In this document: positions 1 to 64,000 of the stretch, one piece after another | Numbering within the stretch: position 1 is the first letter of the stretch | How the letters are laid out: each line of letters starts with the position of its first letter | Virus record (IMG/VR): IMGVR_UViG_3300010998_000021 | Span: 47,468-111,467 of that record | DNA length: 64,000 nucleotides | From: a virus | Taxonomy: Duplodnaviria > Caudoviricetes | Reading direction: 5' to 3' (one strand) | Translations under genes and position numbers: made by a program | Notes under the pieces: model-generated | Told to the model about the DNA's origin: nothing | Database searches by the model: none | The model's input: only the letters and a program-made list of their open reading frames with translations

Positions 1-48
1 AATCGAAGAATATATAACAAGTATTATCGTGTATAATTTAAAAATATA

Positions 49-68
49 GGGCGAGTTTTCACTCGCCC
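49..68 (-). terminator. Intrinsic terminator after the tail tube gene
   Basis: GGGCGAGT-tttc-ACTCGCCC hairpin, followed on the minus strand by TATATTTTT, just after the spliced gene's stop at 78. Confidence 0.7.
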
Positions 69-77
69 ATACAAATA

Positions 78-1183
78 TTACTCTACGTCAGTTGTGTCCT
101 CGATCATATCAAGAACATTACCATTTTTATCTTCAAGTAAATCAACCATTGTGTTAAGGAATATTCGCTATATATTCCCAAGCGTATAATACGCTTCTCG
201 TACTTTCATACGAAGTGCAGACTATATCTTCATCCTTGCGGATGCCTACCACTTCCACCATCAATAGCTTATGGTGTACTCCTTACGGATAGTCGTTGAA
301 CTTTACTCTATTCGAGTCTTAGCTGCTGGTTGCCCATTATTCCAATACTTAGGATTTAACCTTATATCATCTATATATTTCTTTCAGCTTTCGCAACATT
401 CACGCTTAGACTTATTTCATTCTTACGTTGTAGTATATATAGCTTTAGGGTTTTTCAGCAATTCAATAGGTTATCTTATCACGCACATTTCTGTACGCGC
501 ACACTATCATTATTTAATGTGATTGTCACAGAAGCAGGATCGCCTTCAGAAGAGAAGGAAAGCTCGAAATTTCTCTGAATAGACGCTTTGTAAGCAGTCA
601 TAATGAAAGGTGTAAGGGAATCATCCTCACCCTTATCCAGAGTAGACATTGTAATGTAATAATCCTTCGGAACTTTCTTATTATTGAAGGAAACCTTCTT
701 AACATTCTCAGTTCTCTCTACGATGTAACCAACTTCATACTCGGTATCGACCGCAATATCATTGTTGGTAGTAGCAGTGAACTTGTTAGAAGCATAAGTT
801 CCTGCAATCTGTGTATTGCCAAACTCGCCAGAAGCATACACGAACACTGTACCTGCCTTTGCGCCAATAATATCAAGTTCGCCAGCAGTAGTACATTTAA
901 TAGTTTTCTTCACGGCATAAGCAGCGGTATTATCAATAGTACCATCAGAGAACAGCGCATAAGCCTTGAATGGCATAACCTGTGCTTCGATAGTCATAGT
1001 ACCCTCAATTGGGTTATGGAACGCGATTGCACGCACACCTTTCTTCATAGCATATACACTATCGCCAGAAAGACCAGCAGTAGTGGTATTAGCTGTGTCG
1101 AAGAATAAAAACGGAGCCATCGTTTTCAGTACACGAATATCTACATCAGCGCACTGTCTATTAGCTTTATTAATATCAGGCAT
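78..1183 (-). CDS. Major tail (tube) protein, split by a group I intron: join(517..1183,78..145), about 244 aa
   Basis: Removing 146..516 joins ACA-T|TT-GAT to give ...GDPASVTITFDLLEDKNGNVLDMIEDTTDVE*. It follows the neck genes, has a strong SD, and ends in a tail-tube-like FELSFSSEGDPAS motif. Confidence 0.8.
146..516 (-). ncRNA. Group I intron without ORF (371 nt) in the tail tube gene
   Basis: P1 CACAU|UA pairs with UAGUGUG, giving U.G at the splice site; P2 hairpin with GAAA loop; core elements UUCAACGACUA and AAGAUAUAGUC; P9 CUUCGUAU-GAAA-GUACGAGAAG; terminal G; splicing restores the frame. Confidence 0.9.
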
Positions 1184-1205
1184 AATAAATTCCTCCTTAA
1201 AGACA

Positions 1206-2033
1206 TTAAATGTCTATTTTATCATTTTGTTTATTGAATAAATTTTTATACCAAAGCGAGGGATCAAATTTATTATCTTCATCGCCCCAAACCGCCACAC
1301 GTACAGTATTTAAATAATGTACATCATCGTTTTGTGCTTTACCGAATTGGTCATATAATTGAAATAGCGTGGCATCCCAAATATTGACAATATTCAATCC
1401 TGCGCTTTTCATCGCAGTGGAAGAAATAATGTTAGGCAAAGTTAAATTTATATAATCTTTTAAAGCCTTTTCTTTTTTTTGTTTTTCTCTCGCCTTTAGC
1501 ATCCTCTCATATAACCTTTTAGCCTTTGCGTTTTTGAATTTTGGCATTGGTTCGTCTAACGGATCATCGCTCTTTATACAAAGAATTTGCTGAATAATAT
1601 CTATTACATCTGCAAATGTTTTCGGACTAATTCTTCCGACCATAATATTATCTATTTCAATTTCATATGGTGGTGTTTCATAATCATCTGTATCTAAAAT
1701 AAAAAAAAGATTATCTTTAAAGATAACCCTCTCCATAAAAAAGAAATTAAATATTTCCAAATATGTATTTGCAATAGATTCTTCTAAAAGAATAATGTCA
1801 TAAATAGAAATATCACTTTTTTGTTCATCTGAAAGCATATTCCAATATTCAGCACCTTTGTCACCACATAGAAGAGTATAATAATCTTTTGGTGTTAGTT
1901 TTAAATATACTTGATACATACCGAATTTAGGATATGTTAGTTTACCTATGTCACGCAAAGTAGGTTGTCTTAATGTTCCGATTGACAACGAAATCGGTTC
2001 TGGACATAACAATGTAAAATAATCTAATTTCAT
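1206..2033 (-). CDS. Conserved morphogenesis-region protein (between neck and tail tube genes)
   Basis: 275-aa ORF translationally coupled to the upstream gene; SPbeta-like synteny. Confidence 0.55.
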   Translation of the reverse strand: MKLDYFTLLCPEPISLSIGTLRQPTLRDIGKLTYPKFGMYQVYLKLTPKDYYTLLCGDKGAEYWNMLSDEQKSDISIYDIILLEESIANTYLEIFNFFFMERVIFKDNLFFILDTDDYETPPYEIEIDNIMVGRISPKTFADVIDIIQQILCIKSDDPLDEPMPKFKNAKAKRLYERMLKAREKQKKEKALKDYINLTLPNIISSTAMKSAGLNIVNIWDATLFQLYDQFGKAQNDDVHYLNTVRVAVWGDEDNKFDPSLWYKNLFNKQNDKIDI

Positions 2034-2512
2034 CTAAAATTACGTACACTGAATGACATAATGCATCCATAAAATGTAACCGAGTTATAGATATCTACGT
2101 TGTCTAATGATAAATCACCTATACCGAACTTTTTTACAATACTATCGTCTAACAAAGTTTCTTCTATCATTTCTGAAAGAATATCGGCGCGATTGCCATA
2201 ATAACCTTCTTTCACATAATCCTCTAAAATATCACGATGACAAATAGCATATATCAAAACTTGAATTATTTTTGTCTGAGGTCGCAATTCAGGCATTATC
2301 ACATCAAAAAAGATATATGTCGTAGTGTCTTTAATCGTTTCATCTATAAATAAATGAGAATTAACATGTTTTTGAAACTTTGATAATAATTCTTTCGGAG
2401 TTAATTCGCTCGTATCGCCTAAAATAATTTCTTTAATATTATTAGATTGCAATAATGCATTTGATATACGAGTTTTGTAAATACCTCTTTCTTTAGTAGT
2501 TGATTCTCTCAT
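2030..2512 (-). CDS. Putative tail completion/terminator protein
   Basis: 160 aa; position in the neck module. Confidence 0.5.
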   Translation of the reverse strand: MRESTTKERGIYKTRISNALLQSNNIKEIILGDTSELTPKELLSKFQKHVNSHLFIDETIKDTTTYIFFDVIMPELRPQTKIIQVLIYAICHRDILEDYVKEGYYGNRADILSEMIEETLLDDSIVKKFGIGDLSLDNVDIYNSVTFYGCIMSFSVRNFR

Positions 2513-2522
2513 TTATCTCTCC

Positions 2523-3623
2523 TTAAATTAGTCCAACGATTTGAATTTTTATTTTTGTTCTTTCATCGCCATTTAATAATAACTCAAACGATTTATTAAG
2601 CAGAGAATAGTCATTAACTGAAATCAATATTGTGTTATTGATATAATCAACTTGCAATCTATCTTCAAACTCACAAATGATAGTCCACTCAGCATCACCA
2701 TCTATGATATTCCCTTCTTCATTGTAAAATACCGCTGTAAATTCTGCTGCGCCAAGACCAACAAATATTTTTGTTTCATCATAAACTATTTCACTTGTAG
2801 AAATAGTTGGCTCTTGTTGTCCTTCATTCCCTTGTACTGGAATATCGTTTATATTTTCTCCGTGTTCAGATTCAAGACATAACCAATATCCCTTATCACC
2901 TATTCGATAGAAACCATCACCGTTATGTTGTTCATCTTGTGTAACAAGAATTTCATAATGACCACTATCTATATAATTGTATAAAACACTATCATTTCTT
3001 GTGAGTTGATATGTAATAACTTTATTTGAAGTAACTGAATCTACGTCATCTCCTATGTTTCTTTCATATACTTGGATACGTTTATCAATGATAAATCTTT
3101 GTCCTGAGTCAAGTAATAAGCATTCATCATCATCTGGCATACATATTAAAAGTTGATCTGTTCTTATAACATAATATCTATTATCTCTTTGACCGTTGTT
3201 GTACTGTGAAGCCGATTCAATATTCGCCCATCTTTCAATTACTTTTCCTTCTTTATTAACCCAAGACATAATCCAGTTGCATAAACGCAACACGGCTTTT
3301 TCGTACATGCCATTATCATCTACTAAACCGACAATTAGCCAATAGCGATTTTTATATTTAATATAATTTCCTGCTTTACAAGAACCTATTGGAACTAACA
3401 GATGTCTTGTAAATGCTTTCAGCTTTGTATCTTGTACTGAGTTTTGTATTATTGCTTTAATAGGAGAGCAGATTGATAAATCTGCGTTACAATATTCAAC
3501 ATCTATCGCAAGAGGACTTTCAAGTGCTTCTGAGAAAGCGTCTTGCGAAAAATCCATAACTTCATCTTCAAATCCGCTTGTTTGTGAATATGGCGGTTTT
3601 AATAAATACCATTCTATTGCCAT
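2523..3623 (-). CDS. Putative head-closure/neck protein
   Basis: 366 aa with GNYIKY...YWLIV and LRLCNW motifs typical of SPbeta-like neck proteins; synteny. Confidence 0.55.
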   Translation of the reverse strand: MAIEWYLLKPPYSQTSGFEDEVMDFSQDAFSEALESPLAIDVEYCNADLSICSPIKAIIQNSVQDTKLKAFTRHLLVPIGSCKAGNYIKYKNRYWLIVGLVDDNGMYEKAVLRLCNWIMSWVNKEGKVIERWANIESASQYNNGQRDNRYYVIRTDQLLICMPDDDECLLLDSGQRFIIDKRIQVYERNIGDDVDSVTSNKVITYQLTRNDSVLYNYIDSGHYEILVTQDEQHNGDGFYRIGDKGYWLCLESEHGENINDIPVQGNEGQQEPTISTSEIVYDETKIFVGLGAAEFTAVFYNEEGNIIDGDAEWTIICEFEDRLQVDYINNTILISVNDYSLLNKSFELLLNGDERTKIKIQIVGLI

Positions 3624-3635
3624 AAAATCACCACC

Positions 3636-4037
3636 TTAATTATATGCAGTAGGTTTTTGCATTTGAACCATGTATGCAGATTTTGAAGAATCGTATTCCA
3701 TTTCGTTTCTCGCGGCGGTTTTTGAATGACCACCACCATCAATAGACAAATCTTTCCCAACTATGGAAACACGTTTATTGACTTTTGAAACTTCTCTTTC
3801 TTGGTACATTTGTTTCATAAAAGCAGCAAGCGTATCAATAACATATTGACTAATGACTGTATCAAAAGACATTTCTTCCTCGTTAAATTCAAGTGTTTCA
3901 AGTTCAGTGGAATAACGAGCAACTGCCTTTTTCAGCCATACTAATTTGAGTCCATCTGGAATTATTTCTTTATCGCGAAATGAACTATCAAAACTATCGA
4001 ATACCTCATTGGCGGTTGTTCCTTCCATTTGAATCAC
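3636..4037 (-). CDS. Putative head-tail adaptor
   Basis: 133-aa helical protein in the head-completion position. Confidence 0.5.
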   Translation of the reverse strand: MIQMEGTTANEVFDSFDSSFRDKEIIPDGLKLVWLKKAVARYSTELETLEFNEEEMSFDTVISQYVIDTLAAFMKQMYQEREVSKVNKRVSIVGKDLSIDGGGHSKTAARNEMEYDSSKSAYMVQMQKPTAYN

Positions 4038-4045
4038 CTCATTAT

Positions 4046-4615
4046 TTAACGAATATTCTTTTCGTCTTGTTCTACTTTATCCATTTTATATCCAGTGTAA
4101 GTTTCGCAGAAACGGATTTTACTGAAATCATTTAAGTTCTGTTTAATGATTGAAACCATAAGTGCATATTTCTCTGCACGAGTAACAATTTTCTTTTTTA
4201 GTTCATCTTCAAATTCGCCTTGATTTCTAATCTCGAATAACGTTTTTACAAGACCGTCACTAAACTGATTATCAGAATTAAATCCAACTTCTTTTAATGT
4301 TGGCTTATCTTCAATAATCAATGTTGCATGACCGCCATATCCGTCAATTCCATTAAACAGGTTATTGTTATTATGAATCTGCGAAATGATTTCATTTCTC
4401 GACATTCTAATAGAACCCCTACTCGGAATGGTTACATCTCCGACAGTAAGCATTCTCGCAAACCCTGTAGTCCATCCTGCAATACTTTTAACCGTCACTT
4501 GCTGTTCCAAATTTAATGGCTGTTCAACTTCTTGCGCCACTACAGTTTCAACTTCTTTTGGCGTTTCATTTAAGTTCTCTTCAGAGACTTTCTTCGCCGT
4601 TGTAGTTCTTCCCAT
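4046..4615 (-). CDS. Hypothetical virion morphogenesis protein downstream of the capsid gene
   Basis: 189-aa ORF with SD GAGGT; synteny. Confidence 0.5.
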   Translation of the reverse strand: MGRTTTAKKVSEENLNETPKEVETVVAQEVEQPLNLEQQVTVKSIAGWTTGFARMLTVGDVTIPSRGSIRMSRNEIISQIHNNNNLFNGIDGYGGHATLIIEDKPTLKEVGFNSDNQFSDGLVKTLFEIRNQGEFEDELKKKIVTRAEKYALMVSIIKQNLNDFSKIRFCETYTGYKMDKVEQDEKNIR

Positions 4616-4652
4616 ACTTAATACCTCATTTCAACTATTTTTCTGTTTTCAA

Positions 4653-4838
4653 CTAAAATTTATGTTTAGCTTCATTATAAGATTTGATTAGTGCATCCAA
4701 CTTATCTGATTTCTTGAAAACCCAATAGCGATTTCCTGATGATGCATTAACTTTTGAAGCATAGCACTTTTCATTAAACGCGCACAAATAATGGAATAGT
4801 CTTAAAGAATAACAATAAAAGTTTTCATTGTTTTCCAT
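4653..4838 (-). CDS. Small DUF5659-like protein
   Basis: FYCYS..L..YL...N......YWVF pattern; SD GAGGTG. Confidence 0.55.
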   Translation of the reverse strand: MENNENFYCYSLRLFHYLCAFNEKCYASKVNASSGNRYWVFKKSDKLDALIKSYNEAKHKF

Positions 4839-4855
4839 ATTTGCACCTCTTATAT

Positions 4856-5797
4856 TTATGCCGCGAGATTGTCTTTAAGAATCTGTTCTATGTTATTAAA
4901 ATCTTTATACCAAATTTCAAGCAACTGGATTTTGTTATCATTTGCATATTTACGTTTACGCCTATCATGTTCTTTCTGATATTCAAGCTGTTCGTATGAT
5001 TGAGAATTAGCTGTGCCATCATGAAATTCGCCCTGATATTCAATAAGTATATTGTTATCTGGTAGATAGAAGTCATATGATAATAATCCACCACCAATAC
5101 CTTTTAAATCAGAAAATGATTTTTGCCATTCGAAATTAACATCGTTATTTTCAAGAAATGTTAGAATTTTCAATTCGCCTTTTGATGTATTGCATATAGG
5201 ACAGCCAGATGGACTTCTTTTCCCTATAAGATTATGTGCTTTAGTTTGCCAAACGTGTCCACATACTTTACATCTACATGTTATTGGTTCATCATCTTTT
5301 GTATATCTGCTTATAATATCTATTGTTCTATGATTCAAGTTACGTTCATTAAACTCGCTAATGAATTGTTCGTGAGATTTAATTCGATAATTTTGAACAT
5401 ATTTCATTGCACAATTTTTACATCCATAACCTCGAATTAACGAATAAGGCATCGAATCCCATTCATTTCCACATTTTTTACATTTGCATTTAATTTTCGT
5501 ATGAGAAGTTTTGTATTCACCAACAATTTCTGTATTTGGATTTATACCTTCAACTTCCTTTATAAATTCATCGTTTGTTTTTCTAACACATTCAGAAACA
5601 TAATCAATAGCACAATATTTGCATCCGTGTTCTGATTTAAGAATAGACATAGGCATTATTTCAAAATCATAGTCATGTATGTTGCAATGAAACATTATTG
5701 GCATTCTCATTTTTCTATAACGACCGATTACGTCTATATGTGGATGTTTCTTTTTAACATCATTAACAAAATCTTCATGTGTAATTACTTTAGACAT
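4856..5797 (-). CDS. Free-standing Zn-ribbon-repeat endonuclease with Vsr/DUF559-like PD-(D/E)XK domain (putative homing endonuclease)
   Basis: Three repeats of THEEF...IGEY...CxxC...GCxxC, then SKGE...YDFYLP...IEYQGEFH...D..K; paralog of the ORFs at 7455 and 11839. Confidence 0.75.
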   Translation of the reverse strand: MSKVITHEDFVNDVKKKHPHIDVIGRYRKMRMPIMFHCNIHDYDFEIMPMSILKSEHGCKYCAIDYVSECVRKTNDEFIKEVEGINPNTEIVGEYKTSHTKIKCKCKKCGNEWDSMPYSLIRGYGCKNCAMKYVQNYRIKSHEQFISEFNERNLNHRTIDIISRYTKDDEPITCRCKVCGHVWQTKAHNLIGKRSPSGCPICNTSKGELKILTFLENNDVNFEWQKSFSDLKGIGGGLLSYDFYLPDNNILIEYQGEFHDGTANSQSYEQLEYQKEHDRRKRKYANDNKIQLLEIWYKDFNNIEQILKDNLAA

Positions 5798-5817
5798 TTA
5801 TACTCACCATCCAATAT

Positions 5818-5846
5818 AAAAGAGGACTGCCTAAACAGTCCTCTTT
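5818..5846 (-). terminator. Terminator after the major capsid gene
   Basis: AAAGAGGACTG-cctaaa-CAGTCCTCTTT hairpin. Confidence 0.7.
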
Positions 5847-5891
5847 AGTGATTCAAGTGGCGAGTAATTATCTCGCAAACTTGTTATTTAA

Positions 5892-6992
5892 TTAGTCTAA
5901 TCCCCCAACGTTAGTGTCATAGAACATACCTATTTTATATTCCTGACCCTTGGCAAGATCACATCCAACCTCGATGTCGAATCTACTCTCGACACGACCA
6001 TTCTTCACATTGTTACCAGTGAAGGAAGTCAGACCGCCACGAGTGTAAGTAGCGATAGGAGACTGCGCACCAGCAGGAACAATGAAGCCAAGACCAGCAG
6101 GAAGCATAGTCTCGAAATCAGTACCAGCCGCATTCAGAGTAGTCTCATCATACGGATTGTCAATTTCAGCAAGAACAGCACCATTGTACATTCCAAGCAG
6201 ACCATTCTGAGCGATCTCATTCATCTGAGCTTCAGAAATACCAGTGATAGTATTAGAAGCGATAGTGCCAACGTATCCAGCCCAAGGAGTGAACTGAGAC
6301 AGAAGAGCATAGTCACCGATTACGGTTGGGCGACCAAATCTACGAATCTTGGTCAGAACGCCATCAACGCCAGCCTTTGTCAGTCCAGCATTCTCAAAAG
6401 CATACTTCACGCCAGTAGCATCATGAATAGCTTTGTAGATTTTCTTGATAATAGCACGGTTAGCCTTGTTGCGAATATCAATACGAACCTGTTCCATGCC
6501 CTCGTTCTCTTTGGACATATCGCCAAGTGCGACTCTACGATAATCTACAGCATAGCCACCCGAAACAGTGAATGTCGGAACAGGATAAACTTCCTTAACG
6601 ATAGCCGAAAATACAACATCACCACCAGCAGCCTGTTCGCGAGATTTCTCGCCAACATGCTTGTAAACTTCACGCTCGATAGTCTCATCGAAACCAACAG
6701 CCTGATAAGAACCGAAGATAGAAAGCATCTTCATTTCCTGAAGCAGAGGAGCTTCGATAACAAATCTACGAAGTGTATTCAGTTCAGCAACGGCGTTGAA
6801 ATCACCATTCTCAGCACGAGCGCCAAGCTCTTTAATGTAATTAACTGCTTTATCTGCGCCCTTAATAGCGCCAACTTCTTTGCCGTTAACCATAGCAGAG
6901 AAAACTTCGGACACGATAGATGTCGCACGCATTTCTCTGTTCAGGTAATCAGCATCTTTACGAAGATTGTTTAACTCGTAAGTAGTATTCAT
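5892..6992 (-). CDS. Major capsid protein
   Basis: 366 aa, highly biased codon usage, strong SD, follows the protease/scaffold and decoration genes, has its own terminator. Confidence 0.8.
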   Translation of the reverse strand: MNTTYELNNLRKDADYLNREMRATSIVSEVFSAMVNGKEVGAIKGADKAVNYIKELGARAENGDFNAVAELNTLRRFVIEAPLLQEMKMLSIFGSYQAVGFDETIEREVYKHVGEKSREQAAGGDVVFSAIVKEVYPVPTFTVSGGYAVDYRRVALGDMSKENEGMEQVRIDIRNKANRAIIKKIYKAIHDATGVKYAFENAGLTKAGVDGVLTKIRRFGRPTVIGDYALLSQFTPWAGYVGTIASNTITGISEAQMNEIAQNGLLGMYNGAVLAEIDNPYDETTLNAAGTDFETMLPAGLGFIVPAGAQSPIATYTRGGLTSFTGNNVKNGRVESRFDIEVGCDLAKGQEYKIGMFYDTNVGGLD

Positions 6993-7021
6993 ATTATATT
7001 ACCTCCAAATATAATTGATAA

Positions 7022-8726
7022 TTACGCTACCATAACAACAGCCTTAACAGCCTTTTCCGTAAGCGTAACCTTGTCAGTAACTTTAAAATAAACGCCTGAT
7101 GACGGGGCAGTAGAAGCAACCTCAAGAGTGCCATCTGTCTTAGGCTTCAGCAGAGTAGTTCCAGCGGTAATATCATCATAGTCAGCACCAGAAGCATAAG
7201 TAATATGCTTCTCATCAATAACAAGTTTCTGACCAGCCCAAGCGGAAAGATCATAACCATTCAGGTATTCTCCAGCCTTAATTGTAACGCCATCTTTATA
7301 CGCATCGTCACCATTGATGTCGTTAAGAATCACATAAGTAATTCCATCAACAGTGAGGAAAGAATTATTAACAACATCATTTTGGGATGTAAGGACAGGA
7401 TTGATTTTTGCAATATCCAGCATTCCTAAAGTTTCAACTTTACGATATTGTTTGTCAGCTTGCTAATTCATTTTGTAGTATTTTTTCTATATTTTCATAC
7501 TGTGTATAAGGTATTCTGATTAATCTAATATTATTATCAATACAAAAATCATTTTTAATATCATCATGCTTTTTAAGTTTATCTAAACTATCATTACCAC
7601 CGAAAAAATCTTTTGCAACGTAATGTTGTATTCCGTCATATTCTATAGCAACATTGTATTCTGGAAGATAAAAATCAAATGGTAATACGCGTACATCTTT
7701 GCAATCTTCAAATGTTTTTTGGCATTGATAATCAATTTGTTCATTATTTAACCAATTCTTTATTTTATTTTCTCCACGAGATATTGTGCAGTTAGGACAA
7801 CCATTTCCACCATCTAACATAGTATGTGGCGCACTTGAAAAATACTTTCCGCATTTTTCACATAAACACAATATCTTTGTTTTATTATTTTTATATTCAC
7901 CGATTACTTTAATATCTGGATGTTTATCTTTCATTTCTAAAACAAATTGATCTTGCGTTTTTCGCATCAATCCACTACACACAGGACAACCTTTGCCGTG
8001 TAATAATGAATTTGGAACTGGTTTCCATATATGTCCACATTTTTTACAAGAGACTTCTATGGGTATTCTATTATTTTTATATTCACCTAATACAGTTATG
8101 TCTTCATTTATATCTTTCATTTCAGATATAAATTGTTCCGTTGTTTTGTTTGCACATCCAGCGCAATTAGGACAACCATGACCCATATATAAACTTCCGG
8201 GAGTAGAACTAAATTCATATCCACACACAGTACACTTTAAATTTACTTTAGTTCTACTATTCCTGTATTCACTCAAAACAGTTAATGTTGGATGATTGAC
8301 ATTCATTTCGTGAAGAAATTGTTCATTTGTTTTTCTTCGCAATTTGACCACCAACTTTATTATTATATGAATTAGCAATACGGTTCGCTAAACCGCGCAA
8401 GTTATTAAATAACTTCTCGTACTTTCATACGAAGTCCAGACTATATCATTCATCATGCCATTTCTGGTTTAGATGCCCTCCACTTCGGATGCGCTTGCAT
8501 CCTAACGGCATTTCAGCCGATAGTCGTTGAGCCTTCCCCTGTTCGGGGCTTGGTTGCTGATTGCCCAATCTATTTACTTTTCAAACCATCACACTTACAC
8601 ATATTTCATTGTTATGTTGTGGTAAAATAGCTATAAGGGTTTTCCAGCAGTTCAAAGGGATACATTATATTCTTTCGATATATAACGGACTATTCACATG
8701 GTATATTCAACCATGTTTCTAATCAT
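7022..8726 (-). CDS. Capsid decoration/auxiliary protein split by a group I intron: join(8722..8726,7022..7442), about 141 aa
   Basis: SD AGGAGG then ATG AT|; the second exon T AAA GTT GAA ACT gives MIKVETLGMLDIAK...; lies between the scaffold and capsid genes. Confidence 0.75.
7443..8721 (-). ncRNA. Group I intron (1279 nt) carrying an endonuclease ORF
   Basis: P1 GAU|UA pairs with UAGUC; core GAACUGCUGGAAAACCC, CUCAACGACUA, GAUAUAGUC and P9 CUUCGUAUGAAAGUACGAGAAG closely match the intron at 146-516; terminal G at 7443. Confidence 0.9.
7455..8378 (-). CDS. Intron-encoded Zn-ribbon/Vsr-like homing endonuclease
   Basis: Three CxxC...GCPxC repeats plus SRGE...PFDFYLP...IEYDGIQH; lies inside the intron after P9; true start probably a few codons downstream. 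Confidence 0.8.
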   Translation of the reverse strand: MLIHIIIKLVVKLRRKTNEQFLHEMNVNHPTLTVLSEYRNSRTKVNLKCTVCGYEFSSTPGSLYMGHGCPNCAGCANKTTEQFISEMKDINEDITVLGEYKNNRIPIEVSCKKCGHIWKPVPNSLLHGKGCPVCSGLMRKTQDQFVLEMKDKHPDIKVIGEYKNNKTKILCLCEKCGKYFSSAPHTMLDGGNGCPNCTISRGENKIKNWLNNEQIDYQCQKTFEDCKDVRVLPFDFYLPEYNVAIEYDGIQHYVAKDFFGGNDSLDKLKKHDDIKNDFCIDNNIRLIRIPYTQYENIEKILQNELAS

Positions 8727-8749
8727 TTTGATTTCCTCCTAATTTCAAA

Positions 8750-9940
8750 TTAGAAAATGTCAACATCCTCTTCAGAAACCTTCTTTTCGTTGATTTCAGA
8801 GAAAATATCTTCAACTTCATCTTCTACGTGTTCAGAAGCCTTCTTCGCTTCTTCCATATATTTCTTACCAATCTCTGCATGAATCTTGTTCACTACAGAA
8901 TTGATTTCGCTTGTAAGCGGATTTTCATTGAATGCGTCAATCTCAGCCTGTGCAAAAGCTTTCTGCTCATCAGTAAAGCCTTCAATAGCAGCATTCAGTT
9001 CACCAATCTTTTCTTTCTTCTGCGCATCTTCAAGATTGGATTTCAGTTCATTGATTTCGCCAGTAAGTGTCTCTTTTTCAGCTGTAAGAGCAGTATTGGC
9101 TTCATTAAGCGCAGTTACTTTAGATTCAAGCTCGGCAATGTTTTCATTCTGTCTTTCGATTTCAGCCTGAAGCTCCTTAACAAGCTCCTGAGATTCGGCA
9201 ATGCGTTTTTCGCATTCCTCCTTCATAGCATTGATCTCTTCGGCGGAAGAATTCATTTCGCCGATAACCTGAGAAACGATAGCTTTGATTTCATTCTCAC
9301 CCATCGTGAAGTCCTCCTTATCGACATTATTAGATTGATTCAATTCCAGTATTTTTGCTGTTTTGTCCGCAGGTCTAACCCCAAGCAAGGCATAACCCGA
9401 ATACTCAAAAACCATAGGAATACGACCATAATCTTTATAGCCGTATTTGTAGATAATTGATGGATTATCACCTGTCTTTAGGATTTCGACACTACCAAAA
9501 GGCGCATTACCATCTTCAATATCTTCTTCAAGTTTTTCACAGAAGTTGTGATAACATAGACCATCAATAGTTCCTTCGCCAATACAAACAGTCTTGATAC
9601 CTTCATCAGTCTCAATGTCTGTAATGTATCCTTTTTCAAAAGTACCGATCATCACGGCGTTTTCGAATATTGGTAATCCATCCTTGGTTTCTGTTTCGCC
9701 ATGCCCATTGAGGAACGTTCTTTCTTCGTCAAGAAATTCGCATCTGATGCTTTTCCCTTCAAGCGTTGGGAGAGCCTTTTCGCAATATTCCCTAATCCAA
9801 GAAATGCCGTTATCGTTATATTCACTCGCCACACCATTTTTCTCATCCACGCATGAGTCAGGATAAATTTCGTGAAGTATAACCTTGAAATGTCTGCGAC
9901 CATTTTTTGAATCTTTCTTAGAAAGCTCAAAAGTTTTCAT
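8750..9940 (-). CDS. Prohead protease/scaffold fusion
   Basis: Globular N-terminal domain and long acidic coiled-coil C-terminus; between portal and capsid genes; SD AGGAGG before the ATG at 9940. Confidence 0.7.
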   Translation of the reverse strand: MKTFELSKKDSKNGRRHFKVILHEIYPDSCVDEKNGVASEYNDNGISWIREYCEKALPTLEGKSIRCEFLDEERTFLNGHGETETKDGLPIFENAVMIGTFEKGYITDIETDEGIKTVCIGEGTIDGLCYHNFCEKLEEDIEDGNAPFGSVEILKTGDNPSIIYKYGYKDYGRIPMVFEYSGYALLGVRPADKTAKILELNQSNNVDKEDFTMGENEIKAIVSQVIGEMNSSAEEINAMKEECEKRIAESQELVKELQAEIERQNENIAELESKVTALNEANTALTAEKETLTGEINELKSNLEDAQKKEKIGELNAAIEGFTDEQKAFAQAEIDAFNENPLTSEINSVVNKIHAEIGKKYMEEAKKASEHVEDEVEDIFSEINEKKVSEEDVDIF

Positions 9941-9977
9941 TTCAAGTTGCCTCCTTGTGAACATATATGTATATAAA

Positions 9978-10005
9978 AAGAGGGCAGTAGTGAAACTGTC
10001 CTCTT
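9978..10005 (-). terminator. Terminator-like hairpin between portal and protease genes
   Basis: AAGAGGGCAGT/ACTGTCCTCTT stem with a T-run on the minus strand. Confidence 0.55.
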
Positions 10006-10020
10006 GATATATTGAAAATA

Positions 10021-10164
10021 TTAATTTTTAAAAACCCACCTATTGCGTTCTGCGGCAATTTCCTCGAAACCTAAATTCCTTAATTTGTCAGCAGTATCTT
10101 TATCGGTGGTTGCAATATAATGAAAATCTTCAGTGTTTGTATCCGATTTATCATCGTTTTTCAA
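10021..10164 (-). CDS. Small protein not in the ORF track (47 aa), DUF5659-like
   Basis: Translates as MKNDDKSDTNTEDFHYIATTDKDTADKLRNLGFEEIAAERNRWVFKN; TTG start uncertain. Confidence 0.4.
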   Translation of the reverse strand: MKNDDKSDTNTEDFHYIATTDKDTADKLRNLGFEEIAAERNRWVFKN

Positions 10165-10200
10165 AACCATGTTTTATTGCATCCTTATAAAATAATTCTT

Positions 10201-11838
10201 TTATTGTGTACTCGGTGCAGGAGTACCATTTGTGTTATTTGCTTTTGTCTGCAATGTACTGTAGTTAGAACTATCATCATCAGTAGGTCTGCCAACCTTA
10301 TCATCTTTAGAAGAATATGTATAACTTGTTTGATGAACAGGATATTTGTTTTCTATATTATCTTCTAATTCTTGATCTAACAAAGCAAAATATACTTCTG
10401 GTGAAATTCCAGCAGCACTCGCCCAAAGCGACAATGAACCTTTCCCTTGCAAATACAAATCCTTTGCATTAGCAACCATTGTTTTTTGATTTACATAAGT
10501 AGTAGGAAGATACTTACATTCAACACTATTTCTTTTATCTTTTATTATATTCGCATTGATACATTTATTTAATTCTGCTTCGATTTGTTCTATCCATTGA
10601 AATATTTCTGAACTTAATAATTCTAAATTATTTACTTGCGAAGAATAGTTACCACTTCCAGAGCCATTAAGAAGAGATGCTGCTATACCTAAATCCATTG
10701 CTATTTTATCGCAAAGATTTGACTCATACTTATCATCAAATATATCTGTATTATTTGCATCAATACTGTTAATTTTAGTTCCGGCAGCAACAGAAAAGAA
10801 TGAAATACCACCGCGATTGTTTTTATTCATTACTGCGCCTTTGACTTTTTCGTGTTGATTTTGTTGCTGTTTTTGTGACAGGGCAGAAGTGCCTTTATCT
10901 TTTCCTTCTGGAAAAGTTTGATAAATTATCCTATTATTTATTTCATCTAATACATTTCTTTTAGTATCAGTAAAATAATCACCGTAAAGGACATCGTTAA
11001 TTGCAGCAAGAGCAAGCGGTCTTCCCCACGGTTCTTCTTTGCTACTTCTAATTTTATGAACAATAGTTTTTGTTGGATCAAGAACAACCCATCTTTCATG
11101 ATTCCCTTGATAGTATTTATCTCTAATTTCTTTAGGATATTTTCTCAGTTTTCTATCAGCTTCTTCGCCTTCGCAATTATCAAAATATGATAAATCAAAT
11201 GCTAATTGATAATTCGAGTTTCTTATCCCAATAATCTTTGTATAATCAGGAGATAGTGAAATTATTGACGCATTTATGCCTAATTCATTTATTTCATGTA
11301 TTCTTTCAACGTCATAATTACTCATTATTTTTTCTCTTGATAACGGTCTTTCAGTTGTCTCGAAATAGTAAAACGCAATACCATCAACCATACCACGGAA
11401 AAGCGCATCACGCACAATCTCTTTATGCTTAATGCCTTTAAGCGTAGATTGCATAAGGAGTCTATTTCTTTTCTTTTTCTGTTTACTTTCTCCATAAGGA
11501 ACTATTACATTATCAAGCGTAGGTATGGCAGTCATATAATCAACAGTGTTTGTGTAAACACCGTTACACCCATATAATATGCGAGATATTTCACGTAATA
11601 CCTGATTGTTAGCCATTGGATCACGAATTAAATCCCTTATTTGTTCTGGCTTATATAAATCGAAAACATTCATCATGCCATAATATGAAATGGCGTTAAG
11701 ACGATAAGAACGGAATGAGTTAAATTCATATTCTGTATTATCTTGTTTTATATCTTGTTGTTGATTGTTTTCGTAGTTTAGTTTTTTATAATTACTTCGT
11801 CTATTATAAGAGGAAGTAGTATTATTTTTGTTTGCCAT
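10201..11838 (-). CDS. Portal protein
   Basis: 545 aa after the terminase; EPWGRP motif and C-terminal VGRP typical of SPbeta-like portals. Confidence 0.8.
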   Translation of the reverse strand: MANKNNTTSSYNRRSNYKKLNYENNQQQDIKQDNTEYEFNSFRSYRLNAISYYGMMNVFDLYKPEQIRDLIRDPMANNQVLREISRILYGCNGVYTNTVDYMTAIPTLDNVIVPYGESKQKKKRNRLLMQSTLKGIKHKEIVRDALFRGMVDGIAFYYFETTERPLSREKIMSNYDVERIHEINELGINASIISLSPDYTKIIGIRNSNYQLAFDLSYFDNCEGEEADRKLRKYPKEIRDKYYQGNHERWVVLDPTKTIVHKIRSSKEEPWGRPLALAAINDVLYGDYFTDTKRNVLDEINNRIIYQTFPEGKDKGTSALSQKQQQNQHEKVKGAVMNKNNRGGISFFSVAAGTKINSIDANNTDIFDDKYESNLCDKIAMDLGIAASLLNGSGSGNYSSQVNNLELLSSEIFQWIEQIEAELNKCINANIIKDKRNSVECKYLPTTYVNQKTMVANAKDLYLQGKGSLSLWASAAGISPEVYFALLDQELEDNIENKYPVHQTSYTYSSKDDKVGRPTDDDSSNYSTLQTKANNTNGTPAPSTQ

Positions 11839-12951
11839 TTAACATACCTCCTCGTTAAGTAGCAATTCATTGTCTAAAATAATATCAATATTATCGAAAT
11901 CCTTATATGATATACGAATTAAATGGATATTATGATTTTTGCAATAGTCTGTTTTAATTCTATCTCTTCTTTGCGTTTCTACTAAAGCATTCTCCCCACC
12001 CCATAAATCAACTGCTTCAAAATGTTGAATACCATCATATTCAATTGCTATCGAACAATTTGGGATAAAGAAGTCAAATGGTAAAGTATATATATCTTTG
12101 CAATCATCAAATCTATATTGTGCAACATATTCTATATTGTTGTCATTTAAAAATTTTCTAATACGTTTTTCACCTTTTGATGAAGCACAATATGGGCAAC
12201 CACGTAAATTATGAAGTAAATTCCTTGGTGATGATTCGTTGATATTACCACAAGATTTACATCTATATGCTATCTTTGTATCCATATTTTTGTATTCACC
12301 AATAATTTCGATGTTATTATTTATTTCAAACAATTTTTCTGCGAAAGAATCAGTAGTATACTTAGCCACGCCAGAACACACAGGGCATCCTGTACCAAAT
12401 AATAAATTCCCCGGACGCGCATTCCATTCATTCCCACATTCTTTACATCTGCATTTTACTTTAGTAAATGAATTTTTGTATTCATCTAAAATCTCAATAT
12501 TCGAATTTATTGTCCTAAGTTTTTCAACGAATGTTTCGGTAGTGTATCTTTCTTTCTTTGAACATCTCGGACATCCATAACCGTTTAATAACGAAGATGG
12601 GACTGCCATATATTCATACCCACAAATAGAACATGCACATCGAATTTTAATATTATTCCTCACATATTTGCCAAGTGGAACGATATGTTTATTAGCTTCT
12701 TTTAATTCAGCAATAAATTCATCATTACTTTTTGATTTTATATCTGAACTCCTTTTATTTGAACATAATGGGCATCCATGCCCTTTTAATAAGTTATGTG
12801 GAAACGCACTCCATGTGTGTCCACATTTAATACATTCGCATTCTATATAATCATTCGTCCTTTTATATTGACCAATAATTTTTATGTTTGGATTTATATT
12901 CTTGATTTGATTGATAAATTCCTCATGTGTTTTCTTCCGCATTTTAATCAC
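11839..12951 (-). CDS. Free-standing Zn-ribbon-repeat Vsr-like endonuclease
   Basis: Four CxxC/GCPxC repeats plus SKGE...PFDFFIP...IEYDGIQH. Confidence 0.75.
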   Translation of the reverse strand: MIKMRKKTHEEFINQIKNINPNIKIIGQYKRTNDYIECECIKCGHTWSAFPHNLLKGHGCPLCSNKRSSDIKSKSNDEFIAELKEANKHIVPLGKYVRNNIKIRCACSICGYEYMAVPSSLLNGYGCPRCSKKERYTTETFVEKLRTINSNIEILDEYKNSFTKVKCRCKECGNEWNARPGNLLFGTGCPVCSGVAKYTTDSFAEKLFEINNNIEIIGEYKNMDTKIAYRCKSCGNINESSPRNLLHNLRGCPYCASSKGEKRIRKFLNDNNIEYVAQYRFDDCKDIYTLPFDFFIPNCSIAIEYDGIQHFEAVDLWGGENALVETQRRDRIKTDYCKNHNIHLIRISYKDFDNIDIILDNELLLNEEVC

Positions 12952-12960
12952 TCCTAATAA

Positions 12961-13149
12961 TCACTCATTATCTGCATAAAAAATAGCAAGTTGCCGAAAC
13001 AACTCGCTACTTTTTTTGTATTTATATATTGATATTCCGTTTTGATTTCTTTTGACAAATGAATATCTTATTCCAACGCTCTTTAAAAAATCAACTTCTT
13101 TTCGCCATTGAGTTTGATATTCAATATCATAACTATTTTCACTCTTCAT
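12961..13149 (-). CDS. Small DUF5659-like protein
   Basis: EY.TQW..EV.FL...GI.Y.F......YKYKKS..LF pattern. Confidence 0.5.
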   Translation of the reverse strand: MKSENSYDIEYQTQWRKEVDFLKSVGIRYSFVKRNQNGISIYKYKKSSELFRQLAIFYADNE

Positions 13150-13152
13150 ATT

Positions 13153-14988
13153 TTAATTTATAAATACACCATATTCATATTCTTCGTTGTTTGTGCTTAA
13201 ATCTTGTGCCAGTTTGTCAGCAAAATAGCACAAATATGAAACAGAAGTATATCTATCTTTTCTATTAGAACCTTGCTCTTTAACAACTATTACACCTGTT
13301 TGATCTTTCTTCTCATATGTAAGTTCTGTTGTTTCCGAAATTAAAGCCTGCGTTTCTAAAAACGGACTTTCAAAAAAGATTTGGTCATCAGCAGATGGAG
13401 CATTGGTATATTCTGGCAGTTGACTTAAATATTCTTCTTGCGCTTCTTGGAATGGAATAAGCAAGTCAATTTTCTTATCAACAAGATAATGCCTGAAATT
13501 AACAGCAATATCGCTATTTAACTTTTGCGAAGCATTAATAACAAATATTCTTTCTTCAGCGCCTTCGAACCTTATTCTATTTGCAACACTTTCATCATTC
13601 ATGCATGTCAATGGAACGTATTCAATGTCTCGTTCATCATCATACATTATATTGGCAAGCATATCATATATACTTACACCAGCATTACGCATATCCAATA
13701 CTATGTAATCTGCTTCGAAATCTTCATATAGTTGTCTTATTTTTAGTGCTTGCTTAGTTGTGTCTCCACCTTGGACAGAAAGCATAAATGGTATCATTAC
13801 CCTATATCCGTTATTAATTTCTTTATCTTCATCATCATTGCTTCTTCTATAACGAGTAAACTCTGGTATTAAACGACCACAAGAAAAGATAGAATTATCA
13901 TTCTTTTTATTTTCAATAAAAGCCATATCACAACTTATGACGCGAATCTCGCCTTTCTGTTTAGGAATTGCATATGGATTTTTCTTACCAACCCTTACGT
14001 CAGTATTATCCCTTGGATAAAACGGTTTCTTCAGCCTTTGATTCTGTTGAAGCATTGAATAAGTAAAATAAGCAGAGGTGTTTTCTTTCACGCGTTCATT
14101 TAAAAACTCAATGCGCCAAGTTAAAGGGTCTTGTTTCTTTTTTTCTTTTCTAAGTTGTGTAAGACTTTTAATATTATGTTTTAATACAATGGATTCATCA
14201 AATGCCAATAATATAGAATTGTCACTAATAAACATTTCTTTATATGCTTGGTCAACAAGATTCCACATCCAATGACCATTATCAAGCCAACTTGAAGAAA
14301 TATAAACATCAACTGCTTCATCTAATGCGTCTGGAACATTCGTATAGTCTCCAGATGTAGCATATGGAGCTTGTCTCATAACCTGAAAAGGCGATAAAAT
14401 ACTGTCATCAACAAATTTTTTAATTTGCCTAAACTCTTCACGTATTAAAACAGTTGACCTATTTCCTCTGCCGTTTTCGCTTGCAGTGACAACTTTAATT
14501 TGACTTTTGTTTTTAAACATTACAATAACTTCGTCCTGTGAAGTTTTTATATTTTCAATTTCATTATCAACCATTGGGAAATTTCTAAGAAATTTGTTAA
14601 TCTTATCTTTGACAATCAAAGCAGATTGCCCTCGCGTTGCTGAACTTAAAACAACTTCAGAATACGAACGAAGTATACATATGCATACTGCATAAATAGA
14701 AATAACAAGTGATTTAGCAGCTGCACGACAAGCAACAATAACGCACAACTGGCTTACGCTCATTAAATAAAGAATAATTGACTGATATATATGTAAGTTT
14801 ATTCCTAAGAAATCTTTAGCAAATCTATGAAGATTTCTTCTAAAAAAAGTATTCCATAATAAGACATGGTGCATATTTTCCTGATTATTCAGGAAATGAC
14901 CACTCGGCATTTTCTTGTATAATTCCCTTTGTCTATCATCTGCAAACTCAGAAATTTTCTTTACTTTCTTTGTTACATATCCGCTCAT
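13153..14988 (-). CDS. Terminase large subunit
   Basis: Walker A variant ACRAAAKS, RGNR, Walker B LIREEFR, YISS coupling motif, nuclease motifs SCDMA and KDRYTSVSY. Confidence 0.9.
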   Translation of the reverse strand: MSGYVTKKVKKISEFADDRQRELYKKMPSGHFLNNQENMHHVLLWNTFFRRNLHRFAKDFLGINLHIYQSIILYLMSVSQLCVIVACRAAAKSLVISIYAVCICILRSYSEVVLSSATRGQSALIVKDKINKFLRNFPMVDNEIENIKTSQDEVIVMFKNKSQIKVVTASENGRGNRSTVLIREEFRQIKKFVDDSILSPFQVMRQAPYATSGDYTNVPDALDEAVDVYISSSWLDNGHWMWNLVDQAYKEMFISDNSILLAFDESIVLKHNIKSLTQLRKEKKKQDPLTWRIEFLNERVKENTSAYFTYSMLQQNQRLKKPFYPRDNTDVRVGKKNPYAIPKQKGEIRVISCDMAFIENKKNDNSIFSCGRLIPEFTRYRRSNDDEDKEINNGYRVMIPFMLSVQGGDTTKQALKIRQLYEDFEADYIVLDMRNAGVSIYDMLANIMYDDERDIEYVPLTCMNDESVANRIRFEGAEERIFVINASQKLNSDIAVNFRHYLVDKKIDLLIPFQEAQEEYLSQLPEYTNAPSADDQIFFESPFLETQALISETTELTYEKKDQTGVIVVKEQGSNRKDRYTSVSYLCYFADKLAQDLSTNNEEYEYGVFIN

Positions 14989-15887
14989 TCTTCTTCATCG
15001 CTTACGAAAAATTCTTTATCGCGGTCAGTAGTTCCTAATTGCAGATTTTTCAAAGGTCTTAATACAAATCGTTTGAAGTATTCGCCAATACCATCAAAGT
15101 CCTTATAAAGTTTCTTATCTTTATAGTATTCCTCTGGCGTATACTTACTAATCATACTTATCCATGTTCCCCAACTTTCATTGTTGGACTCCGCAACATC
15201 TGACGTTGTTTTTAGTCCTGCTTGCGCAAAAGTTTTTCTATATGATTCAGTCAATTTTATATAATCATCTGTCCGTCCTGATTTCATTGCTCTCATCTGT
15301 TGCATTTTTGTTTGGCATAAATCCATGATGAATATCTCTTGATTGCTATCAAAATCAGGATTAGCTTTTTTCAAATATTTATAATGTTCTTCTAATGTTT
15401 TATAATCATCATCTGAGAGTCCAGAACCCCAACGCATCCGTACAGACTCAGGGATAGTTGTTACAGGTTGCTCTTCTGGAGTATTTATTTGTGTATCTAT
15501 ATCAAAAAGAAAACTCTCGTTAATAGTATTGTCGAAAGTTTTCTTCTTATTTTGAATGATATTAAGTTTTCTTATGTAATCTCCAATGGGAGGAGTAGCA
15601 TCTTGATAACTATTTAAACAAGATTCTATGATTTTATCACTATAGTACATATCGTAAGCCATGCAAACACGTTTGACAGCCTTACGAATGTCACGATATT
15701 TTAATAAGTATTTATTATATACTTGTGCAAGACAATCTTTGCATATCGGCATATAGCCACTATTGTTAAATAAATCACTATAACTACGATAAAAATATGT
15801 TGGCTTTGAATCTATTCTTCCACATTTCATGCATCGATATTCTATTTCTCGCACAGGTAAAATATCAGATTTTGCCAATATATCCAC
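14985..15887 (-). CDS. Putative terminase small subunit
   Basis: N-terminal CxxC...PICKDC, RWGSG motif, overlaps the large-subunit start. Confidence 0.6.
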   Translation of the reverse strand: MDILAKSDILPVREIEYRCMKCGRIDSKPTYFYRSYSDLFNNSGYMPICKDCLAQVYNKYLLKYRDIRKAVKRVCMAYDMYYSDKIIESCLNSYQDATPPIGDYIRKLNIIQNKKKTFDNTINESFLFDIDTQINTPEEQPVTTIPESVRMRWGSGLSDDDYKTLEEHYKYLKKANPDFDSNQEIFIMDLCQTKMQQMRAMKSGRTDDYIKLTESYRKTFAQAGLKTTSDVAESNNESWGTWISMISKYTPEEYYKDKKLYKDFDGIGEYFKRFVLRPLKNLQLGTTDRDKEFFVSDEEE

Positions 15888-15934
15888 CTCTTTATTTCAA
15901 CTAATGTAATAATATCAACTATAATTATTTTGTA

Positions 15935-18268
15935 TTATTTAATTGTTGCCAAAGATTTGAACGTAAGAACGCCAGCAACTCCATCTACTTCAAGATTATA
16001 TTGCTTCTGATATGTTTTTAATGCTTTAATCATTTTATCGTTTGCAACCAATCCATAAGGTTCAATTCCATTAATATATAAACCGATTCCGAGAACAGTT
16101 GCGAGATCGCTTTTAGTGTTCAACATTACAACATATTTCTTTAAAGATGATTCCGTCTTTGCGCCAAAAATGCCATCTACAATTAATCCACAACCATGTG
16201 ATCTGTTTAACGCTGTTTGAATAGCTTTAATAAATGCTTTCCTTGTGTTCTTTCCGTATTCGCCATCAACTTCGAGATTTGCATGAATATAATTGTTCAG
16301 GTGTACTTGACCGCATTTTACGAGATTTAACTTTTTATCTTTATTGATTTCTATATCTGTAACAAAAGGTAATCTATAAGCACAAACAAATCCGTTTATT
16401 GGTTCAACGAACGGTTGATTGCTTTTTAATCTTGCATCAGAACCACCGTCATATCTTTCATACATTCCATTTTCCTTTTTATTCCCGACAAGGAATACAT
16501 GACCTGTTAAGAATACAATGTCACCAGCTTTAACCTCTGTCAACTTTGTTATTTTCTTAACACCTTGATAATTAGAAAGATATTTTTCCAATGCACCAAC
16601 ATTTCTATTTCCAACATCTTTTAATCCGGCATTCCATAGGATCATGTCAACAAGCCTGTCACAAGATGCTAAATGTTCATATTTATATACAGACGGTAAG
16701 AATGCAGCATTTCCATAATTCCATCCTTTTACATAATCGGTTGTCTCTTTAGCTATTTTAAGGAAACCAGATACATTTAAGGATAATTTAGAGTTTTTAG
16801 CATCTTTTAGCAATTCATTTAAAGCCTTGTCAGATTCATTTCCGTAAATGCCATCCTCTTCAAGTCCACAAGATTTCTGTAAAGCTAACACAGACTTTTC
16901 TGTTATATCACCGAATGAACCATCACAAAACTTAGAAGGATTGCTATAATATCCACAGTCAGCAAATCCCACAAGAAGGAGATTTTCTTGCAATGTCTTT
17001 ACGTCATTGCCGTTCATTCCTTTCTTTAAATAGATTTCCTCTACATAGTCATATCTTGGTCTACCAAATCCGGCTACCCGATTTCCATTTCCGACTTGTG
17101 CATAACTATAAGAGTGTCTCGCAACGCAACCACCATTAGTTGTAAATCCATCTGAATTTGTATTACCTTCTATAGTATGTACGATCTTAGATGATTTATC
17201 TACACTTTCAACGTATCCTACATGGCATATTCTTCCCATAGAGGATGAATAGAAATAAATGACATCGCCTTTCTCTGGTGTAGTATACCACCTTCCGGCG
17301 TTTTTAAAGTAAGATGAGCCATCAGGAGTGTATCCAGTCATATAATTTCCAGAATTAGTTTGGCATAAAAACTCCTTTGCGTTAGCAATGCTACCTGTTA
17401 CCTCTACGGCAACACCATCCACAAAATACTGACACCATTGATCCCCGTTCCCTGCTCCTGCTAACGGTTGAAATTTTTGATAATTTCCACTTCCTGCATC
17501 GGCAGTAAATGATTCCATATCAGCACTCGCATGATTTTTCTCTCTATACCCTATATAATGTTTTGCTCTTTCAATAATTTTTTCTGCTGTAATTCCCATA
17601 CTATCTACCGCCTTATCTTGACTTACATCAGATGAATCTACATACTTTTCAATAAATTCTTTACATTTTTGATGGCGTGACCAGAATAAAGAATCGCCTA
17701 CTTGGTTATTAGATGATTTATCGTTTTGGTCTTTCTTTAAAGAAGCCATTATTGCATCTAAACTATAATCACCTTTACAACGATTAAAGATTCTTTCAGC
17801 CGGATTCTTACCACCTAAATGTCTGATTTCGCAATACATCATGATTGCTCTGATATCTTTTGTATAATTTGATTCACAATCAGAAATAAACTTCTTCATC
17901 AGTTCGGCAAATAATTCATCTTGACATTTCTTTCCAGTATCAGTTGTTATTAATCTGATAAGGGTATTCTTCTGAGAAGAAGTAGGATTCCAACGAATCG
18001 CAACCCAATCCTTAGAAAGCATAGACTTGATTGAACCATTTGAATCAATTTGCTCAAATTCACTTGGATTCGCATCATAAATCAGTTGAATTAACTTCTT
18101 AGCTTCAGAACCATAGTTTTGCGCCCATCCAAGTGTTACTGTATATTCTTTGCTTGTATTTTCAAACTGTCCTGCATACGCATCGTATCTGCGATTGCCA
18201 TAAATCTGACCACCAGATTCAACAGCACCGATAATGTTTACGAGAACGCCCATGTTTTTACTATTCAT
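15935..18268 (-). CDS. Multidomain endolysin/cell-wall hydrolase (CHAP plus peptidoglycan-binding repeats)
   Basis: QWCQYFV...CHVGYV...IEGNT CHAP motifs and several DG..G..T PG-binding repeats. Confidence 0.8.
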   Translation of the reverse strand: MNSKNMGVLVNIIGAVESGGQIYGNRRYDAYAGQFENTSKEYTVTLGWAQNYGSEAKKLIQLIYDANPSEFEQIDSNGSIKSMLSKDWVAIRWNPTSSQKNTLIRLITTDTGKKCQDELFAELMKKFISDCESNYTKDIRAIMMYCEIRHLGGKNPAERIFNRCKGDYSLDAIMASLKKDQNDKSSNNQVGDSLFWSRHQKCKEFIEKYVDSSDVSQDKAVDSMGITAEKIIERAKHYIGYREKNHASADMESFTADAGSGNYQKFQPLAGAGNGDQWCQYFVDGVAVEVTGSIANAKEFLCQTNSGNYMTGYTPDGSSYFKNAGRWYTTPEKGDVIYFYSSSMGRICHVGYVESVDKSSKIVHTIEGNTNSDGFTTNGGCVARHSYSYAQVGNGNRVAGFGRPRYDYVEEIYLKKGMNGNDVKTLQENLLLVGFADCGYYSNPSKFCDGSFGDITEKSVLALQKSCGLEEDGIYGNESDKALNELLKDAKNSKLSLNVSGFLKIAKETTDYVKGWNYGNAAFLPSVYKYEHLASCDRLVDMILWNAGLKDVGNRNVGALEKYLSNYQGVKKITKLTEVKAGDIVFLTGHVFLVGNKKENGMYERYDGGSDARLKSNQPFVEPINGFVCAYRLPFVTDIEINKDKKLNLVKCGQVHLNNYIHANLEVDGEYGKNTRKAFIKAIQTALNRSHGCGLIVDGIFGAKTESSLKKYVVMLNTKSDLATVLGIGLYINGIEPYGLVANDKMIKALKTYQKQYNLEVDGVAGVLTFKSLATIK

Positions 18269-18324
18269 TTATTTTCCTCCACTAAAAAAGCAGAGCATAT
18301 TTCGCTCTGCATAAACATATAATA

Positions 18325-18399
18325 TTGCTACGCACCAGAATCGAACTGATTTATCCAACCTTATGAGGGTTAGCAAGATTCCAACCTATACCGCCAGCT
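18325..18399 (-). tRNA. tRNA-like gene with CAT anticodon (Met/Ile2), degenerate
   Basis: Anticodon loop CTCATAA and T-arm TCAG-TTCGATT-CTGG present; acceptor stem pairs poorly. Confidence 0.5.
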
Positions 18400-18405
18400 A
18401 TAAAA

Positions 18406-18479
18406 CTGCCCCTGTCGGACTCGAACCAACGACTTCTTGCTTAACAGGCAAGCGTTACTACCAACTGAACTAAAGGGCA
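18406..18479 (-). tRNA. tRNA-Asn(GTT)
   Basis: Full cloverleaf: TGCCCTT/AGGGGCA acceptor, CTGTTAA loop, GTTCGAG T-loop; CCA not encoded. Confidence 0.9.
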
Positions 18480-18497
18480 AAAATAAAGAAGAGTAGT

Positions 18498-18947
18498 TTA
18501 CTCTTCTAAAAAATAATTAATTAACTTTTCTATACATTCTATTACGTCATCATTATGTTTATTTATTTCATATTCAAAACAAATTGAACCTTCTGCTGAT
18601 TTAACAATGAGTGAATTAGCGTCACCGTCAATTAATGTTAAAATACCATCATTACCAAAATTGTAATATCCTTCTCCATGATATTTATTCTTTTTATGAA
18701 ACGCTTTTTCACAACTTACATTCATTTCACCATCTATTATGACATAATATTCTTTATCGTAACCGTCATACGTTGAATCGTTTATTTCTATGTCTAAGAT
18801 ATTTGTTCTATCAAAACTTATTAATTTTTTTAATAGTTTCTTAGCATCTTTATAGAATAATACTGCGTACACAGTAATACCGTAACACGCATTTGCATAC
18901 ATAAAGTTAGCTAACTCTTTGTGGTTTCTAAAAGTAATTTTATTCAT
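18498..18947 (-). CDS. Hypothetical protein
   Basis: 149-aa ORF in the operon. Confidence 0.55.
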   Translation of the reverse strand: MNKITFRNHKELANFMYANACYGITVYAVLFYKDAKKLLKKLISFDRTNILDIEINDSTYDGYDKEYYVIIDGEMNVSCEKAFHKKNKYHGEGYYNFGNDGILTLIDGDANSLIVKSAEGSICFEYEINKHNDDVIECIEKLINYFLEE

Positions 18948-18952
18948 ATAAA

Positions 18953-19231
18953 TTACCCCATATTTATTGCTTCTTTGATTGGTTTACCAATTTTGCATTT
19001 TACTTTTTTCACAGGATCATAGTATTCTTTCTTTCCAGTCATGGGATTGTAACCATCTCTTCCCTTAAATTCTGTAACTTCAAAACTTACAAATCCCCGA
19101 ATACTTACCTTTTCGCCTTTTACGAGAGCATCTTTAACAACATCGCCAAATGTTTCAATCACTGCCTCGCATTCAATTTTTGGCAAACCTAACCTTTTTG
19201 AAATTTCTTTAACTATCTCATTTTTTTTCAT
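18953..19231 (-). CDS. hup: HU-family DNA-binding protein
   Basis: MKKNEIV...GEKVSIRGFVSFEV....R.GYNPMTGK HU signature. Confidence 0.85.
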   Translation of the reverse strand: MKKNEIVKEISKRLGLPKIECEAVIETFGDVVKDALVKGEKVSIRGFVSFEVTEFKGRDGYNPMTGKKEYYDPVKKVKCKIGKPIKEAINMG

Positions 19232-19404
19232 CTCACTTTCTTCCTTGTTTAAAATACTGGTTTCGTTAAGGTGCTTGCCACCAATTTGAAAGCATTCCAC
19301 TTTCTTGCGAAATCAACTATTTCGTAAAGTATATGCATAGTTTTAACGATGCCAGTTCATCGGCAGATTGCTCCTTAATCCGCATAATTAAAGAATAGAC
19401 AAAA

Positions 19405-20610
19405 TTAGCAATCAACTTTTACATCGTAAATACAAACTAATCCGTTTTCGTCTACAACAGAAATAGTTTGTTCAGGTCTATTCTTTAGGCGTTTGTCTAT
19501 ACAATAATTATCTGAACCACACACACATCCAGATTGAATTACCTTTGTATCGTATACTGTAGTTAATGCATTTGTATGTCTATGACCCATCAATACGATA
19601 TCTGGCTTAATGTTAAATATCATCGTGAACTTTTGAACCACATCTGCGACATTATCTTTGTCTCCATGTGAACTCATAACTTTATTACCACGTACCTCAA
19701 ACATAGCAATATCGCAGTCTGTTAAGTTATCGCATATATAAACATTGTCACAGTTTTGCAATCTTGCTTTAAGGTAGTAGGGCAGTAGTATATCAAAATT
19801 TTCACCACGCAATGAGTGATCTTTGTTTGCTATGACACGAGAATGATTCCCCGGAGTTATGTAAACATATACATTATTGAAAGTGCCTGATATTTCTAAA
19901 ATCATTTCAGATAACATCGAAGAAACCATAATGAATTGTTCTATTACATTCTCATTATTTTCTATTCTTAGTGTTTCGTGAATTAATCCAGAAATGATTT
20001 CACCGATAACAACATAACAATTCTCAGAATTATGTCGTTCTTTTATTATGAATAATTGATTAAGATAGTTAATCAATCTTTGCTTTAGAATATCCATATT
20101 AAATCTGTTATACCAATTATCAATAAACATTCCGGCATGTAAATCGGTGATATGGCAAATCAAGTCGTTATCGGATTCTGAAAACACATTGTGTTCATAA
20201 CCAAGATCAAGCGGAACAACATTTGAAATCTTATTAGCAACTAAATCTAAAAATGATTCTGCTCTTGCCTGTTCGCGTAGTTTTCTGTTCAACTCTGTAC
20301 GTTCGTCAAACATTTTTTGTTTTTCTTTTCTTAGTTCAAACTTTGCGTCACGCAATTCTTTTAAATATGAGTCATCCGTGTATTTATTAAAAACACCAGA
20401 ATCATAAAATCTTTTTGCTTGCTGATATGATTTTCTGTATGCTGCTTCACTTCTGTATTCACTTTCGTCTTCTCTAAATTGTTTATTTATAATATCTGCA
20501 ATTTCATTCCAACTTAATCCAAGTAGTCCAGAATCTTTAGCTTGTCCTAAACGCCATATGAACTGTTCCTCATTTTCATTTGATTGTTTTTCTAAACCGA
20601 CATTTGACAT
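19405..20610 (-). CDS. Calcineurin-like metallophosphoesterase with N-terminal HTH/coiled coil
   Basis: TDLH, GE, GNH, SHGD and MGHRH motifs. Confidence 0.8.
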   Translation of the reverse strand: MSNVGLEKQSNENEEQFIWRLGQAKDSGLLGLSWNEIADIINKQFREDESEYRSEAAYRKSYQQAKRFYDSGVFNKYTDDSYLKELRDAKFELRKEKQKMFDERTELNRKLREQARAESFLDLVANKISNVVPLDLGYEHNVFSESDNDLICHITDLHAGMFIDNWYNRFNMDILKQRLINYLNQLFIIKERHNSENCYVVIGEIISGLIHETLRIENNENVIEQFIMVSSMLSEMILEISGTFNNVYVYITPGNHSRVIANKDHSLRGENFDILLPYYLKARLQNCDNVYICDNLTDCDIAMFEVRGNKVMSSHGDKDNVADVVQKFTMIFNIKPDIVLMGHRHTNALTTVYDTKVIQSGCVCGSDNYCIDKRLKNRPEQTISVVDENGLVCIYDVKVDC

Positions 20611-20620
20611 GTATTACCTC

Positions 20621-20830
20621 TTACTCGTCTAAATCAGTTTCATCTTTGGTTGATATAGTAACGCTTACTTCTTCGTTTAAAAACTGATTAAACAAATCTA
20701 ACACACTCACTGTTAATTCTTCATTACCATTTTCATATTCTATATATGTTTCATCATCTGCGTTTAAGACATACCCTTTTACTTTTATTACGTCTGATAC
20801 TGTTCGTGTATGTTTATAATTGTTAGCCAT
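20621..20830 (-). CDS. Small acidic protein (YonK-like position)
   Basis: 69 aa with SD; SPbeta-like synteny. Confidence 0.5.
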   Translation of the reverse strand: MANNYKHTRTVSDVIKVKGYVLNADDETYIEYENGNEELTVSVLDLFNQFLNEEVSVTISTKDETDLDE

Positions 20831-20844
20831 TATCTCCCGTCCTT

Positions 20845-21450
20845 TTAAATAATATCGTCTATATCACAATCTATCCCAACTATATCTGTGACTACACCAA
20901 GTTTCTTTGCTTCTTCAGGATACATATACCATTCTTTTCTATATTGTTCCTGATATAAAGACTCTGAAATATGAGTTCTTGAAAGAACATAATCCATAAT
21001 ATGTTTTTCCATTTGATTGTTTTCAAATTCCATTCTGTCTTTTGCTTTGCTCATAGTATCATAAACAGAACTACTTCCTTCATGACAAAGGAACGTGGAA
21101 TTTATAGTGGCGTATCGTTTAGTACCTGAAAGAAATATTAAAAATCCCATAGAATAACTTGTGCCAATATTAACGGTGTATACAGGAGTTTTACTTGCGA
21201 CAACAGCATCAATGATTGCAAATCCATCACTCACAGAACCGCCAAGTGAGTTGATATAAATAAATATTGGTTTTCTATCTTCTATAGATTTACCTTTGTC
21301 ATCACGGTTATATTTCATAATCATATAAGTTATAGATTCGGATGTTGATTCATCGATAATGTTATTTATATAAATTGTCCTACACTCTCTATCATATAAC
21401 TCATCTAAATCACCTAAACAATAAGTTACTGTCTCTTTCATATTTTCCAT
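20845..21450 (-). CDS. clpP: ClpP-family protease
   Basis: IYINSLGGSV, SYSMG (catalytic Ser), FLCHE (His), AKKLGVVTDI. Confidence 0.85.
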   Translation of the reverse strand: MENMKETVTYCLGDLDELYDRECRTIYINNIIDESTSESITYMIMKYNRDDKGKSIEDRKPIFIYINSLGGSVSDGFAIIDAVVASKTPVYTVNIGTSYSMGFLIFLSGTKRYATINSTFLCHEGSSSVYDTMSKAKDRMEFENNQMEKHIMDYVLSRTHISESLYQEQYRKEWYMYPEEAKKLGVVTDIVGIDCDIDDII

Positions 21451-21461
21451 TATCTCTTCTC

Positions 21462-22904
21462 CTATATATAAACAACCATTTCTTTATTGGCGCAAACGAC
21501 CTTATATGTCTTGTTATTTTTAGATATTTGTTCTCTAAGATTTTCTGCCAAGCAACATTTAGAAGATTCAGAACCATGCACAAGTATGAGTTTAGTTGTA
21601 TTTAATGAACTCCCGTATTTAACAAGGTCATTATGATCTGCATGACTGCTAAATGTTGACAAAGAAATGCAGTCTGCTTTGTTCGGAATGCGCTCTTTGT
21701 TAATACTTATAGTAGAACGGTTGTTATAATTTTTAATTCTATATGAAAGATATGACGGATTATCACCGACATATCCTGAAAAAATAATCATGCTATTGGT
21801 ATTTTTAAGATGCTTTTTCAAATAATTAACAACTCTTCCGTTTGTACAAAAGCCAGAAGATGATATAACAATCTTTGGTTTGTTATCAGCGATGTAAGAC
21901 TGAGACAATGCCTTATCTGAAACAAATTTTACATGTTTCCATTTGCGAACTTTGTTCCATAAATTTAAATTTTCTCCGTCTAAAATGCACGAATATAAAT
22001 CACTTATTTCGCAACTAAGTTTTGAATCAACAATAATTTCAGTATTAAATGCATCATCATTATGGAACAGAATATATAGATTAGTCAGTAGTTCCTGTGT
22101 TCTACTAAAACTAAAACAAGGAAGGATAACACTTCCTTTTCGCTCGATAACTGTATTGATTGCCACCCTTAAATGTTCTAAATCAAATTGTCTACTTTTC
22201 TTTGATAATCGCTTATCACTCCCATATGTAGATTCACAAATTGTAACATCTGAAAAAGCGTCTGGTATTTCTGTATTTGGAACGTAATGATTATCAGTTT
22301 TTAATGAACCTAAGTCTGAAGTATATAATATCTTTTTGGTTTTTAATTTTCCTTTCAGTATTAGCTGTAATTGCGCTGCGCCTATACAATGCGAATTTTT
22401 TAACCATTGAAAGCCAACTGTATCATTAAGATTTATTATCGTATTATAATCATCGTATTCATACACAAGTTTCATTGTTTCTATTACATCATTTTCTGTA
22501 TAAAGCGGATTGTATACTCTATGGTATTTCTTAGATAATAGTCGTGCTTCTTCATTCAAGATATATGAACTATTTAAAAGAAGTGACTTCATTATTTTTG
22601 CTGTATTACTTGTGACTATTATTTTCCCACTGAACCCTTCTTTGACAAGCCGAGGAATTAAACCAGTGTGGTCTATGTGAGCATGGCATACAAATACGAA
22701 GTCAATATCTTTTGGATTAAACTTAAATTTTTCACTATTAATCCTATAGCTGTCTAAATAGTCATTGCTACTTGACTGGTAGAGTCCACATTCAAGAAGT
22801 ATTTGACAATCACCAAATCTGACAAGGTACTGCGATCCAGTTACTTCTATTGACGATTGACCTAAGAAGTATATGCCATCACGTTTATATTTCTTTTTTG
22901 CCAT
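21462..22904 (-). CDS. Metallo-beta-lactamase beta-CASP nuclease (YSH1/CPSF73-like)
   Basis: EVTGS, HAHIDH, SHCIG, YTSDLG, ESTYG, FSFSRTQE, FSSHAD, LVHG. Confidence 0.9.
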   Translation of the reverse strand: MAKKKYKRDGIYFLGQSSIEVTGSQYLVRFGDCQILLECGLYQSSSNDYLDSYRINSEKFKFNPKDIDFVFVCHAHIDHTGLIPRLVKEGFSGKIIVTSNTAKIMKSLLLNSSYILNEEARLLSKKYHRVYNPLYTENDVIETMKLVYEYDDYNTIINLNDTVGFQWLKNSHCIGAAQLQLILKGKLKTKKILYTSDLGSLKTDNHYVPNTEIPDAFSDVTICESTYGSDKRLSKKSRQFDLEHLRVAINTVIERKGSVILPCFSFSRTQELLTNLYILFHNDDAFNTEIIVDSKLSCEISDLYSCILDGENLNLWNKVRKWKHVKFVSDKALSQSYIADNKPKIVISSSGFCTNGRVVNYLKKHLKNTNSMIIFSGYVGDNPSYLSYRIKNYNNRSTISINKERIPNKADCISLSTFSSHADHNDLVKYGSSLNTTKLILVHGSESSKCCLAENLREQISKNNKTYKVVCANKEMVVYI

Positions 22905-22938
22905 ACAATTACCGCCTATTATTTCGTAATTTTTAAAA

Positions 22939-23028
22939 CGGCGAGAGTAGGATTTGAACCCACGAACCGCTCAACACGGTTTTCTGTTTTCAAGACAGAC
23001 GCTTTAAACCAAACTCAGCCATCTCGCC
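22939..23028 (-). tRNA. tRNA-Ser(TGA)
   Basis: GGCGAGA/TCTCGCC acceptor, CTTGAAA loop, long variable arm, GTTCAAAT T-loop. Confidence 0.9.
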
Positions 23029-23039
23029 AATCTGATAAA

Positions 23040-23124
23040 TGGGTAGAGTAGGAGTCGAACCTACGATGTTTCCAATGTGCCAGATTTACAGTCTGGTGCA
23101 ATCGCCAACTATGCATACCTACCC
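23040..23124 (-). tRNA. tRNA-Tyr(GTA)
   Basis: CCAGA-CTGTAAA-TCTGG anticodon arm and GTTCGACT T-loop. Confidence 0.9.
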
Positions 23125-23131
23125 ATGAATA

Positions 23132-23567
23132 AATGCATAGCGTCTTTATAGAAAACTGAATAAATATAATCCAACCAATTATCATTGATAATACGTAGTA
23201 GTTTGTTACGTTCTATCAATTATCTTCTAAGCACTCAAATATAGAATTATCCAATAAATAAGAATAATAAAAGACTGTATCGCTGGTTGAATTATCGAAT
23301 ATTGTAAGAATGGATTCTGAAAGTGAGTAGGACGTATAACGGAAAGCGCGAAACGCTTATCGATGTGTTTTGCATATAACCTATCTGATATTTTCCCAAT
23401 CCAAATCTATGAAAATTATCGGGCTTGTTGTTCATCAAACATAAATTTTTTAAATGTAAAACAGATTTACATGGCATAAGGGATACCGCCCACGCAGCCT
23501 TATATTTCATCTGCGTCTGAAACGATTGAATTACAAAATTCAGTTCTCAATAAAGACACTATGCATT
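23132..23567 (-). ncRNA. Candidate large structured RNA
   Basis: 30-bp terminal inverted repeat (23132-23161 with 23538-23567); two of three mismatches are G.U pairs on the minus strand; five GATAATT copies inside. Confidence 0.55.
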
Positions 23568-23623
23568 ACTCCAAATATTGAAATGTTATAATTCCATAAA
23601 TGGAAATTTCTTGTTATATCTAT

Positions 23624-24259
23624 TTATGAATTTAAATTTTTAGCATATGATTCAACAACATCCTCGAAACTTTCACCGATTTCAAAGATTGGCTCATAGT
23701 CAACTTTTGAATGTAGTTGCATTTCATCAATGGCATCTGATGTTTCATCTAATTCATGTCTAAGCCGTGAAATCTTACCCTTGATTAAATTCCTATCGAA
23801 ATCAATGGTTGTTACTTGCTCTATATCATATTTGTACTGGACTTGTTCACCGTCTGCATTAAACTTATCAGATTCGCCTTTTATAGTAGACTCTGATGCT
23901 TTCAATCCTGCCATTGTTTCATAAGTCCTTAGTATATTTCTCTTTTTATTATTCATAGCAATCATGGCATCATAAGATTTATCTTCGTATGATTTTGCCT
24001 TATTTATTGCATGTGTTAGATAATCAATCTCGTTGACAAGAATATCTATAAAGCTAACAAGATCATTGATTCCATATGGATGTTCAACTTGTTTCTTTAC
24101 AACAATTACTTCATCTGTTGCTTCTGAATAAGATTTTTTACGAAGATGTTTCTGTGTCGTAGTTGTAATATTGTCTCGATAAGATAATACTGATAATGCA
24201 CTACTGAGCAATTCTGATAAGTAATTCTGATACTCGAATGATTTCTTTAACGTAATCAT
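23624..24259 (-). CDS. Conserved coiled-coil hypothetical protein directly upstream of the candidate RNA
   Basis: 211 aa, strong SD AGGAGG; MITLKKSFEYQN...FNADGEQVQYKYD...TTIDFDR. Confidence 0.7.
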   Translation of the reverse strand: MITLKKSFEYQNYLSELLSSALSVLSYRDNITTTTQKHLRKKSYSEATDEVIVVKKQVEHPYGINDLVSFIDILVNEIDYLTHAINKAKSYEDKSYDAMIAMNNKKRNILRTYETMAGLKASESTIKGESDKFNADGEQVQYKYDIEQVTTIDFDRNLIKGKISRLRHELDETSDAIDEMQLHSKVDYEPIFEIGESFEDVVESYAKNLNS

Positions 24260-24511
24260 TTCTTTCCTCCTGACTCATATATTGTTATAACTATTTATTC
24301 AAAACTTTTCTGAAAGCGCACCCGATACAGAGCGAATCCTACACCGAGTACGCAAACAAGAAAAGAGAGAGATAAAGAAAGTGAAAGGGCAATCATATAT
24401 TCCCTTCATATCACGGAATTATAAAAGTGTTAAAGTACACGTTAAAAAACACGCAAAAATAGCCACTTTGAAGCAATATAGAAAATTATTGAGTAAAATT
24501 GCTGTGCGGAA

Positions 24512-25378
24512 TTATTTTGAATTATTTCTTGAACGTTGTTTTCTTTCTCTGTCTTTTGCTTTTCTATATTCAGACTGACATTTTTGACAACGAACGGTTT
24601 TATTATTTGTTGAACTAACTATAAATGCATTACCACAGTCAACACACGTAACTACTTTTGTTTTAATTGGTGTGTATGTAGCACAGCAATCGCAATATTT
24701 CTTGTTATGAAATTTATTATCTTTTACAAGTCTGCCACATTCTGCACACCTTATAAAGTCACCACCTTGATATAAAAGATATTCATTTCCAAGTTCTCTA
24801 AAATCTGATATATGTAATGTCTTTTCATCATCGTCATCTATAAACAAAACTTGTAAATTGAGGTTATCAATTCTATTCGCAAATTTTACCATGCCTTTTC
24901 GTATAAGATCACCGATGCGCTTTGCCCTTAATTTATTAGCACATTTAACACCAGCCATATCAAATATATCCTTAATTTCAAAATTAACCCAATTATTATT
25001 TTTTGCAAACTTTTGATTTTGATATTTTGCAAGACACAACATAGTAAAAGCAAGTTTTTCGAGAATCGTGTTTTTTAATTCAGATATCGTTTTTAATTCA
25101 CATTTTGTTACCCATACACCATCTGATTCAAATAGTGGATATTTATTTATAGTTGCAACAATTTTTTCTATTGTGTCACTCCATTCACCCATGCTTGCAG
25201 TATATCTTGGATAAGTAGATTTTAAAAAATCGTGTAACATTGTGCGTATTTCTTTCTTTTTTATGCCGATACTATAATAGTATTTAGCAAGAATAATAAC
25301 AGTAATGTATGGATTGTCACCAATATCATTTTTTCTTAACCGCTCATTCGCATATTCACTTTCGTTAAGTATAATCAT
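24512..25378 (-). CDS. Hypothetical protein with C-terminal Zn ribbons (RNA polymerase-associated position)
   Basis: CAECG...CDCC...CVDCG...CQKC; downstream of the RNAP gene. Confidence 0.6.
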   Translation of the reverse strand: MIILNESEYANERLRKNDIGDNPYITVIILAKYYYSIGIKKKEIRTMLHDFLKSTYPRYTASMGEWSDTIEKIVATINKYPLFESDGVWVTKCELKTISELKNTILEKLAFTMLCLAKYQNQKFAKNNNWVNFEIKDIFDMAGVKCANKLRAKRIGDLIRKGMVKFANRIDNLNLQVLFIDDDDEKTLHISDFRELGNEYLLYQGGDFIRCAECGRLVKDNKFHNKKYCDCCATYTPIKTKVVTCVDCGNAFIVSSTNNKTVRCQKCQSEYRKAKDRERKQRSRNNSK

Positions 25379-25385
25379 TTAAGAA

Positions 25386-26291
25386 TTACTCCTTTACTGA
25401 ATTTAAATTTTTCATAGTAATAATATCGTTCTTTAACATCCTCAAAATATCACTGTCATCTTTGTTTCTGAAATTTTCTGTAATCCTAAAATCATCTATA
25501 TTATCTTTTAAAATATTTTTCTGTTTATTTAATATGGCTTTAACCTTACAAATTTTAACATAATCCGTCTTACTATTAATATCTGGATGAACACGAAATT
25601 CTCCATCAAATATCGAATATACAAATTTTAATCCATAACCAATTCTCAATTCGGATATATCATCAAAATCAAAATCAAAATCATCATTTACACCATATAA
25701 GGCTTTTAGATAAAAGATGAATGATTTTGTTGCTGACAATGTATTAAACGCCTCTTCTGTAATCTGCACAGTATCGTCACTGTCAATATCGACAAAGATT
25801 AAACCAGAATATCGTGTTGTGTTAAATCTATGATATACATTCAAAATCAAATCATTTTCATCAAAATAGCGTTTAGTATCATCGCAATTAAAGACATCGT
25901 TCCTACATCTTGAATAATTTAGCAACCCCTTGTTATATATATTTACATAACTGTTATTATTCATCAATTCTGTGTCTAAAAAATATTTCTGAACAAAAAC
26001 ATCAGAATCACATTCTGCAACGTTATAACCATACAGAGGGTTATTTGTGAAATATCTGCGTATCATTTTTGTCTCAACAGACTTAGCTTCTTTTTCTGTA
26101 TTAAACTCACCTATTAAAATATGTTCAATATTTTGCCATCCATATTTTTGGATAGCATTCCATATAAGAGGTTGATAACTGTAACCAATTCCATTTTTCC
26201 CAAATCTCGTATTTAAATCTTTGCACGTATATCCATAATACCTTTTTCCATTTGGAAACAGATGAAGATAAACTTTATGCTTATTATTCAA
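25386..26291 (-). CDS. GIY-YIG domain protein (putative homing endonuclease)
   Basis: VYLHLFPNGKRYYGYT...R...AIQKYGW...E...I...NPLYGYN. Confidence 0.7.
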   Translation of the reverse strand: MNNKHKVYLHLFPNGKRYYGYTCKDLNTRFGKNGIGYSYQPLIWNAIQKYGWQNIEHILIGEFNTEKEAKSVETKMIRRYFTNNPLYGYNVAECDSDVFVQKYFLDTELMNNNSYVNIYNKGLLNYSRCRNDVFNCDDTKRYFDENDLILNVYHRFNTTRYSGLIFVDIDSDDTVQITEEAFNTLSATKSFIFYLKALYGVNDDFDFDFDDISELRIGYGLKFVYSIFDGEFRVHPDINSKTDYVKICKVKAILNKQKNILKDNIDDFRITENFRNKDDSDILRMLKNDIITMKNLNSVKE

Positions 26292-29049
26292 CTATTACCA
26301 CCTCTGTCTCTATCATAGAAAATCCAATTCCTTCATATTGAAAATCTGGATGTTCATCACAAAATTTAGGGAAACAGATTTTGTTGTTTTTGTGTTTCAA
26401 TAAGTTTTTAATAATTTGTTCACCACATATATCCCAAGCAAACTGTTTTGTTGAGTTTTTCCCATAACATATATCAAGAACTATATTACACAATTCTTCC
26501 TCATTGGTACATATCACTTCACATTCAGCACGAAAAACATCAGCTATTTTTTGTTTCTCTGCTGTAATATCGTCAAATCTTTCTAAACGCGCACGTTTAC
26601 GAAGTTTATCAAGTTTCATTATATATGTGTTATACATATTCATAATTTGATTATAGTTTGCTTTTGAATATGTCGTCTCTGATTTCATTATGTTATAATC
26701 AAATAAACTTGAATTATTTATCTTTCTCAAATAACCGCTGAACTCATTTTCAAAAATCCAACTAATCCTATTTACAACACATGGGTTATATCCAACTGGC
26801 AAGAGCATATAATAATAATTCAAAAATTCTTTTTCGTCTTTGGTTAATGAATTTGAAACCAATAATTCATCAATTCCTTTAGAGAATAACGAATATGATT
26901 TAAAATCTACATTCTTAACAAAAATATCGTATTCCTTTTTTAAATGTGGATAGACGTAAATCATAAAGTATGGTTTTCGATCAGCTACAATGCTCATATT
27001 AAAATGTTTCCGCTCTATGGTTTCTTTGTCATCACCATCTTTAACAACATTTGGTCTGCGGCTATACCATTCATCTGGCATCGGCTTTGCAATAATTCCT
27101 TTTGCCCTGTCGATTGTACATTGCTGATAATGCTGACCACACATAATCCTATCGCTTAATTCGTTATATGCTTCGTCTGTTAATTCGGCATTTGCCTGTC
27201 TTTCAATCATTGTTGTTACACGATTAGTAACTGTCCCTATGTCATCATTAAAAGCTAACTTGTTAGAAGCTATAATGGATTTATCATCTGGAATTACCTT
27301 ATCAGCCTTATGTTGCACACATACTATAGTTGGAGAGTTTTTCGTCCTGCGAAGAATAATCGGATTATCTGTATCCATATTAGTATCGCCATCTTTGTCT
27401 TGTCCGTTCATGGCGTCACAAGTTGTATCCCATGCGTTCAGAATAATAGCAGTAGTGATGTACTGATACCAATGCTTTACATTTTCGTCTGCATTCAGTT
27501 TTAACTTGCGTATATTATTATGGCATGTCATAGGCGCACGAAAACACGACAATTCTTTAGAACCTTTATCAATCCAGTATTTATGATATAGTTCTCCTGA
27601 TTTTAATAACCCTGTCACTTCCAAGCCATACATGCTCTGACATAGTGCATAAGGATCACCAGAAATCATAGCATAATTTGCTTCAATAGATATTACGCCT
27701 TTTTTGGCATCGTTAATCCGCTTGCTAATCATGGTCATGATACGCTTATGAACAAACGGATCGTTTATCATTTGAGGTTCAATCATCAATGCGCGAGAAA
27801 CATAATCAAAGTTCTCAGAGCCAAAACCAGCAAACACATTTTTGCTGTTTAATCCCATTCCGCAAAGAAACACGATTGCTTTCCTATAATCCATGCCGAA
27901 TATATCTTTAATGCTGTCGATTGTCGGTTTGCAAAGTTCATATAGTTCAGCATCATCAAATTCATAGCTCTGTAAAAATTGATAATTTGTATTGTGGATG
28001 TGTTCTAATTCCATAGGAGTTGTCTTTGTCGCAGAAAACTCATAGTGGTTATTCTGACAGTTTTTGTAGAAATCCTCCCAATTTTTATAACCATCCCATA
28101 GTTTTAGCATTGACGTTGTAAGTATCACATCTGCTTCTCTGACATCGCGATCATCGCCCCATGCGTCCTTGATAATATAAGTTCCTGCGACCTTTTCCGC
28201 GAACTCTACAAAGTCAAAAGTATAAACCATTCCTTTTGTCCACGCATAGCGACAAGTAAATCCAGATAAGGTTTCATCTTCAATATCGTTTAAGAAAAGA
28301 TTTATCTTCTTTGAATATTCTGGTGACATCAAGCCATAGCCATCAGAATCGTTGTGTTCGATTTCATAATTTTCAACATGTGTTAATGTTGGTTTTCCTT
28401 CATTGGCATCATCTATAAGAATTACATTGTCCGTAAAATGTGTAATACAGTCATTAACTACAATAATTCCTTTCGGTTCTGGAAGTGCTACAGAGCCAGA
28501 ACACACAAGAGCCTGATATGCCTCTAATTTTGCAGGAACTAAAAGCTGCTCTTTATTTCGTCCATTATCAATTCTTTCCTGAAGCTGGTCATGAAGTCTT
28601 TTACTTACATAGACGATAGTTGAATTTTTAATTCCCCCGTTTGTTCCAAGAAGTCTTTTATATTCAACACCGTTTACAGTGAAACCTTTTGAGTTCAGGA
28701 GATCATAATCTTTATTACTATCCATAACCACACAGAGATAATCTTTTTGATATTGGATATCGTAGAGCGTTTGATATAAATTGCGAATTAATGCTTTTGT
28801 TTCGGGTGAACGCTTTCTCTTTTTTACCTGTTTCATTTTCCGTTTGATTTCTTTTGCTTTATCGTCAGAATCCAATGCGTTATTAAACTCATCAATGAAG
28901 CGCAAAATCTGGCTGTCGTTTAAAGATATGATACACTCTGGATAATCGCGCATGGCAACATCTAAAGGAAGTTCATATTTATAATTTGATTTCCTTATGT
29001 CTCTTGAATGTAATTTATAAACAAACTTATGGCATCGTTTTTGTTCTAT
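26284..29049 (-). CDS. Single-subunit phage RNA polymerase related to eukaryotic RdRPs (YonO-like)
   Basis: Catalytic GQDKDGD (DxDGD), CFRAP, SDGYG and IDRAKG motifs; the frame extends 32 codons upstream of the tracked ATG (28953) to an ATA preceded by SD GGGAGGT. Confidence 0.85.
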   Translation of the reverse strand: MEQKRCHKFVYKLHSRDIRKSNYKYELPLDVAMRDYPECIISLNDSQILRFIDEFNNALDSDDKAKEIKRKMKQVKKRKRSPETKALIRNLYQTLYDIQYQKDYLCVVMDSNKDYDLLNSKGFTVNGVEYKRLLGTNGGIKNSTIVYVSKRLHDQLQERIDNGRNKEQLLVPAKLEAYQALVCSGSVALPEPKGIIVVNDCITHFTDNVILIDDANEGKPTLTHVENYEIEHNDSDGYGLMSPEYSKKINLFLNDIEDETLSGFTCRYAWTKGMVYTFDFVEFAEKVAGTYIIKDAWGDDRDVREADVILTTSMLKLWDGYKNWEDFYKNCQNNHYEFSATKTTPMELEHIHNTNYQFLQSYEFDDAELYELCKPTIDSIKDIFGMDYRKAIVFLCGMGLNSKNVFAGFGSENFDYVSRALMIEPQMINDPFVHKRIMTMISKRINDAKKGVISIEANYAMISGDPYALCQSMYGLEVTGLLKSGELYHKYWIDKGSKELSCFRAPMTCHNNIRKLKLNADENVKHWYQYITTAIILNAWDTTCDAMNGQDKDGDTNMDTDNPIILRRTKNSPTIVCVQHKADKVIPDDKSIIASNKLAFNDDIGTVTNRVTTMIERQANAELTDEAYNELSDRIMCGQHYQQCTIDRAKGIIAKPMPDEWYSRRPNVVKDGDDKETIERKHFNMSIVADRKPYFMIYVYPHLKKEYDIFVKNVDFKSYSLFSKGIDELLVSNSLTKDEKEFLNYYYMLLPVGYNPCVVNRISWIFENEFSGYLRKINNSSLFDYNIMKSETTYSKANYNQIMNMYNTYIMKLDKLRKRARLERFDDITAEKQKIADVFRAECEVICTNEEELCNIVLDICYGKNSTKQFAWDICGEQIIKNLLKHKNNKICFPKFCDEHPDFQYEGIGFSMIETEVVIVE

Positions 29050-29172
29050 AGCTGTTACCTCCCAAAAATCTATTATTTAATGTAAGAAAATAAACGTATA
29101 TGCATTAGCCGTGTATTTCCCTGTCTAATCGTAGATATATAGATTTTTCTTGTTTACTAACAACGAAATTCA

Positions 29173-29493
29173 TCATAGATTTGATTCTGATTGCTTTCTT
29201 TCCCTTGCATCTGCCAATGCTTTAGCAACCTTCGCTTTATTATCATCTGTCATCTTTTTCTTTTTGCTCCGACCAAATACAAGTTGTTTCGGCGCAACGT
29301 ATGTTTTCGATACAACGTCACCACCGCATCTTCCCACACCTTCAAATTCCCAATCGCCGGATTCAACATATTTGTCGTACTTTCTCATCATGGTTGTATC
29401 GCTTGTATAAATGGATGCATTTGATTCATCCCTATACCATCGAATGATAGTTTCCTGTTCGTTCATTGGCGTATTTATTTCAACCACCTCCAA
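29173..29493 (-). CDS. Small conserved hypothetical protein
   Basis: EQETII...ASIYTSD....K..K pattern; basic C-terminus. Confidence 0.55.
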   Translation of the reverse strand: MEVVEINTPMNEQETIIRWYRDESNASIYTSDTTMMRKYDKYVESGDWEFEGVGRCGGDVVSKTYVAPKQLVFGRSKKKKMTDDNKAKVAKALADARERKQSESNL

Positions 29494-29507
29494 ATAATTA
29501 TGTTGTA

Positions 29508-30215
29508 TTATTTATTCGACATACTATTTCTGATTTGATAATTTCTTATAGCTTGCTTTACTCTCATCATTTCTACTTCATAAATATATGTACTGTCATC
29601 CATGCCTTTAATATATCTGTGCTTATCGACAAATATTGTGAATCCTGAATGCCACTTGTTATTGCAGTCTTTGTGCCTTGCTGTTTGGCTTATTGAAATA
29701 ATGTCAAGTTCTTCTAATAGTCTCATGCTTCTTCTTAAAGACCGATAATCCAACACAGGTATCTTTTCTGCAATGTTCTCCATTCTGTCAAAATATGACG
29801 AATTGTAAATATTCATTCTGATGTAAGACAAGAGCAAAAGCGCAGATGCTTTTGTAATTGTTTTAGAGTTATTTATGACAGAATTAAACTCATTGCTATA
29901 TATTATTGCATAAGTCAATGGATTATTAAAAAGAGGGAGAGTAGTAAAGTATATTAAGCCAGATTCTATAGTAAGGTCTTTTATATACGTTCCGTTTAAA
30001 TTGATTAGAAAACTCTTAACCTCGTCATTGATTTTGTTTTTATGCCTGTTCGGTTTATAACCACATATGGCATCAAACTCTTTGAAACTCGTTTGTACCG
30101 TTCCTTGTTTGATTAATGTTTGGATAGCAAGCGTGAACATCACTCGCTTTTTCCCGAACTGATTATTAAGGATGATCGCAGATGGCACTTTTAATGATTG
30201 TACTTTTAATTCCAT
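29508..30215 (-). CDS. Putative replication initiator/wHTH DNA-binding protein
   Basis: LLLSYIR...IAEKI...RSLRRS...LEELDII wHTH-like pattern; adjacent to AT-rich repeats. Confidence 0.45.
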   Translation of the reverse strand: MELKVQSLKVPSAIILNNQFGKKRVMFTLAIQTLIKQGTVQTSFKEFDAICGYKPNRHKNKINDEVKSFLINLNGTYIKDLTIESGLIYFTTLPLFNNPLTYAIIYSNEFNSVINNSKTITKASALLLLSYIRMNIYNSSYFDRMENIAEKIPVLDYRSLRRSMRLLEELDIISISQTARHKDCNNKWHSGFTIFVDKHRYIKGMDDSTYIYEVEMMRVKQAIRNYQIRNSMSNK

Positions 30216-30249
30216 TGATAAACGTAGGTGTGACCAAAATGTACACTCT

Positions 30250-30416
30250 ATAATATATATACAAGTATATATATATTCACTTATATAAATGTATATAATA
30301 TATTAATGTCTATCTCGTTCATATATATATACTTGTACTCTTTAACAAGCATATATATTTACTATACGATTATATAGAATATATTAATGTATAACACGTA
30401 AATATATATACTTGTA
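30250..30416. repeat. AT-rich tract with three TACAAGTATATATAT copies (one forward, two inverted)
   Basis: tacaagtatatatat near 30260; atatatatacttgta near 30323 and 30402. Confidence 0.6.
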
Positions 30417-30460
30417 AAATCCGGCTGAGAATAAGTATTCAGCATGATTGAAAACCAACA

Positions 30461-30515
30461 GTAGAATATATGTTCTACTATGACAGTTTATCACATACCG
30501 AATATACATGTCAAT
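30461..30515 (-). promoter_or_regulatory. Leftward sigmaA promoter with a LexA-type box just downstream
   Basis: Minus strand TTGACA...TGATAAACT; palindrome GTAGAATATATGTTCTAC (GAAT-N4-GTTC, one mismatch to the Firmicute GAAC-N4-GTTC box). Confidence 0.55.
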
Positions 30516-31282
30516 AATTATTTTGCATGACTTAATATAAATTTACTGCAATTTTCTATACATTTATACTGCCTTTTTATTCTATGAAAAATCAGTGTAT
30601 ATTTACACTTGGTTATCTGGCATAATTATTCAGCGATTAATCGCCAATGATATGTATTGGGCTTTAATTGTATGCTTTCGTAATTTATTATAGTTTTTAA
30701 AAATGTAACTTTTTTGCTGAGATTTATGCCCTTTCGTGGATCATAAGTTTATGCCGATAGATTGTATTTTGAAAATGTACTTATATTGCATTTTAACTTA
30801 ATGTTATAATTTGATTTTTGCGCCCTAATAATTATTCTTCGTTTTTGGCTTAAATTGTATACTTTCTATTTTTATCGGAGAGTTATCGTTAATAGGCTTT
30901 TATTGTATGCTTAGATTTTTTAGAATGGGTAGTGTGAAAATTTTTATTGAATTTGAATTTGTGTGAGTGATGAGGGGTACGATATTGACTTTAGCTAATG
31001 AAAGCGATTCTGTATAACTTAAAAGTAGTCCCCTTATTTGTACTATTTGGTTTTTAAAAACGTGCTTTTTTTGTGGCTCTTCGTTGGTGTATTCGTTCCT
31101 GTTGCAAGTCTGAAAAAGTGCATTTTTCAGAATTGCCAATGCTGCGAAAATAACGGTATTTTTCAAGATCAGACTGTCATTATTAAGACTGAATATCAAT
31201 AATAATAAAAATCAGCAGTTTTTCGGCGTTTTGAAAAACGACTGTTTTTAAAGCAACAGTTTGTTGTTTTTAAAACAAAAGT

Positions 31283-31345
31283 TTATCCACACTAAACAAT
31301 AGTTTATCCACACTAAACCGTAACTTATCCACATACATATCCACA
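31283..31345 (+). promoter_or_regulatory. DnaA-box cluster (candidate origin element)
   Basis: Perfect TTATCCACA at 31283, 31304 and 31325 (21-bp period) plus ATATCCACA at 31337. Confidence 0.75.
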
Positions 31346-31399
31346 TTCAACCATGGTACACTTTTATATCAAAGTAGAGATCTATAGCAGATCAAAAAT

Positions 31400-31790
31400 A
31401 TCCTTCGTTCGTTGGTGCTTTTCCGCTTTTCTTTTATCGTTCCTGTCGTTGGTGGCTCTTCGTGTTTTTCGCGTTTGTCGTTCCTGTCTTCGTTCCTTTT
31501 GGCTCTTCGTTCCTGTCGTTGTTTCCTGTCGTTCACTTTTCCGCTTTTCCGTAACTATGAATATCTGTCGTTGTGTGTTCGCGTTCGTTGGCGTCTGTTG
31601 GCGTTCAATACTTGCCAATGATGCATGATATTCTTTTCCTTTTGGCTCTTCGTTCGCGTTTGCCGATATCCGGCAGCAGTTCCTTTTTTCGCGTTCAAGA
31701 TCATTCTATTCGTTCGAGTTCCTTCTATATATCGCAACGAAAATAAACGTCTTTTTTTTGTGCCTTCGGTCCTGTCGTTCGTGCCGTCAA
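31400..31790 (+). repeat. Strand-biased pyrimidine-rich repeat tract (TCGTT / CCTGTCGTT / GGCTCTTCG)
   Basis: CCTGTCGTT x4, CCTTTTGGCTCTTCGTTC x2, CTTTTCCGCTTTT x2; top strand almost A-free over 31400-31550. Confidence 0.65.
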
Positions 31791-31934
31791 AAAATCGACG
31801 TTTTGGAAAACTATGATTTTTGCGTTCGGTTTTTTTAGTTTTTCAAAACATGAGAAATCTGCATGAGTCCGGGGATGCGCCGGATGATCGTGTTCTGGTT
31901 TTGGTTCTGGATAGTTGCGGAAAATATTTTTAAA

Positions 31935-32012
31935 ATTATTTTGTATTACCTATTGACAAATGATTTTCTGTAGTGTATTATAGCATCATAGCAAGTAACC
32001 AATATACACACA
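31935..32012 (+). promoter_or_regulatory. First early cassette promoter (inverted A-rich box, TTGACA-17-TATTAT, AGTAA..ATACAC leader)
   Basis: TTGACA at 31953. Similar promoters have -35 at 32779, 33795, 34583, 35571, 36968, 37953, 38925, 39982, 41030, 42350, 43638, 45063, 45540, 46487, 48473, 50008, 52535, 56701 and 57859. Confidence 0.85.
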
Positions 32013-32041
32013 AAAGCACATTTTATAGGGAGGTATTCACC

Positions 32042-32350
32042 ATGATTAAAACTACTATTTGCATCGGACTTCTTGACAAGGGCACCAAAAGACAGGAGAT
32101 CACAACACTTGAAGCTTTTAAGGTAGCAGCGAATATTTTCGCAGAGACTACAGGAGGCGCGACAATCACTGAAGGCACCGGTGTTTATACACATGATGAC
32201 GGTACAATCGTTATCGAGCCAACACTTGTATGTGTTATCTACGGCGCGAACACTGAACAGGTCGAGAGAGCAGCAAGCATGGCAAAAGTAGCGCTTAATC
32301 AAGAAGCCGTGACAATCGAAGTCACCGAGAGCAATTCAAGATTTTTCTAA
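32042..32350 (+). CDS. DUF3574/SAM-lyase-like protein
   Basis: IGL...GATITEGTGVYTH..G....EPT...A...K..LNQEAV pattern; SD GGGAGG. Confidence 0.55.
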   Translation: MIKTTICIGLLDKGTKRQEITTLEAFKVAANIFAETTGGATITEGTGVYTHDDGTIVIEPTLVCVIYGANTEQVERAASMAKVALNQEAVTIEVTESNSRFF

Positions 32351-32363
32351 ATCGGATCATAAA

Positions 32364-32396
32364 AGGGGATGCGCAAAGCATCCCTTCTTTTTTTTG
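32364..32396 (+). terminator. Intrinsic terminator, one of a series closing cassettes
   Basis: GGGATGC-gcaaa-GCATCCC plus T-run. Equivalents at about 33463, 34327, 35316, 36762, 38639, 39848, 41986, 43470, 44889, 47562, 48260 and 52068. Confidence 0.85.
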
Positions 32397-32856
32397 TAGC
32401 GCGATGGATGATTGTTTTTCAAAACGTGGGAATTTTGTTTTCTGTTTTTGAAAACCATCGTTTTATGCTATGGTTTTGTTTTGCAAAATCCTATTTTCCT
32501 GTTTTACGTTTTTGAAAACAAGATTTTTCTGCTACTGGATGATAGTTTTTAAAAACATATAAAAATTGCAGTCGTTTTTAAAAATGCCGATTTTCTGAAT
32601 CGTGGTTTGTGGTTTTTGAAAACTCAAAATTTTTGTTTATGGTTTTTAAAAATTCGATTTTCCTGTTGTGCTGCCAGAGCCGAGGATGGATACAATTTTT
32701 TGGCGTTTTAAAAAATATAGAGACTGGATAGCCGGATGATCTGAATCTAAACGAATTATAAATATTACAAAATAAATATTGACAAATAAAAGATGACCGT
32801 CTATAATGAATAACAAGTAAATGATATACACCATTTTCTTTAAGGAGGTGGCGATC

Positions 32857-33138
32857 ATGACAAGTAGACATTATAGACAGTATCGCAGAAGGCGCGAACG
32901 TGTTATCCGAGATATTGGACAGGGTACACCATATCAAGAATTTATAGTCGGTGATAAACTTCATGTGATTACTACAAACGCAATAATCATTATATACGGC
33001 GCGAAAGATCATACGTTAATCACCAAGCTAATTGCAAGACCAAACCAGATTAAGAAATATTATACCGATGGGAACTATCCGACAGAGATTATCGAGATCG
33101 CAAACCAGCACCAAAAAGCAGGATTGTACCACACTTAA
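32857..33138 (+). CDS. Hypothetical early protein
   Basis: SD AAGGAGG; own promoter. Confidence 0.7.
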   Translation: MTSRHYRQYRRRRERVIRDIGQGTPYQEFIVGDKLHVITTNAIIIIYGAKDHTLITKLIARPNQIKKYYTDGNYPTEIIEIANQHQKAGLYHT

Positions 33139-33171
33139 AAATAATACAAAATAACGCAGGAGGGAACGGCG

Positions 33172-33462
33172 ATGAGTAGAATATGGACACAAGACGAGAT
33201 CAAGAATCTCGTACAGACAAACGACAGAGTTTTATATGGTGCATTAAGGCAATTATACGCTTGCCAGACTGCCGATGAAATAGCAGAAGGCGCAGCGAAT
33301 CACAGAAACGGCGCAGGATTTAACGGCATTGATGCCCCGTTGCTTACAAGTTTTTGCGAGTTCCTCAATAGAACAGGATTTTTAACACCAAAGCAAAAAG
33401 TAATCGCACGAAAGAAACTTGTTAAATATACAAGACAGCTAACAATGTTAGCCAACGCCTAA
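33172..33462 (+). CDS. Conserved phage hypothetical protein
   Basis: QTADE...H.NG.GFN..DA..LTS...KQ...KY..QL; SD; terminator follows. Confidence 0.7.
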   Translation: MSRIWTQDEIKNLVQTNDRVLYGALRQLYACQTADEIAEGAANHRNGAGFNGIDAPLLTSFCEFLNRTGFLTPKQKVIARKKLVKYTRQLTMLANA

Positions 33463-33865
33463 AGGGATGCAGAGTCATCCCTTTTATTTTTGCGGAAAAT
33501 CGCAGAAAATCCACGTTTTGCAAAACGATGGAGTATTTGCAGAAATTCTCGATTTTGGAAAACTATAATCAGAAAATCCTTGTTTTGAAAAACAATCTTG
33601 TTTTGATTATGGTTTTTGAAAACTTGATTTTTCTGTTTTTTGCAGTTTTGAAAAACAATATTCATGCATTGATAGTTTTGGAAAATTCAACTTTTCTGCT
33701 ATCAGATTGCAGATTTTCCTGTTTTTGGAAAACTATAATAATCCGTTATGGATCATGCCGGAAAAATAATATTTAAAATAATACAAAATAATTATTGACA
33801 ATATGGAAAATCTGATTATAATTAGAGTAGTAAAGCAAATACACATTGTTTCATGGAGGTGCATT

Positions 33866-34144
33866 ATGAATACTTATTATGATTCTTATGAAAACTATAA
33901 AAAATTTTTAGATGACCAAGTGGAAAGAGCAGCACATAACTTTCAGGAGGCAAAAGAAAAAGCAATCCGCGAACTTCAGGCGATGACCGTCTGGACTGCC
34001 AGCGAATACGGCGCAGGATATGCAAGTCAAATAGAAAAGATCACGAAGTATGCAACCGAATTACAGCAACTCGGATATCAGTATCGAGTATTCAACAATA
34101 TGTTTGAAGATGCTATCAAGAATGATAAAAATCAGGAGGAATGA
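33866..34144 (+). CDS. Hypothetical early protein
   Basis: SD GGAGGT; own promoter. Confidence 0.65.
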   Translation: MNTYYDSYENYKKFLDDQVERAAHNFQEAKEKAIRELQAMTVWTASEYGAGYASQIEKITKYATELQQLGYQYRVFNNMFEDAIKNDKNQEE

Positions 34145-34320
34145 TGATGGCTAAAACAAGCAAGGAATATTCGGAAATTCTGGAATCAGTATTAAGAATA
34201 CAGATTGGTTGTATCCGTTCAAATCCAAACTATGAAGATAGCGATTATTTACAAGGTCAGGAAGTCGGACTTTTAACGGCAATAGATAAGATCAAGGCAT
34301 CAAAATTTTTGACAGAATAA
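34141..34320 (+). CDS. Small hypothetical protein (not in ORF track)
   Basis: SD AGGAGG; open to TAA at 34320 just before the terminator. Confidence 0.55.
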   Translation: MMMAKTSKEYSEILESVLRIQIGCIRSNPNYEDSDYLQGQEVGLLTAIDKIKASKFLTE

Positions 34321-34665
34321 ATGAGAAGCGGAGAAATCCGCTTTTTCTTTTTGCCGTTCCGAAAATCTCCGTTTTCAAAAACCATAACAGAAAATCTGTA
34401 TTTTCAAAAACGATAGCGGAAAAATCTTGTTTTTAAAAACTAACATGTTTGGTCTTATTGTTTTGGAAAATTATATTTTTCTGTATGTCGTGATGTCGTG
34501 GTTTTTCAAAACTGGAATTTATTGTGCGCCGTGATCGTGGCGCGGATGGAAAAATAAAATGGAAAATATTTTGTATTATCTATTGACATGCGGAAAATCT
34601 GGTGCTATACTACACACATAGTAAATGATATACACAACACACAAGCATATCAGGAGGAAAACGCC

Positions 34666-35004
34666 ATGACTAATGAAATGATTATCTTTATAAAAAGATG
34701 TGAATTAATGGAGCAGGGGATCATCGGCGGTACTGGAAGATTTGTTGAAATTGAAATCAATGATGAACTCAGAAGACTCGAAGAGCCGGAAGAGATTCAT
34801 ACTTATGAATATTGGAAAAAGATCGGGTACCAGGTCAGAAAAGGTGAGAAATCACAGATTAAATTCACGATCTGGACATACAAAAAAGGAAAAGCGCAGA
34901 TAGATGAGGAAACAGGCGAAGAAGTCAGCAAAGGAAGATTATATCCTCGTCAGGCATCATTTTTTACAATCGCGCAATGTGACAAAAAAGTAATCGCAAA
35001 TTAA
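34666..35004 (+). CDS. ArdC N-terminal-like ssDNA-binding domain protein
   Basis: HTYEYWKKIGYQVRKGEKS...IW...FFTIAQ motif. Confidence 0.7.
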   Translation: MTNEMIIFIKRCELMEQGIIGGTGRFVEIEINDELRRLEEPEEIHTYEYWKKIGYQVRKGEKSQIKFTIWTYKKGKAQIDEETGEEVSKGRLYPRQASFFTIAQCDKKVIAN

Positions 35005-35082
35005 ATGTTCGATGGTCAGTGTCAATCGCAGCATTGACACTTTCCATGAAACATTTAAACACAATACAAGGAGGAAAAAATC

Positions 35083-35304
35083 ATGAAGTATATTGTTATT
35101 TATGACAGTGGCATAAGTCGTTTTTATGGTGATATGGAAGTTGAATACATGAAAGTTAATATTGATGGTGTAGGACTTTATGCGGAATTTCCGGCAATTA
35201 AAGGAAACGAACATGCCACATATGGAGCGTTAAAGAATCATATTATCGGTCAGGCAAGATATCACAAGATCAATCCCGAATGTCTGGAATTTCCGAATAA
35301 ATGA
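35083..35304 (+). CDS. Hypothetical early protein
   Basis: SD AGGAGG; terminator follows. Confidence 0.6.
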   Translation: MKYIVIYDSGISRFYGDMEVEYMKVNIDGVGLYAEFPAIKGNEHATYGALKNHIIGQARYHKINPECLEFPNK

Positions 35305-35641
35305 ATCAGAGAACGGAGCGCAAAATGCGCTCTTTTCTTTTGCGCATCCACATGAAAAATGGTTTTCAAAAATTAGGAAAAATTGCGACAGCCATACAGA
35401 AAATATTGATTTTGAAAAATCATAATAAAACGAATATCGTTTTTGAAAAATGGAATTATTTGTGTTGGTTTTTGAAAATTAAAGAAATCTGCATAGCAGA
35501 AAAATCCTGTTTTAAAAAATAATATATATATCAGGATCGCCAGAAATTTAAAAATAATACAAAATAAATGTTGACAGCATTAACTATATGGTGTATAGTG
35601 TATTTAACAAGTAAAACACGTACATAAATAAGGAGTACACC

Positions 35642-35809
35642 ATGAAAGCAAGTCAATTAATTATCGGTAACAAATACAGATCAACAGCATTTGCCCGAAA
35701 AGTCAAATTGATATCCATTGACAAAGTATGGGATGACGGTACGGCAAGTGTAACAGTCGAATATTACGGCAAATTATATTGTGATTGTTCATTTCGTTTC
35801 AGTATTTAA
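35642..35809 (+). CDS. Small hypothetical protein (not in ORF track)
   Basis: SD AAGGAG after the promoter at 35571; 55 aa. Confidence 0.55.
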   Translation: MKASQLIIGNKYRSTAFARKVKLISIDKVWDDGTASVTVEYYGKLYCDCSFRFSI

Positions 35810-35816
35810 ATAATCG

Positions 35817-35883
35817 ATGTGGCTGATGGTTATTGATTCAGTCGTTCGGAAGTCCGGCGATCACGTTCGATTCGTGACCACAT
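35817..35883 (+). ncRNA. tRNA-like mini-structure
   Basis: ATGTGG/CCACAT closing stem, two inner hairpins and a perfect T-arm TCACG-TTCGATT-CGTGA. Confidence 0.4.
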
Positions 35884-36307
35884 ATTTAAAAAATATCCTT
35901 GGCAGTTCCACAAACACAAAGCACAATGCAATGATGGAGGGCTTGCCAATGAATAATGATACGCCTGTTATTGTAATCATATACATCTATGACGAAGATA
36001 GCGGAAAACTTACGGCAATAGTAAATGTTTACTATATTTAAGTAAGGGATATAGGGTTTTGGATATTTCCCTATATCTGGCGTATACATTGGAAAATCTG
36101 AAAGGAGTAAACCAATGAGAACAGCAGAACAAATCGCAGAGAAATTAAGAAACAGTGATTCATGGAGTTATGTTGATTGTAAAGAACTATGCAAACAAGC
36201 CGGAATCAACCTTGTTTGGGGCAGTTGCTACGATGATTTGAAGCCTGTATATAAAGCAGCGGAAATTTTACATGTTAAGATAGATTAATTATCAGAAGGA
36301 GCATACC

Positions 36308-36532
36308 ATGTTAGATATTGGAAAAGTCGGCATCGTAAAATACGGAGAAAAAGTTAATCATCTATTTTATGATGGTGCGGAAAGATCATATGGTATCTAT
36401 CAGGATGATTGCATTTATACAGTGGATGTGCATTACAAGAATCAGGATAGATATAATGATCGTTTTGTTGCAAGCGATTTAGGAACGGCGTTTCAAATGA
36501 TCGAAGCAATGGAAAACGGTGAGGAGGTCTAA
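36308..36532 (+). CDS. Hypothetical protein (shares VGIVKYG with the ORF at 43127)
   Basis: SD AAGGAG. Confidence 0.6.
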   Translation: MLDIGKVGIVKYGEKVNHLFYDGAERSYGIYQDDCIYTVDVHYKNQDRYNDRFVASDLGTAFQMIEAMENGEEV

Positions 36533-36533
36533 T

Positions 36534-36722
36534 ATGAAAAAGATTTATAAAGCATATTTCGTTAAAGAAATGAACTCATACAGGTTGTATGATCCAGAAA
36601 ATCCGCAACAAACAATCGCATATTTCGATGCGGATGAACTGGAAATAGCAAAAAGACGAGTGAAGCATGAGCTTTCCGACTTGCGGAATGGGATCATTGC
36701 CGAGCTTGTCATTGAAAATTGA
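36534..36722 (+). CDS. Hypothetical protein
   Basis: SD GAGGAGG. Confidence 0.55.
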   Translation: MKKIYKAYFVKEMNSYRLYDPENPQQTIAYFDADELEIAKRRVKHELSDLRNGIIAELVIEN

Positions 36723-37039
36723 CTACTATCTCAATTCGTTGTGTGTGTTGTGTGTAGGAGAACAGGGCGAGAAATCGTCCTGTTTTCCATCTTGTGCGGA
36801 AAATTGTTTTTGAAAATGCGGAGAATCTGAAAGCGGAAAATTACGATTTTTAAAAACAATAAACAAATTATTTATGTTTTCAAAAACCACAATCGAAGAG
36901 TTTGTTTTTCAAAACTGAAATTATCCGCGCCGAGTTTCTGAAAAATATAAATAATACAAAATAATAGTTGACAACCACAAGAATCAATGCTATCATATAT
37001 TCAGTAAATGAAGTACACACAAACACGGAGGGAAAAGTC

Positions 37040-37339
37040 ATGGCATGGAATAGAAAAAGAACCATTGATTTCTGTAATGAAGAAATCTTTCCACAGGTAC
37101 ATTTTTCACAGTGGATCGGATTGAAGGGCGAGTTAATGGATGTAGTCAAGATGGTTGAACAGTACCGCCGGACACATGGATTTGTGGAAAATCTGAAAGC
37201 TAAAGTTGTTGATGGTTTTCTGTATCTGAATAATGATCCTGTTGGAAGAATCGCAATGAAAAAGCAGACAGCAGCAAACAACTATAATGATGGTGCTTAT
37301 TATTGGGAAGGTCGCATTCTGGCAAGACAGGGAATGTAA
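37040..37339 (+). CDS. Hypothetical early protein
   Basis: SD GGAGGG; own promoter. Confidence 0.65.
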   Translation: MAWNRKRTIDFCNEEIFPQVHFSQWIGLKGELMDVVKMVEQYRRTHGFVENLKAKVVDGFLYLNNDPVGRIAMKKQTAANNYNDGAYYWEGRILARQGM

Positions 37340-37352
37340 AGGAGTGGAAAAT

Positions 37353-37589
37353 ATGACAGATGCCGTAAAAAATGAAATTGAAAAGTGCAGGACTAAGAAA
37401 CAGGTAATGGATATTTTACGGAAAAATCACACAAATGTTATCAGAGATACATCCGATGAAGTCGGGTGTTTCTCTGTTTGGGTAGACGAGACAACAAGAA
37501 TATATAAACCAAAAGGAAGAAATATGACAGTTCAGAAATGGAATAAGGTTAATATGTCTTATTCTGGTATTCCTGTATTCTTTGGTTAA
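37353..37589 (+). CDS. Hypothetical protein
   Basis: SD AAGGAG. Confidence 0.6.
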   Translation: MTDAVKNEIEKCRTKKQVMDILRKNHTNVIRDTSDEVGCFSVWVDETTRIYKPKGRNMTVQKWNKVNMSYSGIPVFFG

Positions 37590-37600
37590 GAGGTGTTACT

Positions 37601-37933
37601 ATGGAAAATTTGAACGATGTTTATGCAGTTGTAGGATATGATAAGAAAGTGATTGATATATTGGAAAATTTCGATGATGCGTATGATTTAGCAGAATACT
37701 ATCATGCAGAATGCATAGAAACTTTAGAAGGCACAGACGGTGACAGGGTTTATGTATATCCAATGGATTACGGCGAACATAATTTTTTAAAACAAAAAAT
37801 AATTGCTATTGCTTTACTTCTTATTTCTGCGTTTTCCGTACCGCTTACGGATGGAGATATTACTTTTTTATTATTTATGGTTATGTTTATTGGATACTTA
37901 TTCTTTTCAAAAGAATACTGGATCAATGATTAA
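37601..37933 (+). CDS. Hypothetical membrane protein
   Basis: Two C-terminal hydrophobic segments. Confidence 0.6.
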   Translation: MENLNDVYAVVGYDKKVIDILENFDDAYDLAEYYHAECIETLEGTDGDRVYVYPMDYGEHNFLKQKIIAIALLLISAFSVPLTDGDITFLLFMVMFIGYLFFSKEYWIND

Positions 37934-38021
37934 TAAATAATACAAAATAAAATTGACAATACCGCGCAAAGGTGCTACCATATACATAGTAAATGATATA
38001 CATATTTAAGGAGGCATAGCC

Positions 38022-38354
38022 ATGAATAAAGTTAGAGCATTATCTTGTGAGATTTTCACTAATAAATCTTATGGAAATTGCAGCAATAACGGGATCAGCA
38101 ATAGATATAAAGAAGTATACGTACTTTGTGATGATGGTAATGTTGTAATTGATTTAGACAATCCACCTGAAAATCTTGTGGTATTTGAAGCAAGGGATTA
38201 TGGATTTACAATATCATTACGCTTCAAGCCGTATAGTTCCCTGACTGATGGAAAATGGTATATGTTTGGAGGCGATTTTGTCTGGTGTTGTGATAGCAGA
38301 TTTAGAGAAGTTTACGGTCATTATCCTATTCCGCTTCATGATCGCGTGGAATAA
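38022..38354 (+). CDS. Conserved phage hypothetical protein
   Basis: CSNNGIS...MFGG.F....DSRF...PIPLHDR.E; SD AAGGAGG. Confidence 0.7.
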   Translation: MNKVRALSCEIFTNKSYGNCSNNGISNRYKEVYVLCDDGNVVIDLDNPPENLVVFEARDYGFTISLRFKPYSSLTDGKWYMFGGDFVWCCDSRFREVYGHYPIPLHDRVE

Positions 38355-38357
38355 ATA

Positions 38358-38639
38358 ATGCAAGATAAGGAGGAAATTATGAATAAAGTTGATTGGTTTG
38401 AATTGTGGTACATGGATAAACAGGCAATGCTGGAAACTATGACTCGTGTTATGGTTTCAGATTTAAACGCCGGATATAACTATTTTGGTGAATGCATCAC
38501 AAAGCAAAGAGAATACATTGACAAATTCAAAAAGGAATTTGAGGATCAGCTAATGGCATTTCACGAGATGGATGAAGGCAAAAGAAACAGATGGTGCTAT
38601 TATGATTTACTGAGAAAAGGTGCAATAAGTATAAGATAA
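38358..38639 (+). CDS. Hypothetical protein
   Basis: SD AGGAGG before the second ATG; terminator follows. Confidence 0.6.
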   Translation: MQDKEEIMNKVDWFELWYMDKQAMLETMTRVMVSDLNAGYNYFGECITKQREYIDKFKKEFEDQLMAFHEMDEGKRNRWCYYDLLRKGAISIR

Positions 38640-38997
38640 AGCGGAGGAATCCGCTTCTTTTTTTGTTCACAATAATTAATAATTTTCAAAAACAACATAC
38701 GCAAGAAATCATCGTTTTGAAAAACCATACGCATACAAGAAAATCGTGTTTTTAAAAACAATAAACAAAATATTGAATTTTGGAAAACAAATATATTCTA
38801 TAATCGTTTTTCAAAACTGATTATTTTAGTTGCCGGAAAACATATTTTCGTGATTTTCAAAAACAAAAGTATGCGCCAATCCGAAAAGGCGTTTCAAAAA
38901 ACAAATATTATTTTGGATTAATTATTGACAAATAACCGACATGATGGTAATATAATTACAGCACGTAAACGATATACACAATTAAAAGGAGAAAGTC

Positions 38998-39273
38998 ATG
39001 TTAGTTAGTAGATATATTATTGATGGGAATAGAAAACGTGTAGCTGCCGAGATCACAAGAGAAACAAATGGAAAGTATTACATTATGTATAATCCGAGAA
39101 CATGCCCTTGGTACGGCGGTTATTATGACACGCTTCAGGCAGCAGAGCAGATCGTAGAAAGATTAAAGCCAAAAGCAAAGAAACTCAATAGCATTTGCTT
39201 TAATTGTAAAGCAAAATGCAATGGAACTACTGAACAGGTATGGACAGGCTGCGTTAATAGGGTAACGAAATAA
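38998..39273 (+). CDS. Hypothetical protein with C-terminal Cys cluster
   Basis: CFNC...C...WTGC; own promoter. Confidence 0.6.
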   Translation: MLVSRYIIDGNRKRVAAEITRETNGKYYIMYNPRTCPWYGGYYDTLQAAEQIVERLKPKAKKLNSICFNCKAKCNGTTEQVWTGCVNRVTK

Positions 39274-39287
39274 AGGAGGGCAAAACT

Positions 39288-39857
39288 ATGTTATACACCA
39301 AAAAAGATATTGATAAGCTGTTTACCGATGTTGTTGCCGGATTCATTGCTGATGGCGCAATGTTTAATTTAAAAAAGAACAATTATTCCTCAAGTGAATA
39401 TGATTCTCACATAGACTTGATTAATAAGAATGGGGAAGGAATTGTAATCTTTAAAAAGACTGGAAGAAATGAAGCATTCAGGTCTTACAGAAATGGTATA
39501 TGCGTGATTAAAGCCAGAAAGTACAGATACATGAATGATTTCTACTGTGACATGATAGAAGAAAAAACAGTTTATACTATTTACCAGTATCATAATATTT
39601 TCACGGATGACATTGATGAACATAATAGAATGGTTGAAAAGGGCAATGCAAGGAGAAAAGCAAGATGGGATTTTGAACATAGTAACTATGAAGTCAAATA
39701 TGATCCGAGTGTAATTCTAAATATTGTACGCCAAAGAAAAGGATTTAAGCGCACAAAACAGGAACATATTATGTATGTCCATAAGTATGATAAAGATTAT
39801 CATATCTGTATCAACAATGGGCGCAAGCATGAAATCATAGTTATTAAGGGAGTCTGA
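39288..39857 (+). CDS. Hypothetical protein
   Basis: SD AGGAGG; terminator overlaps the stop. Confidence 0.65.
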   Translation: MLYTKKDIDKLFTDVVAGFIADGAMFNLKKNNYSSSEYDSHIDLINKNGEGIVIFKKTGRNEAFRSYRNGICVIKARKYRYMNDFYCDMIEEKTVYTIYQYHNIFTDDIDEHNRMVEKGNARRKARWDFEHSNYEVKYDPSVILNIVRQRKGFKRTKQEHIMYVHKYDKDYHICINNGRKHEIIVIKGV

Positions 39858-40132
39858 TGACTCCCATTTTTTATGGCGCAAATTTATTTAATTTTGAAAA
39901 ACATTAATAGGTGATCTTGCGCAGCAATAAATCCATTTTTGAAAAACAATAAATAAACCAAAATATATTTTAAATTATGTATTGACAAGCATCTGGATGT
40001 ATGTTATATTCTATACAAGTAAACGAGATACACAACACGCACAGTCTAATAAAACGGTTGATTGACGAGCCTTGCGCCGTTGGTTGATTGAAAACAGATT
40101 GTAGTTAAGATTTAATATAGGAGGATAAAGCA

Positions 40133-40480
40133 ATGACAAAAGAAAGAATGGAAAGACTGATGGAACTGTATCAGGGGATCGGCGTTGAAACCGAGAACGG
40201 ACAGCATTATTTCTATGAGGCTTTTGATTCGGATTTCCAAGGCGCAGTCGAGCGTGTTAATAATACTTTCATTGGTCATAAGTTCGGAAAATACAAAGTG
40301 TTTATCGCACAGTCTGAAGAGGTTGAAAGAATGACAAACATTCACGGCGAGGAAGTTGTTATATATAAAACCAAAGATCATGGTGTTGTTTCAGTTTTAG
40401 AGGGTGAGGCAATAAGAGTTTGGGAGAGCGTTGATCGCGCATTGGAAATTCTCTATAAAGCCGGATGGATTTTTGAATGA
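40133..40480 (+). CDS. Hypothetical protein
   Basis: SD AGGAGG. Confidence 0.65.
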   Translation: MTKERMERLMELYQGIGVETENGQHYFYEAFDSDFQGAVERVNNTFIGHKFGKYKVFIAQSEEVERMTNIHGEEVVIYKTKDHGVVSVLEGEAIRVWESVDRALEILYKAGWIFE

Positions 40481-40492
40481 TAGGAGGTATAT

Positions 40493-40864
40493 ATGCTTAA
40501 TAAGATTAAGTATCAATTAGATGTTACTAATTTTATAAGGGATGCGGAAAACATGATCGAGAAATACGGATGGCAAGAAAAAACAGTAATGCCATATTCG
40601 TTCCCTGTAAAGGTTACAAAAATCATTAATGATCTGAAAGACTTTGACAGATGCACAGAAAGCAGTCAACAATATTTGATTTCACTTGCTAATGGTCTTG
40701 TACCTATTTTAAATAGTTGGGAGAAACATGAACAAGCCGAGAAAGTAGAAGTAAGAATCAAAAGTTCTGGGAAAATCATCAAAATCGCAAGGGAAGATTT
40801 TGAAATGTTCAGTGAGTTGATAGAATACGTAAATACGAATAATGAAGAAGGTGATATAACATGA
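40493..40864 (+). CDS. Hypothetical protein
   Basis: SD AGGAGG. Confidence 0.6.
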   Translation: MLNKIKYQLDVTNFIRDAENMIEKYGWQEKTVMPYSFPVKVTKIINDLKDFDRCTESSQQYLISLANGLVPILNSWEKHEQAEKVEVRIKSSGKIIKIAREDFEMFSELIEYVNTNNEEGDIT

Positions 40865-41077
40865 CAACATGGACACATTTTTAATTTACCAGTGGCGCAA
40901 ATCCGTATATTGCATTTGTTAAAGAAGAAGCGAATGAACTTATCAGGAAATATAAACAAAAAGGCTATTTGATCGAAGAATTATCAGAAGGGTTTTATAA
41001 AATCCACGATAAATAAAACAAGATAATTATTGACAGGATAGCATAAATGTGCTATCCTATATTAGCATATTTAGGAG

Positions 41078-41557
41078 GTGAAATTTATGTATTATGTAAG
41101 TTATGGCAGCAATATGAATGTAGAACAGATGGCGTATAGATGTCCAAATACAAAAATCTATGGAAATGGAAAAGTAAAAGGATGGAAACTCGTATTTAAT
41201 TATCATGCAGATATTATTGAGACAGGAATAGAATCTGATTCCGTTCCTGTTGTAGTTTGGGAACTTGATAACAAAAATGATGAAAAACGTCTTGACAGAT
41301 ACGAAGGTTATCCAACATATTATGTAAAAAGAATTGTTCCTGTTGTTATGGATAACGGTAAAAAGATCAGAGCAATGGTTTATGTAATGAATAATCTTCA
41401 TAAAGGGATATACCCACCAACGCAGTTATATTTTGATGGAATTTTAGAAGGTTATCATACAAATGGTATTGACACGAAACCATTATTCGATGCTCTTAAA
41501 TTCAGTCTTAACGAGGACAATTTTACGGAGCATAATCAGTATAATCCAATAGCATGA
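41078..41557 (+). CDS. Gamma-glutamylcyclotransferase (AIG2-like) family protein
   Basis: YVSYGSNMN..QM..RCP...LDRYEGYP..Y. Confidence 0.85.
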   Translation: MKFMYYVSYGSNMNVEQMAYRCPNTKIYGNGKVKGWKLVFNYHADIIETGIESDSVPVVVWELDNKNDEKRLDRYEGYPTYYVKRIVPVVMDNGKKIRAMVYVMNNLHKGIYPPTQLYFDGILEGYHTNGIDTKPLFDALKFSLNEDNFTEHNQYNPIA

Positions 41558-41571
41558 AAGGGGTTGATGCT

Positions 41572-41988
41572 ATGAAAATTGAACGATCCAAAAGAGTAAT
41601 AGAAAATTATGTATGCCCTAATTGTTTTCATCAGGTGCATGAATGCATATGCAAATTCTATCCACCGTGGCAATTAATAATGATTGATGTAAACATTCAG
41701 GAAGTTGTCAGGATTTTAAATCAAAAAGGTTATACCACTATTGGATGCTGTGAGTCGCATTTCGGGGGTAACAATAATATCTATATCGCGTTCAATATGC
41801 GCTATGATGATATTGGTTTACCAAATGGCTTTACATATGCCAAAGGAAAAACCAACATTAGTTATTCATTCAAGAAGTCAGAACAGGAAACAAAAGAAAA
41901 ATATGAAGAATTGAAAGCGGAAAAACTGAAAGCGCTATTAGAATGGGCGCGGTCAATTCCAGAAAATCCGCACATGTTCAGGAGATAG
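41572..41988 (+). CDS. Hypothetical protein with ID..I...V..LN.KGY.T..CCESH motif (TYW3-N-like)
   Basis: Motif as stated plus an N-terminal CPNC. Confidence 0.5.
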   Translation: MKIERSKRVIENYVCPNCFHQVHECICKFYPPWQLIMIDVNIQEVVRILNQKGYTTIGCCESHFGGNNNIYIAFNMRYDDIGLPNGFTYAKGKTNISYSFKKSEQETKEKYEELKAEKLKALLEWARSIPENPHMFRR

Positions 41989-42082
41989 AGCGGTTGATCC
42001 GCTCTATTTCTTTATGCAGAAAATTTTAATATTGGAAAACCATTTTCGTGATGTCACGAAAAAGATAAATTTTCAAAAACTA

Positions 42083-42216
42083 TTTGGGGTTGTTCCGTGC
42101 TTCTCCATCTTTGAACCGATCAGATAATCTAAACACTATTCATAGTTTTATCGTGCGGCGTAAGACCGCACATCTATACTTATATCGTTCTTTCATCTGG
42201 CGGCGCAAGACCGCCA
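42083..42216 (+). pseudogene. Orphan 3' end of a DGR target gene with homing hairpins
   Basis: TTTGGGGTTGTTCCGTGCTTCTCCATC (FGVVPCFSI) as in the gene at 57921, followed by two GCGGCG(T/C)AAGACCGC hairpins. Confidence 0.65.
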
Positions 42217-42428
42217 TATCCTATGCAGAAAAATTCAATTTTTAAAAACTAAAATAAATGGATTGATGTTTTTCAAAACGTGGAAATTTTGCGGCGCATC
42301 GCGCAGAAAAATCCTATTATAAAAAATTAAAAATAATTCAAAATAACGCTTGCAATATCTATTTTTGTGTGGTAGAGTGTTTACAGATGATAAATCACAT
42401 ACACAAACGCATCGAAAGGAGATCCACA

Positions 42429-43115
42429 ATGAAAGACTATAAGGAAAAGATCAAGAAACTTCTTGCACTGGCAGAAAGCAACAACGAACATGAAGCAAAG
42501 GCGGCGCTCCTGAAAGCTAAAGAGTTGATGGCAGAACACAAGATCGCTGAGGTCGATCTGATTGACGCGAAGAATAAGAACGTCAAGCGCATCATTACAG
42601 AATACGAATACACCAAGCGCGGCGAATGGTGGATCGGCAGTCTTGCCAATATCATAGCGGAAAATTATTGCTGTCGGTCAGCTGGAAATAAGAATTTCAG
42701 AGGGCAGAAAAGAACGATTATTTTCGTAGGTCTGGAAGGCGATGTTGATATCTGCGCAAAGATTTTTGAGTATGCAGTTGATACGGCGAGAAGCTGCGGA
42801 AAGTCTTATCTGAAAAATCTTGATGGGTGGCAGCGTTACACTTCAGCGGAAAAGAACAGGATCAAAAACTCCTATGCTATCGGATTTGCGAGAGGTGTTA
42901 AGGTCGTATTTGATGAGCAGAAGGTCAAGAAAGAACAGGACGAGAGCGGATGGGGTCTTGTCATGATCGTTCCTAAAGAAGTCAATGAAGCGTGTTCTAA
43001 TTTTGTGACGGATAAATACCAGAGCAGACATACAGTTTACAGCGATGTCAGGGATGACGGTTATCAGGAAGGGCGCAAGTTCAATCCGCATGGAAAATTA
43101 TCTGTCGCGATTTAA
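42429..43115 (+). CDS. DUF2786 domain protein
   Basis: KIKKLLALAESNNEHEAKAALLKAKELMAEH N-terminus; IIFVG...D; SYAIGF. Confidence 0.8.
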   Translation: MKDYKEKIKKLLALAESNNEHEAKAALLKAKELMAEHKIAEVDLIDAKNKNVKRIITEYEYTKRGEWWIGSLANIIAENYCCRSAGNKNFRGQKRTIIFVGLEGDVDICAKIFEYAVDTARSCGKSYLKNLDGWQRYTSAEKNRIKNSYAIGFARGVKVVFDEQKVKKEQDESGWGLVMIVPKEVNEACSNFVTDKYQSRHTVYSDVRDDGYQEGRKFNPHGKLSVAI

Positions 43116-43126
43116 GGGGTGAATAA

Positions 43127-43354
43127 ATGAACGCAATAATCAGAGAGGAAACGGATGATGGCGTTAAGATGTCGAAGATTGATAATGTCGGCATTGTAAA
43201 ATATGGAAGGATATATTCTGCTGTCAGTGGGAAATGGCGTGAAGAAGTAGAACTATGGACGCATTCAGTTAGCCCACATTCAACAATCATTCTTGATGCG
43301 AAAACACAAATTATTTTGGAAGGAGACAAGAACATTGAAAATTATAAACTATGA
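43127..43354 (+). CDS. Hypothetical protein
   Basis: 75 aa; VGIVKYG shared with the ORF at 36308. Confidence 0.5.
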   Translation: MNAIIREETDDGVKMSKIDNVGIVKYGRIYSAVSGKWREEVELWTHSVSPHSTIILDAKTQIILEGDKNIENYKL

Positions 43355-43714
43355 TGGGAGCATATTACATTGTAACAGCCTTTACTTTACGGAAAAAGAA
43401 GTGATCGCAGATGACGTTTATATAATTCCGTTAATAGAGATCCAAAGGATAGAAGCTGAATAAGATAAGTGCCAGAGCAATCTGGCGTTTTTCTTTTGTA
43501 TCGCATAATAGTTTTTGAAAATTGGAAATATTTGTTTGTTGCAAATAAAATAATCAATTTTCAAAAATTAACATTTGCCGCATCATCCGCGCAGAAAAAT
43601 TGAATTATAAAAATCTAAAAATAATTAGAGAAAACGCTTGCATTATTTATTAAGTTATGCTAATATATAGTAAAGCAAATACACAAAGCAAACCAAACTA
43701 AGGAGGTACACACA

Positions 43715-44713
43715 ATGTCAAACTATTACATCAGGAACATGGAGACAGGAAAACTTGAGCTTCATTTTGACAAGGCAGATTATATGGCACTGTCAGACGA
43801 TCAGAAAGCAAAGATCAGGAGCAATTTCTTATTCAGTCGTGGCACTGGCGCATGGATCAGCCGTTGCAAGTTCCCGAATCTTTACAGACCTGAATGTGTC
43901 GCTAAAGAGTTAGGTCTTGAGGATGCAGGACGCGAAGGCGAAGCGCTTACATTTGAACAGCAGATGGAGCGCAAGATGGAAAAAGCAGAACGCAGAGCGG
44001 AGCGCATGGAATACAAGGCAGACAAGGCACATGAAAAAGGCTTTGCACTTCAGAAGCCTATCAATGATATGCATGGCGATATTGCATTCTTTACGCAGCC
44101 GAACATCAGCACATCAAGCGGTCGCGCCTTTACTAATAGAAGGAATAAAATGTTTGATGCATGGGAGCGAGGATTTGCTGAGTTCAGTAAAAGCGAATAC
44201 TATGCGGAGTGTGCAGCCAAGGCAAGACAGACAGCAAGCGGAAAAGATCAGAAGGATAAAGCATTCTGTCAGCGCAGAATTGACGAGGCAGAAGCAAGTA
44301 TTCGCGGATTGAAAAGAAACATCGCAGAATACGAAGGATATAAGAAGGCAATCGAGAACGGCGAAATCCCGAAGGATAAATACGGATGGGAGCTTAAAGC
44401 ATTGACGGTTGAAAAGGTCGATGCCGAGCTTGATCGTTGGTATGAAATCATGGAAAGCGAAATCGGAAAATCCGTATACTATCATGAGTGCATCGAAAAT
44501 CAGGGCGGTATTTCTTTCAGCAAGGAAAATCTGAACAAGGGAGATCTTGTACAGATTAACAGGTATCGTCATAGCGTGGTGCGTATCGTCAGATTTGGCG
44601 CTAAAAATGTGACGTTTGAATTTACCGATGCGCATATGAAGTATGCAGATGGTAGCCCGATGCAGGGGAAATGCGCATATGCTGAGATTGAAAAGGTGGT
44701 GAAGAGTGCATGA
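43715..44713 (+). CDS. DUF3560-like protein
   Basis: ERAERRAER...QPNI...GRAF..RR; SD AAGGAGG. Confidence 0.65.
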   Translation: MSNYYIRNMETGKLELHFDKADYMALSDDQKAKIRSNFLFSRGTGAWISRCKFPNLYRPECVAKELGLEDAGREGEALTFEQQMERKMEKAERRAERMEYKADKAHEKGFALQKPINDMHGDIAFFTQPNISTSSGRAFTNRRNKMFDAWERGFAEFSKSEYYAECAAKARQTASGKDQKDKAFCQRRIDEAEASIRGLKRNIAEYEGYKKAIENGEIPKDKYGWELKALTVEKVDAELDRWYEIMESEIGKSVYYHECIENQGGISFSKENLNKGDLVQINRYRHSVVRIVRFGAKNVTFEFTDAHMKYADGSPMQGKCAYAEIEKVVKSA

Positions 44714-44868
44714 CAGATGAGGATAGGGTAAGAGCATTATTTGGATTTGGTGAAAAGCGGAAACTTCCGAGCCGATATTGGGAAATCGGATGGGAAGATG
44801 CAGACGATGAAGAACCAGACGAAGAACGCGAACCAATCTATGATGAAGAAGAATTACCATTTTGCTGA
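44710..44868 (+). CDS. Small acidic protein (52 aa) ending DEEELPFC (not in ORF track)
   Basis: ATGA overlap with the upstream stop; terminator follows. Confidence 0.55.
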   Translation: MTDEDRVRALFGFGEKRKLPSRYWEIGWEDADDEEPDEEREPIYDEEELPFC

Positions 44869-45133
44869 GTCCAGCAAATTGGTTGAAGAGGCGGTCGAAT
44901 GATCGCCTTTTCTTTTTGGCGCAAACACATTTAGTTTTTGAAAATTAGAAAAATCTGTATGAACGACACAGAAAAATGCAATTTTGAAAAACATTATATT
45001 ATCGCCGATCGCTGCGCAGAAAAATCCAATATTAAAAAATAATAAATCACGCAAAATAATGCTTGCAATATATAAGTTTATATGCTATAGTATAACCATA
45101 GTAAATCACATACAGCCACAGGAGGAAAAATCA

Positions 45134-45526
45134 ATGAAGATCATGAGCGACATTCCAGAAATTCCCATGATGATTACTACAGATTACAAGACGTTTAAGA
45201 TCGGTGACAGAGTGCGCGTTCAGTTCGTGGCAAAGAAGTATCCTGAATATCCGTATAGTGGAGGCGGCGTTATCGGTCACATTAAATCTATCAATCACAA
45301 CAGCTTTGTTATTGATTATGTTTTAGATACAAAGGTTATTGAGTTTGATGACATTTATATCATTAAGAAGGTCGATGATGCGGAAACTTTCGATACTGTT
45401 CCAAACATTAACGATGAAGAGCGCGAGTTCTGGCGTACACATTGGATCACGAAAGATGGCATCAAGAAAAAGACAGCGGAAGATTTAAAGATGCTCGAAG
45501 AGTTCAATAAAGAATGGAAGAAATAA
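45134..45526 (+). CDS. Hypothetical protein with SH3/KOW-like beta domain
   Basis: FKIGDRVRV...GHIKSI; SD GGAGG. Confidence 0.6.
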   Translation: MKIMSDIPEIPMMITTDYKTFKIGDRVRVQFVAKKYPEYPYSGGGVIGHIKSINHNSFVIDYVLDTKVIEFDDIYIIKKVDDAETFDTVPNINDEEREFWRTHWITKDGIKKKTAEDLKMLEEFNKEWKK

Positions 45527-45609
45527 TACAAAATAATTGTTGACAAGATATAAGTTTTGAGTTAGAATGTTATCAACAAGTAAATCAGAGACACGAAAGG
45601 AGAACGGAA

Positions 45610-45891
45610 ATGACAGAGCAGGAAGTAAGAGCGAATTGGGACGAGGCTTTAACCAGATGGGAGAACGGAGAATTTGCGCTGAGCAGCGTTATTGGATGGG
45701 GCTTTTATCCGCAGGATTTAATCGTGCTGTGCTGTATGCATGAAGCAGGAATGCATCAGGAGTCAATCGTTGATCTGTTGGAATATTGCAATTTCCATAC
45801 GGAGTGTGGACTGATTGATGATGGAAAGTATGACGAATGCAGAAAGGTTATCTTTGACGACATGAAAGGCGAAAGCATTCCATTGTTCTAA
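45610..45891 (+). CDS. Hypothetical acidic protein
   Basis: LLEYCNFHTE motif; own promoter. Confidence 0.6.
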   Translation: MTEQEVRANWDEALTRWENGEFALSSVIGWGFYPQDLIVLCCMHEAGMHQESIVDLLEYCNFHTECGLIDDGKYDECRKVIFDDMKGESIPLF

Positions 45892-45927
45892 CATATAAAT
45901 AATACAAAATAATAAGGAAAGGAATTA

Positions 45928-46473
45928 ATGAATAATGCGAGAGATGAATTAGGAAGAATTGCCAAACAGTATAATAAATACGATCTGTCAGGTGAATACG
46001 GTATTGGATGGACAAACAAGGGCGAAGAATTTTGGTTTGACAAAGAAGATTATGATAAAATCAAAAATTATTGTTGGCATTTTAATAGATGGGGACATTT
46101 AATATCAACCGAAAGAGGCAGCAATAAGAGAGTATTTTTACATAGACTTGTAATGCAACCAATACCAGATGGGTTAGTTGTCGATCATAAAAACCATCCA
46201 AAAGGAAGAGAAAATAAAATAGACAACAGAAAACAAAACCTTGAAATAAAAACAACGCAACAAAATTGCATGAACATACATAATCATAAAAATAATAAGA
46301 GTGGATGTTCTGGTGTTACTGAAAGAAACGGCAAGTGGATTGCGCGAATAGGTTATATGAACAAACGATATAGTCTTGGAACTTACGATAAATTAGAAGA
46401 TGCTATTAAGGCAAGAAAAGAAGCGGAAAAATTGTATTATGGACGATATAGTTTTGATAGCTGTAATAAATAA
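45928..46473 (+). CDS. HNH endonuclease with C-terminal AP2 domain
   Basis: FLHRLVM...VVDHKNH...DNRKQNL...N; SGCSGV...KWIARI...LGTY...A..AR..AE. Confidence 0.85.
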   Translation: MNNARDELGRIAKQYNKYDLSGEYGIGWTNKGEEFWFDKEDYDKIKNYCWHFNRWGHLISTERGSNKRVFLHRLVMQPIPDGLVVDHKNHPKGRENKIDNRKQNLEIKTTQQNCMNIHNHKNNKSGCSGVTERNGKWIARIGYMNKRYSLGTYDKLEDAIKARKEAEKLYYGRYSFDSCNK

Positions 46474-46561
46474 AACAAAATAACGCTTGACAATGATTTA
46501 AGTATAGTATATCATGTACTTAGGCAGTAAACAGAATACATATAACAAGGAGGAAAATAAT

Positions 46562-47551
46562 ATGCCAGCAAATGTAGAAACAATGTTTAGTGGAAACGGT
46601 ATTCTTCCGTGGCACGAATGCGGAACAGTTATTCAGGGGACAGCATCAAGCGCAGAAGCTATTAAACTTGCAGGACTTGATTGGGATGTTATTCCAAAAC
46701 CGATTTATGATGAATTTGGTCGGGAGCTTCCGGGGTACAAAGTGAATATGAGATCAAGTGATAACACGGCGCTTGGCATTGTAACTGATCGTTATCGCAT
46801 TGTTCAGAACAGTGAAGCGTTCGCTTTTACCGATGCTCTTCTTGGTGAAGGGGTAAGGTATGAAACCGCTGGAAGTCTTGCATCTGGCAAAAGAGTATGG
46901 ATGCTTGCGAGAATGGAAAACACTTTGCTCGCTGAAGAAAATATTGATCCATATCTTGTATTTACCAATAGTCATGATGGCACAGGCGCTATTCGTGTGG
47001 CTCTCGTTCCCATACGCGTAGTGTGTAGTAATACTTTAAATCTTGCACTTCATCAGGCGAGTCGGCATTGGTCTTGTGTACATAAGGGAGACATTCAGAG
47101 CAAGCTCGAAGAAGCAAGGTTTACACTTTCAAGCGCGGAACGCTATATGGAGGCGCTTGAGGAAGAATTTGGCGAACTGAAGCTCAAGAAAGTCACTGAA
47201 GCACAGGTTAGAAATATGACGGAAAAACTTCTTGAGATCGAGTTCAATAACCTGTTTAACAAGGCGCTGAAAACTGGAAACGTTATTGACTTCAAAGAGC
47301 GTTTACGTCAGCAGAAATATGAGGACAAGCTGAACACGAAGCGCAATGATATCCTCACAATTTATCATGACAAGCCAGACCTTGTAGGAACTGAGTATAG
47401 CGCATTCCGCTTTATCAATGCAGTCAGTGACTATGCAACACATACAACAGACCATAAACAGACAAAGAACTATCAGGAAAATCTGTTTATGAAAACTATT
47501 GACGGTAATGGACTTATTGATACAGCTTATCAGCTTGCGCTTGCAGCGTAA
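46562..47551 (+). CDS. DUF932/DUF945 phage-plasmid family protein
   Basis: PWH, AGLDW.V, YETAGSL..GKRVW, NSHDG, PIRVVC.NTL. Confidence 0.85.
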   Translation: MPANVETMFSGNGILPWHECGTVIQGTASSAEAIKLAGLDWDVIPKPIYDEFGRELPGYKVNMRSSDNTALGIVTDRYRIVQNSEAFAFTDALLGEGVRYETAGSLASGKRVWMLARMENTLLAEENIDPYLVFTNSHDGTGAIRVALVPIRVVCSNTLNLALHQASRHWSCVHKGDIQSKLEEARFTLSSAERYMEALEEEFGELKLKKVTEAQVRNMTEKLLEIEFNNLFNKALKTGNVIDFKERLRQQKYEDKLNTKRNDILTIYHDKPDLVGTEYSAFRFINAVSDYATHTTDHKQTKNYQENLFMKTIDGNGLIDTAYQLALAA

Positions 47552-47602
47552 TCAGAGAAAGATAGGGCGGTCACAGGATCGCCCTATTTATGAGGATTAA
47601 AT

Positions 47603-47956
47603 ATGAGATATAGTAAAAATTTAAAAAGTGGTGACATAGTTGTTTTTAATATCATGAGCAACATATACAACAGGAAAATTCCTATTGACGGAATTGTAAC
47701 ATGCGTTTGTGAAGAAATTGAGATAGTACATGTTATGTATCAATACGGTTATTCGCGCGAACATGATGCCGTTAATTTTGCGGATATGTTAGCAGTACAT
47801 AATCCAGAAGGTGAATGGATGCAATTTGATAATATAAGTGGAAATAGTGAACTGTTAGAAGGTGGCAGAAAGTACGCCGAGCGATTAGGTGAAAAGTGGA
47901 ATAATAAATTTAGCAGTTCAACATTTCCGCTATATCATAAGAATGAATATCTTTAA
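47603..47956 (+). CDS. Hypothetical protein
   Basis: SD GAGG. Confidence 0.5.
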   Translation: MRYSKNLKSGDIVVFNIMSNIYNRKIPIDGIVTCVCEEIEIVHVMYQYGYSREHDAVNFADMLAVHNPEGEWMQFDNISGNSELLEGGRKYAERLGEKWNNKFSSSTFPLYHKNEYL

Positions 47957-47972
47957 TAATAGAGGTGAGTTA

Positions 47973-48272
47973 ATGACGTTACGCGAAATGATAAAACAGG
48001 TTTATTATTTATCTGTCAATGGAAATTTTAATCATGAATCTGGTTGGAGTCTTTCAAAGTTTAAACGCTACCTTGCAGAAAAATTCAAAGATGATAATAG
48101 GGAAACCGTTATTATGGAGATTGAATTGCCGGATGGTTGGTGGTTTATGGAAATTAAGAGAATGAAAATCAACAGTTACCATTGGGATTGTTGGGATTAT
48201 TACATTCCAGAATCAAGAGAAGATAATGATCGTTTAAGAAATATACTGTTGAATATATCAAGGGGCGCATGA
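47973..48272 (+). CDS. Hypothetical protein
   Basis: SD GAGGTG; terminator follows. Confidence 0.55.
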   Translation: MTLREMIKQVYYLSVNGNFNHESGWSLSKFKRYLAEKFKDDNRETVIMEIELPDGWWFMEIKRMKINSYHWDCWDYYIPESREDNDRLRNILLNISRGA

Positions 48273-48541
48273 CGCTCCTTGTTTTGTGGTTTTGTTTTTG
48301 AAAACGGCTAAAAGTTGTGTAAGTTATGTGATATATGGTAGTTTTTGAAAACTTTGGGAAATTGCCAATAAAATACGTGTTTTATTGTAAAATCACAGTA
48401 AGAAAAGATACAATAATTGCATGTTTTTAAAAACAGCAAAATAAGAAACTATTAAATACTACAAAATAATTGTTGACATAGAATAAGACACATGATAATA
48501 TATAGTAAATCAAATACAAACAAATAATAGGGAGGAAATGT

Positions 48542-48733
48542 ATGGATTATTACATCACAAAAATCATTGGAAACGACAGAACTATATTAAGTAAGCATAG
48601 TAATCTTGATGATGCTCTAAAAGAAGGCGAATCAAAGTATAAGGAACTGAAATGCACCATTGACTGTATCAGCGGTGAAATTGATAACAAAGGGAATATT
48701 AATGGCAAGTACAGGGTATATAAGGTATGGTAA
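48542..48733 (+). CDS. Small hypothetical protein
   Basis: SD GGGAGG; own promoter. Confidence 0.6.
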   Translation: MDYYITKIIGNDRTILSKHSNLDDALKEGESKYKELKCTIDCISGEIDNKGNINGKYRVYKVW

Positions 48734-48853
48734 TAAATACCAGTATATGAATGAAACCTAATTTATAAATAATGCAATATAATACATGTAAAGGATGCAA
48801 ATAAGGTGTTATTATATAAATATAGTAAATAATACAAATTGAAGGAGATCAAA

Positions 48854-49990
48854 ATGAAATTTGAAATTAATGGTACAGAATTTAAAAATCTCGTAGGCAG
48901 AATCAGCGCACTTGTTCCAAAGAAATCATCGCTTTATTTTCTGGAATGCGTCAAGATTACGGCAGACGGAAATTATATAACATTACAAGCATCTGATTCA
49001 AATGATTATGGAACTATCAAAGTACGAGCCAATGTTTTTGAATCTGGCTGCGCATGGGTACACATCACTGACTTGAATAAGGTAATTGGAATATCTGATT
49101 ACATAACAATTACTGCAAACAACGCACGTTTTGAAGTCCGTAGCAAAAAGAAAAGTTATGAAGTTAAATACTATGATTACTCGGATGAACAGTATGAGTA
49201 TTTAGATACAAAAAATAATCCAATGTGCCTACTTGGTGATATGCATCTATTAAATCATCTTTCAAAACTCGATTGCATGAGAGAATCATCTAATATTGGG
49301 AATCCTCTTATTCAGTCTTTTTGTCTTGATTTGCCAAAAGGAAAAATTGTAGCATTAAATGGACACATGGTTGGAGTAGCTAACATTTCTGGTACAATCA
49401 TTAATCCGGCAAAGCCACTCAATATAAGTGGAACTATCTATAAGAAGATCAAAAGCATTATTGGAAAAACAAAAACAGAAACCACTGTCGCAATTTCCGC
49501 TGATGATAAAGTTGTAAAATTCGCTGGAGAAGATTGGACTCTTGTATCAAGATTGATTGATGGTAAGTTTTGGGATTATGAACATTTATTTAACGGAGAT
49601 TATGATTATTCGTATAGAATAGACCATAATGAATTGAAGAATATCGCAAAAGAATATGCAAAAGCAATAGGACGCGAGAAAATTCCAATGATTATATATT
49701 CAAAAAATGGCATGGTAGCTACTGGAGTACAAGTTGGAAATTATAAAACGTCTGATTTATTGCAGATCGTTAATCCTGAATATGGAATGGAAAATGAAGA
49801 ATTTAGTCAAGGATTTAACGCATCGTATATATATAATACTTGCAACGTGTTTGATGATGAGGCGGTTGTTAAAGGAAGTTACAAAAGAACATCTCCAATA
49901 GTATTTGAGAATGAAACATACAAGGTTATGATTCTTCCTGTAAATATCGGGGATCATGAAATAGGGTTTGTTGAGAAGCAGATTGCATAA
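48854..49990 (+). CDS. Divergent DNA polymerase III beta-clamp-like protein
   Basis: 378 aa; MKFEI...L....LQASD, VALNGH, SRLIDGKFWDY, GFNASYI, VMILPV match the DnaN layout. Confidence 0.75.
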   Translation: MKFEINGTEFKNLVGRISALVPKKSSLYFLECVKITADGNYITLQASDSNDYGTIKVRANVFESGCAWVHITDLNKVIGISDYITITANNARFEVRSKKKSYEVKYYDYSDEQYEYLDTKNNPMCLLGDMHLLNHLSKLDCMRESSNIGNPLIQSFCLDLPKGKIVALNGHMVGVANISGTIINPAKPLNISGTIYKKIKSIIGKTKTETTVAISADDKVVKFAGEDWTLVSRLIDGKFWDYEHLFNGDYDYSYRIDHNELKNIAKEYAKAIGREKIPMIIYSKNGMVATGVQVGNYKTSDLLQIVNPEYGMENEEFSQGFNASYIYNTCNVFDDEAVVKGSYKRTSPIVFENETYKVMILPVNIGDHEIGFVEKQIA

Positions 49991-50074
49991 ATAAAACAAA
50001 ATAATTGTTGAATAGGTGTAAAATATATGCTATCATTAATAGTGTATATTTTGCATCTGAAAGTAGGTGATTAT

Positions 50075-50695
50075 ATGAATGCTGCTGAAGTTATTCTTGA
50101 GATACAGAAGTTATATGATAAAAGAACAAGAGAAGAAATATTGTCCAATCTCAATATTGCTATAGCACTCGGAAAAGCAAAAGGGTTAGCGGTTGACAGA
50201 TATAGGACATTGCCAAAAATAACAAATAGATCAAAGCATTCCGTCATGTCTTGGTTTAATAGACCTGACAAGAAGATTCCTCTAATTGACCTTTGCATGA
50301 TAGCCAAATATCTTAATTACAATATTTTTGCGTTTTTCACAACGAAGGAAAATTGCAATATAACAAAAGAAGATTTTTTGGTTGCAAATGACTATAATAA
50401 TTATAATTTTCCTGTTGATGCTGCGGATATTTTCATTCGTGGCTTTAATCTGCAATATGATACCGACAAAGATATTGTATTAAATAACTTGGAAAAATTC
50501 TATGGAACATCTAAACAGGTACTTGAACATCACTCAAAAGATCGTCAAGTAAGAATTATGAAAGTTTGTGGTTGCACAAAAGAATCTTATCGTTCTTGGT
50601 TTAATCGAAGCCGGAAAAATGTTCGGATTCCATTAATACCATTATGCAAAATGTCTATTGATGCAAACATTGAATTTTTTAGTTTATTCGTATGA
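50075..50695 (+). CDS. Tandem duplicated HTH-like protein
   Basis: Internal repeat SWFNRPDKKIPLIDLC / SWFNRSRKNVRIPLIPLC. Confidence 0.55.
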   Translation: MNAAEVILEIQKLYDKRTREEILSNLNIAIALGKAKGLAVDRYRTLPKITNRSKHSVMSWFNRPDKKIPLIDLCMIAKYLNYNIFAFFTTKENCNITKEDFLVANDYNNYNFPVDAADIFIRGFNLQYDTDKDIVLNNLEKFYGTSKQVLEHHSKDRQVRIMKVCGCTKESYRSWFNRSRKNVRIPLIPLCKMSIDANIEFFSLFV

Positions 50696-50766
50696 ATAGA
50701 CGGTATATGGCGTTATATAAATAAAACAAAATAATACATGAATATTAATTAGAAAGGTTAAAAATA

Positions 50767-51552
50767 ATGGCAGAAAATAGTTTTGATAATATCTCGTTGC
50801 CGGAAGAAAATTTAACACCACAAGAATACTTTGCTGTTGTGAAAGAAAGAAAATCTAAAGCAACAGATAAGCAGTTGATGGCAATTTATGATAACTGCTT
50901 GGAACTTCTTAATAAGTATAAGATCACAGGTCAATATAAAGGTGCAGCAAAATTAATTTTCCATCTTGAATGCATAGAGAAAGAACTTGAAATTGTTCGG
51001 ATGGGGATTGATACATTTGTATATCGTGATGACATTGAATACTACATAGACAATGTTGCATCTGACGTTGTTAAAATTATCGAATTGGAAAATTATCAGC
51101 GCGAGATACCTGATGAAATAGTAGATGTAATAGCGAAAGTGAAAGACAAATTCGATCAGTTATATGTTGTATTCACTGACTATACTGGTGAAGCAGAACG
51201 TCAAGTGGAAAAGGAAAGAATAGCAAAAGACCCTATTCTTTTTGGAACATTTCAGAGTCCAAAAGACAATGTTGTAATAGATCGCTTTTATTATCTTGGC
51301 GATTGGGTGGATGAGTATTGTAATTTAACACTTGATAAGATGGTTAATGAAACAAATAGAGAAATCCATAGGAAAATTGAACATACCATAAAAACACCAG
51401 ATGATATAGCGGAATTAAAAGAGCAGATCAATAGTCTTATTGCTAATAATAATGGTAATAGATTTACCGTAGATGAATCAAACAAAAAGAAGTCATTTTT
51501 CAGCAGTATCAAATCATTTATATCAAGAAAGTCTAAAGTCTTTTCATTTTAA
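50767..51552 (+). CDS. Conserved phage hypothetical protein
   Basis: 261 aa; LENYQREIPDE...VFTDYT...DPILFG...YLGDW.DE. Confidence 0.65.
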   Translation: MAENSFDNISLPEENLTPQEYFAVVKERKSKATDKQLMAIYDNCLELLNKYKITGQYKGAAKLIFHLECIEKELEIVRMGIDTFVYRDDIEYYIDNVASDVVKIIELENYQREIPDEIVDVIAKVKDKFDQLYVVFTDYTGEAERQVEKERIAKDPILFGTFQSPKDNVVIDRFYYLGDWVDEYCNLTLDKMVNETNREIHRKIEHTIKTPDDIAELKEQINSLIANNNGNRFTVDESNKKKSFFSSIKSFISRKSKVFSF

Positions 51553-51713
51553 GGGGATGAACAATATATGAATATTTGTCCTTATACAGAAGAAAAATGC
51601 AAATCAAATGATTGTACGAAGTGTAAGATTTATTTTGAATCTGAATACGGTTGTGACGGAAAATGCAGTAAATGTGAGGATTCTGATTTTTGTGACCATT
51701 TAGGCAAGAGGGA

Positions 51714-52082
51714 TTGATTTTGAAAACAAATATAGACCTAACGGAAAATAGAATGTTTTCAAGAAACACTTCTAATATACCGTTTTTAAAAACAAAACTT
51801 TGCAAAATAAAACCTTGGGACTTGCACTTTCTTAATTCCATTTATGATTTAGATTATTCTGGAATAGAAAATAGATATAAAGTGATTGCTACAGGTGGAA
51901 GATTTGAAAGGTTAGACTTTAGACTTTTAAAAGAAGAAGAATCAAGAGAGCATTGTGATCGTTGTGGTGTTTATCTTTATAAAAAGCCATATGAAAGGCT
52001 CACTCATAATGGCTTATGCGAAAAATGTAATTTAGAACTTGATAAACAATATTCAAAAAAATATAGAAAGCCTTGGATGTAA
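51714..52082 (+). CDS. Hypothetical Zn-ribbon protein
   Basis: CDRCG...LCEKC; terminator overlaps the stop. Confidence 0.5.
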   Translation: MILKTNIDLTENRMFSRNTSNIPFLKTKLCKIKPWDLHFLNSIYDLDYSGIENRYKVIATGGRFERLDFRLLKEEESREHCDRCGVYLYKKPYERLTHNGLCEKCNLELDKQYSKKYRKPWM

Positions 52083-52605
52083 GTTCAAGGCTTTTTGTCG
52101 TGCAAATAAAAATAGTTTTGAAAAACAATAGTTGTCTTAGAAAATAGTTTTTCAAAACATGTATTTTTTTGTGCGCAAAAATACTAAGTTTTTAAAAACA
52201 ATAATAGAATAACGAGGCAGTACACAGCAATACTCTGCTTAAAAAAATCTGTAGTCCTGATGCCGACTGACACACAAAAAGGGCATTGAACTCGTGACTG
52301 GCGAGAATAAATAAACAAGTGGTGGTTATCTGATGTGGGATACCGTCATTAGCCAAGGGCAGATATTTGGCTTACAAGCGGTAACTAATGTACTCCGAAG
52401 CGTCCGAATGAACGTAGTAGAACATTATCCTCCTGTTAGGGGGAAAACTATGCCAACCGAGCGGATGCCGATGAACGTAGCACATTGTAATATGATTGTC
52501 AATAAATAAAACAAAAAAATAATTGAATTACTTATTGACAAGCAGTAAATGATGTGCTATCTTATAATCATACAAAACACATAACACAGATAGGAGGGAA
52601 ATAAG

Positions 52606-53520
52606 ATGGCAGCAAGAGCATTGAAAATCTGGAATGAAGGCGAAAGAACGAATATATTCCAGTTAAGAGTGAATGATAGTATTTGCACATCAAATAAAAA
52701 GAAGGGGCGTAAATCTGAAGTGTATCCGTTTCAACTTGAGGATGCCAAAAAGATGATCGCATACTTTGAAGAACATGATATGTGGGTACAGTATTTACTC
52801 TTTGTTGTTGGAATCAACATGGCAAGGCGTGTAGGAGATACACTTACGCTTACATGGGAGCATATTTACAATCCGGCAAACGGTGAGATCAGAGATAACA
52901 TTCTTGAAATTACAGAAGATAAGACGGATAAATTGGCTAATCCAAAAATCAATAGCGCGGTTAGAAACGCAATCGCGCTTTATATAGAAAAGACTGGCGT
53001 TGATGTTACAGAAAATAATTATCATAATCCGATCTTTCTTCAGATGACAGGAACGCATAAAGGCAACGTAATAACCAGTGATGGTTATAGAAAAGCCTTA
53101 AAGAAAGCTGCTGATGCAGTAGGCATTACATATAATGTTGGTACACATTCCACAAGAAAGACATTCGGTATGATATCCAGAATGATTCATCCCAATGATT
53201 ATGACAGCATGGAATTACTACAGACAATCTATAACCATAGTGACACAAAAACTACAAGCCACTACATCGGACTTACAAAACAAAAAGTAGATCAGTATTA
53301 CGATGATATGGGCAAGTTCTTTAATGACTATGTTACTGGTAACAAGGAATATAAAGATGTTTCTGAAAAGCCTGTCATTAATGTAGAGGTATCTGATTTA
53401 AGAGATATTATTGCAATGGCTTATGCTGAAGGACAGCAGAATGCAAACATCAAAGACGCAAGCAAGCACATCGAAACAATCAACGAGATTATGAATATTG
53501 TAGATTCTCTTACTAAGTAA
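52606..53520 (+). CDS. Tyrosine recombinase with intact catalytic residues
   Basis: RRVGD (R), EDKT (K), HSTRK (HxxR), YNHS (H), TSHYIG (Y). Confidence 0.9.
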   Translation: MAARALKIWNEGERTNIFQLRVNDSICTSNKKKGRKSEVYPFQLEDAKKMIAYFEEHDMWVQYLLFVVGINMARRVGDTLTLTWEHIYNPANGEIRDNILEITEDKTDKLANPKINSAVRNAIALYIEKTGVDVTENNYHNPIFLQMTGTHKGNVITSDGYRKALKKAADAVGITYNVGTHSTRKTFGMISRMIHPNDYDSMELLQTIYNHSDTKTTSHYIGLTKQKVDQYYDDMGKFFNDYVTGNKEYKDVSEKPVINVEVSDLRDIIAMAYAEGQQNANIKDASKHIETINEIMNIVDSLTK

Positions 53521-53632
53521 TAAATAATATAAAATAATACATGACGAACACAATGAAACGTGGTAACATATAAGCAAGTAAACACAAAGCACAAACTTAT
53601 ATGTTACCAACATGATTAAGGAGGGAAATAAG

Positions 53633-54720
53633 ATGGCACTTAACAAAGCTAATATCACATGGAGTTGCAAGCAGATCGCTAAGATGGCTGGAAACGGAAC
53701 ATTCACTTTTGATAATATCATTCAGAGATCGTATGTATGGGAGCAGAAAAGAAAAAGTAATCTTATCCATTCTCTCATTGAAGGATTTCCTGTACCGCCA
53801 TTTTACGAAAAAAAGTAGATGGAAGAGTGTATGATTTTCTTGATGGGAAACAGAGAATCAATGCTATCCGTGGCTACATTGAGAATGAATATTTCTTGAT
53901 CGGTACACCTGAAGCAGAGGTTACATATACGGATGCAAACGGCGAAGAGCAGACCGCATGGATTGATGGAAAATACTTCAAAGACCTTCCTGAAGAGTTG
54001 CAGGATGCTATTAAGGATTATCACCTGACAATCTATTACTATGAAAATATCACACCTGAACAGGTTCGGATGCTGTTTGCGAAGCTGAATAACGGAAAAC
54101 CGCTTTCTGCAAAAGAGAGAAACATTGCTAACTGCGTTGACATCGTTACAGTTTCCGAGATTGGTAAGCATGAACTGTTTGCGGAAATTCTCACAGATAA
54201 GGCACTTGCAGCGAGAAGACATCTTCCTATCATTATGAAAATCTGGATGATGCTGAATAATGATATTGATGATGTATCTTTTGAAAGTAGCGAGTTCAAT
54301 GGGGTTATGCAGGAAACTATCATGACGGAAGACGAAAAAGCCGAGGTTGAAAAGGTTCTGGATAGAATCTATGCAATCTATAATGAACTTGAAAACTATG
54401 AGAATGCAAAGAAGGCAAAAGCTGTTAGGAAGAAGATGACTTCTGAAACACACATGGTTTCTCTTGTTCCTTTTATTGAGTATGCTATAACTGATAACAT
54501 CACGGATGTTGAGATGGCTGAATTTATGGTTAGGCTTTTCGGAAATGGAGTTCTCGTATCTGATGAGTATGCAGACGCTTGCAAAGGTGGATCGGCTAAA
54601 AACGTCAATATCAAGAGAAGGAATAATGAAATTGAAAAGGTATGGTTTGCATTTATCAACGATAACTCTTTTGTAGAGGAAACGGAAGATGATGAAAACC
54701 ATGATTGCAACGATTTCTAA
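53633..54720 (+). CDS. DUF262 (ParB/Srx-fold, GmrSD-N-like) protein split by a -1 frameshift at 53809-53815
   Basis: IQRSYVW...LIHSLIEGFPVPP in one frame; FLDGKQR...FAKLNNGKPL in the -1 frame; junction GAA AAA AAG TAG. Confidence 0.8.
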
Positions 54721-54732
54721 TGCATAATAATT

Positions 54733-54763
54733 ATGGTGTATCACTTAACTGTGGTACACCATA
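54733..54763 (+). terminator. Hairpin after the DUF262 gene
   Basis: TATGGTGTATCAC-ttaact-GTGGTACACCATA; no T-run. Confidence 0.4.
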
Positions 54764-54785
54764 ACGATTAAAGAGGAGATCACAA

Positions 54786-55094
54786 GTGAGCAATATTGAT
54801 TGGACTAAGTATTTTATAGGTCTCGATTATGAAAAGGAAAAATTATTTATAGGAGTTGGAAAATTAAAAAACAATGGAATGATTCAGTTTTTAAAAAAAT
54901 CAGATGATCGCACAGTTGAAATAATCAATGCGGTTGGAAGATTCTTAAAAATGAAACTTAACAAAAGCAAGAAGAATTATTTTGGTTATGATTTAAATAG
55001 GATTGGCAAACTTGTATTGATTAAACATGGATATGATTTTGAAGTGTTTAAGAAAAGGAAGGACACCATAACAAGACCTATTCAAGATTTCTGA
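54786..55094 (+). CDS. Hypothetical basic protein upstream of mazF
   Basis: SD GAGGAG, GTG start. Confidence 0.55.
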   Translation: MSNIDWTKYFIGLDYEKEKLFIGVGKLKNNGMIQFLKKSDDRTVEIINAVGRFLKMKLNKSKKNYFGYDLNRIGKLVLIKHGYDFEVFKKRKDTITRPIQDF

Positions 55095-55115
55095 TATTAG
55101 ATTGGAGGCTTAAAT

Positions 55116-55574
55116 ATGTCAACAACAAAATCTATGGAAAAATTGAATACGAAAATGACTTTCTTTATTAACTATGATGGTGAAAATGTAAGTTATATTG
55201 ATTCGGAAAATCATAGTATATGTTGTTGTGATATTTGGATGGCTTCTTTACCAAGTAACAATGGTAGCATACAGAATGGGCATAGACCAGTTCTTATAAT
55301 ATCTAATAACAAGAATAATAAATATAGTACAGTTGTCAATGTAATACCAATGACAACCAAGATGAACAAAAGGCATTTGCCTTGCCACGTTTCTATATGG
55401 GATTACAAAAGGTTTGGACTATATGCGCCAAGTACGATCATGGTAGAGCAGATTACGACTATCCCAAAAGATAATTTAAAATATTATATGGGAAGAATAG
55501 ATGATGAAGCTATTCTGCTTGATATTTATGAAGCAATAAGAACGCAATTTCCAATTTTAGATAATGCAAAATAA
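55116..55574 (+). CDS. mazF: PemK/MazF-family endoribonuclease
   Basis: DIWMASL....GSIQNG.RPVLIISNN..N..S..V.VIPMTT...LP.HV...S.I..EQITTI.K. Confidence 0.85.
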   Translation: MSTTKSMEKLNTKMTFFINYDGENVSYIDSENHSICCCDIWMASLPSNNGSIQNGHRPVLIISNNKNNKYSTVVNVIPMTTKMNKRHLPCHVSIWDYKRFGLYAPSTIMVEQITTIPKDNLKYYMGRIDDEAILLDIYEAIRTQFPILDNAK

Positions 55575-55636
55575 GGCAGGATATTGACACTTTCAAATTT
55601 TTGTGATACATATTTATTATGGGTGGAGGTGTCATT

Positions 55637-56614
55637 ATGAACACAAAGGAATTGCTTGATGAATATTTTAAAACAAAGCCAGAATCTACGACTGCTAAAA
55701 CAAGAGGGCAAATTGACAGGAAGGAGTTATATGCCTATGAGAAAAAGATAGGGAAACAGCTCGTTGATATGGACTGTTTTGAAATAGCTGATATGCTAAA
55801 ATCGTTCAGTAACCAAGTGTTTACTAAAAAGACTTATAAAATGTCATATCGAACATATGATTTCCTATTGACTATTTTGCGTGATTTCTTTGAATGGTAT
55901 ATTGATAATTATAAAATCATTAAAAATCCTTGCAACGATAAACGAATAAGAGGAAGAAATGCAATTAAAATTTTCAATGATACCAGTGAAGCATTTACTA
56001 AAGAATCTATGGAAGATTTGATTGCAAATATTAGAAATAGCACTTTAGAAGAATATGCTGATTATGAAGAAGCAATTATCAGAATGTTTTACGAAGGATT
56101 TCCAGAAGCAATAGATATAGTTAATTTGAAATGCAGCGATATGAATCACGAAAAGAAAACAGCTATTGTAAGGGGTAGAGAAATACAACTTTCAGATCGT
56201 CTTTATGAACTGCTTGTTAAAATTCATAATATGGATGAATATCCGGCTTATCGTGGATCGTATCTATTATTAAGTTACAGAGATTCATATTTTAAATTTC
56301 CTACAAGGGAAAGTTTTAAAAATGAATTTCAAGATAGACCACCTGAATATTGGGCTGGACATATTTCACGATTATTTAATCGAGATATTAAAGTAAAAAA
56401 TGATATAAATATAAACGCAAGGACACTATATCTGTGTGGCTTCTACGATTATATTGTTGATAGGGTTGGAAAGGAAGAAGCTAACAGGCTTATCTATTCT
56501 ATTCGTAATACAGAAGATACAAAGAAACTAATGGGTCTTGCAGAAGAGTATGGTATTACAGAGCAGAATGTAACAACGCTTAAAAAGATTCTTGTTCCTT
56601 TTGTGCAAGAATGA
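55637..56614 (+). CDS. Catalytically degenerate tyrosine-recombinase-fold protein, MrpR(YopR)-like repressor candidate
   Basis: N-terminal core-binding domain (LRDFFEWY...NPC); IRMFYEG...IVNLK..D lacking the catalytic R and HxxR; own promoter near 55585. Confidence 0.6.
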   Translation: MNTKELLDEYFKTKPESTTAKTRGQIDRKELYAYEKKIGKQLVDMDCFEIADMLKSFSNQVFTKKTYKMSYRTYDFLLTILRDFFEWYIDNYKIIKNPCNDKRIRGRNAIKIFNDTSEAFTKESMEDLIANIRNSTLEEYADYEEAIIRMFYEGFPEAIDIVNLKCSDMNHEKKTAIVRGREIQLSDRLYELLVKIHNMDEYPAYRGSYLLLSYRDSYFKFPTRESFKNEFQDRPPEYWAGHISRLFNRDIKVKNDININARTLYLCGFYDYIVDRVGKEEANRLIYSIRNTEDTKKLMGLAEEYGITEQNVTTLKKILVPFVQE

Positions 56615-56622
56615 AAATGACT

Positions 56623-56648
56623 ATCATGACCGCTTCGGCGGTCATGGT
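56623..56648 (+). terminator. Strong hairpin after the repressor-like gene
   Basis: ATCATGACCGC-TTCG-GCGGTCATGGT. Confidence 0.6.
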
Positions 56649-56700
56649 AATTACATATAAATAATACAAAATAATTCATTGAATATTCATCATATTATTG

Positions 56701-56748
56701 TTGACATAGAATGTATGTTCTGATATTCTTAGTTAGAACGTATATTCG
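56701..56748 (+). promoter_or_regulatory. sigmaA promoter with two LexA-type boxes
   Basis: TTGACA-17-TATTCT; AGAATGTATGTTCT (56708) and AGAACGTATATTCG (56735). Confidence 0.65.
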
Positions 56749-56762
56749 AGTAAAGAAAAGGA

Positions 56763-57014
56763 GTGGATACTATGTTTTATGCAGGATACAATAGTATTTT
56801 AACAGATATCGCAGTATTTGAAAGCGCAACAAAAAGAGATGAATGGGTTAGCGGAAAATCATTTTTTGAAAGAGTTCCATTAACTAATGAACAGGCAAAT
56901 GAAATCCTTGGGTCATGTGCTAATACATATAATGAAGTGCAATATGGCGATGATGCAAATAAGGATATCATAAAGTGGCTCATAAATCCTATTAATATTA
57001 CATATATTCCTTAG
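56763..57014 (+). CDS. Small hypothetical protein, probably SOS-controlled
   Basis: First ORF after the LexA-box promoter. Confidence 0.55.
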   Translation: MDTMFYAGYNSILTDIAVFESATKRDEWVSGKSFFERVPLTNEQANEILGSCANTYNEVQYGDDANKDIIKWLINPINITYIP

Positions 57015-57163
57015 TATAAAACAGAAAGAAGGTGATTATTTGGAAAAAGTTTTAAACATGGTTGAAAGATTAATTTGGTCAGTTACTCCGAGAATATACT
57101 ATTGTCGAGATGTTGTTTTTATTCGATGGTTAGATAGAGAATTTATTTTAAAAAGGAATCCTA

Positions 57164-57601
57164 ATGTATAAGCAAATAATAATAGCGAGAAAAGATTTAA
57201 ATATGTCATCTGGAAAATTAGCTGCGCAAGTCAGTCATGCAAGTATGGCATTTCTTACAAACAAAATCAGAGATAATTTTAAAGAAGTATATTCTGATGG
57301 CGAATGGTGTATTAAATCTGAATTAAAATTCGACTTGGATTTATTTGATAACTGGATTAATGGATCATTTACAAAATGTATTCTTGAGGCGAAGAATAAA
57401 TACCAGTTGGAAAAATCAATTACAATGGCAAATGAAATGGGATTGATTGAAGGAAAAGACTATTTCATTATAAGAGATAATTGCTTGACAGAATTACAGC
57501 CAGAAGAGCCAGATGGCAGAACAATTACATGTGTTGGTTTTGCGCCAATGCCAAGTGATAAAATTGATAAGATCGGCAAAAAATATCAATTATGGAAATG
57601 A
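57164..57601 (+). CDS. pth2: Peptidyl-tRNA hydrolase, PTH2 family
   Basis: KQIIIARKDLNMSSGKLAAQVSHAS...W....FTKCIL...IRD...TE...TCVGF.P. Confidence 0.85.
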   Translation: MYKQIIIARKDLNMSSGKLAAQVSHASMAFLTNKIRDNFKEVYSDGEWCIKSELKFDLDLFDNWINGSFTKCILEAKNKYQLEKSITMANEMGLIEGKDYFIIRDNCLTELQPEEPDGRTITCVGFAPMPSDKIDKIGKKYQLWK

Positions 57602-57607
57602 TAAGTT

Positions 57608-57829
57608 ATGATTACAAAATCAGAAGATAAAAGGAATAAATATTGTTTAGATAGCACAAGTAGTACGGAAGATTTAAATTATATTTATCAACAATATAAT
57701 CATGTAAGATGTATAATTTGCAATAAGAAAACATCGGAAAGATTCTATAAACCTTGGTATGGCTCAACGCCAGTAACCATTAATAATACAATAGATGATA
57801 ATGTCTTTTATATTAATAGTGTTTGTTGA
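57608..57829 (+). CDS. Hypothetical protein
   Basis: 73-aa ORF with CIIC. Confidence 0.4.
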   Translation: MITKSEDKRNKYCLDSTSSTEDLNYIYQQYNHVRCIICNKKTSERFYKPWYGSTPVTINNTIDDNVFYINSVC

Positions 57830-57920
57830 AAATCTAAATAAATAACACAAGATAATAATTGACTATGCAATTAATGTGTAGTATAATAGATAATACAAGA
57901 TAATAAAGAAGGGAGATAAA

Positions 57921-58637
57921 ATGGATAGCATTAAAATTTACAAGGATAAAAACACTGGAAAGAAATATATCAAGATTTCTGATGGTGCTTACGTAGCCAT
58001 TGAGGATGTTAATACACTTGGACTTGTAGAATATAAGGCAGAAAAATTCGCATATACTCATAATCATTATGTCACAAGCAAAAAAAAGATAGATGATATT
58101 CTTGGTGCGGAATATGCTTTAAAGGATACAATTATAATTCCTGTTGGTGAAAGGAACATTACATTTGTTGTTGAACATATCGCGCATTTTAACGATCACG
58201 ATAAAGTTTATTTTGTAGCAAAAGATATTGTTGGAAAATCATCAATTGATGATATGGAAAGTTTTCTTGATGATTTTGAAGCATCAATGCCGGAAGAACT
58301 CGTTGAAAAGATGAGCATTGTGGAACATATTATCGAAGATGATGATGGGAAAGAGTTTGTGTACAGAAGAAAACTGAATCTACTTTCTAAAGCGAATATG
58401 AAGGAATGTGATGGTCATAGCGGTGATGATGATATCCTGTTCGATGGTTTAAAAACCGAAGCGGATAGATGCAAGAACTATAATGGCTTGACTGACTACT
58501 GGTGGTTGCGTTCGCCGCTTCTCGGCTACTCTACGTCCTTTTGGTATGTCTACGCGGGCGGTGGTTTCGGCAGCTACTCCTACGCCTCTTCCGTGTTTGG
58601 AGTCGTGCCATGCTTCTCCATTATTATCAATAAGTAA
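57921..58637 (+). CDS. DUF6273-like protein with a C-terminal DGR variable region
   Basis: YWWLRSP...F..V...G......A....GVVPCF CLec-type C-terminus; abrupt GC-rich, A-poor NNC-codon segment; downstream hairpin. Confidence 0.8.
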   Translation: MDSIKIYKDKNTGKKYIKISDGAYVAIEDVNTLGLVEYKAEKFAYTHNHYVTSKKKIDDILGAEYALKDTIIIPVGERNITFVVEHIAHFNDHDKVYFVAKDIVGKSSIDDMESFLDDFEASMPEELVEKMSIVEHIIEDDDGKEFVYRRKLNLLSKANMKECDGHSGDDDILFDGLKTEADRCKNYNGLTDYWWLRSPLLGYSTSFWYVYAGGGFGSYSYASSVFGVVPCFSIIINK

Positions 58638-58672
58638 GAAAGTAAACTAAACAATAATCTCATTTTTATATC

Positions 58673-58691
58673 GGGCGGCGTAAGACCGCCT
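58673..58691 (+). other. DGR-type homing hairpin downstream of the variable region
   Basis: GGGCGG-CGTAAGA-CCGCCT; covarying copies at 42153 and 42198. Confidence 0.65.
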
Positions 58692-58716
58692 GATTTAAAG
58701 TTATCAAAGGAAATTT

Positions 58717-59277
58717 ATGATGGATGTGAAATATTATGTAGAAGTAAAAGTTATATCAGAAGAACCTAATGGAGAATTTATTGTAAATTATTCTCCTCTT
58801 GCTCGTGGAGATTACCTCATAAAACCTGAGTTTTTAAAAACATCAAAAGATATTGTAAATGAAGATGAATTAAAAGAATCGCAAAATAAAGAAAAGCAAG
58901 ATTATATCGAAAGCGGTAAAAGGCTTTTAGGATATTTGGAAGAATTAAAAACTTTTAGAGATCAAAGACAATCCGGCGATTTATCAGATGGTTTCCATAC
59001 ATTCAACGATCTTTATTATCAAAGAATGATTCTGTTTGCAACACTTGTAATGACTTATAAAGACAAGGCTTGGAAATCTTATGCACATGAAGATGGTGAA
59101 TTATGCTTTGGTGGTGGTTGGTTTATCGTAGGAATTGATACACCAGAAGGAAGTTATACATATCATTATAAAAATGAGTATTGGGATATGTTCGATTGTA
59201 AAGAATTAAAAATAGGTAAGCATTGGGATGGACATACGGATAAAGACGTTACAAGAATGTTGTCATTAGTCAAATGA
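58717..59277 (+). CDS. WDGH-motif conserved phage protein
   Basis: SDGFHTF..LY..R..LF...WKS..H.DG...WFIVGI.TP.G..TYHY...WDGHT. Confidence 0.7.
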   Translation: MMDVKYYVEVKVISEEPNGEFIVNYSPLARGDYLIKPEFLKTSKDIVNEDELKESQNKEKQDYIESGKRLLGYLEELKTFRDQRQSGDLSDGFHTFNDLYYQRMILFATLVMTYKDKAWKSYAHEDGELCFGGGWFIVGIDTPEGSYTYHYKNEYWDMFDCKELKIGKHWDGHTDKDVTRMLSLVK

Positions 59278-59302
59278 ATAAAGAAGAGAAGGAGAAATAA
59301 TT

Positions 59303-61638
59303 ATGACTGTAGCGGTATGGATTATAGCGGTATGTGAAGTAATCAGGGCAACACAGAACATGGTACAGATTGTAACAATTATGCATGACACGAAAAACAG
59401 GGATAATGCATATTCTGAATTTATAAATTCGTTGAAATCAACAGACAGAGAGTTCGTAAAAAGGATGCTTGAAGAATACAACGATAAATACGGCGAATGA
59501 TATATAAGTTATGAATGAATCAAGAAAAGAATTTGCTAAAGAAATATCGAAACTATTTACATTAGAAGAATTAGCATGGCTTATGTATGAAAATGAATGT
59601 ATGTTTTGCAGTATGAATAATGATAGAAATCGCAGTTGCTTTGGTGATTGCTCTGTTGAAACGTGTGCAAAGAATATTCGGGAATATTATAAAAAAAGGA
59701 GTTACCAATGAAGTTTATTGAAACGCGAGAAACGGCATGTAGGGGCAATTATCCAATAAATGTACTATTAGCCGTTGATAATATATCAACAGTTTTGGAA
59801 TGTGAAGATGATTATAAATGCTGTGTTGTAACTATGAAAGATGGTAAGAGACACGTAGTTTCAGAAAGTTATAGTTCCATCATTAAAAAGATAAATGAAT
59901 TTGAAGGTGAATAATTATGAAATTAACATATGATGTTTCAGAAATGGAATGTGTTACAACTTTTGAGTTTAATGGTCACACATGTAAAAGAGTATGGAAA
60001 TATGAGGGTGGTGGACATTACAAAAGCAAAGATGATTCTTTGGATGAACAGATTGAAAAAGCCGGATGCGCCAATGAAGATGTTTTAGAACAGATTTATG
60101 ATGTTTTGGAAAATACCTTTGAAATTGATTTAATGAAATTAGCAGAATTTGAAGAATGAATTTAGGTGAAATAATGGAAGATAGGAAAACATTTCTTGAA
60201 GTTGAGTTTAAAGACCTTTTAACTGATGGCTTTGACTTGGTTACGTATGATGGTAATGATATACGAGTTAGACAAGATCATATGCATCATCCTGATGACA
60301 TTAAGGCAGAAGCATTAGATGAATATCATAATGCGCTATGTAGATATTTTAATATGAAAGCTGATGAATGTAAAAGGATTTGGGGTTCATCTTCTTATAA
60401 AGTTATTTCTGAAATATCACCATATGAATTTATAAATAAGTTAAAGGACTTTGATAATACTCCAAAAGTAGGTGAAGTTTGGGCGAGTGATAATACTGGT
60501 TCAAAATATATAATTTTACCATCTAAAAATTCAGATGAAATTCGTTTCATACATATAAACGGTGTAATGGATTGGACTTCGAGATGTTGGTTTTATGAAA
60601 ACTGTTACAACACTGGTGAGATATGTTCAACGCTTGCACCTTTTTTAGAAGAATTAAAGAGGTTTGAATAATATGATCTATGAATACACGGCAGATGATG
60701 AATACCCTGATTACATGGCTTGTGAAAACATAAACATAGGAAGAAAAATTAATGGAGTTGATTACTGCTATGCACGTTGCGGTGCTGAAAACTTCTGGAA
60801 TGGATACGTAAGATACTGCGATACGGAGGAATCTAAAGAAGAATGATATATGCCTTTTTGTTCTTGATAAATGCATCGTTTTTAATTAGTGGTTTGCTTT
60901 ATGAAAGAAATGGTTGGTTTAAAAATTTTTTTTCATAATATTTTGAAGTGGCATATTCCTAATGATGGTTGGAGTTTTGATTCTACACACAATGCTTATT
61001 CAACATGCATTATTTGTGGAAAGTTGATTAAAAGAAATTCAAGTGGTAATTGGAGTGAATGTTATGGAAAGAAATAAAGAAAATGAGCAAGACATCAAAC
61101 CAATAGACTATCAGGATTGTGCTAATGCAATGATGAAAATGTGGATCGATAATGTAATTACAGATGGTGAATATTATCGAATTATGGATAAGTTAAATAA
61201 GAAATGGGAGAAATATAATGGCTGAATATCATGTAGGTTGTGGCGTATTTGGAATATACGCCGGAACTCTTGAACCACGAAATAAGAATCTATGGAGAAA
61301 CAAGTCTGAAGTAACGAACGAAGTATTAAGCGCAGCAGCGCAATACTTAATTAGCAATGATAAAGAATTTCGATTTGCATATGGTGATGGACATTATGTG
61401 ATGTGTATAGAAAGATTTCATAACTCAGAAGAAGGTGAATGTAAAGATGTGGATTAAACTTCATTATAGATATGATGGTAAACCTGTTATGGTACAAACC
61501 AAAAATATTACAAATTATGGCGAATCAACAAATAATAATTGTGCCACAGATGTTTTCTTTATAGGTGATGATGAAAACTATATTACAGTTAAAGAAACAG
61601 TTGAAGAAATTGAAAAGATGATAACAGAAGATTGGTGA
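59303..61638 (+). other. Run of about ten small hypothetical ORFs, including two FlbD-like paralogs (59708-59914 and 61435-61638)
   Basis: Tightly packed, overlapping start/stop ORFs in the track; two share a K.I....V....NI..V......V.ES/T...I...I pattern. Confidence 0.55.
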
Positions 61639-62039
61639 TCTATGGAAAACGTGGTGATATTTTTAATTGGTATCACATGCTTTATCGGTATGATGATTAA
61701 AAAATAATTATAGTTAAGGATGTAATTAAATGAAAGATAAAAAGAGTATTGAACAGCGTTTTTGTGGAAACTGTTTATGGTTTGATGGTGATTTTGAAGA
61801 TGAGATGCAATTCTGCGATGATAAAGAACAATGGTGCTATTCACATTGGAGAGGTTGTTATCATTGGAAAAAGAAATATGATGAACAAGTAATTGAATGA
61901 TTATCCACTAAAACAGAAATGGAGATATAAACGATGCCTTACTTTTTAGAGTGTGTTGGAGCATTATCATTAATAGTTTTATTCTGTACCTGTTGCGGTT
62001 TTGCGCTTGGAATTATCGATATAAAGTTAGGTGGGAAGT

Positions 62040-62474
62040 ATGAAATTTAGAAATGACTTTGTTACTAATTCAAGTAGTAGTAGTTATATAATTGCTTATA
62101 AAGAATTTCCAAAGGTTGATGATGATACGATAACTAAATTTCCTTTTCTTGAAGCGTTTCAAGAATTGGCAGAAATCATAATCTTTTCTGGCAGCAATGA
62201 TTATAACGAAACAACTGATGGTGAAGTAATATCAACCATTAGCGAATTAAATAATTGGTTTGTTGAAAGATATGGTTTAAGAGATCAGACGATAGAAGAA
62301 GTCTTAGAAGACTATCAGGATTATAGTGAAAAAGATGAATATGATAAGTGCGTAGAATACTTAAATAAAGGATTTAAAATATTAATTAAAGATATAGATT
62401 ACAATGATTCGCGCAGTGAACTTATTAAGAAATTAAAATCTGATTGTTTTATATTAGTCAGTGAATGTGATTAA
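62040..62474 (+). CDS. NSSSSS-leader family protein 1
   Basis: MKFRNDFVTNSSSSSY N-terminus; acidic body. Confidence 0.7.
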   Translation: MKFRNDFVTNSSSSSYIIAYKEFPKVDDDTITKFPFLEAFQELAEIIIFSGSNDYNETTDGEVISTISELNNWFVERYGLRDQTIEEVLEDYQDYSEKDEYDKCVEYLNKGFKILIKDIDYNDSRSELIKKLKSDCFILVSECD

Positions 62475-62491
62475 GGAAGGATAGTTTGTTT

Positions 62492-62965
62492 ATGAAAATA
62501 AGAACGGATTATGTTACAAATAGTTCATCAAGTAGCTTTATTGTCGGTTTCGAGAGTGAAGGAAATATTGATTCACAGTTAAAAGAGTCTATGATTAATT
62601 TTCCAAGATATGAAGATGTTCTACATGATATTAAAAGCCATAGAATCACAAAAGAACAAGCACTTGAAGTATTTAAAGATGAAGTAAAGTATGATGCAGA
62701 GTTCTATTTGCAATATGAATATGAACGTAAATTAGGATTTGATTGTCTTAGTTTTTATGATTGGCTTGAAAACGAAGCAAACAAAAAAGCATTTGACGAA
62801 GCTGTAAGTACAAAAGTAGATGAATTATACAAAGAATATGAAGAAAAAATAAATGCTTGTGAATATTTGGCAGAAGTAGAATATTGCGACCATACAGATG
62901 GTGATCTCGAACATGAAATCATGCCATATCTTGACTGTACTATTAGGCGTTTTAGCCATCATTAA
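62492..62965 (+). CDS. NSSSSS-leader family protein 2
   Basis: MKIRTDYVTNSSSSSF. Confidence 0.7.
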   Translation: MKIRTDYVTNSSSSSFIVGFESEGNIDSQLKESMINFPRYEDVLHDIKSHRITKEQALEVFKDEVKYDAEFYLQYEYERKLGFDCLSFYDWLENEANKKAFDEAVSTKVDELYKEYEEKINACEYLAEVEYCDHTDGDLEHEIMPYLDCTIRRFSHH

Positions 62966-63193
62966 TCTCTATGAAAAGCAAAAGGAATTTATCTTTATGA
63001 AATTATATCCATGTAAGTGTCTTTCGACCGATTATCAAGAAATGGTTCTAATGAGAGTGTGTCCTATCTGTGGAAGTCAAGAAATATATTAACAAAATTC
63101 ATGTTTTGTATGGTGGGCGCATTGTATATCATGTGGGATATTCTGGTAATTACCAAACAAAAGAAGAATTAATAGGAGCGTGGAACGGAAGAA

Positions 63194-63532
63194 ATGAAAA
63201 TTAGAAGAGATTTTGTAACAAACAGTTCTTCGAGTTCATATGTCATAGCAAGACATAAAGATTATGATTTAAGTGAACTAAAAAGTTTTTTTAAAGATAA
63301 TAAAGATTTTATAGAAGCACTTCTCGAATTACGAAAAAGTATTACATCGTATGAAGATGCTATAGATGAAATAGAGTACATATTATCGCAAGATGCAATT
63401 TTAAAAATTGATGATTGGGGAATAATTGCTGGTGTTGCTACATCTGATACGAGCGATTTTGTATCAAATTTTCTTTACGGTTGTAGCTTAATAGATACAG
63501 AACATTTTAAAATGAAAAGGGAATCAATATGA
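63194..63532 (+). CDS. NSSSSS-leader family protein 3
   Basis: MKIRRDFVTNSSSSSY. Confidence 0.7.
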   Translation: MKIRRDFVTNSSSSSYVIARHKDYDLSELKSFFKDNKDFIEALLELRKSITSYEDAIDEIEYILSQDAILKIDDWGIIAGVATSDTSDFVSNFLYGCSLIDTEHFKMKRESI

Positions 63533-64000
63533 AATTTAGAAAAGACTTTGTAACAAACAGTAGTTCAAGTAGTTTTGTGTGTGAAATATGTGGGAACACA
63601 GAAAGTGGATTTGATTTGTCTTATAGGGATGCCGAAATGTTTGTGTGTATGAACGATCATACAATGTGTAACGAACATATGTTAGATGTTCCACGAGATA
63701 AACAAATAGAATATATTCTTAAAAATCATTATAAAGATTATGAAACAGGAAAAGAATATACAAGGGAAGAGTTAGATGCGTTGGACGATGATGCATTATA
63801 TGATGTAATATGTCCTGAAGGATATTATGATGTTCCAGATATTTTCTGTCCTATTTGTCAGTTTAAAGAATACTCAAAACAAGATATGGCAAGTTATTTA
63901 CTATCGCATTATAAAGTTCCAAAAGGTGAGGCGTTTGCTAAAATCAAAGAAGAGAATAAACGCAGAAGAAAATTATATGATTATGAATATATTAAATATG
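63529..64000 (+). CDS. NSSSSS-leader family protein 4 (runs off the window end), Cys-rich
   Basis: MKFRKDFVTNSSSSSFVCEICG...C.N.H..C..H...CPIC. Confidence 0.7.
   Translation, partial: MKFRKDFVTNSSSSSFVCEICGNTESGFDLSYRDAEMFVCMNDHTMCNEHMLDVPRDKQIEYILKNHYKDYETGKEYTREELDALDDDALYDVICPEGYYDVPDIFCPICQFKEYSKQDMASYLLSHYKVPKGEAFAKIKEENKRRRKLYDYEYIKY

What the first reader, a model, noticed from the sequence alone, without database searches (positions are those of the whole stretch)
23132..24259. Candidate protein + large ncRNA module: ~436-nt RNA with a 30-bp closing stem and repeated GAUAAUU motifs
Seen: arms 23132-23161 and 23538-23567 are a 30-bp inverted repeat. Two of its three mismatches are G.U pairs only on the transcribed (minus) strand, which favours an RNA helix over a DNA element. 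GATAATT recurs five times (plus-strand AATTATC at 23177, 23218, 23245, 23290, 23414). The element starts ~55 nt after a 211-aa coiled-coil gene and ends 7 nt before tRNA-Tyr. Known: large phage RNAs such as GOLLD and ROOL occur beside tRNA clusters. Inference: an uncharacterised RNP in which the upstream protein binds the repeats, released by tRNA processing.
Basis: partly seen in the sequence, partly recalled or inferred. Interest (0 to 1): 0.75.

Follow-up and report, generated by a model that had tools for sequence, protein, structure and literature searches.

The report
Phage protein gene with partner RNA
Right behind a small gene of unknown function this rumen phage encodes a real, intricately folded RNA of about 436 bases, and the same gene-plus-RNA pair recurs in hundreds of gut and rumen phages, integrated elements and bacterial chromosomes without matching any catalogued RNA family, so it is probably an undescribed protein-RNA machine.

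Summary
Window 23567-23132 (minus strand) is a gene for a ~436-nt structured RNA closed by a 30-bp helix. It matches no Rfam 15 family.

The structure is kept by compensatory changes:
- 38 of 44 consensus pairs covary in 18 relatives.
- A 5' H-type pseudoknot is 98.2% paired in 41 sequences.

The RNA and the upstream 211-aa gene (p211) are an obligate pair:
- 116 of 121 unique viral or metagenome p211 loci, and 76 of 77 genome loci, have the long closing helix just after the stop codon.
- 66 of 66 RNA-motif sites with enough upstream DNA have p211 upstream.

p211 is acidic, belongs to no family of known function, and is modelled as a dimer.

The pair sits in phages, integrase-linked elements and chromosomal sites, in a minority of genomes.

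The GAUAAUU repeats are lineage-specific, and release by tRNA processing fits only a minority of loci. A central tract with 8-nt periodicity is the shared feature.

Function is unknown. My best reading is a protein-RNA particle serving as an accessory conflict module. This scan noted the same or sister modules earlier on other DNA.

The parts
23624..24259 (-). p211: a 211-aa gene of unknown function, the obligate partner gene of the RNA
   Evidence: The ORF is listed. It has no Pfam family and one weak PHROG of unknown function. Relatives: 94 clusters and 948 representatives at E<=1e-3. The AF2 model has pLDDT 91.8, and its best solved match is 3kdq at Z 10.0, rmsd 4.7, 146 residues aligned. 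The homodimer model scores 0.59 against a best control of 0.00.
24418..24445 (-). Promoter-like site upstream of p211 (TTAACG, 16 nt, TATAAT; 10 of 12)
   Evidence: This is a consensus scan only. The region holds 6 such sites against 9.2 expected, so it is weak evidence.
23132..23567 (-). The whole structured RNA gene, about 436 nt from the first to the last base of the closing helix. The true ends are not mapped.
   Evidence: Contigs from four RNA libraries of three studies lie on 23101-23531, 23171-23516, 23209-23515 and 23245-23521. That shows presence in RNA libraries, not proven transcription.
23538..23567 (-). P1, 5' arm of the closing helix
   Evidence: There are 27 consensus pairs, nearly all with compensatory changes, in 18 relatives.
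23524..23533 (-). P2, 5' strand
   Evidence: Consensus helix at columns 44-54 with 580-589 of A3, with changes on both sides at most pairs. Recovered again.
23492..23523 (-). H-type pseudoknot. Helix A is 23523-23519 with 23508-23504. Helix B is 23516-23511 with 23497-23492. One further pair is 23509 with 23500.
   Evidence: Alignment A5 of 41 sequences. 98.2% of cells are paired, against 84.4% in shuffles. All 6 pairs of helix B covary. The further pair is U-A in 28 and C-G in 13 sequences, and it was not used to pick the sequences.
23275..23314 (-). Central tract of about five 8-nt units.
   Evidence: Across the family, period 8 stands out: mean z 1.0, and 21 of 99 RNAs have z>=2, against 0-10 for the other periods. 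The tract always lies near mid-RNA, with an interquartile range of 0.44-0.57 of the length. In this window alone it is weak, with z 1.1 and 17 of 32 matches. TRF reports nothing.
23167..23176 (-). P2, 3' strand, preceded by the family-invariant AAUUG block
   Evidence: Invariant columns in A3, the pairing, and enriched words AATTGG and TTGGTT.
23132..23161 (-). P1, 3' arm of the closing helix
23039..23125 (-). tRNA-Tyr (GUA), 6 nt downstream. It is a neighbour here, not a constant part of the module.
22938..23029 (-). tRNA-Ser (UGA), the next gene downstream. It is context only.

Best explanation
Window 23567-23132 (minus strand) is the gene of a stable, highly structured non-coding RNA of a family not in Rfam 15. 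It is transcribed together with the upstream gene p211.

Architecture of the RNA:
- Its two ends pair in a 24-40-bp helix. I infer that this helix serves as the processing and protection stem, as RNase III stems do around ribosomal RNAs.
- A second helix and a compact H-type pseudoknot organise the 5' side.
- Variable hairpins fill the middle.
- A single-stranded central tract carries about five units spaced 8 nt apart.

The pairing of gene and RNA: p211 (modelled as a symmetric dimer) and the RNA are one functional unit. They travel together through large phages, integrase-linked elements and chromosomal sites of gut and rumen Bacillota, and are present in only a minority of genomes.

Most likely mechanism (inferred): p211 docks on the RNA, most plausibly on the periodic tract or on the conserved inner part of the closing helix. 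This makes a ribonucleoprotein that acts in trans as an accessory module in conflicts among mobile elements and hosts, as defence, counter-defence or addiction.

What is shown and what is not:
- Shown: the RNA-level structure, its strand, and the obligate gene pairing.
- Inferred: processing, physical binding and the conflict role.

My separate odds: real conserved RNA gene 0.95; functional unit with p211 0.85; physical protein-RNA particle about 0.5; conflict role about 0.35. The confidence given is for the statement as a whole.
For: Structure:
- 38 of 44 consensus pairs have compensatory changes in 18 relatives.
- The pseudoknot is 98.2% paired, all 6 helix-B pairs covary, and one further pair covaries independently of how sequences were picked.

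Strand:
- 209 G.U-type against 43 A.C-type mismatches in 90 helices found with Watson-Crick scoring only.
- G.U is kept at the end of helix A in 38 of 41 sequences.

Pairing of gene and RNA:
- 116 of 121 unique p211 loci have a long-range helix scoring 36 or more just after the stop codon. The highest score among shuffles is 31.
- 76 of 77 loci in bacterial genomes have it.
- 24 of 26 loci with no sequence-level RNA similarity still have the helix.
- In reverse, 66 of 66 RNA-motif sites with 800 nt or more upstream have p211 upstream.
- p211 is the only gene shared by all 67 viral loci. The next commonest neighbour is in 21.
- The helix starts a median of 16 nt after the stop codon, which leaves no room for a promoter of its own.

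Periodic tract.

Dimer model: score 0.59 against a best of 3 controls of 0.00. That mark was reached by 20 of 30 proteins solved as pairs of one chain and by 1 of 23 solved as single chains. The runs share at least 95% of contacts and the partner pLDDT is at least 86. The invariant residues T32, H38, Y144, I152 and D153 lie in that interface.

Accessory, mobile distribution:
- One element reads integrase, 184-aa gene, p211, RNA, 139-aa gene, tRNA-Pro, and lies beside a methylase, an SNF2 helicase, Vsr and a MobL relaxase.
- There are 2-3 copies per genome.
- p211 is found in 17 of 81 and 4 of 81 genomes sampled from two families.

RNA libraries: contigs of four RNA libraries from three studies lie on the element.
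Against: - No experiment or raw-read data show a discrete transcript, its ends or its strand. The RNA-library contigs could contain DNA.
- p211 has no known RNA-binding domain, and its family is acidic, with median pI 5.1 and net charge -6.
- The 8-nt periodicity is modest: 33 of 99 RNAs reach z>=1.5. In this window it is weak, at z 1.1.
- Differences among close relatives are not concentrated in the tract.
- In Selenomonadaceae the pair lies between housekeeping genes (PBP2 or a TPR protein upstream, cydAB downstream) with no mobile-element gene in view. The conflict role therefore rests on patchy distribution and on neighbours in other genomes.
- The interior structure is unresolved.
Confidence: 0.5

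Rival explanations
1. A cis-acting 3' untranslated region. The folded RNA stays attached to the p211 message and only controls that message's stability, termination or translation. It has no role in trans and forms no particle.
For: The RNA starts a median of 16 nt after the p211 stop codon and has no promoter of its own. It is always on the same strand and downstream.
Against: A 300-530-nt RNA with a 24-40-bp closing helix, a conserved pseudoknot and a periodic tract is far more than known 3' stabilisers need. The closing helix joins the RNA's own two ends, which is the usual sign of an excised stable RNA (inference).
Confidence: 0.13
2. A toxin-antitoxin or abortive-infection pair of the type III kind. 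p211 is harmful to the cell and the RNA binds and neutralises it.
For: - It is a compact two-part module with ever-changing neighbours.
- There are several copies per genome.
- Its distribution is patchy.
- It occurs in phages, integrative elements and chromosomes, and beside defence genes.
Against: - Known type III systems have short tandem RNA repeats upstream of an endoribonuclease toxin. Here the RNA is downstream, single and not tandemly repeated.
- The p211 fold matches no toxin, and PADLOC gives nothing significant.
Confidence: 0.15
3. An RNA-only ornate particle in the manner of ROOL, GOLLD or OLE. The RNA self-assembles and works alone, and p211 merely helps fold, load or regulate it.
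For: It is a large, ornate RNA of phages and prophages from rumen and gut, often close to tRNA genes: within 250 nt in 27 of 89 loci. ROOL and GOLLD are described as phage-associated RNA-only assemblies (PMC12286853, abstract seen).
Against: No covariance-model match to any Rfam family, even at E<=10. The strict two-way pairing with one protein gene is not a reported feature of ROOL or GOLLD (recalled).
Confidence: 0.1
4. A guide-like RNA. p211 units line up along the 8-nt units and expose the variable bases to recognise another nucleic acid, analogous to VIPR.
For: The central tract has about 3 fixed and about 5 variable positions per octamer. VIPR shows that phage proteins can read periodic RNA repeats (10.64898/2026.04.26.720920, Results read).
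Against: - There is no 5-nt periodicity.
- Variation is not concentrated in the tract.
- No RAMP-like match appears among the fold hits.
- There are only about five units.
- No targets were sought.
Confidence: 0.08
5. A DNA-level element: a single-strand origin, a single-strand promoter, a recombination site or a MITE.
For: It has a long inverted repeat, and in some genomes it lies at the ends of integrated elements.
Against: - The wobble bias is strand-specific.
- The pseudoknot covaries and keeps a conserved G.U.
- The record holds a single copy.
- It occurs in double-stranded DNA phages and at chromosomal sites with no transfer genes in view.
- It is present in RNA libraries.
Confidence: 0.03

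Closest known systems
ROOL and GOLLD RNAs (Rfam RF03087, RF01998; cryo-EM in PMC12286853, abstract seen in the listing)
   Same: Both are large, ornate non-coding RNAs of phages and prophages of Bacillota from rumen and gut. Both are often near tRNA genes, and their function is unknown.
   Different: - There is no covariance-model match.
- This RNA is smaller, at 380-533 nt.
- Its ends close in a 24-40-bp helix.
- It always sits behind one particular protein gene.
VIPR systems (Vipr protein plus vrRNA; bioRxiv 10.64898/2026.04.26.720920, Results read; 10.64898/2026.04.26.720927, abstract read)
   Same: Both are minimal, mostly phage-borne protein-plus-RNA loci. In both, the RNA has a periodic tract of fixed and variable bases plus a pseudoknotted constant part. 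Both are also found in proviruses, chromosomes and plasmids.
   Different: - vrRNAs are about 100 nt, with 9-16 units of 5 nt (GGY/NN). Here the RNA is 300-530 nt, the period is about 8 nt with about five units, and there is no 5-nt signal.
- Vipr is a RAMP (RRM) protein. The p211 model resembles 3kdq instead.
- No hypervariable positions were seen.
OLE RNA with its Oap partner proteins (PMC11332333, abstract seen in the listing; gene order recalled)
   Same: Both are large structured RNAs of Bacillota that work as a ribonucleoprotein with a partner encoded next to them.
   Different: There is no Rfam match to OLE. Here the partner gene is upstream, soluble and acidic. The module is mobile and patchy rather than lineage-bound.
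Type III toxin-antitoxin systems such as ToxIN (properties recalled)
   Same: Both are protein-plus-RNA two-part modules on phages, plasmids and chromosomes.
   Different: In ToxIN the RNA lies upstream as short tandem repeats. Here it is a single large folded RNA downstream.
Sister modules noted earlier in this scan (e1-5676151, e1-5951663; the T5 group e1-6217752, e1-5880785, e1-268811)
   Same: All have a small helical protein gene followed by a closed, knotted RNA with a periodic tract, uncatalogued and in many phages.
   Different: The first two are probably this same family, because protein length, RNA size, 8-base units and gut or rumen hosts all fit. I could not compare sequences. The p211 profile finds nothing in phage T5 at E<=10, so any kinship with the T5 group is not visible at sequence level.

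Membership tests
ROOL / GOLLD (Rfam) | Match to the family covariance model | tested here: not met
   There is no match in the element at gathering score or at E<=10. There is none in 20 diverse related loci.
ROOL / GOLLD (Rfam) | Frequent position beside tRNA genes in phages or prophages | tested here: inconclusive
   A tRNA follows within 15 nt in 12 of 89 loci, within 250 nt in 27 of 89, and within 1 kb in 31 of 89.
VIPR | vrRNA of about 100 nt with 9-16 tandem 5-nt GGY/NN units | tested here: not met
   For period 5, mean z is 0.07 and 0 of 99 RNAs reach z>=3. Period 8 is the enriched one. The RNA spans 380-533 nt.
VIPR | Protein with a RAMP fold (RRM core, G-loop, thumb) | tested here: inconclusive
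   No Cas5, Cas6 or Cas7-like chain is among the listed Foldseek or VIA-align matches, and the best match is 3kdq. A family that is not listed is not excluded. Vipr structures may not be in the library, and I had no Vipr sequence to compare.
VIPR | Hypervariable guide positions among close relatives | tested here: not met
   In six groups of close relatives, variable columns are spread over the interior and are not concentrated in the tract. This is a coarse test using 20-column bins.
VIPR | Protein and RNA co-purify, and the particle binds DNA | not testable with these tools
   This needs biochemistry.
Type III toxin-antitoxin | Tandem short RNA repeats upstream of an endoribonuclease toxin | tested here: not met
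   TRF reports no tandem repeats over 23000-24400, nor does the repeat search. The RNA is downstream of the gene.
Type III toxin-antitoxin | The protein is toxic and the RNA neutralises it | not testable with these tools
   This needs expression tests.
MITE or other DNA transposon | Several copies in the genome with target duplications | tested here: not met
   There is one copy in the 111,467-base record.
Ro60 / Y RNA | Partner protein with TROVE and vWA domains | tested here: not met
   p211 has no Pfam family at E<=0.01. None of 22 family members matches TROVE at E<=0.1 among the 25 families listed.
3kdq-like fold (called DIP1984-like in scan note e1-5381716; name not checked by me) | Structural similarity over most of the chain | tested here: met
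   VIA-align gives Z 10.0, rmsd 4.7 and 146 of 152 residues, ranked first of 48,161 chains. Foldseek gives probability 0.99 with E 0.06. The tool warns that helical models often reach Z 8-13 by arrangement alone. The function of 3kdq is unknown.

The most novel reading that the evidence does not exclude
p211 dimers polymerise along the 8-nt units of the central tract, hold the fixed bases and present the variable ones. The particle would then recognise a nucleic-acid target by a gapped code. That would be an independent, non-RAMP invention of RNA-guided interference among mobile elements, parallel to VIPR and CRISPR.
Probability: 0.08. Interest if true: 0.95.

Novelty: new variant of a known kind. 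Interest (0 to 1): 0.72.

Why it matters
Large, conserved, intricately folded RNAs are rare, and each class so far has led to new biology.

This one is common. The partner-protein family has 948 representative clusters, and the pair occurs in phages and bacteria of the human gut and the rumen.

It comes with a built-in handle: one obligate partner gene. It also occurs in cultured strains whose record titles name Selenomonas ruminantium ATCC 12561, Pseudoflavonifractor capillosus ATCC 29799 and Intestinimonas massiliensis, so it can be tested directly.

If the pair is a ribonucleoprotein used in conflicts between mobile elements, it adds a new protein-RNA system beside CRISPR, retrons, TIGR and VIPR. 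If it is not, it is still a new RNA fold, with a long closing helix, a conserved pseudoknot and a periodic tract.

Tried and rejected
Searches that gave nothing on the element or the protein:
- Rfam at a permissive threshold found only tRNAs and chance hits.
- BLAST of the 1.4-kb region against 50,697 phage records matched only the tRNAs.
- tblastn of p211 against the same records found nothing.
- The first peptide-pattern scan with p211 alone found nothing. The alignment-based scans worked.
- The strict RNA pattern added only one new locus.
- Pfam, PHROGs, PADLOC, PDB sequence search and the ESM Atlas gave no function for p211. The weak rows (Tail Tube gp217 and PVC gp192 at E 0.16-0.2; GajB at 0.0095) are not significant.

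Tests of the repeat idea:
- AAUU or UUCRA clusters as a family feature were rejected: 2.25 observed against 2.13 in shuffles.
- No 6-mer repeats in the family.

Interior structure:
- A second pseudoknot, a lead from note e1-5676151, was not seen in a column-pair scan of 27 non-redundant full-length rows. That sequence-based alignment cannot resolve the variable interior.
- RNAalifold on 7 close relatives proposed a long-range pairing of the helix-B 3' strand with a mid-RNA block. The wider set did not support it, so I dropped it.

RNA libraries:
- None of the four RNA libraries has a contig over 23605-23950, the 3' half of p211. The element's contigs stop at 23515-23531.
- I did not lay a DNA run, and contigs cannot show ends, so this is no finding.
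- No head-to-tail joint was seen in the element. The only joint, 22964 to 23081, lies in the tRNAs and carries foreign letters.

Other:
- The T5 record gave no p211 match at E<=10.
- Exceptions left unexplained: L089, L097 and L134 lack the helix within the range searched, as does one genome locus, L240, which scores 32.
- Papers: searches for ROOL/GOLLD/phage, structured RNA in phages, Fremin's candidate RNAs, vrRNA/Vipr, DIP1984 and RAGATH-27 turned up no description of this pair.
- The candidate RNAs of PMC10690425 are 29-151 nt long (section 2 read).
Full report
WHAT IS IN THE WINDOW

The window is part of a 111,467-base uncultured virus record. It is AT-rich. Its sequence recurs in bovine, sheep and other animal gut metagenomes of several studies.

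Around the finding, all genes lie on the minus strand. In order of transcription they are:
- a YonO/RdRP-like RNA polymerase;
- a GIY-YIG protein;
- a zinc-ribbon protein;
- the 211-aa gene p211, at 23624-24259;
- the element;
- tRNA-Tyr and tRNA-Ser;
- a beta-CASP nuclease;
- a ClpP-like protease;
- an Mre11-like exonuclease.

The 30-nt arms are real and 90% complementary. Read on the minus strand, two of the three non-Watson-Crick positions are wobble pairs (sequences). The strand folds far better than shuffles, with z = -6.06.

The five GATAATT copies are there and are locally clustered, although the word is not enriched in the window as a whole.

Nothing in Rfam 15 matches, even at E<=10. 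The element is single-copy in its record.

IT IS A CONSERVED RNA

Relatives reached through the neighbouring nuclease gene first showed the same element, with compensatory changes in the closing helix.

In 18 full-length relatives, RNAalifold keeps a 27-bp P1, a P2 of about 10 bp and a 6-bp hairpin. 38 of the 44 pairs show changes on both sides.

The hairpin is half of an H-type pseudoknot. I looked for it with a search that demanded pairing. It found the motif in 67 of 90 RNAs, giving 42 distinct sequences. I dropped one spurious row, L103.

On the remaining 41 sequences:
- 98.2% of cells pair, against 84.4% in shuffles;
- all six helix-B pairs covary;
- one further pair, which played no part in the selection, is U-A in 28 and C-G in 13 sequences.

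I also found closing helices with Watson-Crick scoring only. 90 of 121 loci reached the threshold, and the other 31 were not counted. In those helices the mismatches are G.U-type 209 times, A.C-type 43 times and other 40 times. Related sequences inflate these counts, but the direction is clear. The fold is read on the p211 strand as RNA.

THE RNA AND p211 ARE AN OBLIGATE PAIR

Alignment-based scans found p211 relatives as follows, with 80 loci kept each time:
- 98 viral stretches;
- 268 metagenome stretches;
- 89 genome stretches.

Starting from p211:
- 141 viral and metagenome loci had 640 nt or more downstream, of which 121 were unique. 116 of those 121 have a long-range helix scoring 36 or more that starts soon after the stop codon. 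The best score among shuffles is 31.
- Two of the five exceptions have the RNA by sequence (L038, L102). Three remain unexplained.
- In bacterial genomes the figure is 76 of 77.
- Sequence similarity of the RNA fades faster than the architecture. Iterated nhmmer finds 41 of 67, and later 118 of 161, unique RNAs. Yet 24 of 26 loci without a sequence hit still have the helix.

Starting from the RNA: a pseudoknot pattern scan of all viral contigs gave 80 sites in the loci listed (93 stretches were reported). All 66 sites with 800 nt or more upstream have p211 upstream, as do 12 of the 14 with less.

Dimensions: the helix starts a median of 16 nt after the stop codon, spans a median of 447 nt (range 380-533) and is 28 bp long. 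In Selenomonadales genomes the RNAs are shorter, about 300-410 nt.

No other neighbour is constant.

A tRNA follows within 15 nt in only 12 of 89 loci, so tRNA processing cannot be the general release mechanism.

GAUAAUU is not conserved. One copy overlaps the family-invariant AAUUG block before P2.

Following a lead from scan note e1-5951663, I tested periodicity on 99 non-redundant RNAs:
- Period 8 is the only one that stands out. Mean z is 1.0, and 21 of 99 RNAs have z>=2, against 0-10 for the other periods.
- The tract always sits near mid-RNA.
- It has about three fixed positions per octamer.
- In this window the tract (23314-23275) is weak, at z 1.1.

Period 5, the VIPR spacing, shows nothing. 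Variation among close relatives is not concentrated in the tract.

THE PROTEIN

The p211 family is large, with 948 representatives at E<=1e-3. It has no Pfam family and is acidic.

The AF2 model is confident, with pLDDT 91.8. It shows long helices and two beta-hairpins. Its best solved match is 3kdq, a protein of unknown function: Z 10.0, rmsd 4.7, 146 residues aligned.

A homodimer model passes its controls, at 0.59 against 0.00. That mark was reached by 20 of 30 proteins solved as pairs of one chain and by 1 of 23 solved as single chains. The runs share at least 95% of contacts and pLDDT is at least 86. Several invariant residues lie in that interface.

WHERE THE PAIR LIVES

It is found in large phages, and also elsewhere:
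- In the genome titled Clostridiales bacterium CCNA10 the order is integrase, 184-aa gene, p211, RNA, 139-aa gene, tRNA-Pro. This lies beside a C5 methylase, an SNF2 helicase, Vsr, a MobL relaxase and a second integrase.
- In Selenomonadaceae it lies directly upstream of cydAB, behind PBP2 or a TPR protein, in 17 loci.
- In Selenomonas ruminantium it is followed by an LRAT/NlpC protein and a protein kinase.
- Genomes carry 1-3 copies.
- Only 17 of 81 and 4 of 81 genomes sampled in two families have it.

This is the distribution of an accessory, mobile module.

EXPRESSION

Contigs from four RNA libraries of three studies cover the element. That is presence in RNA libraries, not proof of a transcript.

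COMPARISON WITH WHAT IS KNOWN

- It works most like a partner-dependent structured RNA, as with OLE and its Oap proteins, or Vipr and vrRNA.
- It looks most like ROOL and GOLLD in habitat.
- It is a member of none of them: no model match, a different period, a different size and a different protein fold.
- My paper searches found no description of it. The supplements were closed.
- This scan had already noted the same or sister modules on other DNA.

VERDICT

It is a real, widespread, uncatalogued RNA with an obligate partner gene. The mechanism is inferred, not shown.

Noticed in passing
window 197-504 (-): Group I intron: Rfam RF00028, 71.8 bits against a gathering score of 50. It lies next to the ORF at 479-1183.
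   Followed up: no
window 26284-28953 (-): An 889-aa protein with a eukaryote-type RdRP domain (Pfam PF05183, E 1.2e-7) and strong PHROG matches of unknown function. I read it as a YonO-like single-subunit phage RNA polymerase; that name is recalled. A relative lies within 3.5 kb upstream of p211 in 21 of 67 viral loci.
   Followed up: partly
window 4856-5797, 7455-8378, 11839-12951 (-): Three paralogous CapR/DUF4379/DUF723 zinc-finger proteins are scattered among the structural genes (portal at 10201-11838). They look like homing-endonuclease-type insertions. A GIY-YIG protein lies at 25386-26291.
   Followed up: no
L212 1934-2001, 2764-2872, 5077-5143: In the integrated element that carries the pair, segments of about 67 nt that are 75% alike recur upstream of successive genes, including just before p211 and after the 139-aa gene. 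They may be repeated regulatory leaders or cassette borders.
   Followed up: no
L247, L250 and 15 further genome loci: In Selenomonadaceae and Quinella assemblies the RNA ends just before the cydA start codon. This could be an insertion hot spot or a link to cydAB expression.
   Followed up: partly
L204-L229 (genome loci): Near-identical copies of the pair, with the same closing-helix sequence, occur in assemblies titled Flavonifractor, Pseudoflavonifractor, Intestinimonas, Lawsonibacter, Owariibacterium and Dysosmobacter. This points to recent spread of one element across genera.
   Followed up: no
window 21462-22904 (-): A beta-CASP/RMMBL nuclease of the RNase J / CPSF type lies just after the tRNAs. 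Its relatives in 27 viral loci also have tRNA genes upstream. It may be a phage RNA-processing enzyme.
   Followed up: partly
window 22964-23081: Two RNA-library contigs join 22964 to 23081 with 14 foreign letters between. They are most likely tRNA genes of other organisms matching the conserved tRNA arms.
   Followed up: no

Follow-up and report, generated by a model that had tools for sequence, protein, structure and literature searches.

Repeated promoter modules in the early region of a large SPbeta-like temperate phage and their probable control by an MrpR/SroF-like repressor

The window analysed here, a 64,000-nucleotide stretch of viral DNA, contains a region that is best read as an early-gene cluster spanning from an origin/pac switch region to a lysogeny-management module. 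Between 31.9 and 52.6 kb, about 17 units repeat the order of an A-rich box (A-box), a near-consensus sigma-A promoter, a conserved leader box, ORFs and usually a terminator, and 12 spacers carry tandem GTTTT-NN-AAAAC palindromes. We interpret this as a multi-promoter early regulon under an MrpR/SroF-like master repressor, in which the repeated modules serve as PeSL-like recombination boundaries, a reading to which we assign a probability of about 0.6. The sequence-only reading of the same DNA, in which the array had been proposed as a capture platform for anti-defence genes, is partly supported.

The source genome is that of a large, 111-kb SPbeta-like temperate phage of a ruminant-gut Firmicute, and its layout holds to the SPbeta architecture. 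A YonO-like RNA polymerase gene is followed by the ori/pac switch region with DnaA boxes, the early array and the recombinase/repressor module, which matches the SPbeta order yonN-yonO-yonP, opening point, yonR ... yopP-yopQ-yopR; the opening point of SPbeta is placed between yonP and yonR in bioRxiv 10.1101/2021.11.22.469490. The gene of the two-barrel polymerase (26284-28953, minus strand; Pfam RdRP PF05183, E 1.2e-7) is the first large gene of the late arm, matches 24 Bacillus SPbeta-type records, Clostridium phage c-st and Enterocloster phages in tblastn, and has 44 relatives in IMG/VR. A 2279-aa ORF sits where SPbeta has the annotated tape-measure gene yomI, a likeness by position alone. 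The late arm carries a second Tyr integrase, and the genome also encodes Pol III alpha, a large serine recombinase and an HU-like protein. The strand-switch region (30200-31900) is probably the origin and/or pac. It contains DnaA-box repeats at 31273-31333 (the 21-bp repeats include TTATCCACA), an A-poor stretch at 31350-31800 and the first palindromes (30693, 31050, 31228, 31800 and 31838), and the cumulative GC skew has its minimum at 28-32 kb.

The fixed-order array noted from the letters alone proved to be real, with 17 promoter modules counted between 31953 and 50008. Over the whole window, the A-box AAATAATACAAAATAA has 46 matches with up to three mismatches as opposed to 9.3 ± 2.9 expected, a count that none of 100 shuffles attained, and 15 plus-strand copies, from 32760 to 56659, have at most one mismatch. 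The box is 16-18 bp long, non-palindromic, and lies 3 nt upstream of the -35 or overlaps it. In 31000-50999, nine promoter sites match the consensus at 11 or more of its 12 positions, and all of them lie on the plus strand. The leader AGTAAA..ATACA(C), present in 15 of the 17 modules, is placed 2-11 nt after the -10 and sits between it and the ribosome-binding site as a second box. Terminator-like sites number 25 (9.6 ± 4.0 expected), and each of the nine intergenic terminators detected by the scan has a palindrome 13-31 nt downstream. The palindrome GTTTTNNAAAAC, with up to one mismatch, occurs 68 times against 8.4 ± 2.9 expected, 58 of them in 30693-52199, and 51 of 53 RTTTTNNAAAAY sites in 31800-52500 fall within the non-coding DNA that makes up 27% of that stretch. 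The palindromes have 5-bp arms around a 2-bp centre and form tandem arrays of 1-10 copies with a modal spacing of 29-30 bp.

All modules and genes of the array described here are on the plus strand. Module 1 (31936-32010) consists of an inverted A-box, TTGACA-17-TATTAT and the leader and is followed by ten palindromes (32414-32716), while module 2 (32760-32835), with A-box, a 12/12 consensus promoter and leader, precedes seven (33515-33733). Module 3 (33776-33845) and five sites with a 29-bp tandem unit (34371-34512) lead to module 4 (34566-34635), which has an inverted A-box and drives the downstream ArdC-N-like gene. Four sites with up to one mismatch, or five in a looser TTTT..AAAA scan (35362-35520), separate it from module 5 (35552-35625), and four more (36806-36915) precede module 6 (36949-37020); module 7 (37935-38005) has no preceding terminator or palindromes. 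Seven sites (38682-38902) stand before module 8 (38908-38980; inverted A-box), and a pair (39891-39947), of which X9 has 39892-39936 deleted, before module 9 (39951-40040). Module 10 (41011-41060) is without the leader box and is followed by a GGCT/AIG2-like gene (41078-41557; Pfam GGACT, 9.7e-14) and the gene of a 144-aa protein (41554-41988) that has a zinc ribbon of the invariant form CPxC..CxC as well as a CCESH motif; among the relatives, both genes are confined to the palindrome-rich ones. At 42069-42279, palindromes (42069-42080, 42238 and 42268) surround a remnant (42081-42170) that, by comparison with 58600-58700, is the 3' end of a DUF6273-type gene with its terminator hairpin, so that the truncated gene end reported at 42080 is genuine. 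Module 11 (42331-42400; -35 TTGCAA) drives the DUF2786/DUF7168 gene; a pair at 43511-43569 (43511 with up to one mismatch, 43558 in the looser scan) precedes module 12 (43617-43690; -35 TTGCAT; repeat family D5), and another pair (44934-44992) precedes modules 13 (45044-45115) and 14 (45521-45590). An HNH endonuclease gene (45928-46473) lies between two A-boxes (45897-46483), and module 15 (46468-46540) drives the DUF932 gene. Three sites (48294-48434), module 16 (48454-48520) and a sliding-clamp-like gene (48875-49990; PHROG 947, 7e-28) with an A-box-like element upstream are followed by module 17 (49989-50040; -35 TTGAAT), which drives a 222-aa protein. Inspected by eye, this protein shows two repeated stretches resembling helix-turn-helix; it has no Pfam or PHROG match, and its gene does not co-occur with the palindromes among the relatives. 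The last palindrome cluster (52115-52199; three sites) ends about 400 bp upstream of the recombinase gene at 52606, as had been described.

With regard to the cargo, the DUF2786/DUF7168, DUF932, PemK/MazF and clamp (PHROG 947) assignments are solid and the ArdC-N match barely exceeds its cutoff, whereas the proposed SAM-lyase-like match stays below its own (18.6 versus 28 bits). Most array ORFs belong to no known family, and the two domain matches behind the view of the cargo as anti-defence genes are weak or partial.

The array ends with a tyrosine recombinase, a split DUF262 gene, MazF and a 331-aa protein (55619), all on the plus strand. An A-box, a promoter and the recombinase gene (52606-53520; Pfam Phage_integrase, 5.3e-12) occupy 52504-53520; the recombinase is the positional counterpart of SPbeta yopP, and its residues R74/R75, K106/K109, H181-x-x-R184, H211 and Y220 are invariant across nine sequences. 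The next segment (53522-55574) contains an A-box, a promoter-like site, the GmrSD_N/DUF262 gene, a 102-aa ORF and the firmly assigned MazF/PemK gene (55116-55574); the DUF262 gene is present as predicted but is split at an A7 run into ORFs of 68 aa (53612-53818) and 297 aa (53827-54720) in different frames. An A-box and a promoter also precede the gene of the 331-aa protein (55559-56614), which has a recombinase fold without the conserved R..HxxR..Y catalytic set. The seven best Foldseek PDB matches of its model (pLDDT 87) are all YopR/MrpR/SroF (E 4.8e-9 to 2.2e-6), ranking above true recombinases, and this fold, together with the SPbeta architecture, bears out the earlier analogy with SPbeta and MrpR; by sequence, no similarity to MrpR was found in tblastn of phages or phmmer of the PDB. 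The recombinase and MrpR-like genes are core genes, each present in 9/9 complete relatives.

In the proposed regulation, the roughly 17 units would be transcribed autonomously, each from a near-consensus host sigma-A promoter and most up to an intrinsic terminator, and the A-box, most likely the predicted repressor operator, would form with the -35 a site of roughly 25 bp for the 55619 protein, whose binding to the A-boxes would silence all units jointly in the lysogen. SroF is described as a monomer on a 24-26 bp non-palindromic A/T-rich box with many genome sites (bioRxiv 10.1101/2025.11.27.690993), and ChAP-seq of MrpR gave 10 peaks at SPBRE promoters (PMC10516654). The SPBRE copies extracted from SPbeta occupy one of two places, directly ahead of the -35 or in the interval from the -10 to the RBS, and have ATACAAA(A/T)AAT in common with the A-box. 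The upstream box varies between lineages, as would follow from co-divergence with a repressor of just 28-41% identity. The leader may be a second operator or a 5'-UTR element. The A-box is not restricted to the array, with gene-oriented late-arm copies at 29513, 24527 and 15940 (minus strand) and at genome positions 47456 (minus), 2185 and 8486 (plus), which often immediately precede a ribosome-binding site without a -35. Such solitary boxes fit a promoter of the YonO-like polymerase at least equally, and the A-box might accordingly act in tandem with the host sigma-A promoter in early units, while the leader could be the repressor's site; we consider this possible but rather unlikely. It agrees with the lineage specificity of the A-box, its orientation with the genes genome-wide, late genes included, its frequent position alone 2-15 nt before the ribosome-binding site without -35 and -10, and a leader that is the perfect inverted repeat TAGTAAATGAGTTACTA in G008, G011, G020 and G021; the YonO promoter, moreover, was described as not yet known in 2017 (PMC5467207). 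However, the A-box is inverted relative to the downstream gene at 31951, 34581 and 38923, at 38353 the ribosome-binding site begins right where the A-box ends, leaving scant room for a transcript start, and a monomeric SroF-type repressor requires a long non-palindromic site and not an inverted repeat.

The control grammar is general across the phage group, with 13-33 promoters of at most one mismatch on the early strand in each of nine genomes covering the early region; a tenth genome (G001), cut within the array, gives 1 and 3 in the same count. Close relatives are collinear; what sets them apart is the number of palindrome copies, replaced ORFs and a single 4.6-kb block. The comparison suggested by the sequence-only reading revealed gain, loss, replacement and block transfer of cassettes bounded by motifs, which supports its analogy with the repeated early promoters (PeSL) of T4-type phages; shared genes are collinear in every comparison except for a 40493-like gene in L065. 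A collinear 45.6-kb contig (X3) differs by a 64-bp deletion that removes two palindrome units, an array change from 134 to 75 bp, a 140-bp deletion, an ORF replacement from 518 to 454 bp and the replacement of a 4.6-kb block. The variable block has its edges in L063 at 42080 (palindrome end) and 46465 (A-box start, the right edge of the 4.6-kb block), and homology breaks off at 42080 in L063, X3 and X6. A 2.8-kb block ending at the palindrome pair (44992) is 95.5% identical in L064, which is otherwise 70-80% identical; L064 (42224-45003) and L065 (42224-45912) are 95.5-96% identical there versus 66-88% elsewhere, with edges just past a terminator, at a palindrome end and at an A-box end. L065 lacks the HNH gene and retains one A-box in its place, and G001 and G024, 94-98% identical genome-wide, diverge from the palindrome arrays onward. 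Ten of 15 breakpoints lie in non-coding DNA (27% of the sequence) and five inside ORFs, several coinciding with palindrome or A-box edges, which is partly expected since selection favours non-coding breakpoints and alignments continue through conserved motifs. The modules, only 60-80% alike over 41-110 bp, are a poor substrate for homologous recombination, and two gene-end remnants joined directly to palindrome edges point to breakage at palindromes and not to simple homologous exchange. Occurring some 20 times, the same regulatory modules would constitute portable boundaries where units are lost, replaced and swapped between phages, as in PeSL cassettes, by general recombination without a dedicated integrase.

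That the 52606 recombinase acts on the palindromes or derived sites to capture, excise and reorder cassettes, as in an integron, appears very improbable, even though it retains its entire catalytic set and lies at the palindromes' end, several homology breakpoints match palindrome edges and two palindromes are fused to 3' gene remnants. Such capture is unsupported because the units, in contrast to integron cassettes, each come with a promoter and in most cases a terminator, and because the recombinase occurs in all nine complete relatives, of which only three (G003, G004 and G015) are palindrome-rich. In addition, the palindromes form tandem arrays and not a single site per cassette, their arms and 2-bp centre differ from the 6-8 bp crossover regions of tyrosine-recombinase core sites, gene order is conserved save for the L065 exception, and SPbeta has yopP without such an array. 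In the main reading, the tandem units of about 29-30 bp found downstream of terminators are predicted binding sites for a sequence-specific factor that would insulate or silence the units. An iteron-like, centromere-like or packaging/ejection role radiating from ori/pac is unlikely: the palindromes flank the DnaA boxes, their copies per spacer decrease away from the switch region, about 38 of 51 in G003 form one 1.8-kb array adjoining it, and many related contigs stop 2-5 kb upstream of the YonO gene, but in the window, G004 and G015 they are dispersed over about 20 kb and tied to terminators, the late arm adjoining the origin has none, and domain and family searches of the encoded proteins yielded no ParA/ParB or initiator gene. 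Slightly less probable still is a single module of palindromes and the GGCT-like/zinc-ribbon pair, for example for T4-N2-A4 site-specific binding, cleavage or base modification. These are the only genes co-occurring with the palindromes; strong 41554 homologues (E about 1e-34) are confined to the three palindrome-rich genomes, with none in 20 palindrome-poor records (two have weak matches), the trait has a scattered distribution across the YonO tree (four changes needed, tree support poor), and the 144-aa protein keeps invariant Cys4, D, E and H residues. However, because the pair is located within the array, a swap of the whole early region would carry both together, the sample is small (about 170 genes compared with a split of three versus six genomes), and the model of the protein (pLDDT 85) gave weak TYW3-like fold matches (Z 5.9-6.9) and nothing from Foldseek at E<=0.001.

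Under the preferred reading of a jointly repressed early regulon with portable module boundaries, the array behaves like a set of commonly regulated, slowly shuffling genes rather than an integron.

The repeated array is best understood as the early regulon of an SPbeta-like phage, in which a multiplied MrpR/SPBRE logic is combined with modular exchange resembling that of the PeSL (promoter-early stem-loop) cassettes, a reading to which we assign a probability of about 0.6. The sequence-only reading had described about 17 repeated units, and the counts bear this out: the A-rich box upstream of the -35 (A-box) is matched 46 times with up to three mismatches as opposed to 9.3 expected, terminator-like sites occur 25 times as opposed to 9.6, and the palindrome GTTTT-NN-AAAAC (GTTTTNNAAAAC, at most one mismatch) 68 times as opposed to 8.4. 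In 31-51 kb, every one of the nine best sigma-A-type promoters lies on the plus strand. Between 31953 and 50008, 17 promoter modules were counted, 15 of which carry the leader AGTAAA..ATACA(C) 2-11 nt downstream of the -10. The A-box extends beyond the array: it occurs genome-wide, in late genes often standing alone in front of the ribosome-binding site, and at three promoters its orientation is reversed. The repeated modules are only 60-80% alike over 41-110 bp, and Rfam at the gathering threshold gave no match within the array. The non-coding stretch 52200-52500 showed no structure signal (z -0.17), its sole Rfam match being a sub-threshold plant miRNA family. Among the cargo, the proposed SAM-lyase-like gene fell below the Pfam cutoff.

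Nine related virus records were taken whole for the comparison of promoters and boxes. Early-strand promoters with at most one mismatch number 13-33 per genome in the nine genomes whose early region is covered; in G001, whose contig is cut in the array, only 1 and 3 were found. The upstream box is lineage-specific, for example AAATAAGACAAAAA in G004 and AAATTAAATCAGAAAAA in G008, and the leader reads TGTCAAGAGGACA in G004, TGTCAAAAGACA in G015 and, as a perfect inverted repeat, TAGTAAATGAGTTACTA in G008, G011, G020 and G021. This inverted repeat sits between the -10 and the ribosome-binding site of many early promoters, and the upstream boxes of its four lineages all differ; the leader of the window has only the left half of the repeat in common with it. 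This promoter and box grammar is a general trait of the phage group. By comparison, 42 kb of SPbeta early DNA contain 3 promoters of this class and no palindrome, in contrast to 17 near-consensus promoters in 21 kb here, and for Enterocloster phage PMBT24 the respective counts in the first 24 kb are 2 and 3.

The kinship with SPbeta is reflected in the genome layout. The window makes up the final 64 kb of one virus record of 111,467 bp. The left arm (1-30.2 kb, minus strand) contains portal, terminase-like and protease genes, an endolysin, many HNH homing endonucleases, three tRNAs, a group I intron and an HU-like protein. The intron (197-504, minus strand, Rfam 71.8 bits) interrupts the structural arm, within which HNH genes lie at 4856-5797, 7455-8378 and 11839-12951 (minus strand). 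An 889-aa protein of this arm matches the Pfam RdRP family PF05183 and, by tblastn, 24 Bacillus SPbeta-type records, Clostridium phage c-st and Enterocloster phages, and is therefore taken as a YonO-type two-barrel RNA polymerase; the YonO tree has poor resolution, the gene being broken up in G001, G021 and G024. The remainder of the genome encodes Pol III alpha, ThyX, NrdD, a large serine recombinase and, in the late arm, a second tyrosine integrase, and a 2279-aa ORF occupies the place of the SPbeta tape-measure gene yomI. The gene order of SPbeta is matched in yonN-yonO-yonP, the genome opening point, yonR with the early cluster, and yopP-yopQ-yopR. The succession of YonO late cluster, opening point, early cluster, tyrosine-recombinase-like gene and repressor is identical in all eight complete relatives compared.

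The late arm also encodes a beta-CASP/RMMBL metallo-beta-lactamase-fold protein of the RNase J/CPSF type (21462-22904, minus strand), for which the conserved 5' leaders of early transcripts are a possible substrate. A reverse transcriptase (RVT_1) adjoining a BspA-LRR and DUF6273 protein (G000/L001 13109-15701, minus strand) may form a diversity-generating retroelement with it. Ends of DUF6273-type genes recur at 58600-58700 and, as a remnant, at 42081-42170; the latter copies the last codons and the terminator hairpin of a gene such as 57921-58637, which confirms the truncated gene end recognised at 42080. Twenty public runs from 13 studies contain part of the array, and those with labels derive from gut metagenomes, either bovine, ovine or unspecified. 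Candidate hosts are Lachnospiraceae-type Firmicutes of the rumen, and four of the related IMG/VR records carry a provirus classification. No match was obtained when the entire region was compared by megablast with the phage collection, and the exact A-box plus -35 pattern was found at seven IMG/VR loci with one match each, so that IMG/VR holds no close relative.

At the switch region (30200-31900), where the late and early strands meet, the cumulative GC skew reaches its minimum (about 28-32 kb) and the genes diverge. Repeats of 21 bp with DnaA boxes (TTATCCACA) lie at 31273-31333, three relatives (L016, L018 and L019) each have seven boxes of this type at exactly 21-bp spacing, and many related contigs terminate 2-5 kb upstream of the YonO gene. 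Taken together, these features are consistent with an origin and/or pac region like that of SPbeta, and the DnaA-box repeats are likely a replication origin used with host DnaA. Between the DnaA boxes and the first early promoter, a 450-bp stretch (31350-31800) is nearly free of A on the plus strand and composed of TCGTTCCTGTCGTT variants; the ORFs called in it gave no family match.

The array is followed by an end module containing the tyrosine recombinase gene 52606 and gene 55619, both of which are present in nine of nine complete relatives, always downstream of the early array. The 52606 protein, previously described as intact, matches Pfam Phage_integrase and keeps every catalytic residue of tyrosine recombinases, invariant across nine homologues, and the 331-aa 55619 protein shows no invariant R..HxxR..H..Y set among nine homologues. 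Its model (pLDDT 87) has a predicted tyrosine-recombinase (CB+CAT) fold, and the best seven Foldseek matches in the PDB are YopR, MrpR and phi3T SroF (E 4.8e-9 to 2.2e-6; best matches 8bj6, 8bpz, 9rgl, 9rd5 and 8a0a), including complexes of SroF with DNA and with its antirepressor, ranked ahead of the Tn1549, lambda, Xer and Cre recombinases. At the sequence level, tblastn against 50,697 phage records gave no MrpR or YopR match, phmmer against PDB chains gave nothing relevant, and the single PHROG match was phrog_1 (1.6e-9). The analogy to MrpR suggested from the sequence is thus upheld by predicted fold, loss of the catalytic set and synteny, but not by sequence similarity. The Pfam and PHROG family matches include none pointing to an arbitrium aimR-aimP-aimX system or a Sar antirepressor. 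The end module further contains a MazF toxin gene, which distinguishes it from SPbeta, and a GmrSD_N/DUF262 gene (53612-54720), which is interrupted at an A7 run near 53806, so that its 68-aa and 297-aa ORFs occupy different frames; a pseudogene, a slippage site and an error in sequencing are all conceivable causes.

Boxes of a comparable kind are known in the Bacillus phages. MrpR occupies ten SPBRE-bearing promoters in SPbeta, seen as 10 ChAP-seq peaks (PMC10516654), as opposed to at least about 25 boxes here. Monomeric SroF binds a non-palindromic, A/T-rich box of 24-26 bp, with sites scattered across the genome (bioRxiv 10.1101/2025.11.27.690993). The SPBRE copies extracted from SPbeta are located either directly 5' of the -35 or in the interval from the -10 to the ribosome-binding site, and they have the core ATACAAA(A/T)AAT in common with the A-box of the window. 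Since, in addition, the A-box keeps a fixed distance of 3 nt from the -35, it is most likely the operator of the 55619 protein, as predicted from these positions and the common core.

Comparing relatives for changes in cassette content, as suggested in the sequence-only reading, revealed losses, replacements and a block transfer, but reordering only once. For this purpose, contigs of four sequencing runs were compared with 31700-51699, three metagenome loci (L063, L064 and L065) provided sequences, and many joints in the run contigs whose sides measured just 21-39 letters were discounted as matches to repeated motifs. Run X3 provides a 45.6-kb contig that is collinear with the window; it has lost two palindrome units in a 64-bp deletion, another palindrome array has changed from 134 to 75 bp, and 42080-46667 is replaced. 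A 140-bp deletion in the ORF at 36115 occurs in X3, X6 and X9, and the replacement of 40339-40857 by 453 nt in X3 and X9. L063 is 95.5% identical over 40857-42080, then diverges and resumes at 46465, the start of an A-box, at 91%. L064 and L065 are 66-88% identical to the window across most of the array and share with it, at 95.5-96%, a block starting at 42224 (42224-45003 in L064; 42224-43236 and 43597-45912 in L065), which is a recent transfer of two or three units. The left edge of the block directly follows the recipient's own terminator, and the right edges coincide with the end of the palindrome 44981-44992 and the end of the A-box 45897-45912; in L064 the palindrome at the block edge abuts the 3' part of a 47889-like gene. 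The HNH gene 45928-46473, which lies between two A-boxes in the window, is absent from L065, where a single box is found. The only reordering is the relocation of a 40493-like gene in L065, and the order of shared genes is also kept in more distant genomes, apart from small exceptions in G024. Breakpoints had been expected at the motifs: 10 of 15 fall in spacers or modules, which are part of the 27% non-coding DNA, several at motif edges, and five lie inside ORFs, the former figure being inflated by selection against broken genes and by alignments running through conserved motifs.

The palindromes follow a distribution of their own. Fifty-eight of the 68 lie between 30693 and 52199, and 51 of the 53 array palindromes are in the non-coding 27%, with a modal spacing of 29-30 bp. 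All nine intergenic terminators detected by the scan have a palindrome 13-31 nt past the stem, and the nine unit junctions without a terminator have none, save one weak site. The number per spacer (sites at up to one mismatch) drops with distance from the switch region (10, 7, 5, 4, 4, 7, 2, 3, 1, 2, 3, 3). The octamer CRGAAAAT occurs in 31000-52300 18 times on the plus strand versus three times as its complement, mostly beside spacer palindromes. Four of 24 related records are rich in RTTTTNNAAAAY (G003 51, G004 35, G015 39 and G001 39 sites; controls 1-7), the other records having 1-16; among the nine complete relatives, three are enriched. G003 has about 38 of its sites in a single tandem array of 1.8 kb next to the switch region, and G001 and G024 are 94-98% identical nearly genome-wide, the arrays of G001 being without counterpart in G024. 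The palindromes are an add-on to the early region.

A phyletic screen of all ORFs of this genome for presence in G003, G004 and G015 and absence from five complete palindrome-poor genomes returned only two adjacent genes, the GGCT-like 41078 and the 144-aa zinc-ribbon protein 41554. Strong homologues of 41554 were found in the 24 records searched only in G003, G004 and G015, together with two weak matches; its family is small, with an invariant Cys4 ribbon and a CCESH motif, and its homologues are all unnamed. Its model has weak fold matches to TYW3-like proteins (Z 5.9-6.9) and the C-terminal domain of T4 MotA (Z 4.6); Foldseek against the PDB gave nothing at E<=0.001, and the ESM Atlas only unnamed viral clusters. 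Since both genes are situated within the array, their link to the palindromes could stem from common descent of an exchanged early region. Other candidates for a palindrome-specific factor were rejected: the 222-aa 50027 protein is missing in G003 and G015 yet occurs in palindrome-poor genomes, and the 52606 recombinase and the MrpR-like protein are both core genes. A CodY-box reading of the palindrome was dismissed because the half-site spacing differs, and static A-tract curvature is unsupported because the tracts are out of helical phase.

It is conceivable, if improbable, that the GTTTT-NN-AAAAC arrays, the GGCT-like gene and the 144-aa gene form a self-contained add-on that is mobile between phages and has its own site-specific factor. 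Such a factor would coat, cut or modify the arrays just past each terminator, by which each early unit would be insulated or silenced, and the arrays would act as break-and-join hot spots at which whole units are swapped between phages, sometimes leaving 3' gene stumps. The stumps at palindrome edges keep the break-and-join idea alive for the palindromes. If true, early and counter-defence genes would have a dedicated means of diversification that differs from both integrons and PeSLs. As far as our searches of the MrpR/SPBRE, YonO, SroF and PeSL literature go, the palindrome arrays with 41078 and 41554 are what is new; no counterpart of terminator-linked arrays with companion genes was found there.

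Among known systems, the closest likeness of the early regulon is to SPbeta and phi3T: a recombinase-fold repressor without the catalytic set (MrpR, YopR, SroF) ends an operon with a tyrosine-recombinase-like gene, a YonO polymerase accompanies the identical late, opening-point and early layout, and a long non-palindromic A/T-rich box (SPBRE/Phi3TRE) lies at many promoters just 5' of the -35 or before the ribosome-binding site. Binding of the box by the repressor is a prediction here, and the leader box and palindrome arrays have no described SPbeta counterpart. An integron, consisting of IntI, attI and an attC cassette array, had been suggested by the linear array of small, mostly unrelated genes beside a tyrosine recombinase with inverted-repeat DNA between them. 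However, the array is not an integron, because its units are self-promoted, their order is nearly fixed, and the recombinase is a core gene independent of the palindromes. Instead of promoterless cassettes on a common promoter there are 17 separate promoter modules and nine scan-detected intergenic terminators, and whereas an integron has one attC site of 57-141 bp per cassette, the repeats here are 12-bp palindromes in tandem arrays of 1-10; the recombinase is distal, co-oriented and kept in relatives without the repeats. The host-takeover or early multi-promoter modules of SPO1 and T5 are runs of short operons next to a genome end, in which every operon has its own strong early promoter of host type and its own terminator, and T5 has DnaA boxes and repeats beside its early region; both phages are virulent, and we know of no master-repressor boxes or T4-N2-A4 palindrome arrays in them. 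PeSL cassettes of T4-type phages are repeated strong sigma-70-type promoter and terminator modules flanking small ORFs of unassigned function, with indels and replacements between close relatives bounded by modules (Arbiol et al., 2010; PMC2839356). They were reportedly also treated by Comeau and co-workers in 2014. The early-promoter analogy to T4-type phages drawn from the sequence holds in both respects. The array works like PeSLs but is not a member, the phage being temperate and SPbeta-like with a Firmicute host rather than a T4-type myovirus, and its modules adding operator-like boxes and separate palindrome arrays.

The window represents a great expansion of the MrpR/SPBRE logic in uncultured ruminant-gut phages, in which near-consensus host promoters number in the tens, each set in a box grammar specific to its lineage, and with units and multi-unit blocks passing between phages. 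To our knowledge, the recombinase-fold master repressor of SPbeta and its repeated boxes were characterised recently and in Bacillus phages only. The region thereby offers concrete sites and proteins for testing how one monomeric repressor silences about 20 strong promoters, and material for asking whether early-gene turnover in temperate phages of Firmicutes is driven by regulatory repeats, in the way that PeSLs drive it in T4-type phages.

Follow-up and report, generated by a model that had tools for sequence, protein, structure and literature searches.

The module at 42083-42216 described here, about 135 bases long and enclosed between repeat units, is interpreted, with moderate confidence, as an old, shared, dispensable and non-coding relic of the 3' end of a deleted DGR target cassette. 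The DNA analysed (hereafter the window) makes up the right-hand 64 kb of an IMG/VR virus contig of 111,467 bases, which is estimated to be 72% complete, and the runs holding this contig come from ruminant or other animal gut. Comparison with DGR targets of other viruses shows that the module is homologous, judged on its DNA, to the 3' end of a DGR-target-type gene, namely to the last variable codon, the IMH, TAATC and a GC hairpin.

Genomic context and content of the module

The early region of the window (about 32400-58000) is made up of short cassettes, each with a promoter-like 63-base repeat (family D1, 11 copies, TTGACA...TATAAT), and these cassettes carry spacer-unit arrays of the type CAGAAAAAT...TTTTNAAAAC. 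It is at spacer units, for example at 42225 and 42257, that contigs of other samples break or rejoin. Pfam recognises, among the neighbouring genes, a GGACT/AIG2-like gamma-glutamyl cyclotransferase (41078-41557), a PTH2 peptidyl-tRNA hydrolase (57164-57601) and a WDGH-domain protein (58717-59277). A tandem family of paralogous genes is suggested for the minus strand at 5450-12950 of the window, where adjacent ORFs contain repeats of families D3 and D5 (82-93 bases, 4-6 copies, 65-78% identity).

The left neighbour of the module is a terminator-like hairpin on the plus strand (GAGCGG-TTGAT-CCGCTC plus a T-rich run, 41988-42013), which ends the gene for a 144-aa protein (41554-41988); it was recognised by eye, was not called by the consensus scan, and is kept in all five related loci in the alignment. 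It is followed by a spacer repeat unit of family D15 (42014-42046), identified by repeat analysis, and by the spacer palindrome ATTTTCAAAAAC (42069-42080), seen both by reading the sequence and by repeat analysis, which is one of many spacer units in the early-gene region. A further palindrome, TTTTCGTGA-TG-TCACGAAAA at 42043-42062, was called terminator-like on the minus strand and is conserved in the related loci L135-L138.

The junction of the relic lies two bases (TA) to the right of the palindrome at 42069-42080, and the same arrangement of unit plus TA is found in L136, L137 and L139. All the features that follow are on the plus strand. Nine ex-codons read FGVVPCFSI (TTT GGG GTT GTT CCG TGC TTC TCC ATC, 42083-42109): the initial TTT is the last variable codon and stands upstream of an IMH-type core, GGGGTTGTTCCGTGCTTCTCC (42086-42106), which was assigned through the VR/TR pairs of the contigs L129, L130 and L126 and carries the target-type TGC, the TR-type TGA being absent. 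An ex-coding tail, FEPIR, then reaches the stop codon TAA (42125-42127), so that the tail and the TAATCT motif (42125-42130) together occupy 42110-42130. Motif search and folding identified hairpin 1 (GTGCGG / CGTAAGA / CCGCAC, 42153-42171), placed 43 bases past the FSI codons, and hairpin 2 (TGGCGG / CGCAAGA / CCGCCA, 42198-42216), a tandem second copy preceded by ATCT. On the right, the module is bounded by another of the five D15 units that repeat analysis found in the window (42223-42255, with the palindrome ATTTTTAAAAAC at 42238-42249), a recurrent mosaic breakpoint at which contigs of the runs X3, X5 and X8 show joints and loose ends at 42225.

Only 14 ex-codons are left in the orphan, and there is no coding target gene of which it would form the 3' end. 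A 37-aa ORF (42014-42127) does run through it, with its start inside the spacer repeat, and this ORF is not conserved in L139. The DUF6273 (PF19789) family scan of the contig reported four places (two targets, the TR and the gene at 58.6 kb), the orphan not being among them. In agreement with the sequence-only reading, no variable-region-like DNA was found upstream of 42083, where a spacer unit and, by eye, the terminator-like hairpin of the 144-aa gene are found instead. In addition, the scan gave no promoter-like site immediately upstream on the plus strand, the sole plus-strand site (41508-41536) falling inside the upstream coding region; the orphan has a terminator-like hairpin on its left and the next promoter-like repeat on its right.

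Homology to the 3' end of DGR target genes

The gene at 58.6 kb (57921-58637, plus strand) encodes a 238-aa DUF6273 protein of the intact paralogue type (Pfam E 5.5e-9), with a VR at about 58497-58598 and an IMH core at 58599-58619. Its protein ends in ...VFGVVPCFSIIINK (also given as ...FGVVPCFSIIINK), and the gene is followed by TAATCT at 58655-58660 and then by hairpin 3 on the same strand (GGGCGG-CGTAAGA-CCGCCT, core 58673-58691), which in folding extends to nine pairs, one G-T pair included, over 58670-58694 (-18.0 kcal/mol, z -4.6).

The sequence-only reading had pointed out that DNA encoding FGVVPCFSI follows the palindrome at 42069-42080 and is synonymous with the end of this gene. This holds: the two 27-base stretches differ at five third-codon positions, and all five differences are synonymous. 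As the nine codons are identical at the protein level, we conclude that the piece evolved as coding DNA before its truncation. The orphan IMH and that of the 58.6-kb gene differ at 4 of 21 bases. For a degenerate 20-base core pattern, 0.02 occurrences would be expected in the window and two were found, and a pattern search with up to two mismatches gave no further copy of the core in the 111-kb contig.

The assignment of the nine codons derives from active DGRs elsewhere. In IMG/VR viral contigs, the degenerate FGVVPCFSI pattern matched two contigs, L129 and L130, one of which is complete with terminal repeats. Both have VRs ending in FGVVPCFSI* at the termini of proteins of 2613-2673 aa, the TRs lying about 1 kb further downstream, and in both the VR has TTT versus AAT and TGC versus TGA in the TR; the orphan therefore corresponds to the last mutable codon followed by an invariant IMH of the target form, with TGC. 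The 20-base degenerate pattern (orphan positions 42086-42105) also fits L129 at both its TR and its VR end and L130 at its VR end, and among the 31 stretches that it matched in viral contigs, VR ends are found only in these two. In genome contigs, a 21-base pattern gave four matches, none of them in a DGR-like or AT-rich spacer context. As to the elements beyond the core, many gut-phage DGR targets have the stop codon within TAATC, and then AATCT or AATCAG leading into a GC hairpin.

A third reference is L126, an active DGR in which 14 of the 15 VR/TR mismatches fall at TR adenines. A near-identical contig (L027:1-230 compared with L126:8990-9230) lacks about 85 bases, which span the IMH as well as the 3' half of the VR; a DGR target has either lost them in a natural deletion or been collapsed during assembly. 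We also observed several IMG/VR contigs of 30-49 kb (L180 and L195, L183 and L197, L184 and L186, L179 and L190, L187 and L199) with a VR/TR pair 670 bases apart and a further VR-type copy some kb away, followed by its own AATCAG-type hairpin; these extra copies are probably non-adjacent second targets.

The 58.6-kb protein belongs to a family in which we found 25 homologues, mostly of about 235-240 aa, with a conserved end GVVP[C/G/S/N]FSI. The FEPIR tail of the orphan is present in none of the 25, and its parent gene was not found among them. Searches of viral contigs for relatives of the 238-aa protein and of the 144-aa protein gave none. Compared with its closest ortholog, P0001 (92% identical), the 58.6-kb protein has 185 of 192 identical residues ahead of the VR and 11 of 11 behind it, but 23 of 35 inside the VR itself. 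Hence the description of this gene as variable is borne out by its hypervariability relative to P0001, but a cognate TR is missing from the contig: when both strands of the 72%-complete sequence were scanned with tolerance for adenines, none was detected, the best stretch having 33 non-adenine mismatches in 135 bases. Given the hypervariable VR, a second TR of matching IMH type probably lies in the unassembled 28% of the genome, and either this TR or a whole second DGR serving the 58.6-kb gene would be expected there.

Two observations on this VR come from contigs of other runs and are suggestive only: contigs of X5 and X3 end or diverge at 58478-58513, inside the VR, among the pieces listed, and base 58524 is A in four of four runs, among the rows listed.

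Structure and distribution of the hairpins

In each of the three hairpins, folding gives a stem of six pairs, then a bulged A and one C-G pair that closes a GNRA-type tetraloop, either GUAA or GCAA. The outer two stem pairs vary among the copies by changes on both sides, which confirms the earlier observation of TAATCT and two hairpins with stems covarying with those of a third copy at 58673. The window, L136, the second hairpin of L137 and the unrelated L126 lineage all share the seven-base loop CGYAAGA; in L126 the loop (CGCAAGA) tops a seven-pair stem about 85 bases after the active VR.

Could the likeness to DGR targets be due to chance, or to a common repeat with no connection to them? 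Exact matches to the 15-base hairpin motif number more than 118 in IMG/VR, which speaks for a repeat. Among the 118 that were examined, two (L126 and its relative L027) follow a DUF6273 VR and belong to an active DGR; the other 116, which do not follow such a VR, come mostly from contigs of 50-72% G+C, and the low-G+C ones inspected lie inside open frames. In the window, on the other hand, the motif occurs three times against 0.01 expected, a regular expression for a looser type found no hairpin in the whole contig beyond the same three places, the core is likewise in excess of expectation (two against 0.02), and the same junction and core recur at the same locus in three relatives. A chance or repeat origin is therefore hardly credible. 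The sequence-only reading had named, as what would speak against it, a common repeat unrelated to DGR targets together with the lack of a target gene at this locus in relatives: the hairpin is no common repeat (three copies in the contig, two of the 118 examined matches after a DUF6273 VR), but a target gene at the locus was indeed found in none of five relatives.

A different proposal assigns the hairpins, alone or together with the core, a function in RNA: they would stabilise the 3' ends of read-through transcripts from the upstream gene, provide processing sites in them or terminate them weakly, and the link with the DGR would be purely historical. The stable GNRA tetraloops with a bulged A would suit such a role, a hairpin of the same kind stands 3' of the intact 58.6-kb gene, and some inverted repeats after the IMH may be terminators according to the part of Wu et al. 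(2018, PMC5758913) drawn on here. Against this, a T-run is absent after all three copies (42171, 42216 and 58691) and the terminator scan gave no calls there, so the hairpins do not have the make-up of intrinsic terminators; the upstream gene is already ended, by eye, by the terminator-like hairpin at 41988-42013. Moreover, none of the eight Rfam matches over 41900-42450 (E 0.69-5.6) approaches its gathering score, with 12.7-19.6 bits against 34-180. We consider a function at the RNA level improbable.

The resident DGR and its fit to the orphan

The contig contains a complete DGR outside the window, on the minus strand at G000:C1:13109-23021. Specifically, the family scan identified a first target of 2146 aa ending in VR1 and a second of 464 aa ending in VR2; the same interval (C1:13.1-23.0 kb) holds a 336-aa RT (Pfam RVT_1, 65.6 bits) and an avd-like ORF of 145 aa, named by its position and size alone, and the TR maps to C1:16049-15923, all on the minus strand. 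VR1 differs from the TR by 20 mismatches, 17 of which fall at TR adenines, and VR2 by 17, of which 15 do so. A BLAST search of the contig with the TR matched VR1 and VR2 only. The two resident targets have identical IMH DNA, and the hairpins that follow them are long and T-tailed, unlike those of the orphan.

When aligned with the genome's own TR/IMH*, as the sequence-only reading had recommended, the orphan core matched the end of the resident TR at 13 of 21 bases, and the core of the 58.6-kb gene also at 13 of 21. The orphan IMH is thus far from near-identical to the IMH* of the only TR on the 72%-complete contig, and on this same incomplete contig the orphan lacks a VR differing from a same-genome TR essentially only at adenines. 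We conclude from the mismatch to the resident TR that, as far as the letters tell, the orphan is not a working target of the contig's DGR. In addition, the orphan and 58.6-kb IMHs differ at 4 of 21 bases, while the co-served resident targets are identical in this element, which makes service of both by one TR unlikely.

These data bear directly on the suggestion that the module is a live, empty landing pad for a DGR on the contig. The point in its favour is the general principle, described in Guo et al. (2011, PMC3240598, as far as that source was drawn on), that an IMH plus hairpin can target a DGR. Set against it are the match of only 13 of 21 bases to the contig's only TR end, the 4 of 21 bases by which the orphan departs from the 58.6-kb IMH, the different IMH and hairpins of the resident targets, and the absence of TR-like sequence upstream of the orphan. 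The landing pad of the sequence-only reading was accordingly abandoned as very unlikely.

The locus in related phages

Through the upstream 144-aa protein we found five related metagenome loci (L135-L139), and the comparison covers these loci themselves. An intact gene at the position of the module, which the sequence-only reading had proposed to look for as a DUF6273 gene, is present in none of the five; three (L136, L137 and L139) carry the same truncated piece and two (L135 and L138) lack the module. The downstream genes differ from locus to locus. It follows that the truncation is old and inherited and did not occur recently in this genome. The earlier idea of a second target cassette deleted with a breakpoint at the palindrome is thereby partly upheld: the homology to a 3' end and the position adjoining the palindrome support it, but a recent deletion in this genome does not agree with the same truncation in three of five relatives.

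L136 and L137 show 87-88% nucleotide identity in the 144-aa gene, and their sequence is the same as that of the window through unit, TA and core. As the core identity of these three is part of a longer identical tract, it is uninformative on constraint. The tail residues read FEPIR in the window, FETIR in L137 and FEMIG in L136. L137 has both hairpins, with the loop of hairpin 1 mutated and its C-G closing pair lost, and L136 has a single hybrid of hairpins 1 and 2 in which two outer pairs are broken (-6.4 kcal/mol).

L139 is more distant, its neighbouring gene having 57% protein and 64% nucleotide identity, with 12 of 21 fourfold sites matching. Its core matches at 24 of 26 bases and the flanks align at 56-67%. 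Its junction is likewise unit plus TA, but two of three T's are missing, and the junction differs from that of the window by two bases; a one-base insertion (an extra C) after TCTCC breaks the frame, with unalignable DNA beyond, and no ORF is common to L139 and the window. The piece lies between two spacer units and has a hairpin with an entirely different eight-pair stem, preceded by ATCT. The closest relative, L135 (96% nucleotide identity), and L138 (74%) both have spacer units that adjoin directly.

Further comparisons concern the surrounding DNA. A blastn search of 41000-43500 against 50,697 phage records gave no match, and the DUF2786 neighbour was found at three loci, with 53-55% identity and without synteny, the records of which contain no DUF6273. 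Contigs (assembled sequence, not reads) of four runs were aligned to the window at 80% likeness, and no piece bridging 42083-42216 was present among the pieces listed. One contig of X7 joins 42040 to 42226 with 15 other letters between and would represent a module-less allele; it was not counted as evidence, because the joint has on either side a spacer unit with further copies in the phage and the lengths of the sides are not given.

Origin of the module and its possible role

Taken together, these data are best accounted for by a parent cassette that would have been a small one with the DUF6273 / C-type-lectin fold, like 57921-58637. An old illegitimate deletion would have joined a spacer unit (TTTTCAAAAAC plus TA) to the VR/IMH boundary, taking away the promoter and nearly the whole gene and leaving behind the last variable codon, the IMH, a short C-terminal tail with its stop codon, and the downstream hairpin. 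The hairpin may later have been duplicated in tandem in one sub-lineage. The relic would then have been inherited by related phages in a slot bounded by two direct spacer units, within a highly mosaic early-gene region, and its loss in some relatives would probably have proceeded by unit-to-unit recombination. We infer a single ancient deletion, and likewise the mechanism of loss. In view of the two-base difference between the window and L139, two independent junction events are possible; independent recurrent truncation, through aberrant homing with a very short cDNA, was also considered as an origin of the junction.

The decayed reading frame, the damaged hairpins of L136 and L137, the closest relative without the module and the poor match of the core to the resident TR are consistent with a dispensable relic. 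Four points count against this account. L139 keeps the core and the hairpin structure amid diverged surroundings, which resembles constraint on both, this being one distant relative and a comparison range chosen post hoc; the loop CGYAAGA is identical across lineages, the unrelated L126 included; a second TR of matching IMH type is probably to be sought in the unassembled 28%; and the two-base difference at the junction of L139 would allow for two separate events. The survival of core and hairpin in L139 leaves a small but real chance of a role at the DNA level.

Such a role would make the module a selected non-coding cis element, a VR-less IMH with hairpin kept either as a secondary or decoy acceptor for the cDNA of a second DGR or, together with the spacer units, as a 3' homology anchor for swaps of DUF6273 cassettes. 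We regard this as possible but unlikely. In its favour, core and hairpin are kept in L139 despite 57% protein identity in the neighbouring gene and flanking DNA that can no longer be aligned, the stems change on both sides between copies while the loop stays identical across lineages, and all cis features of the target family are present (IMH with TGC, TAATC, ATCT and a GC hairpin). Furthermore, IMH and hairpin are enough to direct a DGR to a foreign gene, according to the portion of Guo et al. (2011, PMC3240598) used here, and the hypervariable 58.6-kb gene implies that a matching DGR is probably active in the lineage. On the opposite side, the module is missing in two of five relatives, the closest one included, and its hairpins are damaged in two others (L136 and L137); the orphan IMH is 4 of 21 bases off that of the 58.6-kb gene, where the resident targets have the same IMH DNA, which argues against one shared TR; upstream homology for the 5' end of a cDNA is absent; and the lack of core differences among the window, L136 and L137 sits in a longer identical tract. 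A more specific form of this proposal, which we consider doubtful, is that, in the early region of these ruminant-gut phages of about 150 kb, selection maintains a VR-less IMH with hairpin which would serve by itself as acceptor for a retroelement or as anchor for recombination. On this view, a second DGR of the GVVPCFSI type would prime there, the module acting as a decoy or homing regulator, or else the module would make a newly recombined DUF6273 cassette diversifiable at once.

Returning to the relic interpretation, the module would be a natural example of the gain and loss of DGR target cassettes at repeat-bounded slots in large gut phages, and would mark IMH plus hairpin as the part of a target that survives such a deletion. 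The phage itself emerges as the carrier of one complete DGR with two targets and of a third target-type gene, hypervariable between strains and template-less on the assembled 72%. If the module were under selection, it would be the first stand-alone DGR acceptor site known to us, within the part of the literature covered. In the sections of the DGR literature searched, including those of PMC3240598 and PMC5758913, no stand-alone DGR acceptor or orphan IMH was found, and their supplementary tables may list degenerate targets.

Comparison with known systems

The order of elements in the module is that of the target cis elements of the Bordetella phage BPP-1: a last mutable codon, a GC-richer invariant IMH encoding a conserved C-terminus, a stop codon and a GC hairpin with a four-base loop (PMC3240598, in the part consulted). 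There, IMH plus hairpin suffices to direct the DGR to a foreign gene (Guo et al. 2011, same part of PMC3240598). Like DGR targets, the orphan IMH has TGC where TRs of the same family have TGA, and its hairpin type is shared with the active L126 target. Unlike the BPP-1 type, the orphan lacks both a variable region and a gene, and the contig has no TR that matches it.

Inverted repeats of DGR targets, as described in the same portion of PMC3240598, have 7-10 pairs and a GRNA four-base loop and lie 4-34 bases from the VR; Wu et al. (2018, PMC5758913, in the passages used) recorded such repeats for 127 DGRs out of 372. The orphan agrees only in part with these published repeats, differing from them in its stem of six pairs plus a bulge plus one pair, in its GTAA and GCAA loops (GNRA rather than GRNA), in the 43 bases that separate the hairpin from the last conserved codon, and in the presence of two hairpins in tandem.

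In distance, the 58.6-kb gene (about 90 kb from the RT) and the orphan (about 74 kb), both with target-type 3' ends, resemble the non-adjacent DGR targets described in the consulted part of PMC5758913. Those targets are defined there by adenine-only differences from a TR, and neither the orphan nor the 58.6-kb gene shows this relationship to the contig's TR. With Rho-independent terminators the orphan shares a GC-rich stem-loop after a stop codon; unlike them, its hairpins have no T-run and were not called by the scan, whereas those of the resident DGR targets are T-tailed.

Gene remnants occur at mosaic junctions of phage genomes. The module resembles them in being a short ex-coding fragment, with neighbouring genes that differ among relatives and short repeats at the breakpoints. 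It differs from them in two respects: what has been left is exactly the cis-acting part of a retroelement target, and one distant relative keeps this part better than its flanks.

What the first reader, a model, noticed from the sequence alone, without database searches (positions are those of the whole stretch)
52215..52490. GC-richer non-coding element directly upstream of the recombinase
Seen: ~270 nt with no credible ORF and composition unlike the AT-rich spacers. It has an imperfect direct repeat CCGAAGCGTCCGAATGAACGTAG / CCGAGCGGATGCCGATGAACGTAG, a repeated GATGCCGA, and stems such as AGCCAA/TTGGCT and CTCGT-gact-GGCGAG. It marks the boundary between the array and the recombinase. Inference: structured ncRNA (regulatory or recombinase-associated) or an att-like site with arm repeats.
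Basis: partly seen in the sequence, partly recalled or inferred. Interest (0 to 1): 0.55.

Follow-up and report, generated by a model that had tools for sequence, protein, structure and literature searches.

The report
Compact ARRPOF-like folded RNA in phages
The GC-richer gap upstream of the phage recombinase holds a ~215-base conserved, knotted nucleic-acid fold that also occurs in tiny single-stranded DNA viruses of ruminant guts and shares its core with ARRPOF, a plasmid RNA of unknown function, so it is a small portable module and not a partner of the recombinase.

Summary
Window 52215-52490 is non-coding and GC-richer (0.42-0.45 against about 0.30). Its core, 52249-52464 on the + strand, is a conserved structured element.

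It matches no Rfam family at threshold. Homologues exist in 8 ruminant Microviridae (just upstream of the replication gene VP4), one other large viral contig and three metagenome contigs. That gives six lineages at 58-75% identity.

Across 10 sequences, six helices and one pseudoknot are 96.3% paired (35-45% in slid controls). Of 40 pairs, 23 show compensatory changes. G-U pairs outnumber A-C 36 to 1, so the + strand is the one that folds.

The junction GGUGGU-NNNCN-GAUGUGGG, the enclosing stem, the GGGCAG-loop hairpin and the pseudoknot reappear in the Rfam ARRPOF consensus. ARRPOF scores are far below threshold (8-16 bits; cut-off 127), and the 5' half and the 3' hairpins differ.

The recombinase is adjacent in only one of six lineages, and no bacterial att partner was found.

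Best reading: a new compact variant of the ARRPOF kind, probably acting as RNA in replication or maintenance of mobile elements. Folded single-stranded DNA remains a live rival. Transcription was not shown.

The parts
52249..52464 (+). Whole conserved element (216 nt)
   Evidence: CM R1 match of 145.4 bits, E 3e-46. It is the only copy in the 111,467-bp virus record. Homologous to 12 other instances.
52252..52269 (+). P1 hairpin: 52252-52256 pairs with 52265-52269
   Evidence: 97.9% of cells paired. One pair switches A-U to G-C (3 against 7 sequences). Coordinates.
52270..52281 (+). Conserved A-rich single strand ACACACAAAAAG
   Evidence: Near-invariant in alignments A1, A2 and A4.
52291..52305 (+). 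P2 hairpin CUCG[UGACUGG]CGAG with a conserved 7-nt loop UGRCUGG
   Evidence: An alignment-free count finds 4-6 contiguous pairs in 10 of 10 sequences. Three stem positions covary (C-G/U-A, U-A/A-U, C-G/U-A/G-U).
52319..52339 (+). Conserved junction GUGGUGGU-UAUCU-GAUGUGGG, matching ARRPOF model positions from 143
   Evidence: Invariant blocks in A4. Aligns to the ARRPOF consensus GGuGGUauuCUGauuuGGG.
52327..52331 (+). Pseudoknot, 5' strand (UAUCU); pairs with 52361-52365
   Evidence: Found by an all-column-pairs scan. 10 of 10 sequences pair at all 5 positions, and 4 of 5 pairs covary with 3 pair types each.
52341..52383 (+). P4 stem (52341-52346 with 52378-52383) enclosing P5
   Evidence: 5 of 7 pairs show compensatory changes; 95.7% of cells paired. 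Corresponds to the 9-bp stem of the ARRPOF model.
52351..52372 (+).
   Evidence: 100% paired, 3 covarying pairs. The loop begins with invariant GGGC, and its 3' half (52361-52365) forms the pseudoknot.
52386..52427 (+). P6: variable hairpin (52386-52391 with 52422-52427).
   Evidence: 5 of 6 pairs covary; 83% paired in A4, with some misalignment. Length and tip differ in every lineage.
52428..52444 (+). P7 hairpin UCCUCC[UGUUA]GGGGGA
   Evidence: 100% paired. The 5' strand varies C/U opposite invariant G's, giving many G-U pairs.
52445..52454 (+). Conserved 3' tail AAACUAUGCC
   Evidence: Conserved as AAACUNUGYY. It may pair with the GGGC of the P5 loop: 92.5% paired against 18-50% in slid controls, but with no two-sided covariation.
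52458..52481 (+).
   Evidence: Exact 10-mer ATGAACGTAG at 52408 and 52471. Present only in the window and L031.
52478..52559 (.). 37-nt imperfect inverted repeat that holds the recombinase promoter-like site (TTGACA-17-TATCTT, 52535-52563)
   Evidence: Not part of the conserved element.
52606..53520 (+). Tyrosine recombinase, 304 aa
   Evidence: PF00589, E 5.3e-12. phrog_216 integrase, E 6e-28.
52112..52202 (.). Five overlapping matches to the phage-wide palindromic motif ATAGTTTTTCAAAACA just upstream
   Evidence: 41 matches in the window against 4.0 expected, in 0 of 100 shuffles. Clustered at 30-52.2 kb.

Best explanation
Window 52249-52464 (+) is one copy of an uncatalogued family of ~215-230-nt structured elements carried by mobile elements of ruminant gut communities.

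Shown:
- The + strand folds into six helices (P1, P2, P4, P5, P6, P7) and one pseudoknot.
- The pseudoknot ties five junction bases (between GGUGGU and GAUGUGGG) to the 3' half of the P5 loop.
- This pseudoknotted core has the same sequence motifs and the same topology as the 3' domain of the ARRPOF motif (Rfam RF02933).
- The 5' half, P6, P7 and the tail are different from ARRPOF.

Inferred:
- It is made as RNA, co-oriented with the surrounding + strand genes.
- It folds on its own into a compact knotted body.
- It serves the replication or maintenance of whatever element carries it. This is suggested for ARRPOF in plasmid pKH9 and fits its position directly upstream of the replication-initiator gene in eight microviruses.
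- It does not work with the neighbouring recombinase, whose adjacency is an accident of this one phage lineage.
For: Conservation:
- blastn found 75-78% identity to the VP2-VP4 intergenic region of 8 of 50,697 phage records, all Microviridae.
- CM R1 then confirmed 3 of 6 metagenome loci and 1 of 12 viral loci.
- The lineages are 58-75% identical to one another.

Structure:
- 96.3% of 381 cells are paired, against 35-45% for partners slid by 1-3 columns.
- 23 of 40 pairs have changes on both sides.
- 0 of 500 shuffles reach the observed values.
- The pseudoknot is 100% paired, with 4 of 5 pairs covarying.

Strand: 36 G-U cells against 1 A-C cell.

ARRPOF link:
- The only Rfam family hitting the core is RF02933, always over the core (model 143-253 in L032 and the window; a full-length alignment reliable only from position 143 in L002). 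Scores are L032 16.2 bits, E 0.096; L002 13.3 bits; window 52321-52383 8.3 bits.
- In the L032 alignment, 19 of 20 upper-case consensus positions match (my count).
- The consensus segments auuCU and aGaau are mutually complementary. This is the same pseudoknot, and the covariance model does not score it.

Function:
- ARRPOF lies in a 1-kb gene-free region of pKH9 that is sufficient for replication (PMC5737381, passages read).
- ARRPOF RNA folds without protein into a ring-like homodimer. Its pseudoknot P13, formed by J4/5 and L7, switches between intra- and intermolecular pairing (PMC12990946, passages read).
- In microvirus L001 the element ends 78 nt before the VP4 ORF.
- In the window it lies 2.3 kb downstream of a sliding-clamp gene.
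Against: - No transcript evidence. Contigs of three RNA runs covered parts of the recombinase gene and 51966-52169 but not the element, which is uninformative either way.
- No promoter-like or terminator-like site brackets the element.
- ARRPOF scores are at chance level by score alone. The same search 'rings' in 7 of 14 control genomes at E<=10. Only 3 of 7 family members tested gave any ARRPOF hit.
- I could not obtain a real ARRPOF sequence to align.
- ARRPOF's own function is unsettled. Its discoverers allow single-stranded DNA, and a later suggestion concerns transcription of a fructose pathway.
- Cumulative GC skew shows no turning point near 52 kb, so nothing marks a bidirectional origin here.
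- Only six lineages are known, so the shuffle statistics overstate independence.
Confidence: 0.45

Rival explanations
1. The element works as folded single-stranded DNA. It would be a single-strand origin or priming signal (sso/ssi type) that starts complementary-strand synthesis on the microvirus virion strand, and lagging-strand or transfer-strand priming in other carriers.
For: - The folding strand is the + strand. In all 8 microvirus records this is the strand of the annotated VP genes. By established knowledge of Microviridae it is therefore the packaged strand.
- Microviruses need such a signal, and none is known for these viruses.
- The ARRPOF discoverers state that plasmid motifs of this kind could act as ssDNA (PMC5737381).
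- No promoter or terminator brackets the element.
Against: - 36 of 381 paired cells are G-T/G-U wobbles, and two pairs are invariant wobbles. These are weaker in DNA.
- A pseudoknotted core with long invariant unpaired purine runs is unlike the long imperfect hairpins of known sso elements (recalled).
- The CS-6 hexamer TAGCG[T/A] of ssoA (recalled) is absent from 10 of 10 sequences.
- Two carriers are viral contigs of more than 110 kb, taken here to be dsDNA phages.
- ARRPOF folds as RNA in cryo-EM.
Confidence: 0.22
2. It is a portable accessory non-coding RNA that acts on the host (a decoy, a regulator of host transcription, or anti-defence) and is unrelated to replication.
For: - The same module sits in unrelated carriers with unrelated flanks. 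Homology is limited to the element, which implies horizontal spread of a self-contained unit.
- In the window it borders accessory genes: a recombinase, a GmrSD_N-like protein, a PemK/MazF-like protein and a second integrase-like gene.
Against: - No target, partner protein or expression evidence.
- The position next to the replication initiator is fixed in all 8 microviruses.
- A 5.4-5.7-kb virus has little room for accessory cargo.
Confidence: 0.2
3. It is the attachment site (attP) or a regulatory or guide element of the adjacent tyrosine recombinase.
For: It sits immediately upstream of the recombinase gene in the window and in L031. A local direct repeat ATGAACGTAG x2 is present.
Against: - A recombinase is adjacent in 1 of 6 lineages, and there is none in the microviruses.
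- Compensatory base changes and G-U asymmetry are not expected of a double-stranded att site.
- Two scans of species genomes gave no counterpart: 0 matches, and 9 pattern matches of which none passed the model.
- The direct repeat is lineage-specific.
Confidence: 0.04

Closest known systems
ARRPOF RNA motif (Rfam RF02933; Weinberg et al. 2017, PMC5737381; cryo-EM homodimer reviewed in PMC12990946)
   Same: - Junction GGUGGU-N3-C-N-GAU-N-UGGG.
- It is followed by a stem that encloses a hairpin whose loop begins GGGC(A)G.
- The five bases after GGUGGU are complementary to the loop's 3' half, forming the same pseudoknot.
- By helix order this corresponds to J4/5, P5, P7/L7 and P13 of the cryo-EM description. 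That mapping is my inference.
- Both are carried by mobile elements.
   Different: - Scores 8-16 bits against a gathering score of 127.2.
- The 5' half has no similarity (low posterior probability).
- The two sub-hairpins inside the ARRPOF stem (32 and 18 model positions) are replaced by 1 and 2 nt.
- This element continues 3' with P6, P7 and a conserved tail that ARRPOF lacks.
- Carriers are ruminant-gut phages and microviruses, not Fusobacterium plasmids.
Single-strand origins of rolling-circle plasmids (ssoA, ssoT, ssoU, ssoW) and G4-type ssi signals (recalled from the literature, not read here)
   Same: Non-coding, a few hundred nt, strand-specific folding, carried by ssDNA-replicating elements, near the Rep gene.
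   Different: A pseudoknot and invariant unpaired runs in place of one long imperfect hairpin. No CS-6 hexamer in 0 of 10 sequences. Also present in large viral contigs of more than 110 kb.
Large 'ornate' phage and plasmid RNAs of unknown function (ROOL, GOLLD, OLE; GEBRO and PAGEV plasmid motifs)
   Same: Orphan, highly structured and associated with mobile elements. Several self-assemble (PMC12990946 and PMC12641628, passages read).
   Different: No Rfam match to any of them. The element is much smaller than ROOL, GOLLD or OLE.

Membership tests
ARRPOF (RF02933) | Scores at or above Rfam's gathering threshold (127.2 bits) with the family covariance model | tested here: not met
   Window 8.3 bits, L032 16.2 bits, L002 13.3 bits. 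No hit for L001, L003, L034 or L037's record.
ARRPOF (RF02933) | 3'-domain core: conserved junction GGuGGU..CUG..GGG, an enclosing stem, a hairpin with a GGGCaG loop, and a junction-loop pseudoknot | tested here: met
   Alignments to the model consensus. Covariation of the stem, hairpin and pseudoknot in this family. The ARRPOF consensus segments auuCU and aGaau are complementary.
ARRPOF (RF02933) | 5' domain (model positions 1-142) and the two extra hairpins inside the 3'-domain stem | tested here: not met
   No ARRPOF hit on the 5' half of L032 at E<=10. The 5' part of the L002 alignment has posterior 0.2-0.5. Model insertions of 32 and 18 positions are matched by 1 and 2 nt.
ARRPOF (RF02933) | Ring-like homodimer through a 12-bp intermolecular helix (P10) and swapped pseudoknots | not testable with these tools
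   Described in PMC12990946. No RNA 3D or complex tool was available, and I saw no conserved palindrome by eye.
ARRPOF (RF02933) | Lies in a plasmid region needed for replication | not testable with these tools
   Context here is phages and microviruses. No match in 72,556 plasmid records beyond two chance-level 39-nt hits (E 0.7) inside a Psychrobacter restriction gene.
ssoA-type single-strand origin | Strand-specific fold on the strand that is single-stranded during replication | tested here: met
   36 G-U against 1 A-C. The + strand is the strand of the annotated VP genes in the microvirus records.
ssoA-type single-strand origin | Conserved CS-6 hexamer TAGCG[T/A] in the terminal loop (feature recalled, not read here) | tested here: not met
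   Absent from 10 of 10 sequences.
Phage attP / recombinase site | Constant adjacency to the recombinase gene | tested here: not met
   Adjacent in the window and L031 only, 1 of 6 lineages.
Phage attP / recombinase site | A core shared with a bacterial attB | tested here: not met
   Two degenerate-pattern scans of the genome collection gave 0 matches and 9 pattern matches, of which 0 passed the model. The patterns were strict, so a short core could be missed.
Any Rfam 15 family | Match at the gathering score | tested here: not met
   Four matches in the whole window (a group I intron and 3 tRNAs), none in 52000-52700. Nothing credible at E<=10.

The most novel reading that the evidence does not exclude
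A miniature ARRPOF-type RNA is a portable replication module that does not depend on a Rep protein. It would fold, and perhaps dimerise through its switchable junction-loop pseudoknot, into a body that acts on DNA at the carrier's origin as primer, loader or clamp-like ring. It would have been exchanged between ssDNA microviruses, a phage of more than 110 kb, and other mobile elements. That would make it the first functional structured RNA known in Microviridae and give ARRPOF a testable function.
Probability: 0.15. Interest if true: 0.85.

Novelty: new variant of a known kind. Interest (0 to 1): 0.6.

Why it matters
ARRPOF is one of the few natural RNAs shown to self-assemble, and its function is unknown. 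A smaller relative gives three things:
- It keeps only the junction-stem-hairpin-pseudoknot core, which marks the part of the fold that selection preserves.
- It places that core in 5.4-5.7-kb microviruses, directly upstream of the replication gene.
- It offers simple test systems, such as microvirus or plasmid replication with and without the element, in either orientation.

I found no paper describing a structured non-coding element in Microviridae. Two full-text searches listed none with 'Microviridae' among the top results. The catalogue PMC10690425 of over ten thousand phage RNA candidates was seen only as a search listing and could contain it unnamed.

Tried and rejected
- Single-sequence folding: z-scores of -0.12 and +0.46. 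Uninformative.
- Rfam: nothing at gathering or at E<=10.
- First RNAalifold structure: its helices at alignment A2 columns 46-62, 63-68/220-225 and 82-95 were replaced by the P2 hairpin and the pseudoknot after column-pair analysis.
- A closing helix between the 5' flank and the 3' tail: 7 bp in most microviruses, but absent in L003 and L005 and placed differently elsewhere. Rejected.
- A second pseudoknot (loop GGGC with the tail): compatible but without two-sided covariation. Kept only as tentative.
- Coding reading of the 58-aa ORF: rejected.
- RNA evidence: contigs of three RNA runs covered 52555-52730, 52901-53051, 53214-53467 and 51966-52169, not the element. No conclusion either way.
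- Pattern scans that gave only chance matches under the model: 21 of 21 viral loci, 11 loci, 0 loci, 9 genome loci, 7 loci with no Rfam hit, and 24 loci.
- Plasmid collection: no real match.
- Relatives of the recombinase in viral contigs: none found, so the reverse test (recombinase homologues without the element) could not be made.
- Getting a real ARRPOF sequence: an accession recalled from memory was not in the collection. The Weinberg 2017 supplement could not be read.
- Earlier notes of this scan held nothing on this sequence or genome.

Full report
**What is at the coordinates.** The stretch 52200-52499 has GC 0.415-0.445, while the flanks have 0.255-0.31. It lies between a 122-aa ORF that ends at 52082 and a 304-aa tyrosine recombinase at 52606-53520 (PF00589, E 5e-12; phrog_216). 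Only short ORFs cross it. The longest, 58 aa, has no Pfam match, and its frame hits a stop after seven codons in the microvirus homologues (read from alignment A1). The window is the last 64 kb of a 111,467-bp virus record that CheckV estimates to be 72% complete, and the element occurs once in it. Rfam finds a group I intron and three tRNAs elsewhere in the window but nothing here, and nothing credible at E<=10. Folding energy of the single sequence is no better than shuffles on either strand.

**Conservation.** A sensitive blastn against 50,697 phage records found 8 records, all Microviridae from elk, yak and cattle samples. They match window 52265-52390 at 75-78% identity. In every one of those 5.4-5.8-kb genomes the match lies in the non-coding stretch between VP2 and VP4, on the strand of the annotated genes. 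A covariance model (R1) built from these sequences extends the homology to window 52249-52464 (145 bits).

Pattern scans followed by the model gave these further copies:
- L031, a 28-kb metagenome contig with the same gene order as the window, including the recombinase.
- L032 and L034, short contigs with other neighbours (3 of 6 metagenome loci passed).
- L037, in a 120-kb viral contig (1 of 12 loci passed).

All other pattern matches failed the model. Two scans of the genome collection gave nothing, and the plasmid collection gave nothing real. The 13 copies form six lineages that are 58-75% identical to each other. The flanks are unrelated.

**Structure.** RNAalifold's first proposal was partly wrong. 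Scanning all column pairs of a 10-sequence alignment (A4) for compensatory changes, then reading the alignment, gave this structure:
- P1.
- P2, a hairpin with an invariant-length loop UGRCUGG.
- A conserved junction, GGUGGU-NNNCN-GAUGUGGG.
- P4, which encloses the hairpin P5. The 10-nt P5 loop starts with GGGC.
- A pseudoknot between the five junction bases NNNCN and the 3' half of the P5 loop.
- P6, a hairpin of variable length.
- P7 (CCUCC/GGGGG).
- A conserved tail, AAACUNUGYY.

On this structure 96.3% of 381 cells form standard pairs, against 35-45% when the partners are slid by 1-3 columns. Of 40 pairs, 23 have changes on both sides, and none of 500 shuffles reaches any observed measure. 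The pseudoknot is paired in 10 of 10 sequences at all five positions, with three pair types at each of four positions. P2 was checked without an alignment and has 4-6 contiguous pairs in 10 of 10 sequences, with three covarying positions.

G-U pairs number 36, while A-C (which would be G-U on the other strand) numbers 1. The + strand is therefore the one that folds. With only six lineages the shuffle statistics overstate independence, so the slid-partner control is the fairer one. A possible second pseudoknot (loop GGGC with the tail) is compatible but has no two-sided covariation. A closing helix between the flanks is not conserved.

Both named stems are real (P5 and P2). The direct repeat is real, with an exact ATGAACGTAG at 52408 and 52471. 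One copy is in the variable tip of P6, the other is outside the conserved element, and both are confined to the window and L031. The 11-mer count is only weakly above chance.

**Link to ARRPOF.** When the homologues were scanned at a permissive threshold, L032's core hit Rfam RF02933 (ARRPOF) at 16.2 bits, E 0.096 in a 401-nt search, over model positions 143-253. The same family is the best sub-threshold hit at window 52321-52383 (8.3 bits) and in microvirus L002 (13.3 bits). L001, L003, L034 and L037's record gave none.

By score alone these hits are chance-level. The gathering score is 127.2, and 7 of 14 control genomes also give hits at E<=10. The alignments carry the weight:
- The ARRPOF consensus reads GGuGGUauuCUGauuuGGG, then a stem, then a hairpin with the loop GGGCaGaauU, then the closing strand.
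- 19 of 20 upper-case consensus positions match in L032 (my count).
- These are the same bases that are invariant in this family.
- The consensus segments auuCU and aGaau are complementary to each other, which is the pseudoknot found independently here. The covariance model does not score that feature.

The 5' half shows no similarity (low posterior probability). ARRPOF's two inner hairpins (32 and 18 model positions) are replaced by 1 and 2 nt. ARRPOF ends where this element goes on with P6, P7 and the tail. I read this as a shared core with different peripheral domains, that is, a new variant and not a member of the family. I could not fetch a real ARRPOF sequence for direct alignment.

**What is known of ARRPOF (passages read).** It was found in Fusobacterium plasmid pKH9, inside a 1-kb gene-free region that is sufficient for replication. 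Its discoverers note it might act as ssDNA (PMC5737381). Reviews of later cryo-EM work describe a 255-nt RNA with P1-P8 and four pseudoknots. It forms a ring-like homodimer by swapping its 3' domain P5-P8, and P13 (J4/5 with L7) alternates between intra- and intermolecular pairing. The reviews also report a suggested role in transcription of a fructose-associated pathway and a central space that could admit a DNA duplex (PMC12990946; PMC12641628; bioRxiv 10.64898/2026.07.01.735769). By helix order, the junction, P4, P5 and pseudoknot described here correspond to J4/5, P5, P7/L7 and P13. That mapping is my inference.

**Context and function.** The recombinase follows the element only in the window and L031. 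It has its own promoter-like site (52535-52563) inside a separate 37-nt inverted repeat. The microviruses have no recombinase. In L001 the element ends 78 nt before the VP4 (replication initiator) ORF, with a TATAAT-like box and a strong Shine-Dalgarno sequence in between (read). In the window the upstream block includes a sliding-clamp homologue (phrog_947) and a 'transposase' phrog. Five matches to a phage-wide palindromic motif sit just upstream; that motif has 41 matches in the window against 4 expected. No promoter-like or terminator-like site brackets the element, and GC skew shows no turning point. RNA-run contigs did not cover the element, which decides nothing.

I therefore commit, at moderate confidence, to a self-folding RNA that serves replication or maintenance of its carrier. 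Folded ssDNA (an sso-like priming signal) is the main rival, and a host-directed accessory RNA is next. An att or recombinase site is very unlikely. The ssoA hexamer TAGCG[T/A] (recalled) is absent from all 10 sequences.

**Habitat.** The DNA runs that hold at least half of the sampled words of window 51700-53500 number 17. By their records they are mostly gut metagenomes, including bovine and goat. The microviruses come from elk, yak and cattle.

**Verdict.** It is a new, compact variant of the ARRPOF kind, and its function remains untested.

Noticed in passing
window 30000-52202 (e.g. 31835, 32542, 33581, 52144): A palindromic 16-mer, ATAGTTTTTCAAAACA (core GTTTTTCAAAAC), has 41 matches at up to 3 mismatches, against 4.0 expected (0 of 100 shuffles). 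The matches cluster in intergenic spacers and stop at the element.
   Followed up: partly
window 52478-52559: A 37-nt imperfect inverted repeat (TAGCACAT...TTGTCAATAA / TTATTGACAA...ATGTGCTA) spans the recombinase's promoter-like site. It could be an operator or the recombinase's own target site.
   Followed up: no
window 197-504 (-): Group I intron, Rfam RF00028, 71.8 bits, E 3e-16.
   Followed up: no
window 18405-18480, 22938-23029, 23039-23125 (-): Three phage tRNA genes: Asn-GTT, Ser-TGA and Tyr-GTA.
   Followed up: no
window 53827-56614: Downstream of the recombinase lie a GmrSD_N-like ORF (weak here; E 1.6e-16 for the longer form in L031), a PemK/MazF-like ORF (55116-55574, E 4e-22) and a second integrase-like ORF (55619-56614, phrog_1). 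Together they look like an accessory or defence-type cluster in a phage.
   Followed up: no
L006 (MG945285) 5054-5194: This microvirus carries a second, partial copy of the element's 5' part (P1, P2 and the AAUAAAU run; 74 bits), about 30 nt upstream of the full copy.
   Followed up: no
L001 (MG945492) 4697-4966 (-) and about 5040-5075: A - strand ORF of 89 aa that looks ribbon-helix-helix-like by eye, in a microvirus whose annotated genes are all on the + strand. A GC-rich hairpin is followed by a T-run on the - strand, between that ORF and the element. L032 also has a small RHH-like ORF next to its element.
   Followed up: no
window 50767-51552 (+): A 261-aa ORF matches phrog_10081, annotated 'transposase' (E 4e-95). 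It lies between the sliding-clamp gene and the element.
   Followed up: no
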